The notes beneath the pieces were generated by a model. It worked only from the letters and a program-made list of their open reading frames with translations, did no database searches and was not told the origin of the DNA. A DNA stretch of 64,000 nucleotides from Isurus oxyrinchus (taxonomy: Eukaryota), in assembly GCA_026770705.1 (NCBI GenBank), contig JANJGN010000026.1, forward strand, positions 27,218,001 through 27,282,000. The letters run 5' to 3'. Of the stretch, positions 1-64,000 are shown piece by piece; positions within the stretch are counted from its first letter, which is position 1, and each line of letters begins with the position of its first letter. The position numbers and the translations under genes were made by a program.

Positions 1-1113
1 TACTTCTCCAGCGTCATTTTCCAGTGGCCCATTGTCCAATTTTGCCTCTCTCTTACCTTTTATATATCTAAAAAAACTCTTGCAATCTTCTTTTATATTA
101 CTGGCTAGTTTACCCTCATATTTAATCTTCTACCTCCTTATTTCTTTTTTAGTTGTCCTCTGTTGGTTTTTGTAGGCTTCCCAATCCCCTGACTTCCCAC
201 TGCTCTTCGCCGCATTATATGCTTTCTCTTTAGCTTTTATGCTGTTCCTGACTTCCCTTGTCAGCCAAGGTTGCCTCGCCCTCACTTTAGTATGTTTTTT
301 TCTTCCTAGGGATGAATTTTTGCTGTGTGTCCCAAATTACTCCCAGAAACTCCTGCCATTGCTGTTCCACTGGTTTTCCTGTTAGGCTCATCTCCCAGTC
401 AATTCTGGCCAGTTCCTCCCTCATGCCTCTGTAGTTGCCTTTATCAACTGTAATACCGTTACATCTGATTCCAGCTTTTTCCTCTCAAATTGCAGGGTAA
501 ATTCTATCATATTATGGTCACTTCCTCCTGAAGGTTGTTTCATCTTAAGTTCCCTTATCAAACCTGCCTCATTACACATCACTAAATCTAGAATTTCCTG
601 TTTCCTAGTGGGCTCCACCACAAGCTGCTCCAAAAAGCCATCTCGTAGACATTCCACAAATTCCTTTTCTTGGGATCCACTACCAACCTGATTTTTCCAG
701 CCTTCCTGCATATTGAAATCCCCCATGATCACTGTAACCTTGCCTTTCTTACATGCTTTTTCTATCTCCTGGATAGAATCTTGCGCCTCACATTCTGACT
801 ACTGTTCAGAGGCCTGTACATAACTCCCATTATGGTTTTTTTTTTACCTTTGCAGTTCCATAACTCTACCCACACAGATTCTACATCATCTGACACTACG
901 TCATTTCTTGCTATCGATTTAATTTTATTTCTTACTAACAAAGCAACGCCACCCCCTCTGCCAACCTGCCTATCTTTTCGATAGGATGTATACCCTTGGA
1001 TATTTAGCTCCCAGTCCTGATCCCCTTGCAGCCATGTCTCCGTGATGCCCACCACATCATACCTGCCAATTTCAATCTGTGCCACAAGCTCATTTACCTT
1101 ATTTCGTATACTG
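1..1113 (-). mobile_element. CR1-type LINE ORF2 fragment (APE endonuclease region), frameshifted
   Basis: ORFs 762-1085 and 421-732 carry DVVGITETWL, YRKDR..GGGVAL, IMGDFN, ILDLV and SDHNMI, the endonuclease motifs of CR1 ORF2. Confidence 0.9.
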
Positions 1114-1749
1114 TGTGCCTACTCTTGCTCCTAACTTCTATGTTTCTATGTTTCACACTTATCCACTTTGCACTGAATCTGCTATGTATTTGCCCACTCA
1201 CTCAACTTGTCTATATTGCCTTGTAGCCTCTTAGCATTCTCCTCACCACTGTCATTCCCACCTAGTTTTATGTCGTCAGCAAATTTGGAAATATTACATT
1301 TGGTTCCCTCATTCAAATAATTGATATAAGGAATTCATGCACCATGAAATACGGTGGCCCTGTTTATAAACATACGTCTTAGGAAACAATCAGTTGATCA
1401 TGGCTTGTATGCCAGCCCTTTGAATGAGCCATCCAGTTAGTTACATTCATCTACTCAGTGTTCAAATCCGCCCTATTCAAGTATTTATCAAATTCTTGTG
1501 TGGAAGCTACTCTTCAACTTGCGCCCAGCTTCCTTTCAGTTAGCACATTTCAGAGCACAAATCACTGCTTAAGAATTCCCCATGTTATCAATTACATTAT
1601 TTTAAGCATTAAAGGTGAACTTCATGGACATAGAGTTTCAGTGGTGCAGAGCTGTTCATGACAAAGAACGAAAGGTAAACCAAAGGAAAGGGAAAGAAAG
1701 GTAGGAAGGAAGAAGGGAGGGAAGGCAGGCAAGAAGGAAGGAGAAAAAG

Positions 1750-2200
1750 ATAATAATTTATTCAGCGCCTTTCAACACCCCAAGATGTTCCAAAGTGCTT
1801 TAGAACCAATGAAGTATTTTACAGTTGCAATGTCGGATTTTGGCAGAAAATGTGCGCAGAGCAAGATTCCAGAGATATATGGAACACTTGAACACAAATA
1901 CGATTTCAGTTGTATCAGATGAGAGACAAATATTGGCCCAGAGCCCTGGGGTGAACACTTCCTCTGTTTTTTTGTGAAACAGTGACAGTGGCTGAATTTA
2001 CAATACATCGTGAACGTGTAGACACCGAACATAGATCTCATCCAGAAAGAGATCACCTCCAACCGCTCAGCATTCCTATGGTATTGGGGGCACAGGGGGC
2101 TGTCAGCACTGGATTCGGGCCTTACGTCCCTGGAGTGTGGGAACTTGAACCGCCGGATTTATGATGAAGCTGACAGGTAGTTCCAAACACTGAGTCACTC
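1750..2200 (-). mobile_element. SINE (Deu-domain/SacSINE1-like), degenerate; related copies at ~10980-11440, ~34880-35250 and ~53830-54190
   Basis: Shared recurrent segments (gcgcctttca..ccaaagtgcttta..ccaatgaagta; tctcatcc(a/g)aaaga..cacc..cag..ctc). The family name is from recall and unverified. Confidence 0.5.
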
Positions 2201-2227
2201 TGACGGAAGGGGAGGCTTTATTATTTT

Positions 2228-5200
2228 TTACCGTTTAAAACAACTGGTGAGGGTGGCGAATGGATATATCATCACTTTCCTCAGCTCCTCTCGGAACTTG
2301 TTCTGGGCCACCGCATAGATGAAGACATTGTTGCAGGAGCTGAGTAACTGCAGCATGTTGGTTGTCTCTTGAAGGATGTAATCTGGGTCATTGAAATCCA
2401 GGCCCGTGAAGTAGGCCTCACCTGGAATCCGCACGTAGAGGAAATGTCCGACATAGGTGACCCACAGGAGGAGGAAGCTGAGGGAGATGGCGAAAAGCAG
2501 GACAATGGACCTCTTGCGGTTGATCAACTCCTGGTCTCCGTGACTCTCGGCGCCCCGGAGCTTCCTGTGGGCTCTGCTGGCCGCTAAGATGTGCCTTATG
2601 GTCAGGGCGTTAAGCAGCAGAATGAGGAGGAACGGGAGGAAAGGAGTTAAGATGTGGTCAAGCCAGTCATAGGCCTGCCAGGCGGTGGAGGAATAATAAG
2701 CTGCTATGATGTCACAGAACCAGGGCACCCCGTCCAGGATGTACAAAGGCTGGTAGGTGAAATGGAAAGGGACGTTCTTGATGCAGCTCAGGGCACTGAC
2801 CAATCCTATAACTAGCAATGCAGTTTCCTTGGTGCAGTATCTGGTCTTCAGGCCATGACAGCAGATGGCCACAAAACGGTCGAAGGTGAAGGCGACAGTC
2901 AGCCAGACTGAGACATCCCGGGTGGCAAAGACCAGCACGGCACTGAGCTTGCATGCAGGTGTAGTGGACAGGACACTGAACCTGAAATAAATTCCACCAA
3001 TCCGGTTGAGGGTGACGGCGGTGATTATGACCAGGAAATCGGCCACCGCTATCGCCAACAGGTAGTAGGTGATGCAACGGGAGAGTCCGCACCGTCCTCG
3101 GGCTAGTATTACAATCCCCAGCAAGTTAGCTATGAGAGACACAAATAGAGCTGTTAGCAAACGGGATCCAAACACCAGCTATTGCCTCACCCAATCTGTT
3201 AGTAAAAGCCTCCTCATCCGTCACTTTTACACTGCAGACTCCCACTATTCGAACACCATTGGAATTTGTTCGACATCTAATGCTGGATTGGCGCTTGCCA
3301 ATGCAGGAGTGACAACAATCAACCCCCGCCATAATCTCTGCTCTCTGGTCATTGAGTCAATCCTCGGGGCTAGCTATCCAGCTATACCTGATTCGAAACA
3401 TATGCTGCTCATGCCCTTATTCATGCCAAGTCCCATCCATCCATCAGCCCGTGCTCGCTGATCTACATTGATTCATAGTTGGACAACGGCTCGGTTTTAA
3501 TAATCTGATTCTTCAAAATTTCAAACACCTCAGTCTCATCAATCCACCCCTTGTAACACGCTACGGCCATCTGAGATCTCAGCGTACTACCCATTCTGCC
3601 CTCTTGTGTATCCCTGATATTAATCGATCCATCAGTGGTGCTAAGAGTTTTGAATGAATCTCTTGTCTCCGTGTTTACAAAGGAAAGGGAGGATGTAGAT
3701 ATAGTAGTCCAGGAGGAACACTGCGAGATATTGGACAGGATAGTCATGAAGAGAGAGGAAATACTCGAAGGGTTGAAATCCTTCAAAGTTTATAAGTCAC
3801 GAGGGCCAGATGGATTGTTTCTGAGGCTGCTGAAGGAAGTCAGGGAGGAGATAGCAGATGCTCTGAGGATGATTTTCGAATCTTCATTAGATATAGGGGA
3901 GGTACCGGAGGACTGGAAAAATGCAAATGTAGTTCCATTGTTTAAAAAGGGATCAAAGGAAATGCCAAACAATTATAGGCCAGTTAGTCTTACATCAGCG
4001 GTGAGCAAATTAATAGAATCAATCCCGAGAGATAGGATTAACTGTCATATGGAAAGGCATGGACTAGTCAGGGATGGTCAACATGGATTTGTTAAAGGAA
4101 GGTCTTGCCTCAAAAATTTGATTGAATTTTTTGAGGAAGTGACAAGAACGGTTGATGAAGGTAGTGCAGTGGATGTTGTGTACATGGAATTTAGCAAGGC
4201 ATTTGACAAGGTCCCACCTGGCAGATTGGTCAGAAAAGTAAAAGCCCATGAGATTCAGCATAATGTGGCAAACTGGATAAAAAGCTGGCTTTGTAACAGG
4301 AAACAAAGGTCAATGGATGCCCTTGTGAATGGAAAGTTGTCTCAAGTGGTGTTCCACAGGGCTCGGTGTTGGGACCTTTGCTGCTTGTGTTATATATTAA
4401 CGATGTGGACGTGAATGTGGGGGGCACAATTGGGAAATTTGCAGATGACACAAAGATTCAGCAAGTAGTGGATAGTGTAGAGGGTAGCCATAATCTCCAA
4501 AACGTTATAGATGGTTTGGTGGAGTGGGTGCTAAATGGCAGATGGATTTTAACATAGAAAAGTGTGAGGTCGTATATTTAGGGAGGTCAAACAGTTACAG
4601 GGATTACACAGTAAATGGGAATGTACTAAGAGGCGTAGATGAAGTGAGAAATCTTGGCGTACAAGTACACAAGTCCCTGAAGGCAGCAGTTCAAGTAGAC
4701 AAGGTTGTACAGAAGGCATATGGAACGCTCTCCTTCATTGGCAGAGATATAGAATATAAAAGTAAGGATATGATGTTGGAATTGTATAAAACACTGGTGA
4801 GGCCACAACTGGAATATTGTGTGCAGTTCTGGTCACCACATTACAGGAAGAACGTAATAGTTCTGGAGAGAGTGCAGAGGAGGTTTACAAGAATGTTGCC
4901 AGGGTTAGAAAAGTGTAGCTACGAGGAGAGATTGGATAGGTTGGGTTTGTTTTCCTCCGAACAAAGAAGGCTGAGGGGTGACTTGATTGAGGTGTACAAA
5001 ATTATGAGGGGAATAGATAGAGTTGGCAGGATAAATTGGTTCCCTTGGTGAAGAGTTCTAGAACTAGAGGAAATAGATTCAAGACAAGTAGCAGAGTGTG
5101 AAGGGGACACTAGGAAGAACTTATTTACACAGAGGGTAGTGGGTGTCTGGATTTCGCTGCCCAAGTTGGTGGTAGAGGCAGAAACTCTAAACTTTTTTTA

Positions 5201-6429
5201 AAAGTACCTGGATCTGCACCTTAAGCGCTGTAAGTTGCAGGGGTATGGGCTGGGTGCAGTAAGGTGGGATAAGAAAGGGCCCCTGGGTGTCCTCGGGCTG
5301 GCATGGACAAGATGGGCCGAATGGCCTCCTTCTGAGCTGTAACTTTTCTATGGTTCTAGTAGCATCAGCTGTCGAGGCCCTAATCTTAATCGATGGTTCC
5401 ATCTCTCCTTCCTTCTTTGGAATCTTTCTTATAACCTGTCTCTTGATCAAACTTTTGATCATCGACCGCAATATCTCCTTATGTCGTTCTGTATCAGTTT
5501 TGTTTGTTAAGGTTCCTCTGAAGCTTCCCCACCATAGGTACTGCAATGGTTGATGTAAAACCACAATTCCATCTTCTCAGGAGAGATGAAAAATACACGT
5601 TAACCTCGCCAACACCAGTCACATCCCATGAATAAAAAATATTTACTTATGCAAAATGAAATTCAAATACACCAAGCCTATCAGCGCAAGTCAAACTGCA
5701 TAACAGATTACAAATCTATTTTCATCCTCACTCAGCTCTGTTAAACGTTTCTATTATAAATTTCGAAGACCGCATTAACAATGGGGAGTACCCAGTGGGA
5801 ACTCACTCCACTGTAACTATTGCATCCTTCCAGGGGTCGCATTGTGGTTTAATGTAATCACTGAACAAATGTTTATATCACAAGGCATCTAATATTTTGG
5901 TTGTGCTGGAATAAATCATCTTCCAATATTGTAATATGCTCAATGCACCAACATTTTCCATTTTACTGCACTAATGAACGTTATTATTCAGCGTGACAGA
6001 GGAAACACTAGGTCGCTATTTACTACATTAAAATAAAATCTAATGTTAAACATGATAACAGATCAGTGTACATGCAATGCTACTTATTACAATTCATATT
6101 TCAGAAATCTAACAAAAGTTGTTCTATAAGCAATAATACGTTGAATACAATCTTGTAATGCTCCCATCTGTAAGTGCTCAGAATGCACTATAATTGACCA
6201 TAATACAGCATAATATCCTAAAATGTGCATGCATTGGAACCTGGTTGAAGTGTCTTACACTTAGAGAGCCATGAATATTAGAAAAAAAAATCAGCATTAT
6301 CCTGAAAGGGAAGAGACAAGTTTCCTGAAGATGTACAAAAAAAGCGATCCATGACTTACCGGGGACACCAATAGCAGCGAGGGTGGGATAGTAAATGGCA
6401 AAGAAGAGTCCTTTCACCGGTCCGTGCAT
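2228..6429 (-). CDS. GPR139/GPR142-like class A GPCR, intact, two exons (6360-6429 and 2228-3129), 323 aa
   Basis: Exon 1 MHGPVKGLFFAIYYPTLAAIGVP with G|GTAAGT donor; acceptor catag|CT at 3129 gives an in-frame ANLLGIVILARG; seven hydrophobic segments, SVWLTVAFTFDRFVAICC (TM3 DRF) and NNVFIY (TM7); no stops. Confidence 0.9.
3640..5352 (+). mobile_element. 5'-truncated CR1 LINE (RT domain plus 3' tail) inside the GPCR intron
   Basis: GPDG, PEDWKNANVVPLFKKG, NYRPVSLTS, QHGF, SKAFDKV, KFADDTK, LVRPQLEYCVQFWSP; frameshifts; typical 3' tail gggccgaatggcct. Confidence 0.95.
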
Positions 6430-6899
6430 TATACTTTAGAAGCCAATGAATTTCTCCAAGCTCCAGACCCCAGCTCTGCAACGTGTTCAAAACATCCCTT
6501 ATTTATTCCGAGTGGGAGTCTCCAGAGGGGCAATTAAGTTACAACATTGCAGCTCGCTGTACAAACAGATGAACTCGCTGTTCCACGCCTACTATTTGTG
6601 ACATTGGCGAGGTGGATGATTCCATTATGGTGCAGGCGAACTACTGGCTGCAAACTCTGCGGCCCCATCCCCTGAGCCATGTCTGGCCTTGTCCCTGAAA
6701 TGGAGCTTCTGAGCTCCTGTTTCTAACCTAAAACAATTTCTTCCCATTCTGACATGTTCCCAATTATTTTGTGCTTTTGGGCAGAAGAGTAGTTAATGTT
6801 TTGGTTTATTAATGACTTTATCAGAATATTCAGATACAGTTGCAGCTGAACGATTTTAAGTAACTCAGTTAACATCCAATGAAGAGCCCAGTGCTGGAG

Positions 6900-9800
6900 G
6901 TGCTCACAGCCCCTTGCAATCTCAGCATCCTGGTTTGGACCAGTGTCCCCCATGTCGCAGGTTGACACGGCAGCCATGCAGCGCACTCATCTCTGGTAAT
7001 CCGAGGGAACCAGCACTCTCCGGGAAGCATTAAGAGGCTGTCACATAGGGCCAGGAATGGTGCTCAATGCATCCATGGTAACCACGTCTCTCTCTTTCAT
7101 GCTGAAGGAGGACCACGTTAGGATCGTGGATCCTGGTGACCTTGCTGTATGCCTACTGATTCTATAGAAGACAGAGGAGAGAGCGACTGAGACACTTGGC
7201 CGGCAAAGACAGGAGCAGAAACCTCATGAAGAAGGGGCAGCAGGGACTCCCGCACACACTGCCCAGGGAGACAGTGAGCCATGGCTAGTTGGTGCCTAGC
7301 GCCGCTCAGGGCCTAGAGATGCTGCCTATCATCCCTGCAGATGACTAGGTCGCCGACGACTGTGAATATCTAGGGACCTGGTGGCTCACATCTGCCACTT
7401 ACTGTTGGACTTGGCGGCAAGGGGAAATGGAGGGCATCCACTGCCAGTGGCTGTGAAAGTGACAGTGGCGCTCAATTTCTATACTAGTGGCTCCTTTCAG
7501 GGCTCCACAGGTGACTTCTGTGGGATTTCACAATCCGCCGCCCGCAAACACATCCATGAGTTCACAGATGCCAACTTCTACATTGCATTTGTGCATTTCA
7601 CCCGGGACCTGCACAGCCAGGATGCAAAGACCATTGGATTCGCCCTCATCTCGGGATTCCCACAGGTGCAGAGTGCGATTGGCTGCACTCATGTGTGCTC
7701 AGGTCTCTGTCACTACACTCAGTGGCCTTCATCAACTGCAAGGGCTTCCACTCTCTGAACGTGCAGCTGGTATGCGACCATCGGAAACACATGCTGTAGG
7801 TATCCTTATGGTTTCCAGGGAATGTGCACGCCGCCTACATCCTAAGTCATTCACAGATCCTTGCAGTTTTCCAGGGTCCACAGAGGCTGCAGGGTTGACT
7901 CCTTGGGGACAAGGGCTACCCGCAGAGGCCATGCCTGATGACACCTGTGCGGCGGCCTCAGGCTGCAGCGGAGTGATGCGACAATGAGGCTCATGCAACA
8001 GCTCACAAATTGGTGGAGCAGACCATCAGGATGCTGAAGATGCAATTCCGGGGCCTGGCCTGGCCTGGCCTGGTGGAGCCCTGCATACAGTCCGCAGAGG
8101 GTGTCACACATCGTCACCATCCACTGCGGCCTTTACAACCTGGTGCTCCAACGGGGAGAGGAGCTGGCTAAGGAAGAGATTGAGGAGCTGCACATCTCTT
8201 CCAATGAGGAGAACGCCGACAGGGTGAGAGTGAGGGGGTCCTTGCTGGTTATGGTCACAGGGAGGAGGCTCTCACACTGGTTAGAAGAGGCAGGCATACT
8301 CAGAAGTGTTTAAGGAGGATGGTGGCAATATGCAGTGAGATGTCCCCATAGATCGTCACATCGATTTTGTAAACATTTGACTCCAGTCTAGCTTTTCATG
8401 GCGCCAATGCCCTCTATGAGAATGCTCCTGTCATGAAGATGCCATGGACGCCATAATGGTCACTCGATCTCAGACGGATGATAACAACATGCAGTGAGGA
8501 CACTCCATAGATCTTCACAAAGCCTCTGAGTACGTCTGACTCCTCTCTGGCCAAGGGCAGCTCGCTTGTGCTCTATGATCAGGGTAATTTCAGAGAGGCA
8601 GCCATGAAACTTTAGATGCATCTGATGCTGTGTCCGCCTTCAGCACCCCTGCCGTTCAAGTGTTGGTGCGCAGCATCACTGGTCAAAGATGCTGGTGTGA
8701 TGGCGGCCAGCCCCACCTGAAAGGTGCTGAGAACACACAGAGAGCATGAAAGAATTCTGTGGCGCCTGCCCACTACATTCTGGCAGCAATGACCAACACT
8801 GCCAAGATGCAGGCATCTGTAATGTTTCCAGGGAGTGTGAGGCTGGGCCATAACTGTGGTCTGAAGTCCGCACAGAGAACAGGGAAGAGGCCCTGGACTG
8901 AAACACCTTTCTTGTGCAGAAAGGTTTCACTTTTAAGTGACAAGTACCCTGCTCATCAGAACAAGGAGCCACAGGCAGGGAGAAATTCTTGGGAGTTTAT
9001 TGACAATAGTAGACATTACGTGCAAGTGATTATCACCCGTGTCCAGTCTATGCAACCAATTCTCTTTAACTGTCCTAACCCTGTCACTACGCCTTGTTGC
9101 TCCCCGGACATCCACAGCGGAGTTGGAGGCAGCCTGCTGACTGCAACACCCTGTCTGTGATGACTTTGGCAGACGCCCTCTGGAAGGCTGAGACTTGGAG
9201 GGTCCCAGACTGCTTTCAGGATCCTGCTGTGTGGCGCTGTCACCCTCCTCGGCCTGTGAAGCTGGATCTGCGGAGGGCATAGGATAAGGAGAAACAGGTG
9301 GGCCAGTCACTCCCAGAGTCAACTGGATGGATGACCCCGGAGCATGTGCCTGCTGATTCTCCTCCCTTTGGGTGCCCAAAGGCTCCTGGCTGATTCCATG
9401 AGTGGAAGGGGTAGCTGGAGTGAGATCGAGTTTCCCAGTGCCCCTCTAGTGTATACATTGTTGGAGGCCAACTATGTCATCGGAGGTGGAGTTAAGCCTG
9501 CGCAGCAGTGCAGGGGTGACGTCCTGGACCAAAGCCTGCATGGTGGCCAGTGTTGACCTCGGTGCATTGCAATGCTGGCGCTATCACCTCAGCCTGAAGA
9601 CTGACTGACTTCTCCATCGTGCCTTGCAATCTGAGGAGTGCAGAGGCCTGTCATTCCTGATGTTCCCGCGCTTGCCTTTGTAACTCCAGCAACTGCTCCA
9701 CAACCGAGCCCAGAGGCTCGTCATTTGATTTGGACTCAACAACGTTCTGGCCTCCAGCAGTCCTCCAGGCTCTGGGCACCTGGGAAGTCGCTGCTTCCAC

Positions 9801-10330
9801 CTGCTGTGGATCAGAATGTCTGATGTGCTCACAATATTGTGGCCCCCAAAGCTAGGTCCCACCGAAGTGTGTGTCTCTGCGCTGGTGGAGGATGTGGGTG
9901 AGCTTTGAGACGGGACTTCAGCAAGGGTGCCTTCAGATTCCTCTTTGGAGGATTCTTCGGATCTTGCTTGGAGGCTCTGTGACATGGGCTCCCTCTGCTG
10001 CTTCCCAAATGTGCCTGCGAAGGCAAGGGGAGATAATTAGTGCACGACAGTAGCCTGTGAAAGAGGACACATCACTCACAGCGTGGTTGCCTGATGGATG
10101 TTGCACTGCTGGATCCTCACTTGGTAGAGCAGCGCCTACCTTACAATCAGCACAGGACCCGTCCCAGTCATGGCCGGCCACCTGGATGGCTGTTTTCAAA
10201 TTCTGTGAGAACTTTGAATTCGTCACCCCTCCTCCTGTCTGCAACTTTTCCCTCTGTTATGAGCAAGTTTGTCCTGCATGGATGGAGCTGGGGAGAGTGT
10301 ATCAGGATGCCTGCCGGGCATATTAAATCC
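6900..10330 (+). mobile_element. Decayed PIF/Harbinger DNA transposon: DDE transposase on + (~7300-8313) and a convergent second ORF remnant on - (~8930-10300)
   Basis: Frameshifted pieces LPVAVKVTVALNFYTSGSFQ..GISQS, GFPQVQSAIGCTHV, KGFHSLNVQLVCDH, LLGDKGYP, VEQTIRMLK and HCGLYN match HARBI1-like transposases; the opposite strand has a QTGGG motif typical of the Myb/SANT partner. Ends approximate; TIRs not identified. Confidence 0.8.
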
Positions 10331-11500
10331 TGCCTCAGTTGGTAATGTACTAGGCCTGCCTATATTTGCGTTTCACGAGGTCCTGCATTGTGTTTTACTG
10401 GAGTACACCATGCCTCTGATGATATCATGCCAGGCTCTGCCTGAGTTATTACTGACTAAGCTATGCCTCCACCAAATGGACAAATAGTCTGACAGAAGGT
10501 AGATATTAATATTGGTAGAACTTCATTTAGGAGTGTGTGAGGGTACAATCATTTATAGCAGGAAACCCCTGTTTGGTTCTACGGACAGCCATCAGAACCT
10601 GCCTGTAATTTAAGTGATCTGGTATTCTGTTTGTAATATTAGTGTTGAGAACATGAGAACGTTGTAAAACTCTCAGAGATCATCGGAGGTTAAGGCACAG
10701 GATGAAAAGTGAGCAAAAGTCCGCAGCACTTGATTTACTTCATGGAAAACCATGTTTTGTTGAAGTTTCCCGTTCACATTTGCCAATAATATGTAGATAT
10801 TATATGCAGCATGTATAATGTAATCTATTACTTATACACGCATATATGGTTATTTGCGGTATGTATATGTGCCAAACAAATTAACCTTAAAGAAAGCAAA
10901 AGTGCAGGAAATACACAACAGGTCAGCAGTTAAAGTTTCAGGTGACTTTCATATTTATTCATTATTCTATTCATACTCATTTATACAACTCCTTTCGAGA
11001 CCTCAGGACGCTCTAAAAGCACTTTTATAGCCAATTAAGTTATTTCCAGTTGTTGTGACTGTTTAATATAAGAAACGCGGCAGTCAATTCTCGCACAAGA
11101 AGTTTCTACGAACAATTGGACCAAAGAGCAAAGAATTGGTTTCAAAGGTGCATGTGGGGATAAATATGGGCCCAGGGCACGGGGAATATTTCCTGCTGTT
11201 CTTTTACAAAGAGACCGTGAGGTAATTTACATTTCACCTCAGCTTGCACACACGGATCTCGGTTTAGTGTCTCATCCAGAAAGATGACAGCTCCGACAGT
11301 GCAGCACTCCTTCAGTTCTGCCAACCGGGGACTTTTGGTCTGGGGTTATAGAGTTTCTGTTTTTGGTCTGGGACCCTAACCCACGACTTTTTTTATTCAG
11401 CTGAGGGACATAAAGTGCCACATACAGACCCACTGTGATGGAAGAGAAACATCAGGAGCAAGTAATGGGAGTTGGCGCTTAAAAAGGGAGAAGCGAATGT

Positions 11501-14500
11501 TTAATTATTCTTGCACCATTTAAAGCAACCATTGAGAGTGGAGAATAGACACATCAGCAGGTTCTTCAACTCTTCTCGGAACTTGGCCTGAGTCACTGCG
11601 TAAATGAAGATGTTGGTGCAGGAACTGCTCAGCTGGAGCATGTTGGTCGTCTCTTGAAGGATGTGCTGCGGATCATTGAAATCCAAGCCGGTGAAGTAGG
11701 CCTCACCTGTAATCTGTACGTAGAGGAAATGTCCGACATAGATGACCCACAGGAGGAGGAAGCTGAGCAAGATGACGAACAGGAGGACGTTGGACCGCTT
11801 GCGGTTGTCCATCTCAGAATCCCCACGATTCTCGGCGCCCCGGAGTCCTCTGCATGCTCTGCTGGCTGCTAAGATGTGTCTCACAGTCAGGGCATTAAGT
11901 AATAGAATAAGGAAGAAGGGGAGAAATGGCATTAAGATGCGGTCCAGCCAGAGATAGGCTTGTCAGACAGTTAAGGTGTAGAAGGTGACTTTGATGTCGC
12001 AGAACCAGGGCATCCCATCCAGGATGTACAAGGGCTGGCAGGTGAAGAAGAAGGGGATGTTCGTGATGCAGCTTCAGGCACAGACCAGTCCTATAACCAG
12101 CGACACAGTTTTCTCGGTGCAGTATCTGGTCTTTAGGCTCTGACAGCAGATGGCCACAAAATGGTCGATGGTGAAGGCCACTGTCAGCCAGACTGAGCCA
12201 TCCCGGGTGGCACAGACCAGCAGGTTGCTGACCGTGCACCCCAGGGTGGTGGACAGGGTGGAAAATAAATGCCACCAAACCGGTTGAGGATGACGGCGGT
12301 GATCATGACAAGGAAATCTGTTACTGCTTTTGCTTACAGGTAGTAGGTGATGCGCCGGGAGAGTCCGCACTGCCCTCGGGATAGGATTATGATCGCCAGC
12401 AAATTGGCTGCAAGAGAGAGAAAAGGAGAGAAAAAAAGTTAAAGATCTCACTCTAAATACCAGCCACTTGTTATGATCTTGTTAGGGACCAATAACATTT
12501 AAGGATAACTCTGAACGCCTCGTAATTAATACTTGAACTACGCCACATGATTCACGTTTTTAAACAAAAGCAAACGTTACTGTATAAATAATTAATACAA
12601 GCAATGCTAATTTAAAACTGTAGTTTATAATTACTGCACACACTCCAGCAACATTTCCCCTAATCATTACAAGACTCTTGAAAATTCATTCACTTCTGTA
12701 TGGGTCATAGAAACATAGAAAAGTTACGGTGCAGAAAGAGGCCATTCAGCCCATCATGTCTGTGCTGACCAAAAAGAGAAAAGAAGAAACCAGCCGCTCA
12801 TTTTAATCCCACATTCCAGCACCCGGCCTCTAGCCCTGCAGGTTACAGAACTTCAGATGCAGATGGTCAACTTTTAAATGAATTGAGCATTTCAGCCTCA
12901 ACCACCAACTTTGGCAGTGAATTCCAGGCACCCACCACACTCTGGATGGAAAAGTATGCAACAGTCATCCAGGATGCACGTTTATTCTCCTCAGTGTTCC
13001 AATTGTTCTCTGAGGTTTCTGCAGAACTGAATTTAACATTCCTGTAATATGTAACGGAATTCATGGGGGAGAAGTAAAACTATGGAACTGAGTTTTTCAC
13101 ATAAGGAGTTATTAGCTATAGTTGTTTGTTTATAAACGTGGACTCTTTTAGTATTATTCTGTCAATTAATTACAGGATGATCGATATTATGGGGCTGCTT
13201 CGATCACCTTATTTGCTAAGTGACCCTACAATTTTTATTTAATACATCACTACTGTGGGTGCCTCAGTTCCTTGTTCTGATTGCCATCAGATGCCCAACT
13301 GCCTTCTCACAGCTTGCAAACTATTTCTGCTGACTGCTTTCTGCCACAAGGCTCTGTGAGGATCACTGTTACTTTACTTCTGTAATTACAAGAAAGGCAA
13401 ATCTTCTAATTGCTTTTTCCCTTGCGAAACCCAAACTAAGGTTGTACGCATTGTACTCTCATTTCGCATGGTGATAATACAAGTTGTATTTTCACTGTTT
13501 TAAGTATCGACCTAACGAACAATCATATCCTTTTGGCACTCTGAGTCCAATGTGACGAAGTGTACACCAAACCAAAACCGCAACTGCCTTCTTACTTGGG
13601 GATTTAAACATCAGGAGCACTCCTGATTCCTACTAGCCTTCTCTGCTCCCACAGCTTCTGTAAGGAGACTAGTCCCACAGCTGATTCCCAAGAACTGCCT
13701 GCTTTCTGAGCAAACACCCATTTAACGTAAACAAAATAAAGTTCTACCCAACAGCCCACCTCCATTAAATCATGGAATGCTTTGAGATGGAACAATTTAT
13801 ATCTCTAATGGATATAATTGCCCTCTCTCCAGACTCCCTGGCACACTGGGAGATCCAGAGGTGGGTCACCTATTACTTAAGTTATTTTTTTCGCTATCTA
13901 CTGTGATCTTATAACATAAACACAGGATGCACTTTATGTGTGTTAAACTCAAGCTTGTTTGAGCTGCATTTACATCAGTGTTGTTTTGTCAGTTTCTTAA
14001 CTAGATGCACCGTTTTTCTACAATTAAATTTTAATCCCTAAAATGAGTAGTTATATTCTAAATCATATTAATTATGAGCTAAATATTCGCAGCAAAATGT
14101 CCCATCCAATCTGTTACACAATATTTCCTCATCCATCCTTTGCCACCTCAAGAATCAGACTATACCAAAGCCTTTACTAATTGTTCTACACCCAATTTTG
14201 GATTAAATATTTGTCAGTACAGAAAACATCTCCTGCAGTTACAGCCACGAACCCTGCTGTCTGATCGCTGAGTCATTCCCTCTGGTTGCCCATCCTCTGA
14301 GGCTTGAGACCCTTTAAAATCTTGGTGTCTTGTTTGACCATGAAATGATCTTCCAAACGCCTCCCTCCCCTTATCAATCACAAGCACCAACGCTGCATAT
14401 TTCCACCTTTCTGATGTAACCAGTAATATGGCCCTTCTCCAATGCTTCCTTAGCTAAGGCGCCGCTGAAAGCCTTATATATGCCCTTGTTACATCTAGAC

Positions 14501-15469
14501 CTCAGGCAATTGGAAATGTCCCCTGGACAGCACCTCACTTTGCATTGTCAGTAAAGGTAAGCTCAAAGAAAATATTTGCTGACCGTGCACTTACTCACAC
14601 CAAGTCCAGCTCTTCCATCAGTTCTATACTCGCTGACCTACTCCCTTTGCTCCCGGTGCAGCAATGCCTCCATTGGAATATTCTCATGTTGCTCTTCAAA
14701 CCACTCCACAGCCTCGCCACTCCTAATCCCTGGATCTTTATGCAGCACTACAGCCATCTGGGATTTCAGCGTACCTACAGCTCTGCCCTCTCGTACACCC
14801 TGATATTAATCGCTCCACCAATATCTTCCATCTTTAGCTGACGAGTCCCTAATCTCTGAAATTCCTTTCCTCAAAGCTACAACTGTTTCCTTCTTTATGA
14901 TGCTCCGTATCTCTTTGATCATAAATTTACTTGCCTGCCCTAATATATGCCTAGGTGCTTCGGTGTCAATGTGTTTGCAAAGCTTCCGTGAAGCAGCATC
15001 ATACTTCAGTATTCGTAGAAAGAATTGCACAACTTCTCTCTCTCAGGTGGAAATGGGAGACGGGCAATAAACATTGACCTATCCAGTGACAGGGACGATC
15101 CCTGAATGAATAGAAAATATAATTAGCCAAAATACAAGGCAAACGTACACAACACAAAATAAATAATAGATTCAAATTCTTGCATCTCCACTCACCTACG
15201 TGAAGTGTTTCTGTAACTAATTCCTGCGAACACATTAACAACGGGACCTGCCCATTGGGAACTCACTGTACAGTAACTGTTAAAATCCTTCCATTGATGG
15301 CAATGTAGATTTCATCCAATTGCTGAATATATTTAAGATCGCAATGCATCTAATATAATTATTGCAAAGAAAGTAAAGAATTTATTTGGGATCCATAACT
15401 TACCTGGACAACAGCGGCAAGGATGGGATAGTAAATGGCATAGAAAGGGCCATTCACTGGTCCGTGCAT
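11501..15469 (-). pseudogene. GPR139/142-like GPCR pseudogene (exons 15404-15469 and 11501-12407)
   Basis: Exon 1 MHGPVNGPFYAIYYPILAAV is 4 nt short of the intact copy (phase shift); exon 2 has TAC TAC CTG TAA and further frameshifts; strong similarity to the copy at 2228-6429. Confidence 0.9.
12710..12955 (-). mobile_element. CR1 LINE 3'-end fragment
   Basis: Reverse complement of the CR1 tail at 5140-5350 (VVGAWNSLPKLVVEAE). Confidence 0.8.
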
Positions 15470-16129
15470 CGCCTTTCAGAAAGTGAGGGAACTCTCTAAG
15501 CTGCACAACTTAGCTCTGTGACATAATCAAAGTGTTCCTCATTTCTTCCCTGTGACAGTCTCCACAGGGTCAATTACATTACAACATGCACCTTAGTTAC
15601 GCTTTGTTGAACAAACAAATTATCTCACGGATTCATGCCCATCATTTGTAACACTGGCAACGTGGGTGATTCTATCATCTTTGTGAAAAAAGTGCAGGTT
15701 GGAAATTCTGTGGTCACACCTCCCCCAAACCATGCATTGGCGTCACCATGAAGCAGAAGCCATGATGGTAGATACTGAGCTCAGGTCCTTGCTCTAACGT
15801 AAAACCGTCTCTAACCACCTCTGCCATGTTCCTATTTATTTTGTGTTTATTGGATTTCAGTTATTTCATATATATGGCTTATTGGTAAGTGTTTTAGTAT
15901 TTAATTCTTTAATTTTATTTAAATATTTATATTAATTTACAGTTTAGTCATTGGAAGTAACGATTAGCTTATATGGAAGAACATCTGAGTGGCAGACCAT
16001 TGCATGCTAATCCTGCACCATGTGGGAACTGCAGTACGTTTCATGTGTCCTGCTAAACTACATGTCCAGAAATGTTCTCCAAATGCTCAAATACAAGCTC
16101 AGAGCTATTCGTAAAGGGACAAGTGGCAC

Positions 16130-16575
16130 ATGTCCTGCTGTGTTATAACCAGAGGCACGGTAACGAGAAGTAATAACTGAGACGTGGTTTAGAAGTAATA
16201 GTACCAAGTGCAGTGGCGCCAGAGACAAAGTCAATGCAACGTAGAAAAAATGTAGAAAGAAGTAATAACTGAGAGAAAGAGAGAGAAAGCCCAATGGAAC
16301 CAGAGCAACGGCAGTGAGTAGTGCAATGTTAAAATGGGCCTGGGCTGGTGCAGCAGCAATTAAGGCACGGCCTAATGTAATATAAACTCAGATATAGTCG
16401 AGTCCAGTAATTGATGTATAGCCTAAGCGAAATAATGAAAAATGAGTTTGGGCTATTATAATTCAGAGACATGGATATATCAAGTAATTGCTGCGAAATG
16501 CATTAGAGAAAGAGGCAGCAGTAACAGAGCCAGTGTAAATATAATGTAATGCGGTAATAACGGAGACATGGCCCT
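16130..16575 (+). repeat. Degenerate ~27-bp tandem repeat array
   Basis: Recurring gagacatgg(t/c)cta(g/a)tg(c/t)a(a/g)ta(ata)a(a/c)(t/a)-like units; same family as 38040-40215. Confidence 0.7.
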
Positions 16576-18037
16576 GTCCCCATCCCCCCTGTCGGTTTTT
16601 TGGAGCCTTTGACTGCGCCCTGCTCACAAAGGTAATTTGGTCTGAGTGTTTTGCTGGTTCGGAGACAGTTTATACACAATGAGCAGATTCCATAAGATGG
16701 CGACTAATCTTTAAAAAAAGCAACAAGGGCAAAGTTACTCCAATGTCCATTGCCCTTCGGTGCGTTGCTTCAATCTCTGTCCCTGCAGCTATAACCTAAA
16801 GGCCTAGAAAACAATAGTTGCTCATTAAGAACATATTTTACATGTTATCTGAAAAAGGGAAGGGTGAGGACAGCATTTGGTTAAATGACCGGGAGAGTTT
16901 ATTCTGTGTGTACATTGTGTACTCCAGTCTGGATATTGACAATGTGACTGGACTGTTTCTGTTTGGAGCCTGGTCCTCAGTTGCTAGCCTGAGGGAAGCT
17001 GCCGGGTCTCAGGCGCCTACTTCGGGATCAGACGTTTAACCGAGATCCCGTTAGTCCGCTCATGGAGATGTTGAAGAATCATGGGCACAATTGGACTAAG
17101 TTAAAAGCAAAACACTGAGGACGATGGAAATCTGAGATAAAAACACAACATGCTGCAAATTCTCAGCAGGTCTGGCAGCATCTGTGAGAGAAACAGAGTT
17201 AATGTTTCTATTCCAGTGTGATTGTTTTGAAGATCTAATTTCGGCTCGGAACGCTAACTCTTTTTCTCACCAGTGGAAATAGAGCGGGGGCGGGGTGGGG
17301 GTGTATTGGTGTGGAGATGGTGCATGAAGTTCTCCCGGTATTGTCCGCCAAATTTCTACTCTCAACAGACATCATCCATTAAAAACACGTGGACCGAGCT
17401 CCCAGCTCATTACTGTGGGTGAAAGGGAGGGTCGTTCTCCCACTTCCACCTCCGTCCTCTGTCCATCAGACTAATGTGGGAGGGGATTTCACGTCTGCTT
17501 CGCAGATCCTACGATGTGTGTGAAACTGCAGATTCTTGCCTTTTCTTTCCTGGCCGGCAGAATTGTTGTGCAGCCCTTTCTCCATCTCCACTCTCCGAAT
17601 CTAGGCTCATTTGATCAAAGCTGGCACATAGTGTCTATTTGATCATAGTATTATGCTGGTTCAGTGTCGGTATAAAGAAAATGAACACACTTCACGATGT
17701 AGTGATTGCGCCCTTTAAAACACAGAGTTCCTTCAATGTTCATTGTCCCTCTTCAGTGACTGTTAAATGTTTTCTGACACTATTCACAAAGCAGCGTTTC
17801 CACCTTGCAATACCAAGTCTAGGGGAACCATTCCCGCCTCTATCCCTAACCATGTAACCATCTCCGTTATTAAGACACGGACTATAGCCCCGCTCGGGCT
17901 ACAGGTTTTAAAGCTCCACTGGGTAGGCAGAGAAGTGAGGTAACATGATCCTGGGAATGACAGCCGATTCAAAAGAGTGGAGATTAGAACCAAGTTGTTC
18001 TCATCTCAACTTCCCTTTTTTAGAGTTGACAGCGACA

Positions 18038-18330
18038 ATGCCGTCACCCAACATCTGGGTTGTATGGGGCGGGGGCAGGAGAAATTCTGACAGATTGAAA
18101 TAAACACATTTCATCTCATTCCCAAATCATGGTTGCAATCGGAATTTTGAAAACAATCCGATTTGATTACTTCCTGTTTAAATATATGTTTCAGATCTGA
18201 GCCATGGAGATTCTGTCACTTAGATACTGTCCGCAAATGTTAAGACATAAGGAGAAGCAGCTGCTTTAAGTTTCATCTACGACATTATATGGAAGGGTTT
18301 TTTTTTTGTTGCACTGGCTTATCCAGATCG
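18038..18330 (+). pseudogene. TCR alpha/delta-type V pseudogene V1 (paralog of V8), 3' half missing
   Basis: Leader ATG at 18038 with a dead donor; exon from 18195 reads LSHGDSVT*ILSANVKT*GE, matching V8 LSHGDSVTQPLSPGVKTEGE; no YYC or heptamer. Confidence 0.75.
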
Positions 18331-18912
18331 AGCTATATTCGCAGAGGCGGTCTCGCTCCTGTCTGCCGGCAATCGGTGAGACAGACAACAGCCAGGGTAC
18401 GGTTCGAGCAGTCATTCCTCTCTCTCTGAGGGGAGAAAGTGACTCCAAGAGCTGATCAGAAGCAGGGCTGACAGTCGGAGTTTATGAGGAAAAGGAACTC
18501 TACCCCCGTACTTTATGCTGTGCCTGAGAACTCCTGACTGTTCGTGTTTGTATCGAATCTCGGGCAGTTGCAGCCACAATGTTCAGCGGCTCTGTCAGCC
18601 GCTCAAACACAAACTGAGTGGAAACCACCGTTAAGCTATAATCACTCCACATCTGATAGCTTTCTCCACCTCTATAGGCAGATCAGCATTCCAGGTAAGC
18701 TCCAAGGTATTTGCTGAGGAGACGTAGGCCGAGACATTGAGATAATTCTCAAGATTTCCCAAACCGGCTCTTTGTTAATTTGAACGTGGACAAAGGCAGA
18801 AATACAACTCTTTGATAAACAAACCTGACAATCTTTGTTTACCGTGCGCTTGGGATCAGACTAACTCCACTGTTAAAAGCACTAAAGAAGACAAAAAAAA
18901 ACTGGCGGAGGT

Positions 18913-19424
18913 ATTTTTTTAAGGGGTCTTGACCTTTATCTGCCTGTTGTGCCTCACTGCACAGTAATAGACCGGCACACCCTCCACACTCAAGCTATTT
19001 ATATAGAGGTAGGCATTGTTCTGAGGCTGGTCAGCAGCCAGCAGATATTGTCCTGATATTTCATCTTCTTTGAATGCTGCCACTTTGGTAATTATCCAGC
19101 TTGGAGGTTGTGCCTGTTTATGTCGATACTATTGCATGTTGTTTATAATCTGGCCTGTATATTCGCAATCCAATTGCACCGAAGCTACTTCTGACACTGT
19201 TAACGCCACCAGTGACTGAGTTACTGGATCTGCAAATAGTCAGCCTGTAAATGTAGAGGAACAAAAGAGCAGGAAGTTAAACAGGATCGATCTAAACCTG
19301 TGTCTATCTTTATGAACGTTTGTAAATTCCCATTCACCAGGCTTGCATCAATCCGCGAAACTGTCTTGATGAACCTAATTCTATGCCTACTGCCCAACAG
19401 CGCCGCCAGTATTATCAGAAACAT
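18913..19424 (-). pseudogene. TCR V pseudogene V2 (leader 19391-19424, V exon 18952-19244, degenerate 23-RSS)
   Basis: Leader MFLIILAALLG with GT donor; V exon *LFADPVTQSLVALTVSEVASVQLDCEYTGQIINNMQ*YRHKQAQPP...LYINSLSVEGVPVYYCAVR; heptamer CACAACA at 18945-18951; two stops, one replacing the conserved Trp. Confidence 0.9.
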
Positions 19425-20666
19425 GTATGACTGAATCTCTCTCAGTGAATGTGAAAGGAATGAGCCAGAGATCGAGAAGGAGAGAGGGAACCCGGGCTCT
19501 GTTCAACTCATTGTTCCACCCACACACTGCAGGGGGCCAGCCCCATTGTGACCTCACTCAGGAAATCATTACAATTGGTTTTGGTCTTCATCCCACGTGA
19601 CTTTCTAAAGAACATGCTTGGGCTTGGCGCACTCTGCTGGTGGATTCTGTTCAATCCGGTTCAGAATGGGGGCATTAAGTGGGTTTAATGTAGTCAGATA
19701 TGTGAATATACTAGTTAAACTGGGGTTGTTCTTATTATATATTCCTGTTGAATTCTCGACCTGAAGGCAGGTCCAATCCACTGCACCACCACGGGAAGAA
19801 CAAGAAGGCATGCCCCAAATCCACTCCAGGAATTGAACACCGTTCTGGCTTTCAAACCTACTGAGCCAGCCATCCCCCCTCCTTCTAAGGAGTCCGAGGC
19901 AGGGAAGATACACACCGCCCACAAGACCACCTCCACTTAGATCAAAGGGAGTAGAGGAGAGACTGAACTGAGGTGCTCAATTTCTGTGAGTTTGTTAGTG
20001 TAGATCGCCCATAACTGTTTCCAATTGCAGGCCGTTGGATAACACGGGTTATCCTATTTGGAAGGGAAAAGTAGCTCGGAAAGATTCGATTAATTTGTTA
20101 CACTGCAATTTGTTAAACTCTGGAAGGTGGAGTTCAAAAGGGTGGTGGGAGAAGATTCAACAGTAACTTTAAAAAGGAAATTGTATGCAACTAGAAAGGG
20201 AAAATGCCGGGCTATCTAGAAAATGTGGGCGTTGAAAGCCGAACCGGATAATTCTTTCAAAGCCTCTCCGGCATCACAGACCGAGTGACCTCATTCGGTA
20301 CTCTAAGATTCCACGTTTCTAGTGCCTCCCTATCCCCCACACTATTTTTTCTCACTCATTTGAACAGTGAGCAGATGCAGGATGGTCACAGGCTTCTGGG
20401 GATTCAATCGTCGCTACTTCCGCTTCATCAGTTCTGGGTGCAGCTGACAGTCACCGCACACTTCACTCAATGTTCAGTCTGCGATATCCCCTCCCACAGC
20501 TCCGGCTTGCTGTTATCGCTGTGACCCGATTGTGCTCTTGGAGAGATTGCTGCCGTTGGTCAATTCCTATCAATGGTTAGGTCAGCATTGCAGTGGGGCG
20601 GGGATCTGTATTTCTTCTCCGACAGAGGGTGTCTCGCACTGCAGAGTTACAGACTCAGGAAGTATC

Positions 20667-21201
20667 ATGGGGAACCGTCACACCCCGCTCCTCATCATTA
20701 TCTCACTTCTCAGTCAGTATTTTCTCCCCAGTAAAACTCCATTCTCCACCTGACCGCTGTAACCCAGATATTATTGTTGGTAAAATAATATTGATGGCGG
20801 TTATGGTGGTTATGGTGAACAACACGAGGCTGATGCTGATTGTCATTTTATTATTATTTCTGTTAGAATGGGGTCACCAAGACAAAGTGGAACAACTGAT
20901 CCTGAATTAACGGTTGAGGAGGAAAGTAATGTTACGTTAGCCTACCCTTGAAAACCAGCGATTGTAACCCTTATGTGTACTGGGACTGTCAGCATCCCGG
21001 GAAACCTACAATGTACATGTTTCATTTTATTGGCGAGAATGTGCACAGGAACACCGACCTCAATGACCGGTTTCATTCTACGTCTAAAAAATATCAAGGT
21101 TACTGAGCTAACGATCACATTGATCTCCGACAGAGCCGTGTATTTCTGTGCCATGGATCTGACACTGCCGCAAAGATGTAGGAGATTCCGTAACAAAAGC
21201 C
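20667..21201 (+). pseudogene. TCR V pseudogene V3 (leader 20667-20712, V exon 20867-21160)
   Basis: Leader MGNRHTPLLIIISLL with GTCAGT donor; frameshifted V exon ending DRAVYFCAMDL; heptamer mutated to GACACTG. Confidence 0.85.
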
Positions 21202-21759
21202 TCACTGGCAGTTCCAGTAATTCAGTGTCCACGGTGAGAGTGACGGGCAGATTCTTAAAATTAAATCAAAACACAGCGTTCAATAACAGGAGCGGTTCAG
21301 ATCCACTTGCACATTCATATTCGTTTGTGATTACACATTGTATTGATAATCGATTCACCAACTGATCCGTGATGTCGTAACTCTTTTTCGCTTTCAACTC
21401 CTTTCCCTACCTATTTGTTCATGACCACCCTTTACTCATTTCTGAAAATTGTGCACATTTCCTTTTCCCAGTCTCTAATTTAAACGTTTAAAGCTTTTTC
21501 TGCTACCTTGTGCATTAACTCAGGTGCTCATGTACTCAGGTTTGCTTTCAATCCACACCATTTATGAAGGTTTCACTCACTATTGGAAAATGTACTACCT
21601 CTAACACTCATGTTACATGTCTGCTGGCCCGCAATATGGAATCAAGATGAAACTACCGCAGTTCTTACAGAGCGGCAAAGTTATATACTTATTGAAGGTG
21701 TCATTATCATTGAGTTCAGTTCCTTGTAGATCAATCCTATGAATGACAACACTGCCCAC

Positions 21760-22080
21760 AGCATTCCCGCCCACAGCTTCCTTTTGCTGTTTTCGTTCTG
21801 ACCTGCCTTGCCTGTCGAGTTTTGTTCATGAGTTGTTACCGCTTTTCCCTGTTTGGTATTAGTTAAATCAGAAGTCCAGTGGGGAGGCGATCGCTAGTTC
21901 TACCCTGACAGATCATTTCGAGTTACATCCGAGTTACAGAGTCAGGGAACATCATGTCGAATGTATGTAAGATCACTCCTCGTTATTATCTCACTTCTCA
22001 GAAAACATCCATTCTCCTCCTGGCTGCCATATGCCCAACATAATTGATAGCAAAATGCTTGCAATGATGACGTGACGATA
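21760..22080 (+). pseudogene. Orphan V promoter plus leader relic of the V3/V4 family, V exon absent
   Basis: cccgcccacagcttcc promoter block and leader-like gatcactcctcgttattatctcacttctcag; sequence switches at ~22080 to a repeat of the 20250 region. Confidence 0.6.
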
Positions 22081-22485
22081 ACTTTTCCAAAGAGTCTCGG
22101 GCACCATAGGCCGAGAGCTCTAAGATTCAGTGGTTCTCGTCTCTTTCTGTCTCTCCCACTCTAATTATTCTCAGTCACTTGAACAGTGAACAGGTGCAGG
22201 ATGGTCACAGGCATCTGGAGTTTGAACCGTCGCTATTTCAGCTCCACCAGTTCCAGGTGCAGCTGAGGGTCATCGCACACTTCACTCAATATTGAGTCTG
22301 CGCTATCCCCGCCCACAGCTTCCGTTTGTTGCTCTCGCTCTGACCCGGTTGTGTTATTGAAGAAATTGCTGCCGCTGGTCCATTCCTGTCATTGGTTGGA
22401 TCAGCAGTGCACTGGGACGGGGACCTGTGTTTCTGCTCCGACAGAGGATTTCTTGCATTGCAGAGTTACTGACTCAGGAAGGATC

Positions 22486-23022
22486 ATGGGGAACCGTCTC
22501 ACTCCACTCCTCATCATTATGTCACTTAAGTGTTTCCTTCCCAGTAAAACTCCATTCTCCTCCTGACTGCTGTAACCCAGGTATTATTGTTGGCAAAATA
22601 ATAGTGATCGTGTTGATGATTATGTTGATCAATATGAGGTTGATACTGATTCATGTTCTTACGCTTTTTAATTTTAGAATGGAGCTACGAAGACACAATA
22701 GAACAGCCGGTTGATGAAATTAAGGTTGAAGAGGAAAGTAATGTCCACATTAACCTGCACCTTGAAAACAAGCGTTGTAAACCCTTACGTAGACTGGTAC
22801 AGTCAGCGCTCCGGGAATCCTGCAATGTATATGTTTCACCTTATTGGCCAGAATATGCAAAGAAACACCAACCTCAATGATCGGTTTTCTTCTACGTTTG
22901 ATAAAAATAACAAGATTACCCAGCTAACCATCAGTAACACGCTGATCTCAGACAACTTCATGTATTTCTGTGCCATGGACCCCACACTGCTGCAGCGCTA
23001 TGGGGAAGTCCATACAAAAAGC
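22486..23022 (+). pseudogene. TCR V segment V4, near-intact but frameshifted (leader from 22486, V exon 22678-22982, RSS 22983-23022)
   Basis: WSYEDTIEQPVDEIKVEEESNV, a +1 shift near 22745, then TLTCTLKTSVVNPYVDWYSQ..DRFSS..LTISN..MYFCAMDP; RSS CACACTG-24-ACAAAAAGC; leader donor lost by a 6-nt deletion. Confidence 0.9.
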
Positions 23023-23046
23023 CTCACTGGCAGTTCCAGCTAGCGC

Positions 23047-23060
23047 TCACCAGAGGGCGC
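23047..23060 (+). promoter_or_regulatory. CTCF-like motif 25 bp 3' of the V4 RSS
   Basis: TCACCAGAGGGCGC. Confidence 0.55.
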
Positions 23061-23727
23061 ACACACACACGGTTAATTCCGTTTCCACAATGAAAGTCAC
23101 AGGGAGATTCTTAAAATTGCAACAGAAGACAGCACTCGATAACAGCAACCGGTGAGTTCCACTTGCATAGTCATATTGTTTTTTGATTGCACATCACATT
23201 TATAATTGACATGAAATTGACAAATCGATCCATGATGCCTTGACTCCCCTTTTTGGTTTTCGATACCTTTCCCTTCCTATTTGTTCCTTAACACTCTTGT
23301 TTCAGTCTTTTCTGAAAACTGCACATTTCCTTTTTCCCGTCTCTAATATAAAAATTTTAATATTTTTCTTGTACATTAATTTGGAACGACTGTAACCCGG
23401 CTGCTTATGTAGCCAGGCTTGAATTTAATCCACATCACTGGTGAAGATTAAGCTTACTAGTGAATAATTTCCTAACCCAGACACTGTTGGCGCTGGCCCG
23501 CAATACTGAATGAAGTTTGAACTACAGTTCTTGCAAAGAGGCAAATTTGGATAATTTTCGAAGGTGTGATTAGTATTGAGTTCAGTTCCTTTGTAGATAA
23601 GTGCCAAGTGTGACAACACTGCCTGCGGTAGCCCCGCCCACAGCTTCCATTTGCTGCTCTCATTCTGACCCGACTTGCCTGCCCAGCATTATTGGAAGGA
23701 TTGTTGCCGCTTTTTAATGTACAGCAT

Positions 23728-24175
23728 ATGGAACTATCTCAGACCACTCATTATTATAACACCCTCAATAAGTATACACTTCACTCTGGCTGCCGAATCC
23801 AATCATTATTGATGATGTAATGATAAATATTGTCGTTGTCTTTGTCGGAATGGGGCCATCAAAATTCATCGGAGCAGTCGGTACCTGAAATGACTGTTGA
23901 AGAGGAAAGGAATATCACCATCAACTGCACTTTGGAAATAAGTGTGTCCCGGTACAGTCAGCAGCCCGGGCAGCCTCCATATTACGTGTTTTATATCAAT
24001 GAAGGATAGGAAAACGGAACCCAGATTTTAAAGAGCAATTCTCTTCTACGTATGTTAAAGCTGACAAAATTACTGAGTTAACGATTAGGAAATCCTGACA
24101 TTCGATACTTCAGTGTATTTCTGTGCCACGAAGGCCGTATTGCTGCAGAGATATAGCGGATCCCATGCAAATACC
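23728..24175 (+). pseudogene. TCR V pseudogene V5 (V exon 23849-24135)
   Basis: WGHQNSSEQSVPEMTVEEERNITINCTLE..RYSQQPGQPPYYVF..*..SVYFCATK; acceptor AG changed to GG; degenerate heptamer CGTATTG and nonamer GCAAATACC. Confidence 0.85.
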
Positions 24176-24630
24176 TACACCTGTAAGTGTCACTAATAAA
24201 ACATAAGCAATAATTCCGTCTCCACTGTGAGAGTCACAGGGACCTTTCAAAACTGCAATAAAACACAACAATCAGCAAGAACAGGTGAGGTCTTGCAGCA
24301 TCATACTAGCAAGTCGCATGTATAATACAAAATAAACTTCAGAGATGCACCATGTCGAATCTTAAGTGACTTCTACCCTTTTATATATTTCCCTGCCTGT
24401 TACCTATCATCGCCTGATTCCATTTCCTAATCGGCATTCTTTAATCTTCCGCCTTCCAGTCTTTTATTTTAATGATATAAAACATTTTTGTTTTCTGTTT
24501 CTGTTTGGCGTGTTAATTCAGAACTGCTCAAACTGAACTTCCTATAAACAAGAACTATTAAATCAGGTAAGTGACTAAACACGGAATCACCCAGAGACTG
24601 CCCAACGGCAACTGGACTTTCTCAGAATAC

Positions 24631-24644
24631 CCACCAGAGGGCGC
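24631..24644 (+). promoter_or_regulatory. CTCF-consensus motif
   Basis: CCACCAGAGGGCGC matches the core CCASYAGRKGGCRS. Confidence 0.65.
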
Positions 24645-25686
24645 CAGTTCACGACATTTCTAACTAACGATGGTGAAAGGAGCAAAAGACAAATTGAAAA
24701 CGCTTGCATTTTATTTATTTTTCTGCTCTACTGCTTTTCGTCAGTTTAGCTAAAGTTGTAAAAACAGTTTTTCATGTCCTGATGTTGAGTCCTTGCTAAT
24801 GAAAACCCGCCATATGCCTCACTCTGGAGGCTTTGAACCCGCTGTTCCTGGTCAATTTAAACCATTGAGTAGTAAATTGTTATTAAAAAAGCAATAATGT
24901 ACCTCATTCCAAATGTTACCTCATCGCAAACTCAAAACCTGTAGGTTATGGATGTTTAAATTATTCATTACAAACACAAAAAGAAAATGACAATTCAGCA
25001 GAAACATTAAACCACTGCTTTAAATGCAATCTGCTGAAGAGGACAGTGCTGGTAACACGGTATAAGTTGTGAGAGGGAGAGGAAGTGACTGAGGGGCCGA
25101 GAGGCCGATGCCCATCTACATATAAGTCGTCAGGCTGATCGCCTCTATAAAAAAAGTTTGCCTAATCTATCTGCATGTGCACATACACATTATATATTAA
25201 TATCAGAAAGATACAGATGTCCTAAAGTAAACAGCACAAGGCTAATATGAAAGCATTGTTTGTCAGGCAAAGCTCCGGCATTAGCCCTATCACCTCTAAA
25301 TCTGAACTTCAGGGTTCCAGTCCTTTTCAGAGGCTTGAGTCCCAGGATCAATGCTGATACCCCAATGCAGTCTTCAGGGAATGGTGCACCGTCAGAAACA
25401 CCGGCTTTCGGGTGAGACGGCAAATTGAGAGAACCTTCTGCCCTCTCAGGTGGACGTGATAGATCACATGACTTTGGGTTATCGCAAAAGGCGATATATA
25501 AATACTCAATTTTTTTCCTAAAATATCTGCATTAATATATTTAATCATATGTGTATGATGAATGAAAGTATAGGCTAGAAATAAAACTACGAGATATCGA
25601 AAATTCAAGAATCAGTTCAAACTCAGCCCCAATCAAAACATTATAATGTTTGCCTGACACACGGTTATGATGGGTGTCACTCTGAC

Positions 25687-25725
25687 AGTTTTTGCACAGG
25701 TTCAACCCCGTTCTGTGTCTCTGTG
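25687..25725 (-). other. 23-RSS of V6
   Basis: CACAGAG, 23 nt spacer, GCAAAAACT. Confidence 0.9.
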
Positions 25726-26585
25726 GGTCTCAGTGCGCAGTAATACACCGTGGAGTCTCTCAGTTCTGTTTTAGACACTGTCAGCGGGACGGTGCGATTC
25801 ACATAATCAAGCTCCGCTGAAAAACGGTTTCCCGCAACTCTTTCTGTGTTCCCACTGTATCTGCTTCTCCACAGCAGATACTCCATGGATCCGCTGGGAT
25901 ACTGACGGTACCAGAACAGAGAGGGATCGCTGGTGCTTGTAGCTGTATAATTACAGAACAATTGAACATCGTCTCCTTCACTGGCTGTGACTGCAAACGG
26001 TGTCTGTAAAACGGAGTCTCCTCTACAATGTCCTGTAAGAGACCAGAGACTTGAATTACATAATGTCACTTCACTGTCAATCCCCCAGAAACGGTCTAAC
26101 ACCCCCAGCAGTTACCCAAGAAATAAGTCAGGACAGTTAATCATAACTATAATTCCTGCAGCTCAGGGGCTGTATCGGGAAGATCGACTGAGTAAAACAT
26201 CCTTTAGTGCACATTCAGCACCTTCTAAGATCAACTTCTCCCCTTCATTTGCTGTGTTCTGAAATGAAAACTGAAAACGGTCTGTGGATTTGGAAGTCTC
26301 GGGTTTGTCAAAGTCCCTCGCTAGCTCCAGTGGGGACTGGAGTCCCAGTCCAACTCTTCTGCTGTCATTCCCTCGGAGAAGTTCGCCTACCTATGTATTC
26401 GACAAGGTGGATCCGGATGCTTTTTCTCATTCAGGATCAGTTCATTTCTCCCCAAGTGTGGAGCGAATTGTCCTATCAAATGCAGTGCCTGACAAAGATG
26501 CGAAACACAGAGTTGGGCAACTTGTGAACTTACCGGTTAACAGAGCTGCAGCTGTGAGGAATAAATGCAAAGTAACAGGAGACAT
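25726..26585 (-). CDS. TCR alpha/delta-type V segment V6: intact V exon 25726-26032; candidate intact leader 26534-26585
   Basis: GHCRGDSVLQTPFAVTASEGDDVQLFCNYT..LFWYRQYP..NRFSAELD..VPLTVSKTELRDSTVYYCALRP with both Cys and the Trp; leader MSPVTLHLFLTAAALLT G|GTAAGT is phase-compatible; the nearer leader relic (donor 26115) has stops. Confidence 0.85.
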
Positions 26586-28152
26586 GTTTGCAGAGAGCTC
26601 GCGGCGGATTTGAGCATAACGTGTTGAAGCTGAATTTGTTTTAGTCAAGAATTGGGAAGAGACCTCTGTCTCTGCTGATTGGTTCATTGCTGACCGCGTC
26701 ATCAGGTGACAGCCAATCAGGTTAAAAGTCCTTTATCCGTCAATTCAACCAATCAGTTCACATCTCCTTTGAACTCCAATTCATGTTATCGGCGCGAGGA
26801 ACGTGGGGACATCGGAGCAGGAGCAGACCATTTAGGCCATCGAGCCTGCTCTGCCATTCAATATGATCAAAGCTGATCATCTACTTCAATGCTTTTTGCC
26901 CACACTATCCCTACATCCATTTATGTCATTGGTAAGTATAAATCTGCCAATCTCTAAAAGTGAATTTGCTTACCTCGTCACAGATAATTTGTAGGGATTA
27001 AGCAGAATGTTGGCCCTTTAACAGGTTCAATCTGTAAGGCAGAAATAGAGAAGAAAAACTGCTAATGTTGTTCTAGTATCAGAGCTGGAACCCCCAATTA
27101 AAGGAGCTGCTCTCTGAGTATGAGAACTCTCCGCAGCCGATACGGGCGGCCAGTGGAATTTGAATAACAACAATGCGGTAAATAGAGATACGCCACATTT
27201 CACATGAATTATATAGTGGAGGGTAGGGAATTGCTGTTCAATGGATTTGAGTAGAATGAGAGTGTGCTGACAACTCACGGCTCAGTGATCGTGGGGTAAG
27301 TTGATCAGTAGAAATATTTACAGCATTTTTATTTTAAAAATAACCCTGTTCACAGTAACTTAACATTTAATCATTAGAACCATTGGTTTTCACTGGAAAT
27401 TTATGTCTGCATTTAAAATTATGTGATGAAAGGAACTCGTCAAGCCTCCTTCGACAGCACCTTCCAAATCGTGAATCGCTTCCGCCTAGGACAGCAGGCG
27501 CATGAGAACACCACAAACTGCAAGTTCCCCTACACATATTCCTGATTTTGCCGTTCCTTTAGTGTCGCTGTGGCAAAATCCTGGAACCCATTTTATGAAT
27601 TTTCTCTTGAGGGTGTCATCAAAGGAACAGAAAATTAGACTGGTACGGAAGGGGAAGTTAAAGAACGTGAGAAATGACGAGTGTCAAATGCAAAGCGAGA
27701 AAGACAGAAAGAAAGAGATTCCGAAATAAGCCAAAATTCATTTTCTTTTTAACTCATTCGTATTTCCATTGAGCCTATTTATGTAGGTGAATTATTTGAA
27801 ACACATCTCTCAATAAAAGGCCGCTGGAAACAGCCCAATTGATGAACTTATGCTTTACTGATGATCCGGACAGTGTAAAGTTCCCTCTGTCACCGCCAGT
27901 GGGCGCCGTTGCCACATGTTCCTCGCTGTTCCGAACTGGAAATGATGGAAACAAGCCTTGTGGCACCAACGCCCGGAGGCTCAGTTCACTGATCTCGCTC
28001 TGATCCGCCTTACCTGCCCGACCTTACTGCAGGAATTTCTGCCGATGTTGCCTGTTCGGAATTGGTTGCAGCAGCAGTGCAGTCGGGTGGGGATCTTTAT
28101 TTCCGCTCTAGTAGAAGATTCCCAGAACTGAAGAGTTACAGGTTGGCAGAGA

Positions 28153-29030
28153 ATGAAGCGGAACCATAGGACACCGATCCTCATCATTATACTATTCTCA
28201 ATTGGCATTTCCTTCCCAATTAAAAAAAAAAGCTGTTTTCCTGATCTTATGTTGGTGAATTAATAACATTTTAAAATTCGTTATTGGGCATTCGTGGCAA
28301 GGCCAGCATTTGTTGCCCATCCTAATTACCTTTGATCTGAGTGGCTTGCTAGATCATTGCAGACGGAAGTTAGGGGGGTTGCCGTGGGTCTGCAGCCACA
28401 TACAGGCCAGACCAGATTTCTTTCCAGAGAGTAAATCTGTGAACCAGATAAATCCTGCAAAGGCAGTTTTGCACAACCATTGCTGAGGCTAGATTGCAGT
28501 TCTTGATTATAAATAATTGAAATTTAACCAGCTACCATGGTTTGAACCGATTTGAACCAATTTCCCCGGAGAATTAACCTTGGTCTCTGAACAATTGCCC
28601 AGTGACAGTATCACTAGGCTACCATCTCCCTATACTGACGATGTTGAAGAAGGGGATATTCTTGATGTTGACTTATTTTATTTTAGAATGGAGCCGCAAG
28701 CACAACGTGCAACTGGCTGTTCCCGAATAGAATTTTGAAGAAGAAAGCAATGTCATACTTTTCTGCACCGTGAATATAAGATATCCTAACCTTACTGTGT
28801 TCTTAAATAGTCAGTATTCAGGGCACCATCCATGAAACATGGCTTAAATTATCGTAGGGACAATGAACAGGAAACTGGACTTCACTGGCCGATTTTCCTC
28901 TACCTTTAAGAAAACAACCAAGACTGCAAAGCTTTTGGACAGCATTGTCCTGATCCCCAACAGCACCATATATTTCTGTGCCTTGTGCCCCACGCGGCTG
29001 CAGTTATAAAGTGGATCCTGGATAAAAGCC
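28153..29030 (+). pseudogene. TCR V pseudogene V7 (V3/V4 family; V exon 28687-28990; repeat insertion in intron)
   Basis: WSRKHNVQLAVPE*NFEEESNVILFCTV...GRFSSTF...IYFCALCP; heptamer CACGCGG; stops. Confidence 0.85.
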
Positions 29031-29509
29031 TACACTGTCAGTTCCGGCCAGCTCCCACCAGAGGCCTTTTTCACTCCCATAAACAGAGCAACAATTCGTT
29101 CTCAATACTGAATTTCAGGACAGATTCTTTAACCGGTAAACTGAATTTATAAACTCTTCAAGAACATGCGAATTCCAACTGCAGAATTGTATTAATTTGG
29201 TGTTTCTACTTGTATTTATATGAAAAATAACTCAAATTCAGCTGTGCAACCTTAATGGACCTTTAGTCCTTCAATGTTATTTCCATGTCTGTCCCGTCTC
29301 ATCGACTACTTCCATTTTTCTTTGACAATTTACTTACTTCAGTCGGTAGTTTAATGATGCAAACTTTTGTTTCTGTGATGCATATTAATTCAGCTGCACC
29401 AGCAGAGATTCACAGAAACAGGAGCTGCCAGGTCAATTGAATGAATAACAGCGAAATGTTTCAAATCCTGCACTGAAATATCAGAAGGCAGGAACAGAAG
29501 AGGTAATGG

Positions 29510-29980
29510 CAATAGTAGGGCATTTGGATCTGGAGCCTACTCCGCAATGCAATCAGGCCATGGCTGATCTGATCTCTGTCTTAATTCCACGTCCCCGCCT
29601 GCTCCTCATGTCCCTTGACACAACATTGGTTCAAAAGTCTGTCTAACTCAGCCTTAAAAATATTCAATAACTGAGCTTCCATTTTCTGTGGGAAGAGAAT
29701 TCCAAACACTAATGACCTTCCAAGAAAATGAATCCCTCCCATTTCCACCTTAAATGGGAGATCTCTTATTTTGAAACTGTCCCCGCCTAGTTTTAGGATT
29801 CCTTCATGACGGGAAATGCTCTCGGCATCCACCCAGTCAAAGCCCTACAGAATCTGCTTTGTTTCACTAAGATCACTTCTCATTCGCCTAAACACCAATG
29901 AGTACAGGCTTAGCCTGCTCAATCTTTTGTCATAAGACAACCCCTTCATCTCAGGAATCAGCCTGGGAACCATCCCTGAA
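29510..29980 (-). mobile_element. CR1 LINE 3' fragment, degenerate
   Basis: LNIFKAELDRLL-type ORF2 C-terminus and gatcagccatg tail. Confidence 0.7.
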
Positions 29981-30546
29981 TTGTCATTTCTCCACATATT
30001 CTCCATGTCTCATTGTTTTCCAGCAAATGTGCGGGGCAGGCCCATATTCCAACCCATTCACCGACCCCTCTCTTCTCTCCACCCATCTAACTGGGTGTAA
30101 CCCACACGGAAGTAATCACAATGCTTTCTATTAACAGCGGGTGCTTGGCTTATGGGTGGTCAGCTGAACACGTGGGAAATGTCCCTGGAAACATGATGAC
30201 TAGTGTCCGGGTGGTAAAGGTTAGAGCACTGTCGACAACAAATTGACTAGAAATAAACCAAATCCATTAATAATCCTTGCTTGCCAGGTACAAAAACCAG
30301 AAAAAAGGTTTCATTCCCATCCCGTTCCTGAAGCCGACTAATTCGCTCTTTAAGGACTCTGACTGGGCCAGGTTGGTGACTGTCTATTCAGTGACAGCCA
30401 GATCAGCATCCACCCATGCCACAGTGTCACTGGGGAGACAAGGAAGCGACGTCAGAGCACCCTGAGACACGTCATCAGGTTATTAAGTGTGGGATTAGAA
30501 TTGGTGTCTTCAAATATCAAATCCCCCTTTCCTCGACAGGGTGACA

Positions 30547-31003
30547 ATGAGTTTGCTCAACATCTGGTTTCTGTGGGGAACATTCGTGACAGGAAATTGT
30601 GGACATGCCATCTTTTCTCTCATCTCCAAAAAAATGGGTTGAATCTGAATTTTAAATATATCCGTGCATCTTTTTCTGTTTGAACATGTTTTTCAGTTCT
30701 GAGTCACGGAGATTCTGTCACTCAGCCGCTGTCCCCAGGTGTTAAGACAGAAGGAGAAGTGGTGAACTTAAGCTGTACCTATGATACGACAAAGAACAAC
30801 TATTATTTATATTGGTGCCGACAATACCCAGACTCCGAGCCCAATTATATGCTGAGGAAATACTCAGGGGGTAATGAATATAAAGCAAATTTTGTCAGAC
30901 ACCGTTTCTCTAATGAGCTTCAGATCGCGAAGAAATTAATTAGTTTGACCATCTCGGGTCTGCAGCTGACTGATTCTGCCGTCTATTACTGCGCTTTCAG
31001 ACT
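30547..31003 (+). CDS. TCR alpha/delta-type V segment V8: open V exon 30697-31003, leader 30547-30592 with a non-canonical donor (ORF or pseudogene status uncertain)
   Basis: LSHGDSVTQPLSPGVKTEGEVVNLSCTYDTTKNNYYLYWCRQYP..HRFS..LTISGLQLTDSAVYYCAFR; leader MSLLNIWFLWGTFVT G|GAAATT. Confidence 0.8.
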
Positions 31004-31041
31004 CACAGTGATGGAAGCAGTCTCACCCCTGTACAAAGACT
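31004..31041 (+). other. 23-type RSS of V8
   Basis: CACAGTG, 22 nt spacer, ACAAAGACT. Confidence 0.85.
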
Positions 31042-31418
31042 GCCTTTGCACTGTTAGTGTGAGTTCCTGACTGTTGGGGTTTGTACAGAATCTCGAGCAG
31101 ATGCAACCACAATGTGCAGAGGCGCTGTCAGACTCTCAAACACACACCGAGATGAAACCAATTTCACCTCGGATCAAACTGTCACCCAACTGTTTCCAGG
31201 AGCAGCCAAGATAACAAACTGTGGGATGTAATTGGACCTACAGATCATAACAGAAACAATGTACCAGTTAAACTTCCCTCCCTACTACTGATCAGCTGTG
31301 TACGCCTTTATAGTCAGGGTGGGATTTCATGATCATCTCCGAGAAAGAGGCTATTCACCCTTAAATATCCCTGAAACATGGCCGGCAACTGTCACAGAAG
31401 GAACAGAAGGGCTTCCGC

Positions 31419-31533
31419 CATGTTTGTGTGACGCACAGTCGGCCATGTTTTTTTGACGTGCAGACAGTCATGTTTGTGTGACGCCCAGTCGGTCATGTTT
31501 GTTTGACGTGCACTCGATCATGTTTGTGTGACA
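31419..31533 (+). repeat. 25-bp minisatellite, ~4.6 copies
   Basis: catgtttgtgtgacgcacagtcggc / catgtttttttgacgtgcagacagt / catgtttgtgtgacgcccagtcggt / catgtttgtttgacgtgcactcgat / catgtttgtgtgaca. Confidence 0.9.
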
Positions 31534-32297
31534 TTCTCTAGTCCTGAAGTCCCCTTTTGCCCTTTGCCGCCCTTTCCGTGCCTGCCTGTAATATTGAGCA
31601 ACCTTGCTCCCATCTTCTCTTTCACTTTCCCGGAGCCTGTGACAGCGGCCTGTTCACAAGGTTTAGTTGAGTGTGCTGCTTGGTCACAGGCAGTTTACAC
31701 ACCCTGAACAGATTTCACAAGGTAGTGACTGTAATTTCTCAAATTAATCCCAAGCACAGAGTAGCTCCTTCCCCTTCTCCCCTGACTGCTTTCACCTCGT
31801 ACTAGAATAACCTTAAACTTGACAACTTATCTGCCTTGTTCACATGTTTCCAGCTGCCACGCCGGGACTCGTTCCATGGTCTTCCTTGTTTTTCTAAACG
31901 CGATGGCTATTTTAAACCAGCTCCTGTGTTCTTGGAGTCCAGCAAATCTCCCATTGCCGCCCTCCCCACGCTTCCCCTCCCCACCCGCCGACTCCGCTTA
32001 CTCTTCAGAAATGCCTCCTCTCACGTTTTTCTGCTGTTCATAAACACATTCGCTCTCCACCAGATTGATGATATCGTTGCTGGTAATGAAAATGTTAAAG
32101 GAAATAAGACTGAGTGTTCGTTGTTTCAAAAGCCACCATGTAAAGGAAAAAGAAAGTCTCAAAAATGAAAATCTGGAAAGGGCGACAAGGCTGGAACCCG
32201 AGTAAGAAATTTCCTCTCTGTTAGTGAGCATATTCATCCCATTCCTGATTCACTTCAGCCGGGCAAAATGTCTCACTTTGATAGTTTCAGTCAGATA

Positions 32298-32780
32298 TTC
32301 ACCAGGATGTTGCCTGGGATGAAACATTTAAGCAATGAAGACAGGTTGGATAGACTTGGGTTGTTTTCGTTGGAGCAGAGAAGACTGAGGGACGACCTGA
32401 TCGAGTGTACAAGATTATGAGGGGCATGGACAGAGTGCATGGGGAGCAGCTGTTCCCTTTAGTTGAAGGGTCAGTCACGAGGGGACACAAGTTGAAGGTG
32501 AGAGACAGGAGGTTTAGGGGGAATGTGAGGAAGAACCTTTTTACCCAGAGGGTGGTGATGGTCTGGAATGCGCTGCCTGGGAGGGTTGTGTAAGCGGGTT
32601 GTCTCGCATCCTTTAAAAAGTACCGGATGAGCATTTGGCACGTCATAGCATTCAGGACTATGGGCCAAGTGCTGGTAAATGGGATTAGGTTGGTAGGTCA
32701 GGTGTTTCTCACGTGTCGGTGCAGACTCCATGGACCAAAGGGCCTCTTCTGCACTGTGTGATTCTGTGATTCTGTGATTG
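32298..32780 (+). mobile_element. CR1 LINE 3' end with (gattctgt)n tail
   Basis: YKIMRGMDRV..RGHKLKV..RKNLFTQRVVMVWNALP; octamer tail. Confidence 0.9.
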
Positions 32781-35307
32781 TGTGACATTAATCGACATGT
32801 TTGATTTGATATTTGGATAAGGGGCTCATATTTTCCCCCGAAAAATCATCAACAAAGCACTCTGATGGCGGTAAGAGATAATTTCAAACTGACTAAGTGT
32901 GCAGTCTGAATGTAAATGGAGATGTGCAGCTAATTACCGTCACCGCCAGTAATCAGACAGAGGTAGTAGACAGGAGGTGGGTTTGTGAATCTTCTGCGAG
33001 GAACATACTTAGGGGTGATTTCCTTTCGTCACTTTAGAAATCTCTGAGCTCCCACAATCCTCTGCAGTAGAGAATGCCAAAGATTCACGATCCTTTGAGT
33101 GAAGAAATTTCCCTTCGTATCAGCCCTAAATATAGGCTGCTTATTCTGATTGTGAGTCCTCTTCTCAATTTGCCAACCAGCTGGAAGATTGACTCAGCAT
33201 TTACCATTTGGATTCGCTTCAGCATTTTTCATGCTTCAACTAGATCACCTCCCTTTCTTCTGATCTCTAGGGAATAGAGCTCCAACCCATTCAATCTCTC
33301 CTCATAGAAAAACCTGTTAATTTCAGAAACAGTCGAGTGAATCATTGTTGCACTAATTCTGGGGCAAAGTTGCCCTGCCTTTGGTAAGGAGGCAAAAACT
33401 GCAAACCCACAACTCCAGGTGTCATCTCAGCGACCCTCTGTAACTTGAGTTAAACTTCGTAACCTTGTTCGTTAATGCCTTTGTGATTAAAACTAATATA
33501 CCATTTGAATTCCCAATTGATTGCTGGAAAGTGATTCACATACATGGATGCCCAAGTCAATCTGAATGCAAATATTTCCCAGTCTCACACCCTTCCAAAA
33601 ATATTGTTTGCTTTAGTTTTCGTACCAAGATGGATGACGTCACACTATGATAGACTGGATCCCATCTGCCAGGTTCTTGCTCACTTATCCCTACAAATAT
33701 TGTCCCACTTCCCATGAGTTCATATCCTTCTCCACCCAAATGTTTCCAAAGCGGCCGAAAAAAGAAACTGCAGAATTCAATCGGATCGGTCATCGAATGA
33801 ATGGGCTGGTTTAATGTCCTGCTTCTGTTCAGCAGTTTATCCCTCAATTTTTGGACAGATATTTAGATTATTGCAGAGAAAGATGTTCTTGTAATGCAGA
33901 CATCAGTCTTCCAGGGTCCTTTGACATTACCGCTACGTCACCGTCTCGCATACCGACAAAAATAAAACGGCAATTACGTACTTGCATCGCCTTGAACCTG
34001 GCTCGCCGTGCCCATGATCCAACAATAATAATGAAAGGAACAGAAAACCGTTGAATAAAGCAGCAGATCAGTTAGGGAATCGTAAGAACTCTTAGTCGCT
34101 TAGATCACTTAGGAAAGCATTGAATTGTGGGTGTCGGTCACTTTCAGCTGTTGACTGTCTTGTATTACACTGTGATTACTTTATGATGTGATGCAATATT
34201 TCCAGGACTGTTGACCTCCTTTTATTCTGTTCTGCACGCTTAACAAAACTTCTCCAATTTTCAGACGGAGCTAGCACAAACATGGTTTGAAAAATGATAA
34301 TAACTGTGAAAATATTGAGATTAATGCTGTCATGTTCCCCATTTCCTAAGAGGCACTTGGTAGAAACATTTGCTCAAGTTTACAAAGCGCCTGAGGAATT
34401 CGCTTGAACTCACATATTTCCTCGTCGATTTTTTTTCTGACTTGTATAACTGCCACCCTGCGGTTTTCGTTTTCCCGCTCAAAAAAAAACTAGGTCATCA
34501 AAACCCTGTTGTCTCAGACGTGGGTAAAGGGAAGATGGAGGAGAGCAGATTAATGAGTCAAATTATCAGAAAAGGGAAGGCGAGCTTTGGATCCAGTCCA
34601 ATGTTGTACACTCGGAACTAAAGAGCCTCCTGAGGGGCTGCGCACAGATTTGTGCACAGAATTTGCTTACTTGGAATACGCAGCGCCGCAAGGGCCGGTC
34701 CTGACGCCAAGTCGAGTAACTGACATCATTTGGACCGGTGTTAGGTGAAAAACAGAAAAAGGTGTGGACGGGCCCACAAGTTGCTATAATTACTGAACTA
34801 TTTCCATCAACAATTACAGAAAGCAAAGTACGGCCCAGTCCATCAAGACTGTCTCGCAGTAGGAATGAAGTAAATTGGAATTACAGTCACTATTGTAATG
34901 TAGGAACTCGTCAAATTATGCACAGCAAGCTCCCACAAAGCAATGTGATCATTTGTTTCCGTGATGCCGTTTGAGGTTTAAATGCACGGGAGAGCTGCCC
35001 TGCGCTTTTACACAATAGGCGGCGAGCTGTGTAAGGTCCTCCTCGGGGAGGGGGTGGGTATGGTGTTACAGACGGAGCCTCTAATTAATAGCTCATCCGA
35101 AAAATGGCACCACAGACATTGCAGCCTCCCTTCATACTGGCAGTAGAAGTGTCAGCCTGGGTTATGTGCTCACGTCTCTAGAGTGGGGCCTGAACACACA
35201 TTTCTGACAGAGAAATAGAATGGTGAGATGGAACAGTTACACTGAGCTGCGGATACCACTTCCCCCCAGGGGTGGGTTTCCTTGGACTGGCAGCTCTACA
35301 TCACTGG

Positions 35308-35346
35308 AGTTTTTGTACAGCGAAGGATGAATTTTAAACCAGTGTG
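35308..35346 (-). other. 23-RSS of V9
   Basis: CACACTG, 23 nt spacer, ACAAAAACT. Confidence 0.92.
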
Positions 35347-35799
35347 TTGCTCAGCACGCAGAAGTATACGGCAGTGTCCTGGATTTCCGCTCGAGTGATC
35401 GTTAAAGGAAACTCCTTTCCTTTGTTAGTCTGGCCGGCCTCGAATTTCCCTTTGGCAAAATCTGCATCTTCTTTTTTGTTGCTATCTCGATACAAAATAA
35501 AACGCGGAGCCTGGTTCGTGTGATGTCTGTACCAATACAGATCGGGATTACGGTGACTTGTTGTGTAGCTACAGTCTATTTTAATACGATCTCCTTCAGT
35601 AATATCCAGTGTGCTCTGAGGCTGGGATACAGAATCTGCCTGAATCACACCTGAAATAAAACATAACGAAATGTTGAATGCAATACTGAGATGAAAAGTC
35701 TATTAACATTACATTACTGCAAACGGATAAAATGATATGGCTGCACCTACCGAACATCAGCCATAATATAACCAGATGACGATGCGGCATGAGCCTCAT
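35347..35799 (-). CDS. TCR alpha/delta-type V segment V9, apparently functional (leader 35751-35799, V exon 35347-35650)
   Basis: Leader MRLMPHRHLVILWLMF G|GTAGGT; acceptor tttcag; VIQADSVSQPQSTLDITEGDRIKIDCSYTTSHRNPDLYWYRHH..FILYRD..FPLTITRAEIQDTAVYFCVLS; no stops. Confidence 0.92.
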
Positions 35800-37171
35800 T
35801 ATATCTTCAGTAACAATCTCTTCGAATAGCAGCTATATTTACTGTTGCAATCTGTTAAATTAAGAAACTGCTGTACAGAAAGCTATGACGTAAGGGGAGT
35901 AGGGGGGCGGGGGATGGAGCAAGTACATCGTGTAATTCTTTTCCAATAAGAAGTAGCGAATGAGTTAACTGGATATTCGCATTTTGACACGAGTGCTGAC
36001 TGGCCAGATATAGTTTCTCTACTTCCTCCTACAACGCCTAATCGCATCATTCAGAATGCCACTCAGTAGGTGGAAGGAGGAGTTGGCAGTGTTTTGGGGC
36101 TGGGGGGATCTATTCTGGATGGGGTTTGTGTTTCGCAATTCGCCTCTCCCTCCCCTCCTCAGACCTCATGATCAGCAAAGGAAAGAATGGGGCCATTTAA
36201 AGAACAATTGTACATTCTTCATGTTGTAAGAGGAAAATAGTGAACGAGAGAAACTCGGAGAGGGAATAACAGGACTGAAATAGATGCAAGAGGCACAAAT
36301 ACTGAAGGGAAGGGTGAATAGTAGACACTGAGGAAGAAATCACACGATGATGGTCACAAGGGGCCATCAGCCTTTCCTAGTGTTGTTCTAACCGTTGTCC
36401 AGTTACGGGCGATGATGGCAAGACCGGCATTTATTGCCATCCCTCGCTTCACATAAGAATATTACGATGAGCCTTCTCCTCCAACCGCCAGAGTGTGTGT
36501 GGTGAAGGTGCTCCTGCAGTGCAATTCTGGAGGCAGTTTCAGGATTTTGGCCGAGTGACAACAAAAGGAACGGCAGCTTAAGCCGGAGTGAGAATTGGCT
36601 GTGGTTTGTAGCAGTAAGAGATAAAGTGGTCATTCGGCTAAGCGTGCATGTGCTTGAGGTCTGCCGGAGTTAACCCATAAATCCAAGTCTATTTTCTTTT
36701 TCCGTACACCTGCATGTTTTCATTTTGAAACATTTACCCAATTACTTAATATTGTATCTGCCTCCACCACTCTTTCAAGCAAGGCTTTCAAGATCACAAT
36801 AACTCGCCTTGAAATAGATCCCCACGTCCCCGCCCGCCCCGGGGGAATTATTGCTAATTATCTTTAATCGATACCATATGATTGTCGACACTCCTGCCAG
36901 ACGAAACGATTTATCCTCAAGTACTTAATAAGAAAAATCTCATAAATTTGGTGACCTTAATTAAAATTCCCCGTAGGTTCTCTGTTCCAAGAGAAAAAAT
37001 AGTTTCTCGATTCATTCGAGCTAACTGATATCCGTAATCCTTGACACCATTGTGTTAGAACATGAAAAGTGTGTTTTTTCCATCATTTTCTCAATGACAG
37101 TTTTTATTTATGAAGAGTCGCTACGTGACAGATGCCTATGCTTATCTCTCCAGCTTTTTTTATGGTATCAC

Positions 37172-37492
37172 GATGTTTGTATACACAGCAGAGCGGTTTT
37201 GAAACACCCTCAATCCGCAGAAATAGATGGCGCTGTCTTTCGGCTCCGCTGCAGAAATTGACAACGGAAAAACTTGGTGTTGGCGGAAATGACGAGCATC
37301 GAATTTTCCGTTCGCAAACTCGGCATCCGTGCGCCGGGTGTTGTCACAGTACATTAGAAACTGGGGTGCCTGTCTCGGGTACAGCCGGTACCAGTAGCAA
37401 CCCGGATCATCAGAACGGGAATTCAATTGTGGATTATCTCCCTCAGATACCTTCGACTCATGTTGAATCTACCGAACTCCCTTGGATTTTAC
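37172..37492 (-). pseudogene. TCR V pseudogene V10 (V9 family)
   Basis: YWYRLYPRQAPQFLMY..DAEFANGKFDA..FPLSISAAEPKDSAIYFCGLR; 5' part disrupted; heptamer deleted, nonamer relic ACAAACATC. Confidence 0.88.
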
Positions 37493-38039
37493 CAAGTAAA
37501 GTAATATGGAAAACAACAGTTAACACACTTACTGATTAGGAGCATCCCAGCCCACGGAGGGAACCTCAATTGCAGTCTAACTATTATAAGGGCCGTCTGG
37601 AAAATTCACACTAGAGAAAGGAAGACATTTTAAGATTTACAGATTACAGGGAGAAGAATAATAATTCACATCAACACGGGGCTCACATGTCCCAGTATAC
37701 CTATTACAAAGCTGAACAGCTGAACAGACGTCACCTCTAAAGTGCTGGCAAGATATTCCGAACTCGAATGTCAAAGTCTTGCCGAGCACGTGACCAAGTC
37801 GAGGTTTGTTACCTTGGCACACGGTCGCCCCAATGATATCCCGAAATTTGCTCGGTTACAAACAGCAGAAATGACCAGGTGATAGACATATGCAAGAAAC
37901 AAACGCAGTTAGCCCCAGTCCGGTTCGGATAGCAAAGATCACATGCGTGCGTGTTCACATCATTCTAGTGGAGTACTAGATGCCAAAATACCCACAATAT
38001 AAATAGGCACACAATCCAGAGAATTTTAATAAATGTTTA

Positions 38040-40215
38040 GTGTCGTACTGCAATAACTGAGGCAGACCTTGTGTAATATAAATGAAAGCAATGTTTCAGA
38101 TATTTTAAACAGAAACATATTCTAGGTAAGTACTAACTCAGTGCATTGTGAGGTAAGCATGATATCTCGGAGTAAAACCTGAAAAATCACCTCGTGTAAT
38201 TTAAGCGAAGACACGATTTAGTGCTGATATAACTGCACAACCAGTGATAGAAGTTTACAAACTTATGAGTGGCATGGACAGAGTAGATAGTCAGAAGCTT
38301 TTTCCCAGGGTGGAAGAGTCAATTACAAGGGGACATAGATTTAAGGTGAGAGGAGAAAACTATAAAGGTGATGTGCGGGGCAAGTTTTTAACGCAGAGGG
38401 TAGTGAGTGTCTGGAATTCGCTGCCAGAAGAGGTGGTGGAAGCAGGTACGATAGTGGAGTTTAAGAGGCAGCTTGACAAACACATGAATAGGATGGGAAT
38501 AGAGGGATACGAACCCCGGAAGTGTAAAATGTTTTTGACGGGCAATATGATCGGCGCAGGCTTGGAGGGCCGATGGGCCTGTTCCTGCGCTGTACTGCTC
38601 TTTGTTCTTTTTTCTTTGAAGTTTAACCACTGACAAATCCTGGCCTAACATAAAGAAATAACTTATTCAATGCAGTGCTGATAGAAGGTCTAGTGTAAAA
38701 TAAAGATAGCAATGGTCCACCGCGGTGATAGCTGACACAGGCCTATCCTAATATAAAAAGGGTACACGTCTATTTTAATGTAAATAATGGCATTGGCTTT
38801 TGCTGTGAAAACTGAGATAGGGTCTTGCGCAATATAAGCAGCCACGTGGTTTGAAGCAAGAGCATAGAAAAAGCACTATGCATAACAGAAAGAGTCACGT
38901 GGTTTAGTGCTACCAAAGAAAGGTTATCTAATGCAATAATTGCTTAGGCACAGTCCAGCATAATATAAATGGCGACATGCTCTACAGTCGTAAAAACAGA
39001 GGCAAGGCCGAATCTTTAAGAAGCTTAAACACACATTCTAATGCATTAATATCTGTGGCAGAGTTTTGTGTAACATGAACAGAGATAATATTCGTACACC
39101 AATAACTGAGATAGGACTAGTGCAACTTAAACAGTTGAATGATGTAATGCTATATGTGGAACAGCATTTACTGGATTATAGACAGGGCTGGGAGCTTGTG
39201 TAATATGAACAAAGACAGCGTCTAGAGTAGGAGTAACTGTTCAGACCCTCAATGATTGTAAACAGTGACTTTATCCAATCCAATGAATACAGTGCCCAGA
39301 GTAATATATGATGTGTCATGTACTTGCGTAATATAAACAGGAACAGGGTCTAGTGGCATATAAACCGAGACATGGCCGACTGCATGAGTAACTGAATCAG
39401 CCCCCAGTGTTATATAGCTGAAGCGTACTTTAATTCATTAATATCTAAGACCTGGCCGACTGTAATGTCAGAAGTGATATGTTGAACGGCAATAATAAAC
39501 TGACGCCGGTTCCGCCCGAAAGCAAACAGACACATGGTCGAGTGGAGTAACAATTGAGAGATGGCCTTACACATGTTATAGAGTAGAAGGAGAAGATGTA
39601 GACGCGGGTGCAAAGAAGGTAGAGACGAGTCCAGTGCAAAATAGAATATTATGTGATCTCGTGCAGCAACAACGGACCAGGGCCTGGTGCAATACAAAAA
39701 ACAGAAGCATGGTCAGGTGCAACATGGAAATGTATGTGCGTATTGCAGCATTAAGTGAGACCGAGTCTGTAGGAGATAGAACAATGGCATGGTATTCTGG
39801 GATATTGTGTCAGAAACATGATCAAATGTGATATGAAATCAGATAAATGTCCCTGGTACTATGGAACGACAGATAAGCTAGTGTAACGATAACTGAGATA
39901 AGGCCTGGAATAATATGCAAAGGGGCATTTCGTAGTTTACAACAAACACAGACAGGGTGCAAGTTAACGGAGCCATAGTCTAGTGCAGTATTAAATAAAG
40001 CAGGACCTAATGTGATATGAGCAGGGGACGATTCTCATGCTGTAATAAAATACCACTTAGTCCAATATAAACAGAAACATGATCTGGTTTAAAATGATCA
40101 GAAGCATGGTCTAGTGCATTAAAACTGAGAGAGGACACCCTTTAAAAGCAGTGGCATCGTCTAATGCATTTTTAACAAAGCCTGCTGTAAAAGAAAGCAA
40201 GGCATGGTCCTACTG
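38040..40215 (+). repeat. Long degenerate ~27-bp tandem array, interrupted by a CR1 3' fragment
   Basis: Units such as gagacatggccgactgcatgagtaact, gaaacatgatctggtttaaaatgatca, gaagcatggtctagtgcattaaaact; further arrays at 42230-42400, 46570-47110 and 56040-56440. Confidence 0.75.
38244..38615 (+). mobile_element. CR1 LINE 3' fragment
   Basis: IEVYKLMSGMDRVD..TRGHRFKV..TQRVVSVWNSLPEEVVEA. Confidence 0.9.
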
Positions 40216-40749
40216 CCACCAGGTGGACGCTGAATGCAATGACCCCAATTCGCCGATGCCACAAGGTTAATAGAAAAGATAGCTCTCAGGAGGACGCTAA
40301 GATTCTGTAAAGGAATACAGACCGGTTAAATGTGTGGAAGTAGTATAGAAGACGGACTAAGTGTGAAATTCTGCACTTGGTGGTAGTGTTGGCGGCGAGT
40401 GAGGTGGGGTTGTGGTGGGAGCGGAGCAGGGGAGAGGATATTACTTATAGATCACGGAAAACTAAAATGCTGGCACAGTACACAGTTAGGAATTCAAATG
40501 ATACGTTAGCCATTTTAAAAAGGGATTAGCGTATAAGAGTTTAGAAGCTTTACAAACATTGTATAAAATTTTGGTGAGATTTCCTCGGGTACTGTGTACA
40601 GTTTTGGTCTTCTAACCTAAGAAATGACATATTTGCCTTCGAAAGAATACGACAAAGGTTGACCACATTAATTCCTGGGATGAGGTGCATGTCCCATGAG
40701 GAGAGGTTAAGTCTGTGCACACATTCCACTGAACTTTTTTAAATTTTTT

Positions 40750-41900
40750 TTTTAAAGGATGTGGGCTTTCCTGGCTGGGCCAGCATTTTATGCCCACCCC
40801 TAATTGACCTTGAGAAGGGGGTGGTGAGCTGCCTTCTTGAATCGCTGCAGTCCCTGTGGTGTCAGTACACCCACAGTACAAGTACAGATGCGGCTCCAGG
40901 ATTTTGACACAGCGACAGTGAAAGAACGATGGTAATTTTTCCAAATCAGGATGCTGAGTGGCTTGGAGGAGTGATTCTTGGTAGTGGTATTCCCATGTTT
41001 CTGCTGCTCTTACCCTTCTTGCTAGTCGTGGTCATGAGTTTCGAACATGCCTGGTTGAGTTGCTGCAGTGCATCTTGTAGATGATACACACTGCTGTCAA
41101 AGTTCGTCAGTGGTGGAGGGAGTGACTGTTTGTGGATGGGGTGCCAAACAAGTTGGCTGTTTGATCATGGACCATGTCAAGGTCCTTGAATATTGCTGGA
41201 GATGCACTCATCCAGGCAAGTGGAGATTATTCCACCAACCCCGTGACTTGTGCTTTGTAGATAGTAGGCAAACTTTAGTGTGTCAGGAGGTGAGTTATTC
41301 GTCGCACAACTCCTAGCTTCTGACCTGCTCTTGTAGGCATAGCATTCATGTGGCTAGTCCGGTTCAGTTTCTGATCAATTATAACACCCAGGGTGTTGAT
41401 AGTGGGGGATTCAGAGATGGCAATGCCATTGGACGTCAAGGGGTGATGGTTAGATTCTCTCTTGTTGGAGATGGTCACTGCCAGGTACCTGTGTGACATG
41501 AATGTTACTTGCCGCTTATCAGCCCAAGCCTGGATATTGTCCACGTCTTGCTGCATTTGGACATGGACTGCTTCAGTACCTGAGTCGTGACTGGTGCTGA
41601 ACATTGTGAAATCATCAGTAAACTTCATCACTTCTAACCGTATCATATAAGGAAGGTCATTGATGAAGCAACTGGAGATGGGGGGGTTGAGGGCACTACC
41701 CTGAGGAACTCTTGGAGTGATTTCCTAGAGCTGAGATGACTGAACTCTTAACAGCCACAACCATCTTCCTTTTTGCTGGGTATGACTCCAACCAGCAGAG
41801 AGCTTTCCCCCAAACACCCATAGACTCCAGTTTTGCTAGGGCTCCTTGATGCCACACTCAGTCAAATGCAGCCTTGATGTCTCAGGCAATCGCTTTCAAC
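40750..41900 (-). mobile_element. Elasmobranch LINE (CR1/L2 group) RT C-terminus and 3' tail; related pieces at 47400-47760 (-) and 63230-64000 (+)
   Basis: KFTDDFTMFS..QQDVDNIQAWADK..LGVIIDQKL; shared tail caagaaggcagctcaccacc..cttctcaagg. Confidence 0.8.
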
Positions 41901-42944
41901 TCCCCTCTGATAATAATGAGGGAATCTCATATATAATTCTTAAGGAGATTAAGTGAGGATTTTGACTTCACCAGGGAATCTAGGACCAAGGATCACAGTT
42001 TCAGAATACGAGGTCGACAATTTGGGACTGAGGTTTCTGTACCCATTGAGCTGTGGGACTTCTGGTAACAAAAGGAATTAAGGAATATGGGAATATTCCT
42101 GGAATGTGGAACTGGGGTAGAATATCAACCATGAATTTATTGCTTGATGGTGAGGACTCGAACGGTCGATAGCCTGACATATTCCTCTTTCTTATATTTT
42201 TATGTAGAACTGTCTCCTTATTTTTGCATCAAATAGAGAAACGTGGCCTCGTGCGATCATTCATGTTCCATTGTCTGGTGTAATATAAACAAAAAATATG
42301 ATTTGGTACAGTGCAACTGAAATAAGCTCGAGTGGACTTAAGACAATGACATGCTTTTGTGTAGTAATGACAGAGATAGGTCCTTGTGCACTATGAGTAG
42401 AAGCTCCGTTTGGCTCACACTACGTGTCTACAGATTACAATAGCGCCACTCCAGCAATGCCTCGTTATTTCTACAACACATTCTTATCTTTGGCACAGGT
42501 TGAAAGTTTGACATTGTAGTTAATGTAAAAATGGTGGGTGCAAGTTGTTGATTCTCTTATTAACAGATCAACAGACACTGATCTACCACCTCATAACGTT
42601 CAGCAGGAGGTAAAATGCATTTTAACTGCACGAATTGAAGATGAGCTTGTTTGATTTGTGCACAGAAACATCAACGACAGAGAAAGGTGGCTCGGACCCC
42701 AGCTATGTATGTTTGTTTTTTTTTAATTCAACAGAGGAATATTGACCAATATATAATGGAGCACCATGAGAACTTTAATTCCTACCAGAACAGCAAAGGT
42801 TCATTATCTCCCCGAAAACGTAGCTCCTTTTCAGTGGCCCGATTATAAATCTACTAGTTATGCTCAGGTTCTGAAGTTGAGGTGGAATCCACAATGTAAT
42901 GACTCTCAAATCAGAACAATTAGAAAGGAATAATTGGCAATCTA

Positions 42945-45230
42945 GTTGTGCCAGGCCCACTGGGGATGAGCGACCATAATATGATAGAATTCTTCATCAA
43001 GATGGAGAGTGATGTAGTTGATTCTGAGGCTTGGGCCCTGAATCTTAATAAAGGAAACTACGATGGTATGAGGCGCGATCTGGCTATGATGGATTGGGAA
43101 ACGATACTTAAAGGGATGACGGTGTATAGGCAATGGCAAATGTTCAAAGAGCTCATTGGTGAACTGAAACAATTGTTTATTCCTATCTGGCACAAAGGCA
43201 AAGAAGGAAGGGTGGCCAAACTATGGCTTACAAGGGAAATTGGAGACAGTATTAGATGCAAAGAAGAGGCATACGCATATGAATTGGCCAGAAAAAACAA
43301 CAGACCTGAGGATTGGGAGCACTTTAGAATTCAGCAAAGGAGGATGATTAAGTAGAGGAATATAGAATACGAGAGTAAGCTTAAGGGGAACATAAAAACT
43401 GACTGTAAAAGTTTCTATTGGTATGTGAAGAGAAAAAGTTTGGTGAAGACAAATGTAGGTCCCTTGCGGTCAGAAACGGGAATTTATAATAGGGAACAAA
43501 GAAATGGCTGACCAACTAAATACATACTTTGGTTCTGCCTTCAAAAGGAGGACACAAATAACATACTGGAAATGTTGGGGAACACAGGGTTTAGTGAGAT
43601 CGAGGAACTGAAAGAAATCAGTATTAGTAGGGAAATGGTGTTGGAGAAATTGATGGGATTGAAAGCCGATAAATCCCCAGGGCCTGACAATCTACCTCCC
43701 AGAGGACTTAAAGAAATGGCCCGAGAAATAGTGGATGCATTGGTGGTCATCTTCCGAGATTCTACAGACTCTGGAACAGTTCCTGCAGATTGGAGGGTAG
43801 CTAATGTAACCCCACTATTTAAAAAGGGAGGTAGAGAGAAAAAAGGGAATTATAGATCAGTCAGCCTGACGTCGGTAATGGCGAAAATTCTAAATGCCCA
43901 TTATAAAAATTTAATATTTGAGCACCTGGAAAACAATGGCAGAATTGGACAGAGTCAGCATGGATTTACAAAAGGGAAATCATGCTTGACAAATCTACTA
44001 GAATTTTTCGGGAATGTAACTAGTAGAGCTGATGAAGGGGAGCTAGTGCATATGGTTTATCTGGACTTTCAGAAGGCTTTCGACAAAGCCCCAGCATAAG
44101 AGATTACTGTGTAAAATTAAAGCCCATGGGATTGGGGGTAGTGTTTTGAGATGGATAGGAAACTGGATGGATTGGCACACAGGAAACAAAGAGTAGGAAT
44201 AAACGGGCCTTTTTCCGAATGGCAGGCAGTGGGGTACCGCAGGGATTGGTGCTGGAACCCCAACTATTCACAATATATATTAGTGATTGAGATGAGAGTG
44301 CTAAATGTAATATCTCCAAATTTGCCGATTACACAAAACTGAGTGGGAGGGTAAGCTTTGAAGAGAATGCAGAGATGCTTCAGGGTGATTTGGACAAGCT
44401 GAGTGAGTGGGCAAATGCATGGCAGATTCAGTAAAATGTGCATAAATGTGACGTTATCCACTTTGGTAGCAAAATCAGGAAGGCAGCTTGTTATCTGAAT
44501 AGCTATAAATTGAGAGAAGGGAATGTGCAACGAGACCTGGGTGTACTCCTGCATCAGTCCTTGAAGGTAAGCATGCAGGTGCAACAGGCGGTAAAGAAGG
44601 CAAATGATATGTTGGCCTTCATAGCGACAGGATTCGAGCACAGGAGCAGGGATGCCTTGCTGCAATTATACAGGGTTGTGATGGGACCACACTTGGAATA
44701 TTGTGTTCAGTTTTCGTCTCCTTATCTGAGGAAGGGTGTTCTTGCTCTCAAGGGAGTGCAGCAAATGTTTGCTGTACTGATTCCCGGGATGTCGGTACTG
44801 ACATATGAGGAGAGATTGAGTCGGTTAAGGTTATATTTGTTGCAATTCAGAAGAATGACGGGAGATCTCATAGAAACCTTTACAATTCTATTAGGGCTAG
44901 AGAGGGGAGATGGTGGGGGAGTCCAGAAGCAGGAGTCAATGTCTGAGGATACGGGGTAGACCATTTAGGACTGAGATGAGGAAAAATTTCTTCATGCAAA
45001 GAGTGGTGAGCCTGTGGAATTCGCTATCACAGAAAGTAGTTGAAACCAAAACATTGTATGTTTTCAAGAAGGAGTTAGATATAGATCTGGGGGTGAAAGG
45101 ACTCAAAGGATATGGGATAAAACGGGAGCAGGATCTTGAGTTGGATGATCAGCCATGATCATAATGAATGGTGGAGCAGGCTTGAAGGGCCGAATGGCCT
45201 ATTCCTGCTCCTTTTTTGTACGTTACTATG
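42945..45230 (+). mobile_element. CR1 LINE ORF2, 5'-truncated and frameshifted
   Basis: SDHNMIEF, KSPGPD, PADWRVANVTPLFKKG, QHGF..KSCLTNLLEFF, YLDFQKAFDK, PHLEYCVQF, and 3' tail. Confidence 0.95.
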
Positions 45231-48200
45231 TGAGGTACTTTAGCTGCTAAAGAGCTGAAAGGCTTGAGGTAATATTTTATACCTACAAATGTACCATAGC
45301 ATTCACTTACGTAGCTTCCTTTAAGCTTTCCTACGTTAATATCACAAAAAACAGCCTGACGATTACAACTACTAAACTTGATTCATACGATATCAATTTA
45401 TAGGCCAGTGGAAGCTTAAAGCAAAGATGGAGCCCACTCATCCCATCAAAACTGTGCCGGGCCCCTGGAAAAAAGTGTCTTCAATTAGTTCTACTCTCCC
45501 ACTCTTTCTCCAAACCCCTGCACATCTTCCACTTTCAAGCATTTATACAATTTCCTTTTGAAACTTACAACTGAATATGTTTCCAGCTCCCTAAAGGAAA
45601 TATGCTCCTGTTCATAACAATTCGCTGCATAAAAAAATCTAACTTTTCCCTTTATTCCTTTACGAATTGTCTGAACATTGGCTACCGATCCTCCTGCCAG
45701 TGGAACAGTGGAATTAACACGTCGCTAACAATTCTGTAAAGCAATCCTTCAGAAATTTAGAAACGTCTATTATAATGTTCCTCTAAGATTCTCTGCTCTA
45801 AGGAAGAAATCCGTGTTTCTCTAATCTCTTCAGATACCAGAGATATCTCATCTCTGGTTCAATTTGAATAAATACATCTGGTCCCACTCCAAGACTGTGG
45901 CATGCTTCTGAAAGTGTGGTTTCAAATAAATTCACTAACTGTTTTCCCTTCAGATAAATTCTAGCGATATATGATCGTTTACAATTAGTCTAAGCAATAA
46001 TTTGCGTAATTCTAATCTCTGTACCAATACTATCACTTTCGCCGACAGCGCACAGAATGACCTGTCTGCTCAACAAAATTGGTGTCTGTGTTTTCAATGT
46101 CAGTAAGATCACTGTCGCCACCTGCTGATGAACGTCTACTACAGGCCCTGGAGTTTATCTAAAATGATTCAGAATTCTACACGTAACATTTCCATTTGCC
46201 AGTGAATTTCACTCTGAAGTTTTTTAGCGCAAACCACGAGGGGCAAGAGATGAAAAGGAATTAAGTACGGAAGTGCCAATATTACTGTTATGAATTCTGA
46301 GAAGTTTTCCGTGAGAAGGTGTGCAGTTACTTGGGAAGAGACTGGCAGCAAAGAAAGGAACAAAATCATCTCTGCCGGTGGAGTGGGATGAACAGCTGCA
46401 GATCAGTTTCTTGTGGCGGAGGCTCACTTGCGCCCCTCTTATGGCGTATTGTAAACGTCTGCAACGAGCACAGAGCGCATCGAAATTTTGCAGATATTTT
46501 CAGTGCACGGTTGCAACACGAAGACGTTTGCGTCAAGCGATCGACACTCCCGTTTACAGGTGTTTTCATCACACTAGACAGAGGTTCATGTGATAGAATC
46601 AGAGACATGGCGTAATGAAATATAAACGGAGCCAGGGCCCAATATAGTAAAAAGCCAGAGACAGCGTCTGATGTAATATAAACAAAGATATGCTTTTATG
46701 CAGCAACATCTGGCACATGGCCAAATGTGATATAAATTATTATATTACAATATAATGCATCGTATTAAGAAATACTATATTATAATAGCATTGCATAATC
46801 AAGTGTAGCTGCATACGACAATCGGTCATGACTCTATTCTATGCATGGGTAAGGCATTCAAGGCTTGTGGGCTTGAATCCCACAAGAGTCAAATTTCGAG
46901 GGGACAAATTGAGACAAACTCAGCTCTGATTCTGCAGCAGTAATAACTGCGGTGGAGTTCTGGGGTAATATCACGTGAAATAATTGCAATGCTCGAATAA
47001 ATTAGACAGGCTCTTCTGTAATATAAAGAGGTGTTTCATCAGTGCAGGAATAACAGAAACAGTGTCTCATATTAGATAGAGAAATAGCTGCATACACAGT
47101 GATAGAGGGCATAGATATAATTCTGAGCTAAGATATCCATTTGCTTGATGAATCGAATGACCCCAACTATCAATAATCTATGAAAATACAATCACACGAG
47201 CTTACATTGATTAGACGCACGACTACCTCCGTTTGACCTTCCATGGCATGACCTACAGTCATTTCCCTAACAACATCCTGAACACTCGTGGCTACAGCAG
47301 CACATCAGAGGTTGAATCCTGATTCCTAATCGCAGCTGTGGGGTGTGAAGCCCATAGGATGCACTGCAGCAGCACACAAAGCTTTGATTTTATAAATTTA
47401 TGGGCTTCGCTGGCTGGGGAAGCAATTATTGCCCATCCCGAGTTGCCTTTTAGAAGGTGGGGGTGAGCTGCCTTCTTTAACCGCTGCAGTCCATGTGGTG
47501 TAGGTACGCCCACAGTGCTGTTAGCAAAGGAGTGCCAGGATTTTGACCCAGCGACAGTGAAGGAATAACCGATATATTTCCAAGTCAGGATGGTGAGTGA
47601 CTTGGAGGGGAACTTCCAGGTGGTGGTGTTCCGATCTATCTGACTGCCCTTGTCTTTCTAGGTGGCAGCGATCGTGGATTTGGAAGGTACAGTCGAGGAC
47701 CCTCGGTGAGTTTCTACAGTGCATCTTGTAGATGGTACAGACTGCTGCTACTGTGCATCAATGGCAAGTACCCCCCAAACCCATGATCTCAATCACTTTG
47801 AAGGGCAACGGGAACATGGTAAGAACCATCCCATCCACTTTCCCCTCTAAGTCACACATCATTCCAGCTTGTTTATATCTCCGGTCCGTCATTGTTCCTA
47901 GCTCTGAATTTTGTAAATCCTAGCTGACAGCATTGTGTGTACAACTTCAGCAGAGGAGCTGCTGTGGTTCATGAAGGTTGTTCACTGGTGGGAAGTAGAA
48001 AAGTGCATTAAATACGGGCCTTGATAGCGCTTTCTACATCATCAGAAAAGATGCAAAGCAATGCGAGAAACAGCGTGTCCAGAATCACAAATACCAGGCG
48101 TTATCTTTCTTGCTTTTGTCAGTTTTTTCGTTCACTTTTATTTTTTATTGTGAATTCTTTCGTTTTTGTTCTTTCTCTATTCCAGTTTTTCTCTCCTCTC

Positions 48201-48676
48201 CTCCACTTTCCCTCGTGCACTCTCATTCATCAATTCTCTTTCTGCTTTTGGAACAGGATGAGTTACCTTGCATCACAACAATATTACTTTTTTGAGCATG
48301 ACGACGAGGCAGTGATGGCAGGGCGAATGATCAAACACAAACCCCGCCCAGCGCGGTGCTCTACACATCCCGGGTCTCTCCTCCTCCTCTATGAATGATA
48401 TTCTGACTGATGCCGTCAGATGCGGCAGGAGGACAAGACAGTTCTCCTGTTCAAACCCAGATAATTGATTCGTTACATTTTGATAAGAGCAGAATTGCAC
48501 GAGACGCTTTCTCATCTCTTGCTCTACATATATGCCAACACGATTTTCCACGGCACTTTAACAGATTTCAACAGCAAATAAAACTGCTCTTCCAAGGAGC
48601 TGTTGTTGCATCATAATAAATCCCATGTCGTACCGTTATCCCGTTATGTTCTGATTGGTTTTTGGTACGTACGGCC

Positions 48677-49112
48677 ATGCCTGGTATCTGTTTACATTTA
48701 TGTGGCATTATTAGACATTCCAACACAGATAAAGTTATAGTTAGGCCTCGGTTCATTTTTACTTCAGGGGAGACTCGGGCAGATTCGGTATCACAACCTC
48801 AGACAACACTCTACGTGTCTGAAGGAGATGGTGTGATTATAAACTGTAGATTATAGACACAACAAACCTCGGTGAACCCTATCTGTGTTAGTACAGACAA
48901 CACACAAAGGCTCCCAGTTTTATTTTGCATCGGGAAAACGACAGAAAAATGGACGCCGATATTGTCAACGAAAGATTCGAGGTCAAGTAGACTAATTTAG
49001 AAAAGAAGTTTCCTTCATCGACCGCTGGAGCGGAAATAGAGGGCACTGCCGTATCTTTCTGTTGGTTGAGGGTCAGAATTGTTTCAAACTCATCTGTCGC
49101 TGTACAAAAACC
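48677..49112 (+). pseudogene. TCR V pseudogene V11 (V9 family; V exon 48768-49073)
   Basis: ETRADSVSQPQTTLYVSEGDGVIINC.., *YRQHTKAPSFILHRE..AEIEGTAVSFCWLR; stops and a frameshift; RSS CAGAATT-23-ACAAAAACC (perfect nonamer, dead heptamer). Confidence 0.88.
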
Positions 49113-49596
49113 ACAGTGATATAGCACTGGCACAGGCGTTCTCTCCCAGTCAAAGGAACATGCCCAGTGCCATCCGCTGCTCTGTCAGTGCTATCCGCTG
49201 CTCAGTGGGCCTGACTGCTGCATCTGAATTATAAGGGTATGAATTCAATTTTTACTCCAGACGGTTCAGTCCATCATCCAGGCTGATTCTTGGGTTAAAC
49301 CGAGGGTCCGCGACTTCCTTAGATAAAAAAAAACCCAGACCTGTATTTTGGAAAATGATAGCGGATTTCTCCCAAGTTTCCTGGGCCTATTCTAATGTTT
49401 CAACCGACATCACAAAAACAGCTTATCACGTTGCTTTTTTGTGGGAGCTTGTTGTGTATATATTAGCTACCGCGTTTCTACATTTCAACAACGACTGCCC
49501 TGCAAATTAATCCATTAACTCTTTAAGGTGTATCGGGGCAGGCTGGATTTTCTCGCTGCCATTGTTCGTATATGTAACATATTGAACATTGTAATA

Positions 49597-49925
49597 GGGA
49601 GCAGCTGTTCCCCTTAGTTGATGGGTCAGTTACGCGGGGACATAAGGGGCAGGAGGTTTAGGGGGGATGTGAGGAAAAACTCTTTTACCCAGAGGGTGGT
49701 GACGGTCTGGAATGCGCTGCCTGGGAAGGTGGTGCATGCAAGTTGCATCATATCTTTTAAAAAGTACCTGGGTGAGCACTTGGCACGTCATAACCTTCAA
49801 GGCTATGGGCCAAGTGCTGGTAAATGGGATTAGGTGGGTAATTCACGTGTTTCTCACGTGTCAGTGCAGACTCGATGGGCCGAAGGGCCTCTTCTGTACT
49901 CTGTGATTCTGTGATTCTCTGAATC
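49597..49925 (+). mobile_element. CR1 LINE 3' end (same subfamily as 32298-32780)
   Basis: RKNSFTQRVVTVWNALP and (gattctgt) tail. Confidence 0.9.
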
Positions 49926-50394
49926 TGTGTGTGAATTCCTGGAACTGTCTCAACTTCTAGAATCACTTCGATGATGTTAGTTACTTGACAGGGTCTCACG
50001 CCTGGACAATGGTGCATTGCACTTGCAAAGCAGCCAATAGGATTTGCAACAATCTGCAAAAGGCATTTGAGCAGAGACCCAAAACAACTTTTTTTCCCTG
50101 AGCGAACAATGGAAGAGTGAGCACAGAGCAGCTTGCTCCTAATTTCAACGAAGTTCATTAACTTTCACCCGGCTTTGTCCTCCATGTTTTGTTTACATGC
50201 ATCCTCCAAACCCAGTGTTCTCTGAGAAAATAAAACGGAAAACTCAGAATGGCAGCTATTTTCAGTAAAAAATTTTTAAAAAAATCCACTATGTTAGTCG
50301 AAATTTTATTCTCTTGCTCTTTGTGACCTGAATCACTGGTTTACTTCCAATGTTTGTTAAGTCAAGGGGGATATGATCGTGTTAGCTTCAGCTA

Positions 50395-51480
50395 TCTGGC
50401 TGGCTAGCGGACAGCAGAGAGTGTGTATAAATGGCTCTTTTTCGGATTGGCAGGATGTGACGAGAGGAGTCCCACGGGGGTCTGTATGGGGCCTCATTTT
50501 TATACGATTTACATCAATGACTTAGATGATGTGCTTGAAGACATGCTCACTACATTTGAAGGTGACACAAAGATAGGTAAGAAAGTATGTTGCGATGAGG
50601 ACATGAGGAGGTTGCAGATGGATCTAGATAGGTTGAGTGAGTGGGCAATGACCTGGCAAATGGAGTTTAATGTGAGAAAACGTGAAGTTGTTTACTTTGG
50701 CAGGGAGAACAAAAAAGCAGGGTATTACTTAAATGGAGAATGACTGCATAATCCTGATGGGTGGAGGGATCTAGGTGTTCGAGTACATAAGTCACAAAAA
50801 GTTAGTTTGCAGGTAGAGCAAGTACTTAAGAAGAATAATGGAATGTTATTCTTTATTACGAGAGGGATTGAACATAAAAGTAAGGATGTTATGTTTCAGT
50901 TATACAGGGCATTGGCGAGGCCGCACCTTGAATACTGTGTGCATTTTGGTCTCCTTATTTAAGGTAGGATGTAAATGCACCAGGGGCAGTTGGAAGGAGA
51001 TTTACCAGATTGATACCTGGAATGAGTGGGTTGGCTTATGAGGAAAGGTTGGACAGACTGGACTTATTGCCACAGGAGTTTAGAAGAGTGAGGGGTGATT
51101 TGATTAAAGTATTCAAGATCCTGAACAGCCTTGACAAGGTGGACGTCGAAAAAATGTTTCCTCTTGTGGGTGAGTCCTGAACTAGCGGGCACTGCTTCAA
51201 AATTAGTGTTCGCCCTTTTAGGACAGCGATGAGGAGAATTTTCTTCTCTCAGAGGGTTGTACGACCTTGGAACACTGCCTTGGAAGGCAGTGGAGGCGGG
51301 GCAGTCGAATATTTTTAAAGCAGAGGTAGATAGATTTTTGTCAGGCAAGGGGATCAACGGTTATCAGGGTTGGATGGGAATGTGGAAGTCAAAACACAAG
51401 AAGATCAGCCATGATCTTATTGAATAGCGGAGCATGTTTGAGGGGCCGAATGGTCAATTCCTGTTCCTATTTCTTATTTA
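50395..51480 (+). mobile_element. CR1 LINE RT C-terminal fragment plus tail
   Basis: TIYINDLD..FEGDTKIG..LQMDLDRLSEWA..WQMEFN. Confidence 0.9.
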
Positions 51481-51843
51481 ATCAATTCTTATTCCTTTGA
51501 AATCCTATTTTGTGATGGCTGTGTGTGAAAGTGGGAGAGGAGGTGTTGTTAAACGTTAACAGCGATTTCAACCAGTTCAGCTGTTTTTGTCTTAAAATAT
51601 TCAGGGAACGTTAAAGCATTTAAAAAACGTAAAAAATACATGGACTAATCTGACACCGAAAAGCACGATATAATGGGGCACGTGGCAACAATTGGAAGAA
51701 ACTGCGAGTCCATCTGTTTGTTCCCTGATCTGTAACTGAGCTGCAGATTGTTTCTTAACTGTCCCTCTGGAGACTCTCATTTAGAATAAAGGAGGGATGC
51801 TATTTTGCACAGCTGCGGTAATTCCTTGAGCTTCTGAGAGACG

Positions 51844-53718
51844 ATGCACGGCCCAGCGAAAGGCCTCTTCTTCGCTATTTTCTGTCCAATTCTCGCTCTT
51901 ATTGGTGCCCCTGGTAAGCGATGGATCCCGAATAAATGTCTGTGTCAATGTAAATTTCCAGAAGATTTGGACTCTTCACTTCCAGGGTCTGAATGTTAGG
52001 GACTGAAACCGTGCTCCAACGTATATAGGTGCTCTGGATGATATTATACAGTGTTATGCTGCTCTATTTGTGCTAGCATTATGGGGCATTACAAAATATT
52101 ATTCAATTTATTATGCTCCACATTTAGAAAAATGCCTTTTATTAGAATGCTGAGATATGAATTGCAGTGTTTGGCTTTACCTGAACATTAACCTGTCATA
52201 TAGTTGGAGCATTGCGTTTTATTCTAAACCAGTCAAATGCAATCCAGTGTTTTGAGTGTTGCGCAGGATCATCCAGTATCTGAATGTACTGACCTGTATT
52301 CTCTGATCCTATCAATGTACCAGAAAGTGAATAATTACAGTGTTATCTTATATATTAGATAAATTGTAATATAAAATACTTTTAATGATAACACAAATAT
52401 ACAATGCGATCTCTAGAATAATGTAAAAGTTATGGTATAATGAGTTCCCACCGTACCGTCCTCATTGTTAATGTGGGCTTAGGAATTAATTACGGAAAAG
52501 TTTGAAAAAGGTGAGTGGAGATTCAAGATTTTTAATTTGTTATGGATTTTGTATTGTGCTGGTAGGCCTTGTGAATGTTAGTTAATTATATTTTTAATCG
52601 TTAACGGGATGTAGGTGTCCATGACAAGGTCAATATTTTTTGCTCATTCAGATAAAAGCAAAACACTGCGGATGCTGGAAATATGAAACTAAAATAGAAA
52701 ACGCTCGTAAAACTCAGCAGGTCTAGTAGCATCTGTAGAGAGATAAATAGAGTCAACGTTTCCAGTCCGTTTAACCCCTCTTTTTATCTCTCACAGCCAA
52801 CTTGCTGGGGATCGTAATCCTATCCCGAGGGTGATGCGGACTGTCCTGGTGCATCATCTACTACCTGGTGGCGATAGCAGTGAGCAATTTCCTGGTCATC
52901 ATCACCGCCGTCATCCTTAATCAGATCGGCCGGATCTACTTTCAGGACAGTGTCCTGTCCACTACTCCCGCATGCGCACTTAGTGCCGTGCTGGTCTTTG
53001 CCACCCGGGATATCTCAGTCTGGCTGACGGTCGCCTTCACCATCGACCATTTCGTGGCCATCTGCTGTCAGAGCCTGAAGACCAGATACTGCACTGAGAA
53101 AACTGCGTTGCTGGTTATAGGGCTGGTCAGTGTCCTGTGCTGTGTGAGGAACATCTCTTATACTACTTCACCTACCAGCCTTTGTACATCCAGGATGGGG
53201 TGCCCTGGTTCTGTGCGGTTAAGCCTACTTATTACACTTTGCCCATCTGGCAGGTCTACGACTCACTGGACCTCATCTTAACTCCTTTCCTCCCATTCCT
53301 CCTCATTCTGCTGCTCAAAGCTCTGACTGCAAGGCACATCTTAGTGGCCAGCAGAGCCCGCAGGAGGCTCCGGGGCGCCGAGAGTTACGGAGATCAGGAA
53401 ATGGCTAAGCGCAAGAGGTCCATTGTCCTGCTTTTCGCCATCTCCCTCAGCTTCCTCCTCCTGTGGGTCACCTTTGTTGGACATTTCCTCTATATTCGAA
53501 TTACAGGCGAGGGCTACCTGACCAGCCTGGGTTTCAATGACCCGCGGTACATCCTCCAGGAGACAGACAACATGCTCCAGTTAGTCAGTTCCTGCAACAA
53601 CGTCTTCATCTATGCAGTTGCCCAGAAAATGTTCCGGGAGGAGCTGAAGAAGGTGCTGATGTGTCCCTTCACTACCGTCACTGGCTGTTTTAAACACGGT
53701 AAAACGTTCTCTTGTTAG
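51844..53718 (+). pseudogene. GPR139/142-like GPCR pseudogene, inverted relative to the other two (exons 51844-51913 and 52797-53718)
   Basis: Exon 1 MHGPAKGLFFAIFCPILALIGAP G|GTAAG; exon 2 ANLLGIVILSRG then TGA; frameshift near 53150; otherwise close to the intact copy. Confidence 0.9.
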
Positions 53719-54212
53719 TTCACTTTCATCATAGTGGTTCACTATGTAGCAGCTCTTTCGCTCTCTCTCCTTCACTCTCTCTCTCTCTCTCTGTCTTTCT
53801 CCAGAACCAGAAAGTCCTGGGCTGAAGCTCTCTTGCTTGAGAGATGTCAGCCTCATACTCCAGTTCTGACAGTGTCCCTTTGGCCCTGAATGAACACTGA
53901 ACTATCGCAGTTGCTGCCCGCCTGTTTGAGACATTAAACCACTGTGAGTATCTGCCCTCTCATGTGGAATATGAAAATCCCATGGTCGCAATTTCAAAAA
54001 GGAGTATGAAGATCTTTCACCAGGTTCCTATAACAATTGTCCCTCATTTAACACCATTGAAAACAGCCATTATTTCTCCAATTATATTTGTGGGATCTTG
54101 CTCTGTGCGCATTTGCTGACGTGTTTCCTACATTACACTGCGGGAAACACTTGATTGGCAGGAAAACACCTTAGGAAATCCTGAGGTCGTTTTTATCCAT
54201 TTTTCTTTGTCT

Positions 54213-54724
54213 NNNNNNNNNNNNNNNNNNNNNNNNNNNNNNNNNNNNNNNNNNNNNNNNNNNNNNNNNNNNNNNNNNNNNNNNNNNNNNNNNNNNNNNN
54301 NNNNNNNNNNNNNNNNNNNNNNNNNNNNNNNNNNNNNNNNNNNNNNNNNNNNNNNNNNNNNNNNNNNNNNNNNNNNNNNNNNNNNNNNNNNNNNNNNNNN
54401 NNNNNNNNNNNNNNNNNNNNNNNNNNNNNNNNNNNNNNNNNNNNNNNNNNNNNNNNNNNNNNNNNNNNNNNNNNNNNNNNNNNNNNNNNNNNNNNNNNNN
54501 NNNNNNNNNNNNNNNNNNNNNNNNNNNNNNNNNNNNNNNNNNNNNNNNNNNNNNNNNNNNNNNNNNNNNNNNNNNNNNNNNNNNNNNNNNNNNNNNNNNN
54601 NNNNNNNNNNNNNNNNNNNNNNNNNNNNNNNNNNNNNNNNNNNNNNNNNNNNNNNNNNNNNNNNNNNNNNNNNNNNNNNNNNNNNNNNNNNNNNNNNNNN
54701 NNNNNNNNNNNNNNNNNNNNNNNN
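54213..54724. other. Assembly gap (N run)
   Basis: Run of n. Confidence 1.
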
Positions 54725-54815
54725 TTTATTTCTTTCTTTATTTTCTTCCTTCCTTTCTTTCTTTCTCCTTCCTTCCTTTCTTTCTTCTTCCTTCCTTACT
54801 TGCTTTTTCCTTTAT

Positions 54816-55009
54816 NNNNNNNNNNNNNNNNNNNNNNNNNNNNNNNNNNNNNNNNNNNNNNNNNNNNNNNNNNNNNNNNNNNNNNNNNNNNNNNNNNNNN
54901 NNNNNNNNNNNNNNNNNNNNNNNNNNNNNNNNNNNNNNNNNNNNNNNNNNNNNNNNNNNNNNNNNNNNNNNNNNNNNNNNNNNNNNNNNNNNNNNNNNNN
55001 NNNNNNNNN
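54816..55009. other. Assembly gap (N run)
   Basis: Run of n, preceded by a pyrimidine-rich simple repeat. Confidence 1.
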
Positions 55010-56560
55010 ACTTCACGGACACAAGTTCCACTAACGTTACTCTTAACACTTAAAACAAAGTATTTGATGGGTTGGGAAGTGGGATTTTTGAGCATTGAAT
55101 TGTGATCTGGCTTCTGCTGCATGAAAAGGTGCTGGATGCACATTCAGTAACAAGTTTCAAAAGTTAATTTAGTATATTCTAGGGCGACATTTGATTAAGA
55201 ACAAGTAACTATAACTAACTGGCTTGCTCTTTCAGAGACCGGGCATACACGCCGTGACCAACTGATTTGCTGTTTTGCTTCATGGTTGCAAACAGCGATA
55301 TTTGCGACCTCAGGCCACACGAACTGTCTCTCTCGGTGAATAAAGTGCTTTTTGAGAAAGGTTGAATCAAATTTGTGCAGCCGCAGGTCCTTAATGTCAT
55401 GCTTATCACCGAAAGCCATCGATCAGTTCATCGTTGTTTGGGATGAGGGGCTTATTTTATGAAGAAATCTTGAATAGTTTGGATCATTAGCCAGTGGAAT
55501 TTAGAAGAATGAGAGGTGAACTTAGTGAAACATATAGGAGCGGGGGTGGGCGGGTGGGGAAGGGGGTGGTGCGGGGTGGGGGGGATGGTGGTAGTGGGGG
55601 TGGTAGAGGGGGAGGTTGGTGCTGCGTCTTGACAGGGTAGGTACTGGGAGGGTGTTTCCACATGTGGGAGTGACCAGAACTGGAGGACAGAGCTTAGGAT
55701 TAAGGGACCTACCTTTAAGGGGGAGATGAGGAGATATGTTCTTCTCTCAGAGGGTTGTTTGTATGTGGAATTCTCTTTCCTAGAAAGCAGTGGAGGTGGT
55801 CATTAAATGTATTAAAGGGTGATTTATGTTGTGCTAATACCATGTGTTAGACAGATTTTTGTTAGGCAAGGGAGTTAGGGGCCAGACAGGAATATGGAAT
55901 AGAGACCACAGACAGATCAGCCATGAACATATGGAATGGTGGATCAGATTCTGTGGGCTAAACGGCCCACTCCTGCTTAAAGTCCCATAGTCAAATATTT
56001 ATTTGTTTGGCGAGAGAGTGTTGATGGGTGCGGGTGGTCTGAAACACAGAGTGACAATGACATAGCCCAGTGTAACATAAACAGCAAAATGGGACAGCCT
56101 AGTGTGATAAGAGCTAAAAAATTTTCAATTGTAACATGAACAGAGCCAAAATGTGCCCTCACCTAATCACAGAATAAGATCTAATCTCATAAAAGGTGAT
56201 CTGGTTTAATCTAATAGGTACAAGATCTAATAAGTCAATAACAGAGATAGGAACTAAGCTAATATAAAAGTGCACATTCTCTACTTCACTGAAAACTGAG
56301 GCAGGGAGTTGTATTACGTAAAAAGAGACAAGCTCAATTACAATAATAAATGAAAACGGATCTTGTGTGACGTCAACAATGGTATTTCCTTGCACTAAAT
56401 GAAATAAGGCAAGGTCTAATGCGATATTACCAGCAACATGCTTTTGTGAACATTCAGAATGATGTGTTTCGTGCTTTGTGCACACTTCTAACCTTCATAC
56501 GAATTATGCAAACATGCATAATGCAACACATATGTACATGATTTACTTTCACACACGCAA

Positions 56561-56578
56561 ACACACACACACACACAG

Positions 56579-56616
<38 letters not shown>
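56561..56616 (+). repeat. (CA)n microsatellite
   Basis: Direct reading. Confidence 0.95.
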
Positions 56617-56620
<4 letters not shown>

Positions 56621-59135
56621 TTGGTTGGGCATAACACCAGAATGAATTAGTGTACTTTTACACACCACGTTTTGCCCCTAAATAGTGCAACGTACGGCGC
56701 TCACAATAAGGGACTAATCCCGCTTCCTTCTCAGAGATAGTTCAAAGATTCACCCCAACTTCTCCACCGCATATTACATCCTGAGGATCTCAGAAAGTGA
56801 CATGTTCATACTTGTTTCCAAATATAGTCGATATTGGAGGGCATAAATATTATTTACACAGGGGGAGGAGGAAATATACAATTATTTGTCAGGAAGTTTT
56901 GCCAATCTGAGTCTATCTGGAATAAAGAAATCGCGGAATCCAGGTAGTTTCTGGAAAAATTCAATTTGTGGCCAATAACAAAAATTCCATTATGTCACAA
57001 AATGATCATCACATCTCAACATCTGTTTATGAATAATGAAGGAACCAATCTGGATGAAGAAATTGCTGGTTCTCTTCTTCGGAATACCGGGTGCCATTGG
57101 ACCATGAAATGCAATGATTCCCAGAGCTCATTGTCGAAACCTCCTTTGTTATAACACCTGTAAATTATGTACAAGCTCTTGCCCTGAACATACCATTGTA
57201 TGAAGTGAAGTTCACGGAACAAAATGATGTTTCCTGTTATCTCCTTGGCACCAGGAAACGGATGCTTCAGCACATGTTGACCAAAGGTGAAATGCTGGAG
57301 CGCCATCCTGCGGAAAAGGATGACTCTGAATTTCGACCCGAGTATTGCTGCATGATTTTACTGAATTATTATTACGTGAGACTGTAATGAATGTTATTAC
57401 TTTGATTATACTATTACTATAACTTCTCTATTTGTTCTTTTCCATTCGCTGCTTGCTCTTTTACATCATTCTGCAATTATTTGTCTCAGTTTTCTTATGT
57501 GTCCAATTAATTAAACAATATATGCTCATTTGCATTCTCCTTAATGATTCCACCATTATAAAGTTAGGTTGCAATTTGGTTAAAAAATAAATCAGCCTGA
57601 CCAATTCGTTAAGCATCAAAGGCGGACACAACATTGAATAGGTCCATCAATTACGGGAGATGGGTATTTTGCTATTTCTGTGTTTGAGTGTGTACCCGGG
57701 TGTGTGTGTGTATGTGTGTGTGTGCGTGTGTACGTGCTGTTCACCAGCCAAGCATATCACTCAGGGACATCATTGGTTACACACCGAGAAATTCTCCCTT
57801 CACATTAACCTATCAAACACTGACAGGACAGGTGCTCCACGGTTATGATACAAAATACATCTCCATCTACACTGCTCAAACACTCTTATCCAGAGTCAGT
57901 GCGGCATGGGTTAAATGCAGAGTAAAATCTACCTGTGCACTGTCCTAAAAACAATTATAGGGCAGATAGAACAGGGATGAACTGAAGGGTGAATCTCCCT
58001 CTACACTTTTACCATCAAAGGCTCCTAGTCCACTCCATCACGAATGAATGTAGAGATATTCTGGTTCGGTGAGCGCCAATTATGCGCGAAATTGTGAAAT
58101 TAATTAACTTGTAACTTCTAAATCATCTGAAATAATATTTTATTCTATCAAATTACTGAGATGGTATACTTTACACATCCAAATTACATTTCTAAAGGCT
58201 TGTGTGCTTCTCACATCTGAAGCCCGTAACTTGTTGTCTCCTCAGTCCCCATGCCCAGTAAGTTCTCATATATGCTCCTTGGTCACATATGCTTATAAAT
58301 GCTCTTCATTTCACGGTATCTCACTTCACTGTAACATAACGTACAATCTGGCAGCTGAACTGTGTTAACAGTGAAAGTGGTGTAGGCTACCTCACGGTTC
58401 ACAGATACTTTAAACCTTCTCCCAACTCATGTCTGTATGTGAAGGCAAGATACTCGAGAGCTTAATTGCAGAATTGTCAGTACCACAATACGAGTCCTCG
58501 TCCAAAAGTCCTCCTATACATCGATATCTGAAATGTCTCCGAGTGACAAAAGCAGCTGCGAAAACAAGAGTAACATTAACTTCATGATATATGCAAGCAG
58601 AAGTAAATAAAGTGCTTGCAGATTTCAACAACATAAGCGATCTATCTATCTATCTATTAACCACATAACTATACATCTTTCAATCTATTCGTCTGCCTTT
58701 CTGCCTGTGTGCCTGCCTGCCTCTCTGTATATCTATCGACCTAGCTGCTCAGGGTGGGAGCACTGATCCTCACACTGAACACTGTGAACAAAAGAAAAGT
58801 CACTCACAAACTTAACGGTATTAAGACATTATCCAACTGTCTGTCTATATATTTATTTCCTTGTTTTTCTAACTTTCTCCCGCATTTCTATCGATCTAAG
58901 TATCTGAGGGCAAGATTTATTTTTCTGTCCGTCTTTTCATTTTTTTAAGTTGAACAACCACGCATAGAAATGTTTACTTAATGTGTTTCGGTAATCTGGA
59001 GCTGTAACACCAGCTATAGGATATTGTAATTTTAATTTTAAACATGGGAGCGTAACATTCCTGAATATTACCAGCATTTCGAAAGGTCCTGGGTTCAGGA
59101 AAGGTTAATGGTGCAGCGGACACACGTCAGTGAAC

Positions 59136-59446
59136 AAGGCATTGGAAAGGGGAATCTCTTTTTGTCTCACTGTGTCCCCATCGCACAGTGACAAAATCTG
59201 ACGCCCTGGACCGCAGTGTTAACTATAGACATGGTATTGAACGTCTTCACTCCGTCAAAAGACGGTGTGTAGCGTCCTTTGGACATATTCCCCTGGTAAA
59301 TAGAGGCGATAAATTTCGCCGCCCCTGTCGGTGTTTGTACCAGACAACGGTACCGCCTGTTCCAACTGAGAGCCGATAATCCAGTTCAATCCGTTCCCCT
59401 TCCAGAGGTAACATCAGGGTGGGAGCTCTGATCCTCACACTGAACA
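59136..59446 (-). pseudogene. TCR V pseudogene V12
   Basis: Acceptor ttcacag; LEGERIELDY..VVWYKHRQG..; ends HCAMG followed by a perfect heptamer CACAGTG (59168-59174); nonamer decayed; frameshifts. Confidence 0.75.
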
Positions 59447-60813
59447 CTGTGAACAAAAGAAAAGTCACTCACAAACTTAACGGTATTAAGACATTATTAA
59501 AAAAAATGATGAGATGAATAAACTGACATTATCAACAGCAACCGGGCTTTAACTGGAAACAGGCCTTTGAGGGAGTTTCTGTTCGTAACGATGAGGATGG
59601 ACAAAAGGCGGATCAATCAGGGTCTGATTTCCAGAGTGAGGCTGGCTGCCGAGCCCAGGACCCTCAATGGTGGGGAGGGGAGGAGGAGGAGACGAGAGAG
59701 CTTTACATTTTCCTCCTACCGTGGGTGACTAATGGGCGACATTCGCACCGATTGGACTGTTATGGGATGTCATTATCTGACGTAACTCACGGTGCCACTG
59801 AGCGATTGGCACTTTCTCAAACCAGAGACCACTTGAACTGTCACAGCTCACGGATTTCTCTGCTTCCGGTGTATCAACGGGTTAAATCTTTCATAGGATT
59901 TGTTCTCTGTTGCCTTTCTAACTGAAAAGAGCCATTCGCTTAGAATCATAAAGTCTTCCGGCACAAAGAGGGGCAATTCGGCCCACTGTCCTTGTGCTGA
60001 CTCTCTGAAAGAGTTATCAATTTGTTCTTAATTATCTGCACGTGGTCTGCATGTTTTGTCTGCTTAAATTTCCTTTTACTGGACAAATATTTATCCAGTT
60101 TCTCTTTAAAAATTACTTATAAATTCTGCCTCCATCACTGTTTCTCATGGACAATCATATCTTCTAACAGTGCACTGCTCAAAAAACATAAGTATTCGAC
60201 CCTCGATAACCTGAAATGACGGCATCCAGTTACTCACTGACTGAAAAACCAGATTAAGGCTATTTCTTTTTAACCTTTTAAAACCTTCCTGGATTGGACA
60301 TAAGTATGTCAGACCACATCTTAACATTCCCTCTCATGGTGAAAAGACTGCCAGTAGCTCAATTATTTGTATTATCATCCCTCGCCCTGCTTTATCTTTC
60401 TCAGTCAGTCCTACACTCTGATTTTGAGGTTAACACCAAGCGAAAGAAGAGTCCTAAGACTGGCCCAAGTGTTTGAACTGTGTTCTCAACAATGATAAGT
60501 GCAGCTTTATCCTTGTCTTTTTGTGTTCTACATTCTGCATCCCTGTTTACAACCTCGGATTATTTAGCTCTTTAAGGCAAACAGCAGCTTGTTCCCCACG
60601 TTCAGCATCTGAGTCCTGAATGATTTTTCGTCCTCTACTCGTTTAGATTAATATCTATTTCTTAGTTCCTTTCGCATTTCATATACTTTACATTTTGTGT
60701 TTTTTTTTGTATTAGACAGACAGAAATGTTTGGTTGCACTTTGGAAAATTGCCTCATTTGTTCTTCTGACGTTCCTTTCCTCCATTTGGAGGAAAAAAAC
60801 GAATTGGGCAGAC

Positions 60814-60827
60814 GCGCCACCTACTGG
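60814..60827 (-). promoter_or_regulatory. CTCF-consensus motif
   Basis: CCAGTAGGTGGCGC on the minus strand. Confidence 0.65.
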
Positions 60828-62344
60828 CGGAAAATTTAGTTTGTCGAATCTGTCTAACTCGACATCAGTTCCTGAAATGTCCTACTTTTTAAAATTACCT
60901 TACTGTGGAGGGATTAGCTGCTACGCGAGATACTTAGCTGAACATGGTGGTAAATATTGTAGATATTGCGATTTTATCTATTTCATTTGAAGAGAGAGTA
61001 AATGATACAAATGATGTTTAACTAACAATAAAACATACATCCTCGGTATCCTCGGGCGTTGATGGTAATTCTGATCCTTATTGTCCATCTGCAAGTGAAC
61101 GCTCCAACGTCTGGACCTCCCTACGTGACACTTCAAAAATGTCGCCTGCCTTGTTTGGTGCATCCCACTGAAATCATGTCCCATGTGGGCAGAGAATTCA
61201 GTAGGGAAGTTAACAATACTAATGGGATGTTTAACATCCAGGCAACAAGGACACAAGTCAGAGGAAGCCCTGAATGAAAAGTAGAAAGGCGTAGTTAGAC
61301 CTTACTCCATGAACACCGTTTTTAGTTATCGCTGTCAAGTACAAGTGAGGTCATTGAAGCTTGGCTGTAGTGCAGGGGTGATGCAGGAGGTTGATTCTTC
61401 AGTTTGAAGAGTTTGAGTTGAGAGGAAAAACAAAACCAGTTTTTTTTAGCACTGTTACCAACTGATTGTTGGTCGCACAGAGACTGAAAGCCGGATGAAC
61501 AGGACTTCGCTCTAAATTACAGAGTCCAAAACCAGAGAATTTCTTTAGTAATAACTAGGAGGAATTGTAGGGGTTCCGGGTTGCCTGGAAGAACACATTA
61601 AGATGGGACAAACGGCTGCCTCGTCAGCCAGTACCTTATAACTTTGAAATTGGTCTGCAGTGACAACGCCAAAATCACGAATGAGCAAATTACCCTTCCA
61701 CGGTTTCTGTACTTTACTAATTAAGAAACAGCAGCCTCTTGTGTGGTGATCGACTGTGGCTATCTTTCTGTGCGCGCTTATGTGTAAATGTGTGTTTATC
61801 TGCCTGCCTCTGTGCTGGTTTCCAGTGTTCTCGGTGAGGCTTGTGCTGTCCAGCGGAGGGCGCTCTCTCATCACTTGATACTCTTTCGAGCACAAACCCA
61901 TTTCCATCTGTTTCAGATGAAGTTACATTGTTTCATAGTTTGCCATTGTGAGATTTGAACTCTCAATCTTGGGGTTACAAACCCAGTACCATAACCACTT
62001 GGCTATTTAGGCCAAGCTTCTCATCACTTGATAATGATCAAGATCCCCAGCTACAGGAAGTGGCTGTTCAGCGAGATGCAAATAGAAGAAATTCCCACTT
62101 ATCTGCTGCGATCTCGGCGACGTTTCAGTTTTATTTCCCCCCCAGGTGATTAAAGTTTCTGATTCTGGAGCTCAGGCTGGCACCACGGAGGTGAAGTTCT
62201 GCCTATTTTTGGTTATTACCCTGACCACTGGTGCGTGATATTGGGACTTCTCTACAATATTCCCCCATAATTGTATAATTTCCCAACTCCACTCCGATGT
62301 GATTACTTCGTCAAACCCGTCGTGTGTCCTCTGTTTATTATCAG

Positions 62345-62600
62345 AGATGAGTGACAGGGATTCAGTGTCCCATCCAAAACCGGAAGTCGCGTCAGAAGAG
62401 TACCCGGGAATTTACATAAAGACTACAGGAGAAAATACGTCCTGATACTATCGGGATTCTCTAGCTAATATCATTATTTTCAGAATAAGGAAAAGTGTAA
62501 TTTCTCAATCGTTTTAAGTTACGGTCAAGTTCGGCTATTTCAAACCGTAGCGTTAGCAGAGACCTGTAGATTTCGGAATGAATAACAGAATCGGTTTCTG
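62345..62600 (+). pseudogene. Highly decayed TCR V relic V13
   Basis: Acceptor ttatcag, then MSDRDSVSHPKPEV (compare DSVSQP), *YYR at the Trp position, and RPVDFGMNN (compare xxEDSxxYYC). Confidence 0.45.
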
Positions 62601-64000
62601 CACGAGTCAGTTTTTGGGAGTGCTGGAAAGACTTCAGGTGATATTTTAAAATATATCTCACCAGGCTACAGTCATGTTCACTTAATCGTGCTCCTAACCT
62701 CCTCCCGCTTTGACTGGTAATGGAGCTCATTAGCTGTGGCAGTGCTGACAGGGAATCAGAACGATTGTCATTATTTTCCGCTTCAAATATCAGCGAATAG
62801 AGAGGGCGGGGGATGGGATGAGGGGATAGAGAGGGGGGCGGGGTGGTGGTGGGGAAGAAAATCTACGTGTTAAACAGACAGAATAAGACCGAGATAAAAG
62901 GAGAAGCAATGAAAGAAATATGCTGAGAGAAAGTTTCAAGAGAAACCCAGCTCGTTAAGCAAAATGAGTGAAAGCACGACAGATAGAATGATGGGGTGGG
63001 GGGAGGGTGGGGGGGGGGGATGAGGGAGAAGCGAGAGACAGAGAGAGAGACCGTTTGGGAGGGAGGGAAGGGGAGGGGGAGAGAGACCTGCAAACATAAA
63101 GTCAAAGAGAGGATGTTGAAGAGATGGATTGACACTGAAGCATCGACAGACACAGAGAGAGTGAGAGACAAACAGGCAGACAGATAGTCTTACTCACACA
63201 GCTAGGCAAGAGGAAGTTTGGGCTGGAGACATCAATAATTGGCCCACAACTAGCACATGTTGGCATATATTTGTAGGCGGTTCTGAGAGACCAGCCAACA
63301 TTGACAAAGAGAAAACCCTCAGAAACTGAACTGGATTCGCCATATAAATACAATGGCTGCAAGAGCAGGTCAGACGCTAGGAATTGTGCAGCAACATTAA
63401 CTATTCCCCCTCACAGCCACCACCTCACACTGACTCTGCGAGAGACCCAGAATTCAGTTCAACCTACCTCCTGGCTCCCCAAAGTCTGTACATCATTTAA
63501 AAGTCACAAGTCAGGAGTGTGATGGAATACTACCTACTTGCCTGGATGAGTGCAGCTCCCACAACACTCAAGATGCTTGACACCGTCCAGGACAAAGTAG
63601 CCCACTTTATTGGCACTACATGCACAAACATTCACTACCTCCACTACCGACGCACAGTGTCAACAGTATGTATCATCTACAAGATGCGTTGCAGAAATTC
63701 CCCAAGGCTCATTCGACAGCCCCTTCCAAATCCACGACCAGTGCCAACTTGAAGGACAAGGGCAGCAGATTGAAGGGAACGCCACCACCTGGCAATTGCC
63801 CTCCAGGTCACTCACCATCTTGACTTCGAAATATATTGCCATTCCTTCATTGTCGCTGGGTCAAAACCCTGGAATTCTCTCCCTAACAGCACGGTGGGTG
63901 TACCTACACTTCATGGACTGCAGCGGTTCAAGAAGACAGCTCATCATCACCTTCTCAAGGAAAAGTAGGGATGTACAATAAAGGCGGACCCAGCCAGCGA

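Follow-up and report, generated by a model that had tools for sequence, protein, structure and literature searches.

The window, a 64-kb stretch of Isurus oxyrinchus DNA, contains three paralogous two-exon class A G-protein-coupled receptor (GPCR) genes, of which G1 is intact while G2 and G3 are pseudogenes. This structure had been claimed in the initial annotation and is established by the exon coordinates and lesions given here. G1, on the minus strand, has a canonical GT/AG intron and an open reading frame; its product is 94% identical to basking shark P0001 and 96% identical to great white P0017, and pairwise identity among G1, G2, and G3 is 71–77%.

6360..6429, minus strand: G1 exon 1, comprising 23 codons and 1 nt from the ATG at 6429, followed by a GT donor; matches the N-terminus of P0001 and P0017
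2228..3129, minus strand: G1 exon 2, the rest of an intact 323-aa class A GPCR (Pfam 7tm_1, E = 3.6e-21)
15404..15469, minus strand: G2 exon 1, 66 nt versus 70, the 4 missing nt being a frameshift; pseudogene
11504..12408, minus strand: G2 exon 2, a pseudogene exon with three stops and a single frameshift
51844..51913, plus strand: G3 exon 1, open
52797..53718, plus strand: G3 exon 2, pseudogene (one stop, one frameshift) in inverted orientation with respect to G1 and G2
53808..55373, plus strand: G3 3' flank, collinear with the 3' flank of G1 on both sides of the N gaps

A match to the G3 intron at 17.1 kb, considered as a fourth GPCR gene, was rejected as a common repeat.

[quoted passage not shown] Eleven stand out clearly with tblastn and a V-domain profile (best piece 12.7–130.9 bits, V1 being fragmentary), and two are weak remnants; the profile reached a maximum of 10.9 bits in control sequences (one reversed and three shuffled windows).

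18191..18330, plus strand: V1, fragment, paralogue of V8
18940..19299, minus strand: V2, pseudogene (stop), 46.8 bits
20895..21215, plus strand: V3, frameshifted; V4 is its tandem paralogue
22686..23022, plus strand: V4, 5' end out of frame; recombination signal sequence (RSS) at 22983 with a 24-nt spacer
23857..24150, plus strand: V5, frameshifted pseudogene
25687..26144, minus strand: V6, V exon open; 23-RSS at 25725; likely leader exon with a stop codon
28701..29003, plus strand: V7, pseudogene (stops)
30547..31041, plus strand: V8, V exon open; perfect heptamer at 31004, 22-nt spacer; likely leader without a GT donor
35308..35799, minus strand: V9, the sole fully clean segment, with leader exon, GT/AG, open V exon, and 23-RSS at 35346
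37178..37495, minus strand: V10, pseudogene (stop, first Cys missing)
48770..49098, plus strand: V11, inverted paralogue of V9 with a frameshift, lying 2.7 kb upstream of G3
58319..58566, minus strand: V12, weak V remnant, 11.4 bits versus the control maximum of 10.9
59168..59446, minus strand: V13, frameshifted V remnant, 11.3 bits versus the control maximum of 10.9; perfect heptamer at 59174, nonamer missing

V9 carries all marks of a TRA/TRD V segment, namely a V-set exon, the Cys/Trp/Cys residues, a leader exon, and an RSS with a 23-nt spacer, and its nearest named relative is coelacanth TRDV3 (54%). V4, V6, and V8 have RSS spacers of 22–24 nt, yet show 5' or leader defects. V13 retains a splice acceptor as well as Trp and Cys motifs, with a perfect heptamer directly after the Cys codon; perfect heptamers occur 15 times in 126,588 strand-bases. 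Among 92 matches, the named relatives of the V segments are TCR alpha or delta V. TCR chains lead their single-domain PDB matches, although the summed score ranks multi-domain antibody constructs higher. The window yielded no J motif and carries no annotated D, J, or C segment. With TRAV/TRDV relatives of the V segments and chondrichthyan relatives of the GPCRs, the initial reading as a TRA/TRD-type V array of a cartilaginous fish holds. A V segment at 62.3–62.6 kb, where that annotation ended, was rejected, as it scored 5.0 bits (E = 0.32) and fell outside the 22 best profile matches. The inversion of the third GPCR within the array is confirmed by the plus strand of G3 (51844–53718) and by V11 upstream of it; its placement between V11 and V12 is right as to position, but its far border is a decayed remnant barely above the control.

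Two N gaps lie within 54213–55009. The initial annotation had allowed for a misjoin across this interval, against which the location of the gaps inside the G3 3' flank argues: this flank is collinear with that of G1 to their left (246/366 identical) and right (214/315; score 147, shuffle maximum 68). There is no gap between G2 and V1, nor between V11 and G3. The public contigs over 1600–21500 and 48000–60000 are short; none spans a GPCR together with a V segment and none bridges the N gaps, so that they weigh neither for nor against the assembly. A contig from a second organism covers 17179–18598, reaching into V1.

Which receptor family do these genes represent? G1 scores 76.2 bits against Pfam 7tm_1, and the model of P0001 has seven long helices (pLDDT 87). 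N1.50, D2.50, the C3.25–ECL2 Cys pair, D-R at 3.49–3.50, P5.50, W6.48, N7.49, and Y7.53, numbered by offset from motif anchors, are present in G1 and in 97–100% of the close relatives having a residue there. The prolines at 6.50 and 7.50 are absent, with Thr at 6.50 in 102 of 120 relatives and Val, Thr, or Ile at 7.50. Among solved structures GPR139 is the best match of the G1 family by sequence (E = 1.3e-9; PDB 7VUG, 9M42) and ranks first by fold (E = 3.1e-10), with the neurotensin and neuromedin U receptors close behind. The sequence match amounts to 41 bits and 21% identity, versus 116–121 bits for the salamander and coelacanth relatives; the nearest non-chondrichthyan relatives found are from salamanders, coelacanth, and one teleost (31–33%). 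The family comprises at least 1,485 proteins at E ≤ 1e-20 (7,999 candidates scored) and forms 104 clusters at 50% identity and E ≤ 1e-30. Among 120 listed members, 117 carry a chondrichthyan species name and three carry none.

GPR139 is a single-copy gene. Three copies in 64 kb, the size of the family, and the low identity led us to reject G1 as a GPR139 orthologue, and by sequence G1–G3 are members of a chondrichthyan-expanded family instead. The earlier designation 'GPR139/142-like' is apt as a label for a distant family whose best solved match is GPR139, but not as a statement of orthology. Olfactory receptors (ORs) have a single coding exon; G1 has two and scores 20.7 bits with the OR profile 7tm_4, under the cut-off of 27, so it was also rejected as an OR. 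Because G1–G3 are not ORs, the suggestion of an ancient GPCR/antigen-receptor linkage in common with mammalian ORs is unsupported.

In a quick tree of 65 rows (SH-aLRT support only, midpoint root, without GPR139/142 sequences), G1 is sister to P0017 (SH-aLRT 98; 269/281 identical), and the 23 sampled galeomorph rows form one clade (SH-aLRT 100). Coelacanth P0412 and teleost P0427 make up a sister pair to the shark-plus-salamander clade. G1, G2, and G3 fall into three subclades; as each contains members from other species, the three paralogues appear to be old.

The initial annotation cast the GPCRs as passengers that co-duplicate with the V segments. A non-olfactory GPCR family is indeed interspersed with the array, but a duplicating V-plus-GPCR unit is not apparent: within the window no block of homology includes both a GPCR and a V segment, the mutual homology of G1–G3 ends ~0.4 kb upstream of the ATG and reaches no V, and the V segments adjoining G2 and G3 belong to different V families. 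A V-profile scan of 290 GPCR-family proteins revealed no chimeric V–GPCR gene models. A metagenome scan gave 122 pattern matches, none of which was confirmed.

Linkage to the TCR alpha/delta chromosome recurs in a second assembly. P0282 (LOC121270132, XP_041031383.1) of the great white lies on a 20,355,162-bp contig; Table S1 of PMC12227049 gives LOC121270132 as TCR-alpha on great white chr27 at 8.20–8.35 Mb and lists scattered TCR V segments up to 17.1 Mb. All four great white family members with records examined (XP_041031385, 387, 402, and 519) are on a contig of identical size, which places the great white relatives, including the G1 sister P0017, on the TCR-alpha contig. Two of them follow the TCR-alpha model by 2 and 4 accession numbers, and accession order relative to this one anchor suggests that the relatives lie between V segments. 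The accession-versus-position series behind this suggestion consists of 33 of the 46 Table S1 rows, hand-picked as position-ordered (rho 0.55 over all 46), and one of the four predicted positions collides with a V segment, indicating that the accession offset drifts. The closeness of Isurus oxyrinchus to the great white keeps this second assembly from being a deep comparison. The tie of the top contig to TCR comes from the great white only, with one usable shark TCR anchor among 73 long-protein matches; the search with short V sequences yielded no RefSeq shark V protein that came with a chromosome length.

Genome-wide scatter had been named as an outcome that would speak against the linkage, and the result differs with family depth: the closest subfamily gathers on a single contig per species, and members of the wider family occur next to unrelated genes as well. 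Listed representatives on the top contig number 6/6 in basking shark, 10/11 in whale shark, 5/6 in zebra shark, 7/9 in horn shark, and 8/12 in brownbanded bamboo shark; 4/12 brownbanded and 4/8 whitespotted bamboo shark representatives are off it, and the 17 of the epaulette shark are spread across 10 contigs, some >100 Mb. In the epaulette shark, a 5,136,515-bp contig carries P0058 and P0073. Table S1 of PMC12227049 places epaulette TCR V segments up to position 5,118,634 on NW_026867487.1, a scaffold whose length the table does not give, so that identity of the two is suggestive only. Chimeric gene models place wider-family members next to genes of the sodium channel, integrin, MMP-like, trypsin, and uromodulin-like kinds.

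We favor a model in which G1–G3, old paralogues from an orphan class A subfamily expanded in sharks, are probably passengers that multiplied and decayed in a duplication-prone antigen-receptor region, without a role in V(D)J recombination. The interleaving would have arisen as this region was repeatedly duplicated and inverted, rather than through selection for co-expression, and the decay of GPCRs and V segments alike fits birth-and-death evolution. G1 would be transcribed from its own promoter and may signal through G proteins when a ligand, either small and polar or a peptide, binds to it. A search of sequencing runs with G1 exon 2 listed no RNA data set, a result that weighs neither for nor against expression. 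The predicted pocket of G1 has a polar, acidic character, conserved within the subfamily and divergent between subfamilies: pocket entropy is 1.10 bits in 120 close relatives, versus 1.43 at other outer-half positions, and 2.64 in 51 wide-family representatives, versus 2.33 (outer) and 1.11 (inner). This pattern resembles that of a chemosensory-type repertoire.

Selection on linkage could explain equally well why the clade has stayed in one region across galeomorph sharks. As an alternative, the GPCRs would be immune genes retained through lymphocyte or thymus expression and shared opening of locus chromatin, with V rearrangement deleting or inverting copies in individual T cells; the initial annotation had raised the possibility of co-regulation in thymocytes. 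Concentration of the subfamily on one contig in several species, the great white copies on the TCR-alpha contig, and the single galeomorph clade all speak for it; yet two of the three genes are pseudogenes and most V segments around them are also broken, the window shows no common V-plus-GPCR unit, and non-immune genes adjoin the wider family, making this reading unlikely. Slightly less plausible is a dispersed chemosensory-type repertoire that overlaps the V array by accident, as two large tandem arrays on a repeat-rich chromosome might, with no real enrichment. Such a repertoire would account for the 104 clusters, the variable pockets across the wide family, and the many kinds of neighbor genes, but not for a close subfamily kept to one contig per species, nor for four of four great white members on the TCR-alpha contig. 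It is a long shot that the subfamily is kept in the TCR alpha/delta V array because rearrangement opens, deletes, or inverts copies to yield clone-specific sets of ligand-sensing GPCRs; if true, a germline sensor repertoire would be coupled to V(D)J recombination. That the interleaving is an artefact of assembling a repetitive region is very improbable: the N gaps and the lack of a public contig spanning GPCR and V leave room for it, but the stretches between G2 and V1 and between V11 and G3 are free of gaps, the N gaps sit within a collinear flank, and an independent great white assembly has the family on the TCR-alpha contig.

The passenger model, which we prefer, can be set beside several known systems. 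PMC12208981 presents GPR139 as a brain-expressed, highly conserved receptor that Trp and Phe activate; human GPR139 resembles the shark family as its best sequence and fold match and likewise has no Pro at 7.50, whereas the shark family differs in its low identity, in lacking Pro at 6.50, and in having many copies per genome. Another comparison is with GPR210A/B (Rinne et al., 2019), GPR139/142-related orphan sets reported from coelacanth, gar, and teleosts (PMC6504862); the nearest non-chondrichthyan relatives found for G1, from salamanders, coelacanth, and a teleost, may be comparable. The words shark and cartilag- are absent from PMC6504862. Cartilaginous fish are described as GPCR- and OR-poor (PMC8455134), and a large orphan family has been hidden in them beneath the automatic label 'probable GPR139'. 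Literature searches, mainly of open-access papers, and term searches of PMC12227049 with its supplements, PMC10751288, PMC8455134, PMC12294341, PMC8514136, PMC12208981, and PMC6504862 found no description of the family in sharks or of its TCR linkage.

In the elasmobranch antigen-receptor complex (AgRC), TCR alpha/delta V segments extend in both orientations over many Mb (PMC12227049), and the closest relatives of G1 and G3 lie on great white chr27, the chromosome that bears this complex. The rows of PMC12227049 list Ig, TCR, UrIg2, PSMB5, and VSIG1 only; searching its main text for GPR, GPCR, and G protein gave 0 matches, as did searching its two supplements for GPR and G-protein coupled receptor. 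The same study describes shark RNA-seq from 20 tissues, among them thymus, spleen, and olfactory epithelium. One GPCR subfamily has its chromosome, and here its V array, in common with the TCR alpha/delta locus, raising the question of whether duplication-prone chromatin yields such interspersion as a side effect or regulation underlies it.

In mammals, OR genes are interspersed with TRAV segments at TRA/TRD and trypsinogens accompany TRB (PMC2275272). The shark locus is alike in that a non-immune multigene family, pseudogenes included, is interleaved with TCR V segments; it differs in that the passenger is a two-exon GPR139-related receptor rather than an OR, and in that the V segments occupy both strands. 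The OR/TRAV and trypsinogen/TRBV interspersion of tetrapods may reflect the same working, reached independently, and the shark locus would then be a second, unrelated instance of GPCR genes colonizing TRA/TRD, convergent with mammalian OR/TRAV.

The window is shark DNA in which a class A GPCR gene of two exons occurs three times (G1 to G3; 71–77% pairwise identity), one intact and two broken, and our reading of splice signals and frames bears out this part of the initial annotation. V segments were located with a V-domain profile made from database proteins; seven are plus-strand and six minus-strand.

Receptor genes and V segments in the window
6360–6429 and 2228–3129, minus strand: G1, two exons, canonical splice signals, open 323-aa protein
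Minus strand: G2, first exon 4 nt short, three stops and a frameshift
Plus strand: G3, one stop and one frameshift
18.2–49.1 kb: eleven clear V segments
58.3–58.6 and 59.2–59.4 kb: two weak V remnants

Both pseudogenes, which belong to different subclades, have His at position 3.50, where 120 of 120 relatives have Arg. A high-copy insertion with very high summed contig depth separates G1 from G2 (~6900–10200); its frame 7366–7755, which we take to resemble a Harbinger-type transposase, gave no Pfam match at 1e-3. LINE fragments with endonuclease and reverse transcriptase domains occupy 765–1118, 3575–4411, and 43512–44096, one of them within the G1 intron.

Among 7,999 candidates scored, at least 1,485 are related to G1 at E ≤ 1e-20, and the matches of an exhaustive search at E ≤ 1e-30 fall into 104 clusters when grouped at 50% identity. 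Shark, skate or ray names appear on 117 of the 120 listed relatives, mostly labeled 'probable GPR139'. The nearest nameable relatives outside chondrichthyans are salamander, coelacanth, and teleost proteins (31–33%), and the best solved-structure match is human GPR139 (41 bits, 21% identity), followed closely by peptide receptors. A quick tree with SH-aLRT support places the salamander genes with the shark family (96) and G1–G3 within a clade of 23 galeomorph rows (100). The nearest relative of each gene belongs to another species: great white P0017 and basking shark P0001 for G1, a Mustelus gene for G2, and great white and basking shark genes for G3. The receptors thus form an old and expanded family of their own on the GPR139/142 branch, neither GPR139 nor olfactory receptor; 'GPR139/142-like' holds for the branch but not for GPR139 itself. 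The family may correspond to a GPR210 set of Rinne et al., 2019 (PMC6504862). Literature searches, largely outside subscription journals, turned up no publication that describes this family in sharks or its linkage to TCR.

G1 keeps the class A signaling motifs whole, and they hardly vary among its relatives; prolines 6.50 and 7.50 are missing. We predicted 28 pocket positions, numbering them by offset rather than from a structure; there the 120 near relatives are conserved and polar or acidic, with a mean entropy of 1.10 bits vs 1.43 at other outer-half positions. Across 51 representatives of the wider family the pocket is strongly variable (2.64 bits vs 2.33 outer, p 0.049, and 1.11 inner). 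Because the close set was chosen by similarity to G1, the comparison is informative only in that the pocket-to-outer ratio reverses, which suggests that each subfamily has one class of ligand.

Named relatives of the V segments belong to the V repertoire of TCR alpha and delta; a search of the window for a J motif found none. Only V9 is clean from leader through 23-spacer RSS; V6 has a stop codon within its likely leader, and the likely leader of V8 lacks a GT donor. The remnants are marginal (11.4 and 11.3 bits, where four control windows reached 10.9 at most), but the second shows the Trp and Cys motifs, an acceptor site for splicing and, where expected, a perfect heptamer. Duplications comprise V3/V4 (tandem), V9/V11 (inverted), and V1/V8. 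The tandem 1.6-kb unit with V3 and V4 (20247–21846 and 22077–23714, 74% identity) shares part of its upstream sequence with 28024–28224, ahead of V7. A 25/50-bp tandem repeat whose unit includes a heptamer-like word lies 0.4 kb past V8 (31417–31532). The V13 acceptor and 5' end form an 84-bp duplication (58749–58832 and 59414–59497, 98.8% identical), one copy of which adjoins the V12 remnant, just upstream. Around V12/V13 (55000–60000), non-coding DNA is covered far deeper by 93–96% identical contigs than by exact-match contigs, a weak hint that the block is multi-copy.

Using contig size in bp as a chromosome fingerprint, we found one contig dominant in most galeomorph sharks, counting listed cluster representatives only.

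Listed cluster representatives on the top contig
Basking shark: 6 of 6
Great white: 3 of 3
Whale shark: 10 of 11
Zebra shark: 5 of 6
Horn shark: 7 of 9
Brownbanded bamboo shark: 8 of 12
Cloudy catshark: 3 of 4
Whitespotted bamboo shark: 4 of 8
Mustelus: 3 of 9, scattered
Epaulette shark: 17 representatives over 10 contigs, scattered

A V-segment search led to great white LOC121270132 (XP_041031383.1) on a 20,355,162-bp contig; Table S1 of PMC12227049 gives it as a TCR-alpha model in the antigen-receptor complex on chr27. The four great white receptors seen (XP_041031385, 387, 402, and 519) have a contig of likewise exactly 20,355,162 bp, so chromosome-level linkage is well supported. A constant accession-to-LOC offset from a single anchor predicts three of them at V-flanked LOC numbers absent from the Ig/TCR table (8.4–8.6, 9.1–10.1, and 12.8–15.0 Mb), the fourth colliding with a V; from this offset we infer interleaving among great white V segments. 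G1 and P0017 differ at only 12 of 281 residues, which makes the window's species a close lamniform and the comparison shallow. Of the top contigs, only that of the great white is tied to TCR; in the epaulette shark, linkage to TCR V is suggestive only.

On balance we favor a history in which a ligand-sensing GPCR subfamily would have taken up its place in the antigen-receptor region at the beginnings of galeomorph sharks or earlier, and since then undergone birth and death in step with the V segments. The window does not bear out co-duplication with V, as first proposed: homology among G1–G3 runs at most ~0.4 kb ahead of the ATG and ~0.9 kb beyond the stop codon and includes no V, and the window's V duplications bring no GPCR.

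Lymphocyte co-regulation, initially suggested for thymocytes, appears unlikely. By established V(D)J mechanics, a gene embedded in a V array would be deleted or inverted whenever a more distal V rearranges, and the consequence for an embedded GPCR would depend on expression.

Overlap of GPCRs and V segments without enrichment is somewhat less likely still. It is opposed by the dominant contigs of most galeomorph sharks. Elsewhere among chondrichthyans, chimeric gene models attach members of the wider family to sequence of sodium channel, integrin alpha-X-like, hemopexin-repeat, trypsin, uromodulin-like, TRIM or hexokinase type; the GPCR family therefore has many homes. In one gene model, little skate P0413 on an 828-kb contig, a trypsin domain is joined to a member of the family. 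As trypsinogens flank tetrapod TRB, the family may also neighbor TCR beta in skates.

That the interleaving is an assembly artefact is very improbable, the G2–V1 and V11–G3 intervals being gap-free. Public contigs over the stretches concerned include none long enough to bridge anything. Two N gaps occur (54213–54724 and 54816–55009). The 3' flanks of G1 and G3 align on either side of them (to the left 246 of 366 bases agree, to the right 214 of 315; score 147 vs a maximum of 68 over 100 shuffles), the two G1 blocks lying 145 bases apart in G1; the G2 flank matches left of the gaps only. Tails of two great white models from the G3 clade, P0007 and P0126, also match 55291–55356 (E 0.002). The gaps therefore fall within a single flank of receptor type, where the flank of another family member may have been joined on. 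The stretch 55291–55356, on the plus strand behind an AG acceptor, may be a third exon of G3-type genes or an alternative last one, judging from its match to these C-terminal tails.

The preferred history, settlement followed by birth and death, has counterparts in mammals: olfactory receptors at TRA/TRD and trypsinogens at TRB follow the same passenger pattern (PMC2275272), being, as the shark GPCRs would be, multigene passengers undergoing birth and death with V. Olfactory receptors are unrelated to G1-type receptors, so the parallel with TRA/TRD is convergent.
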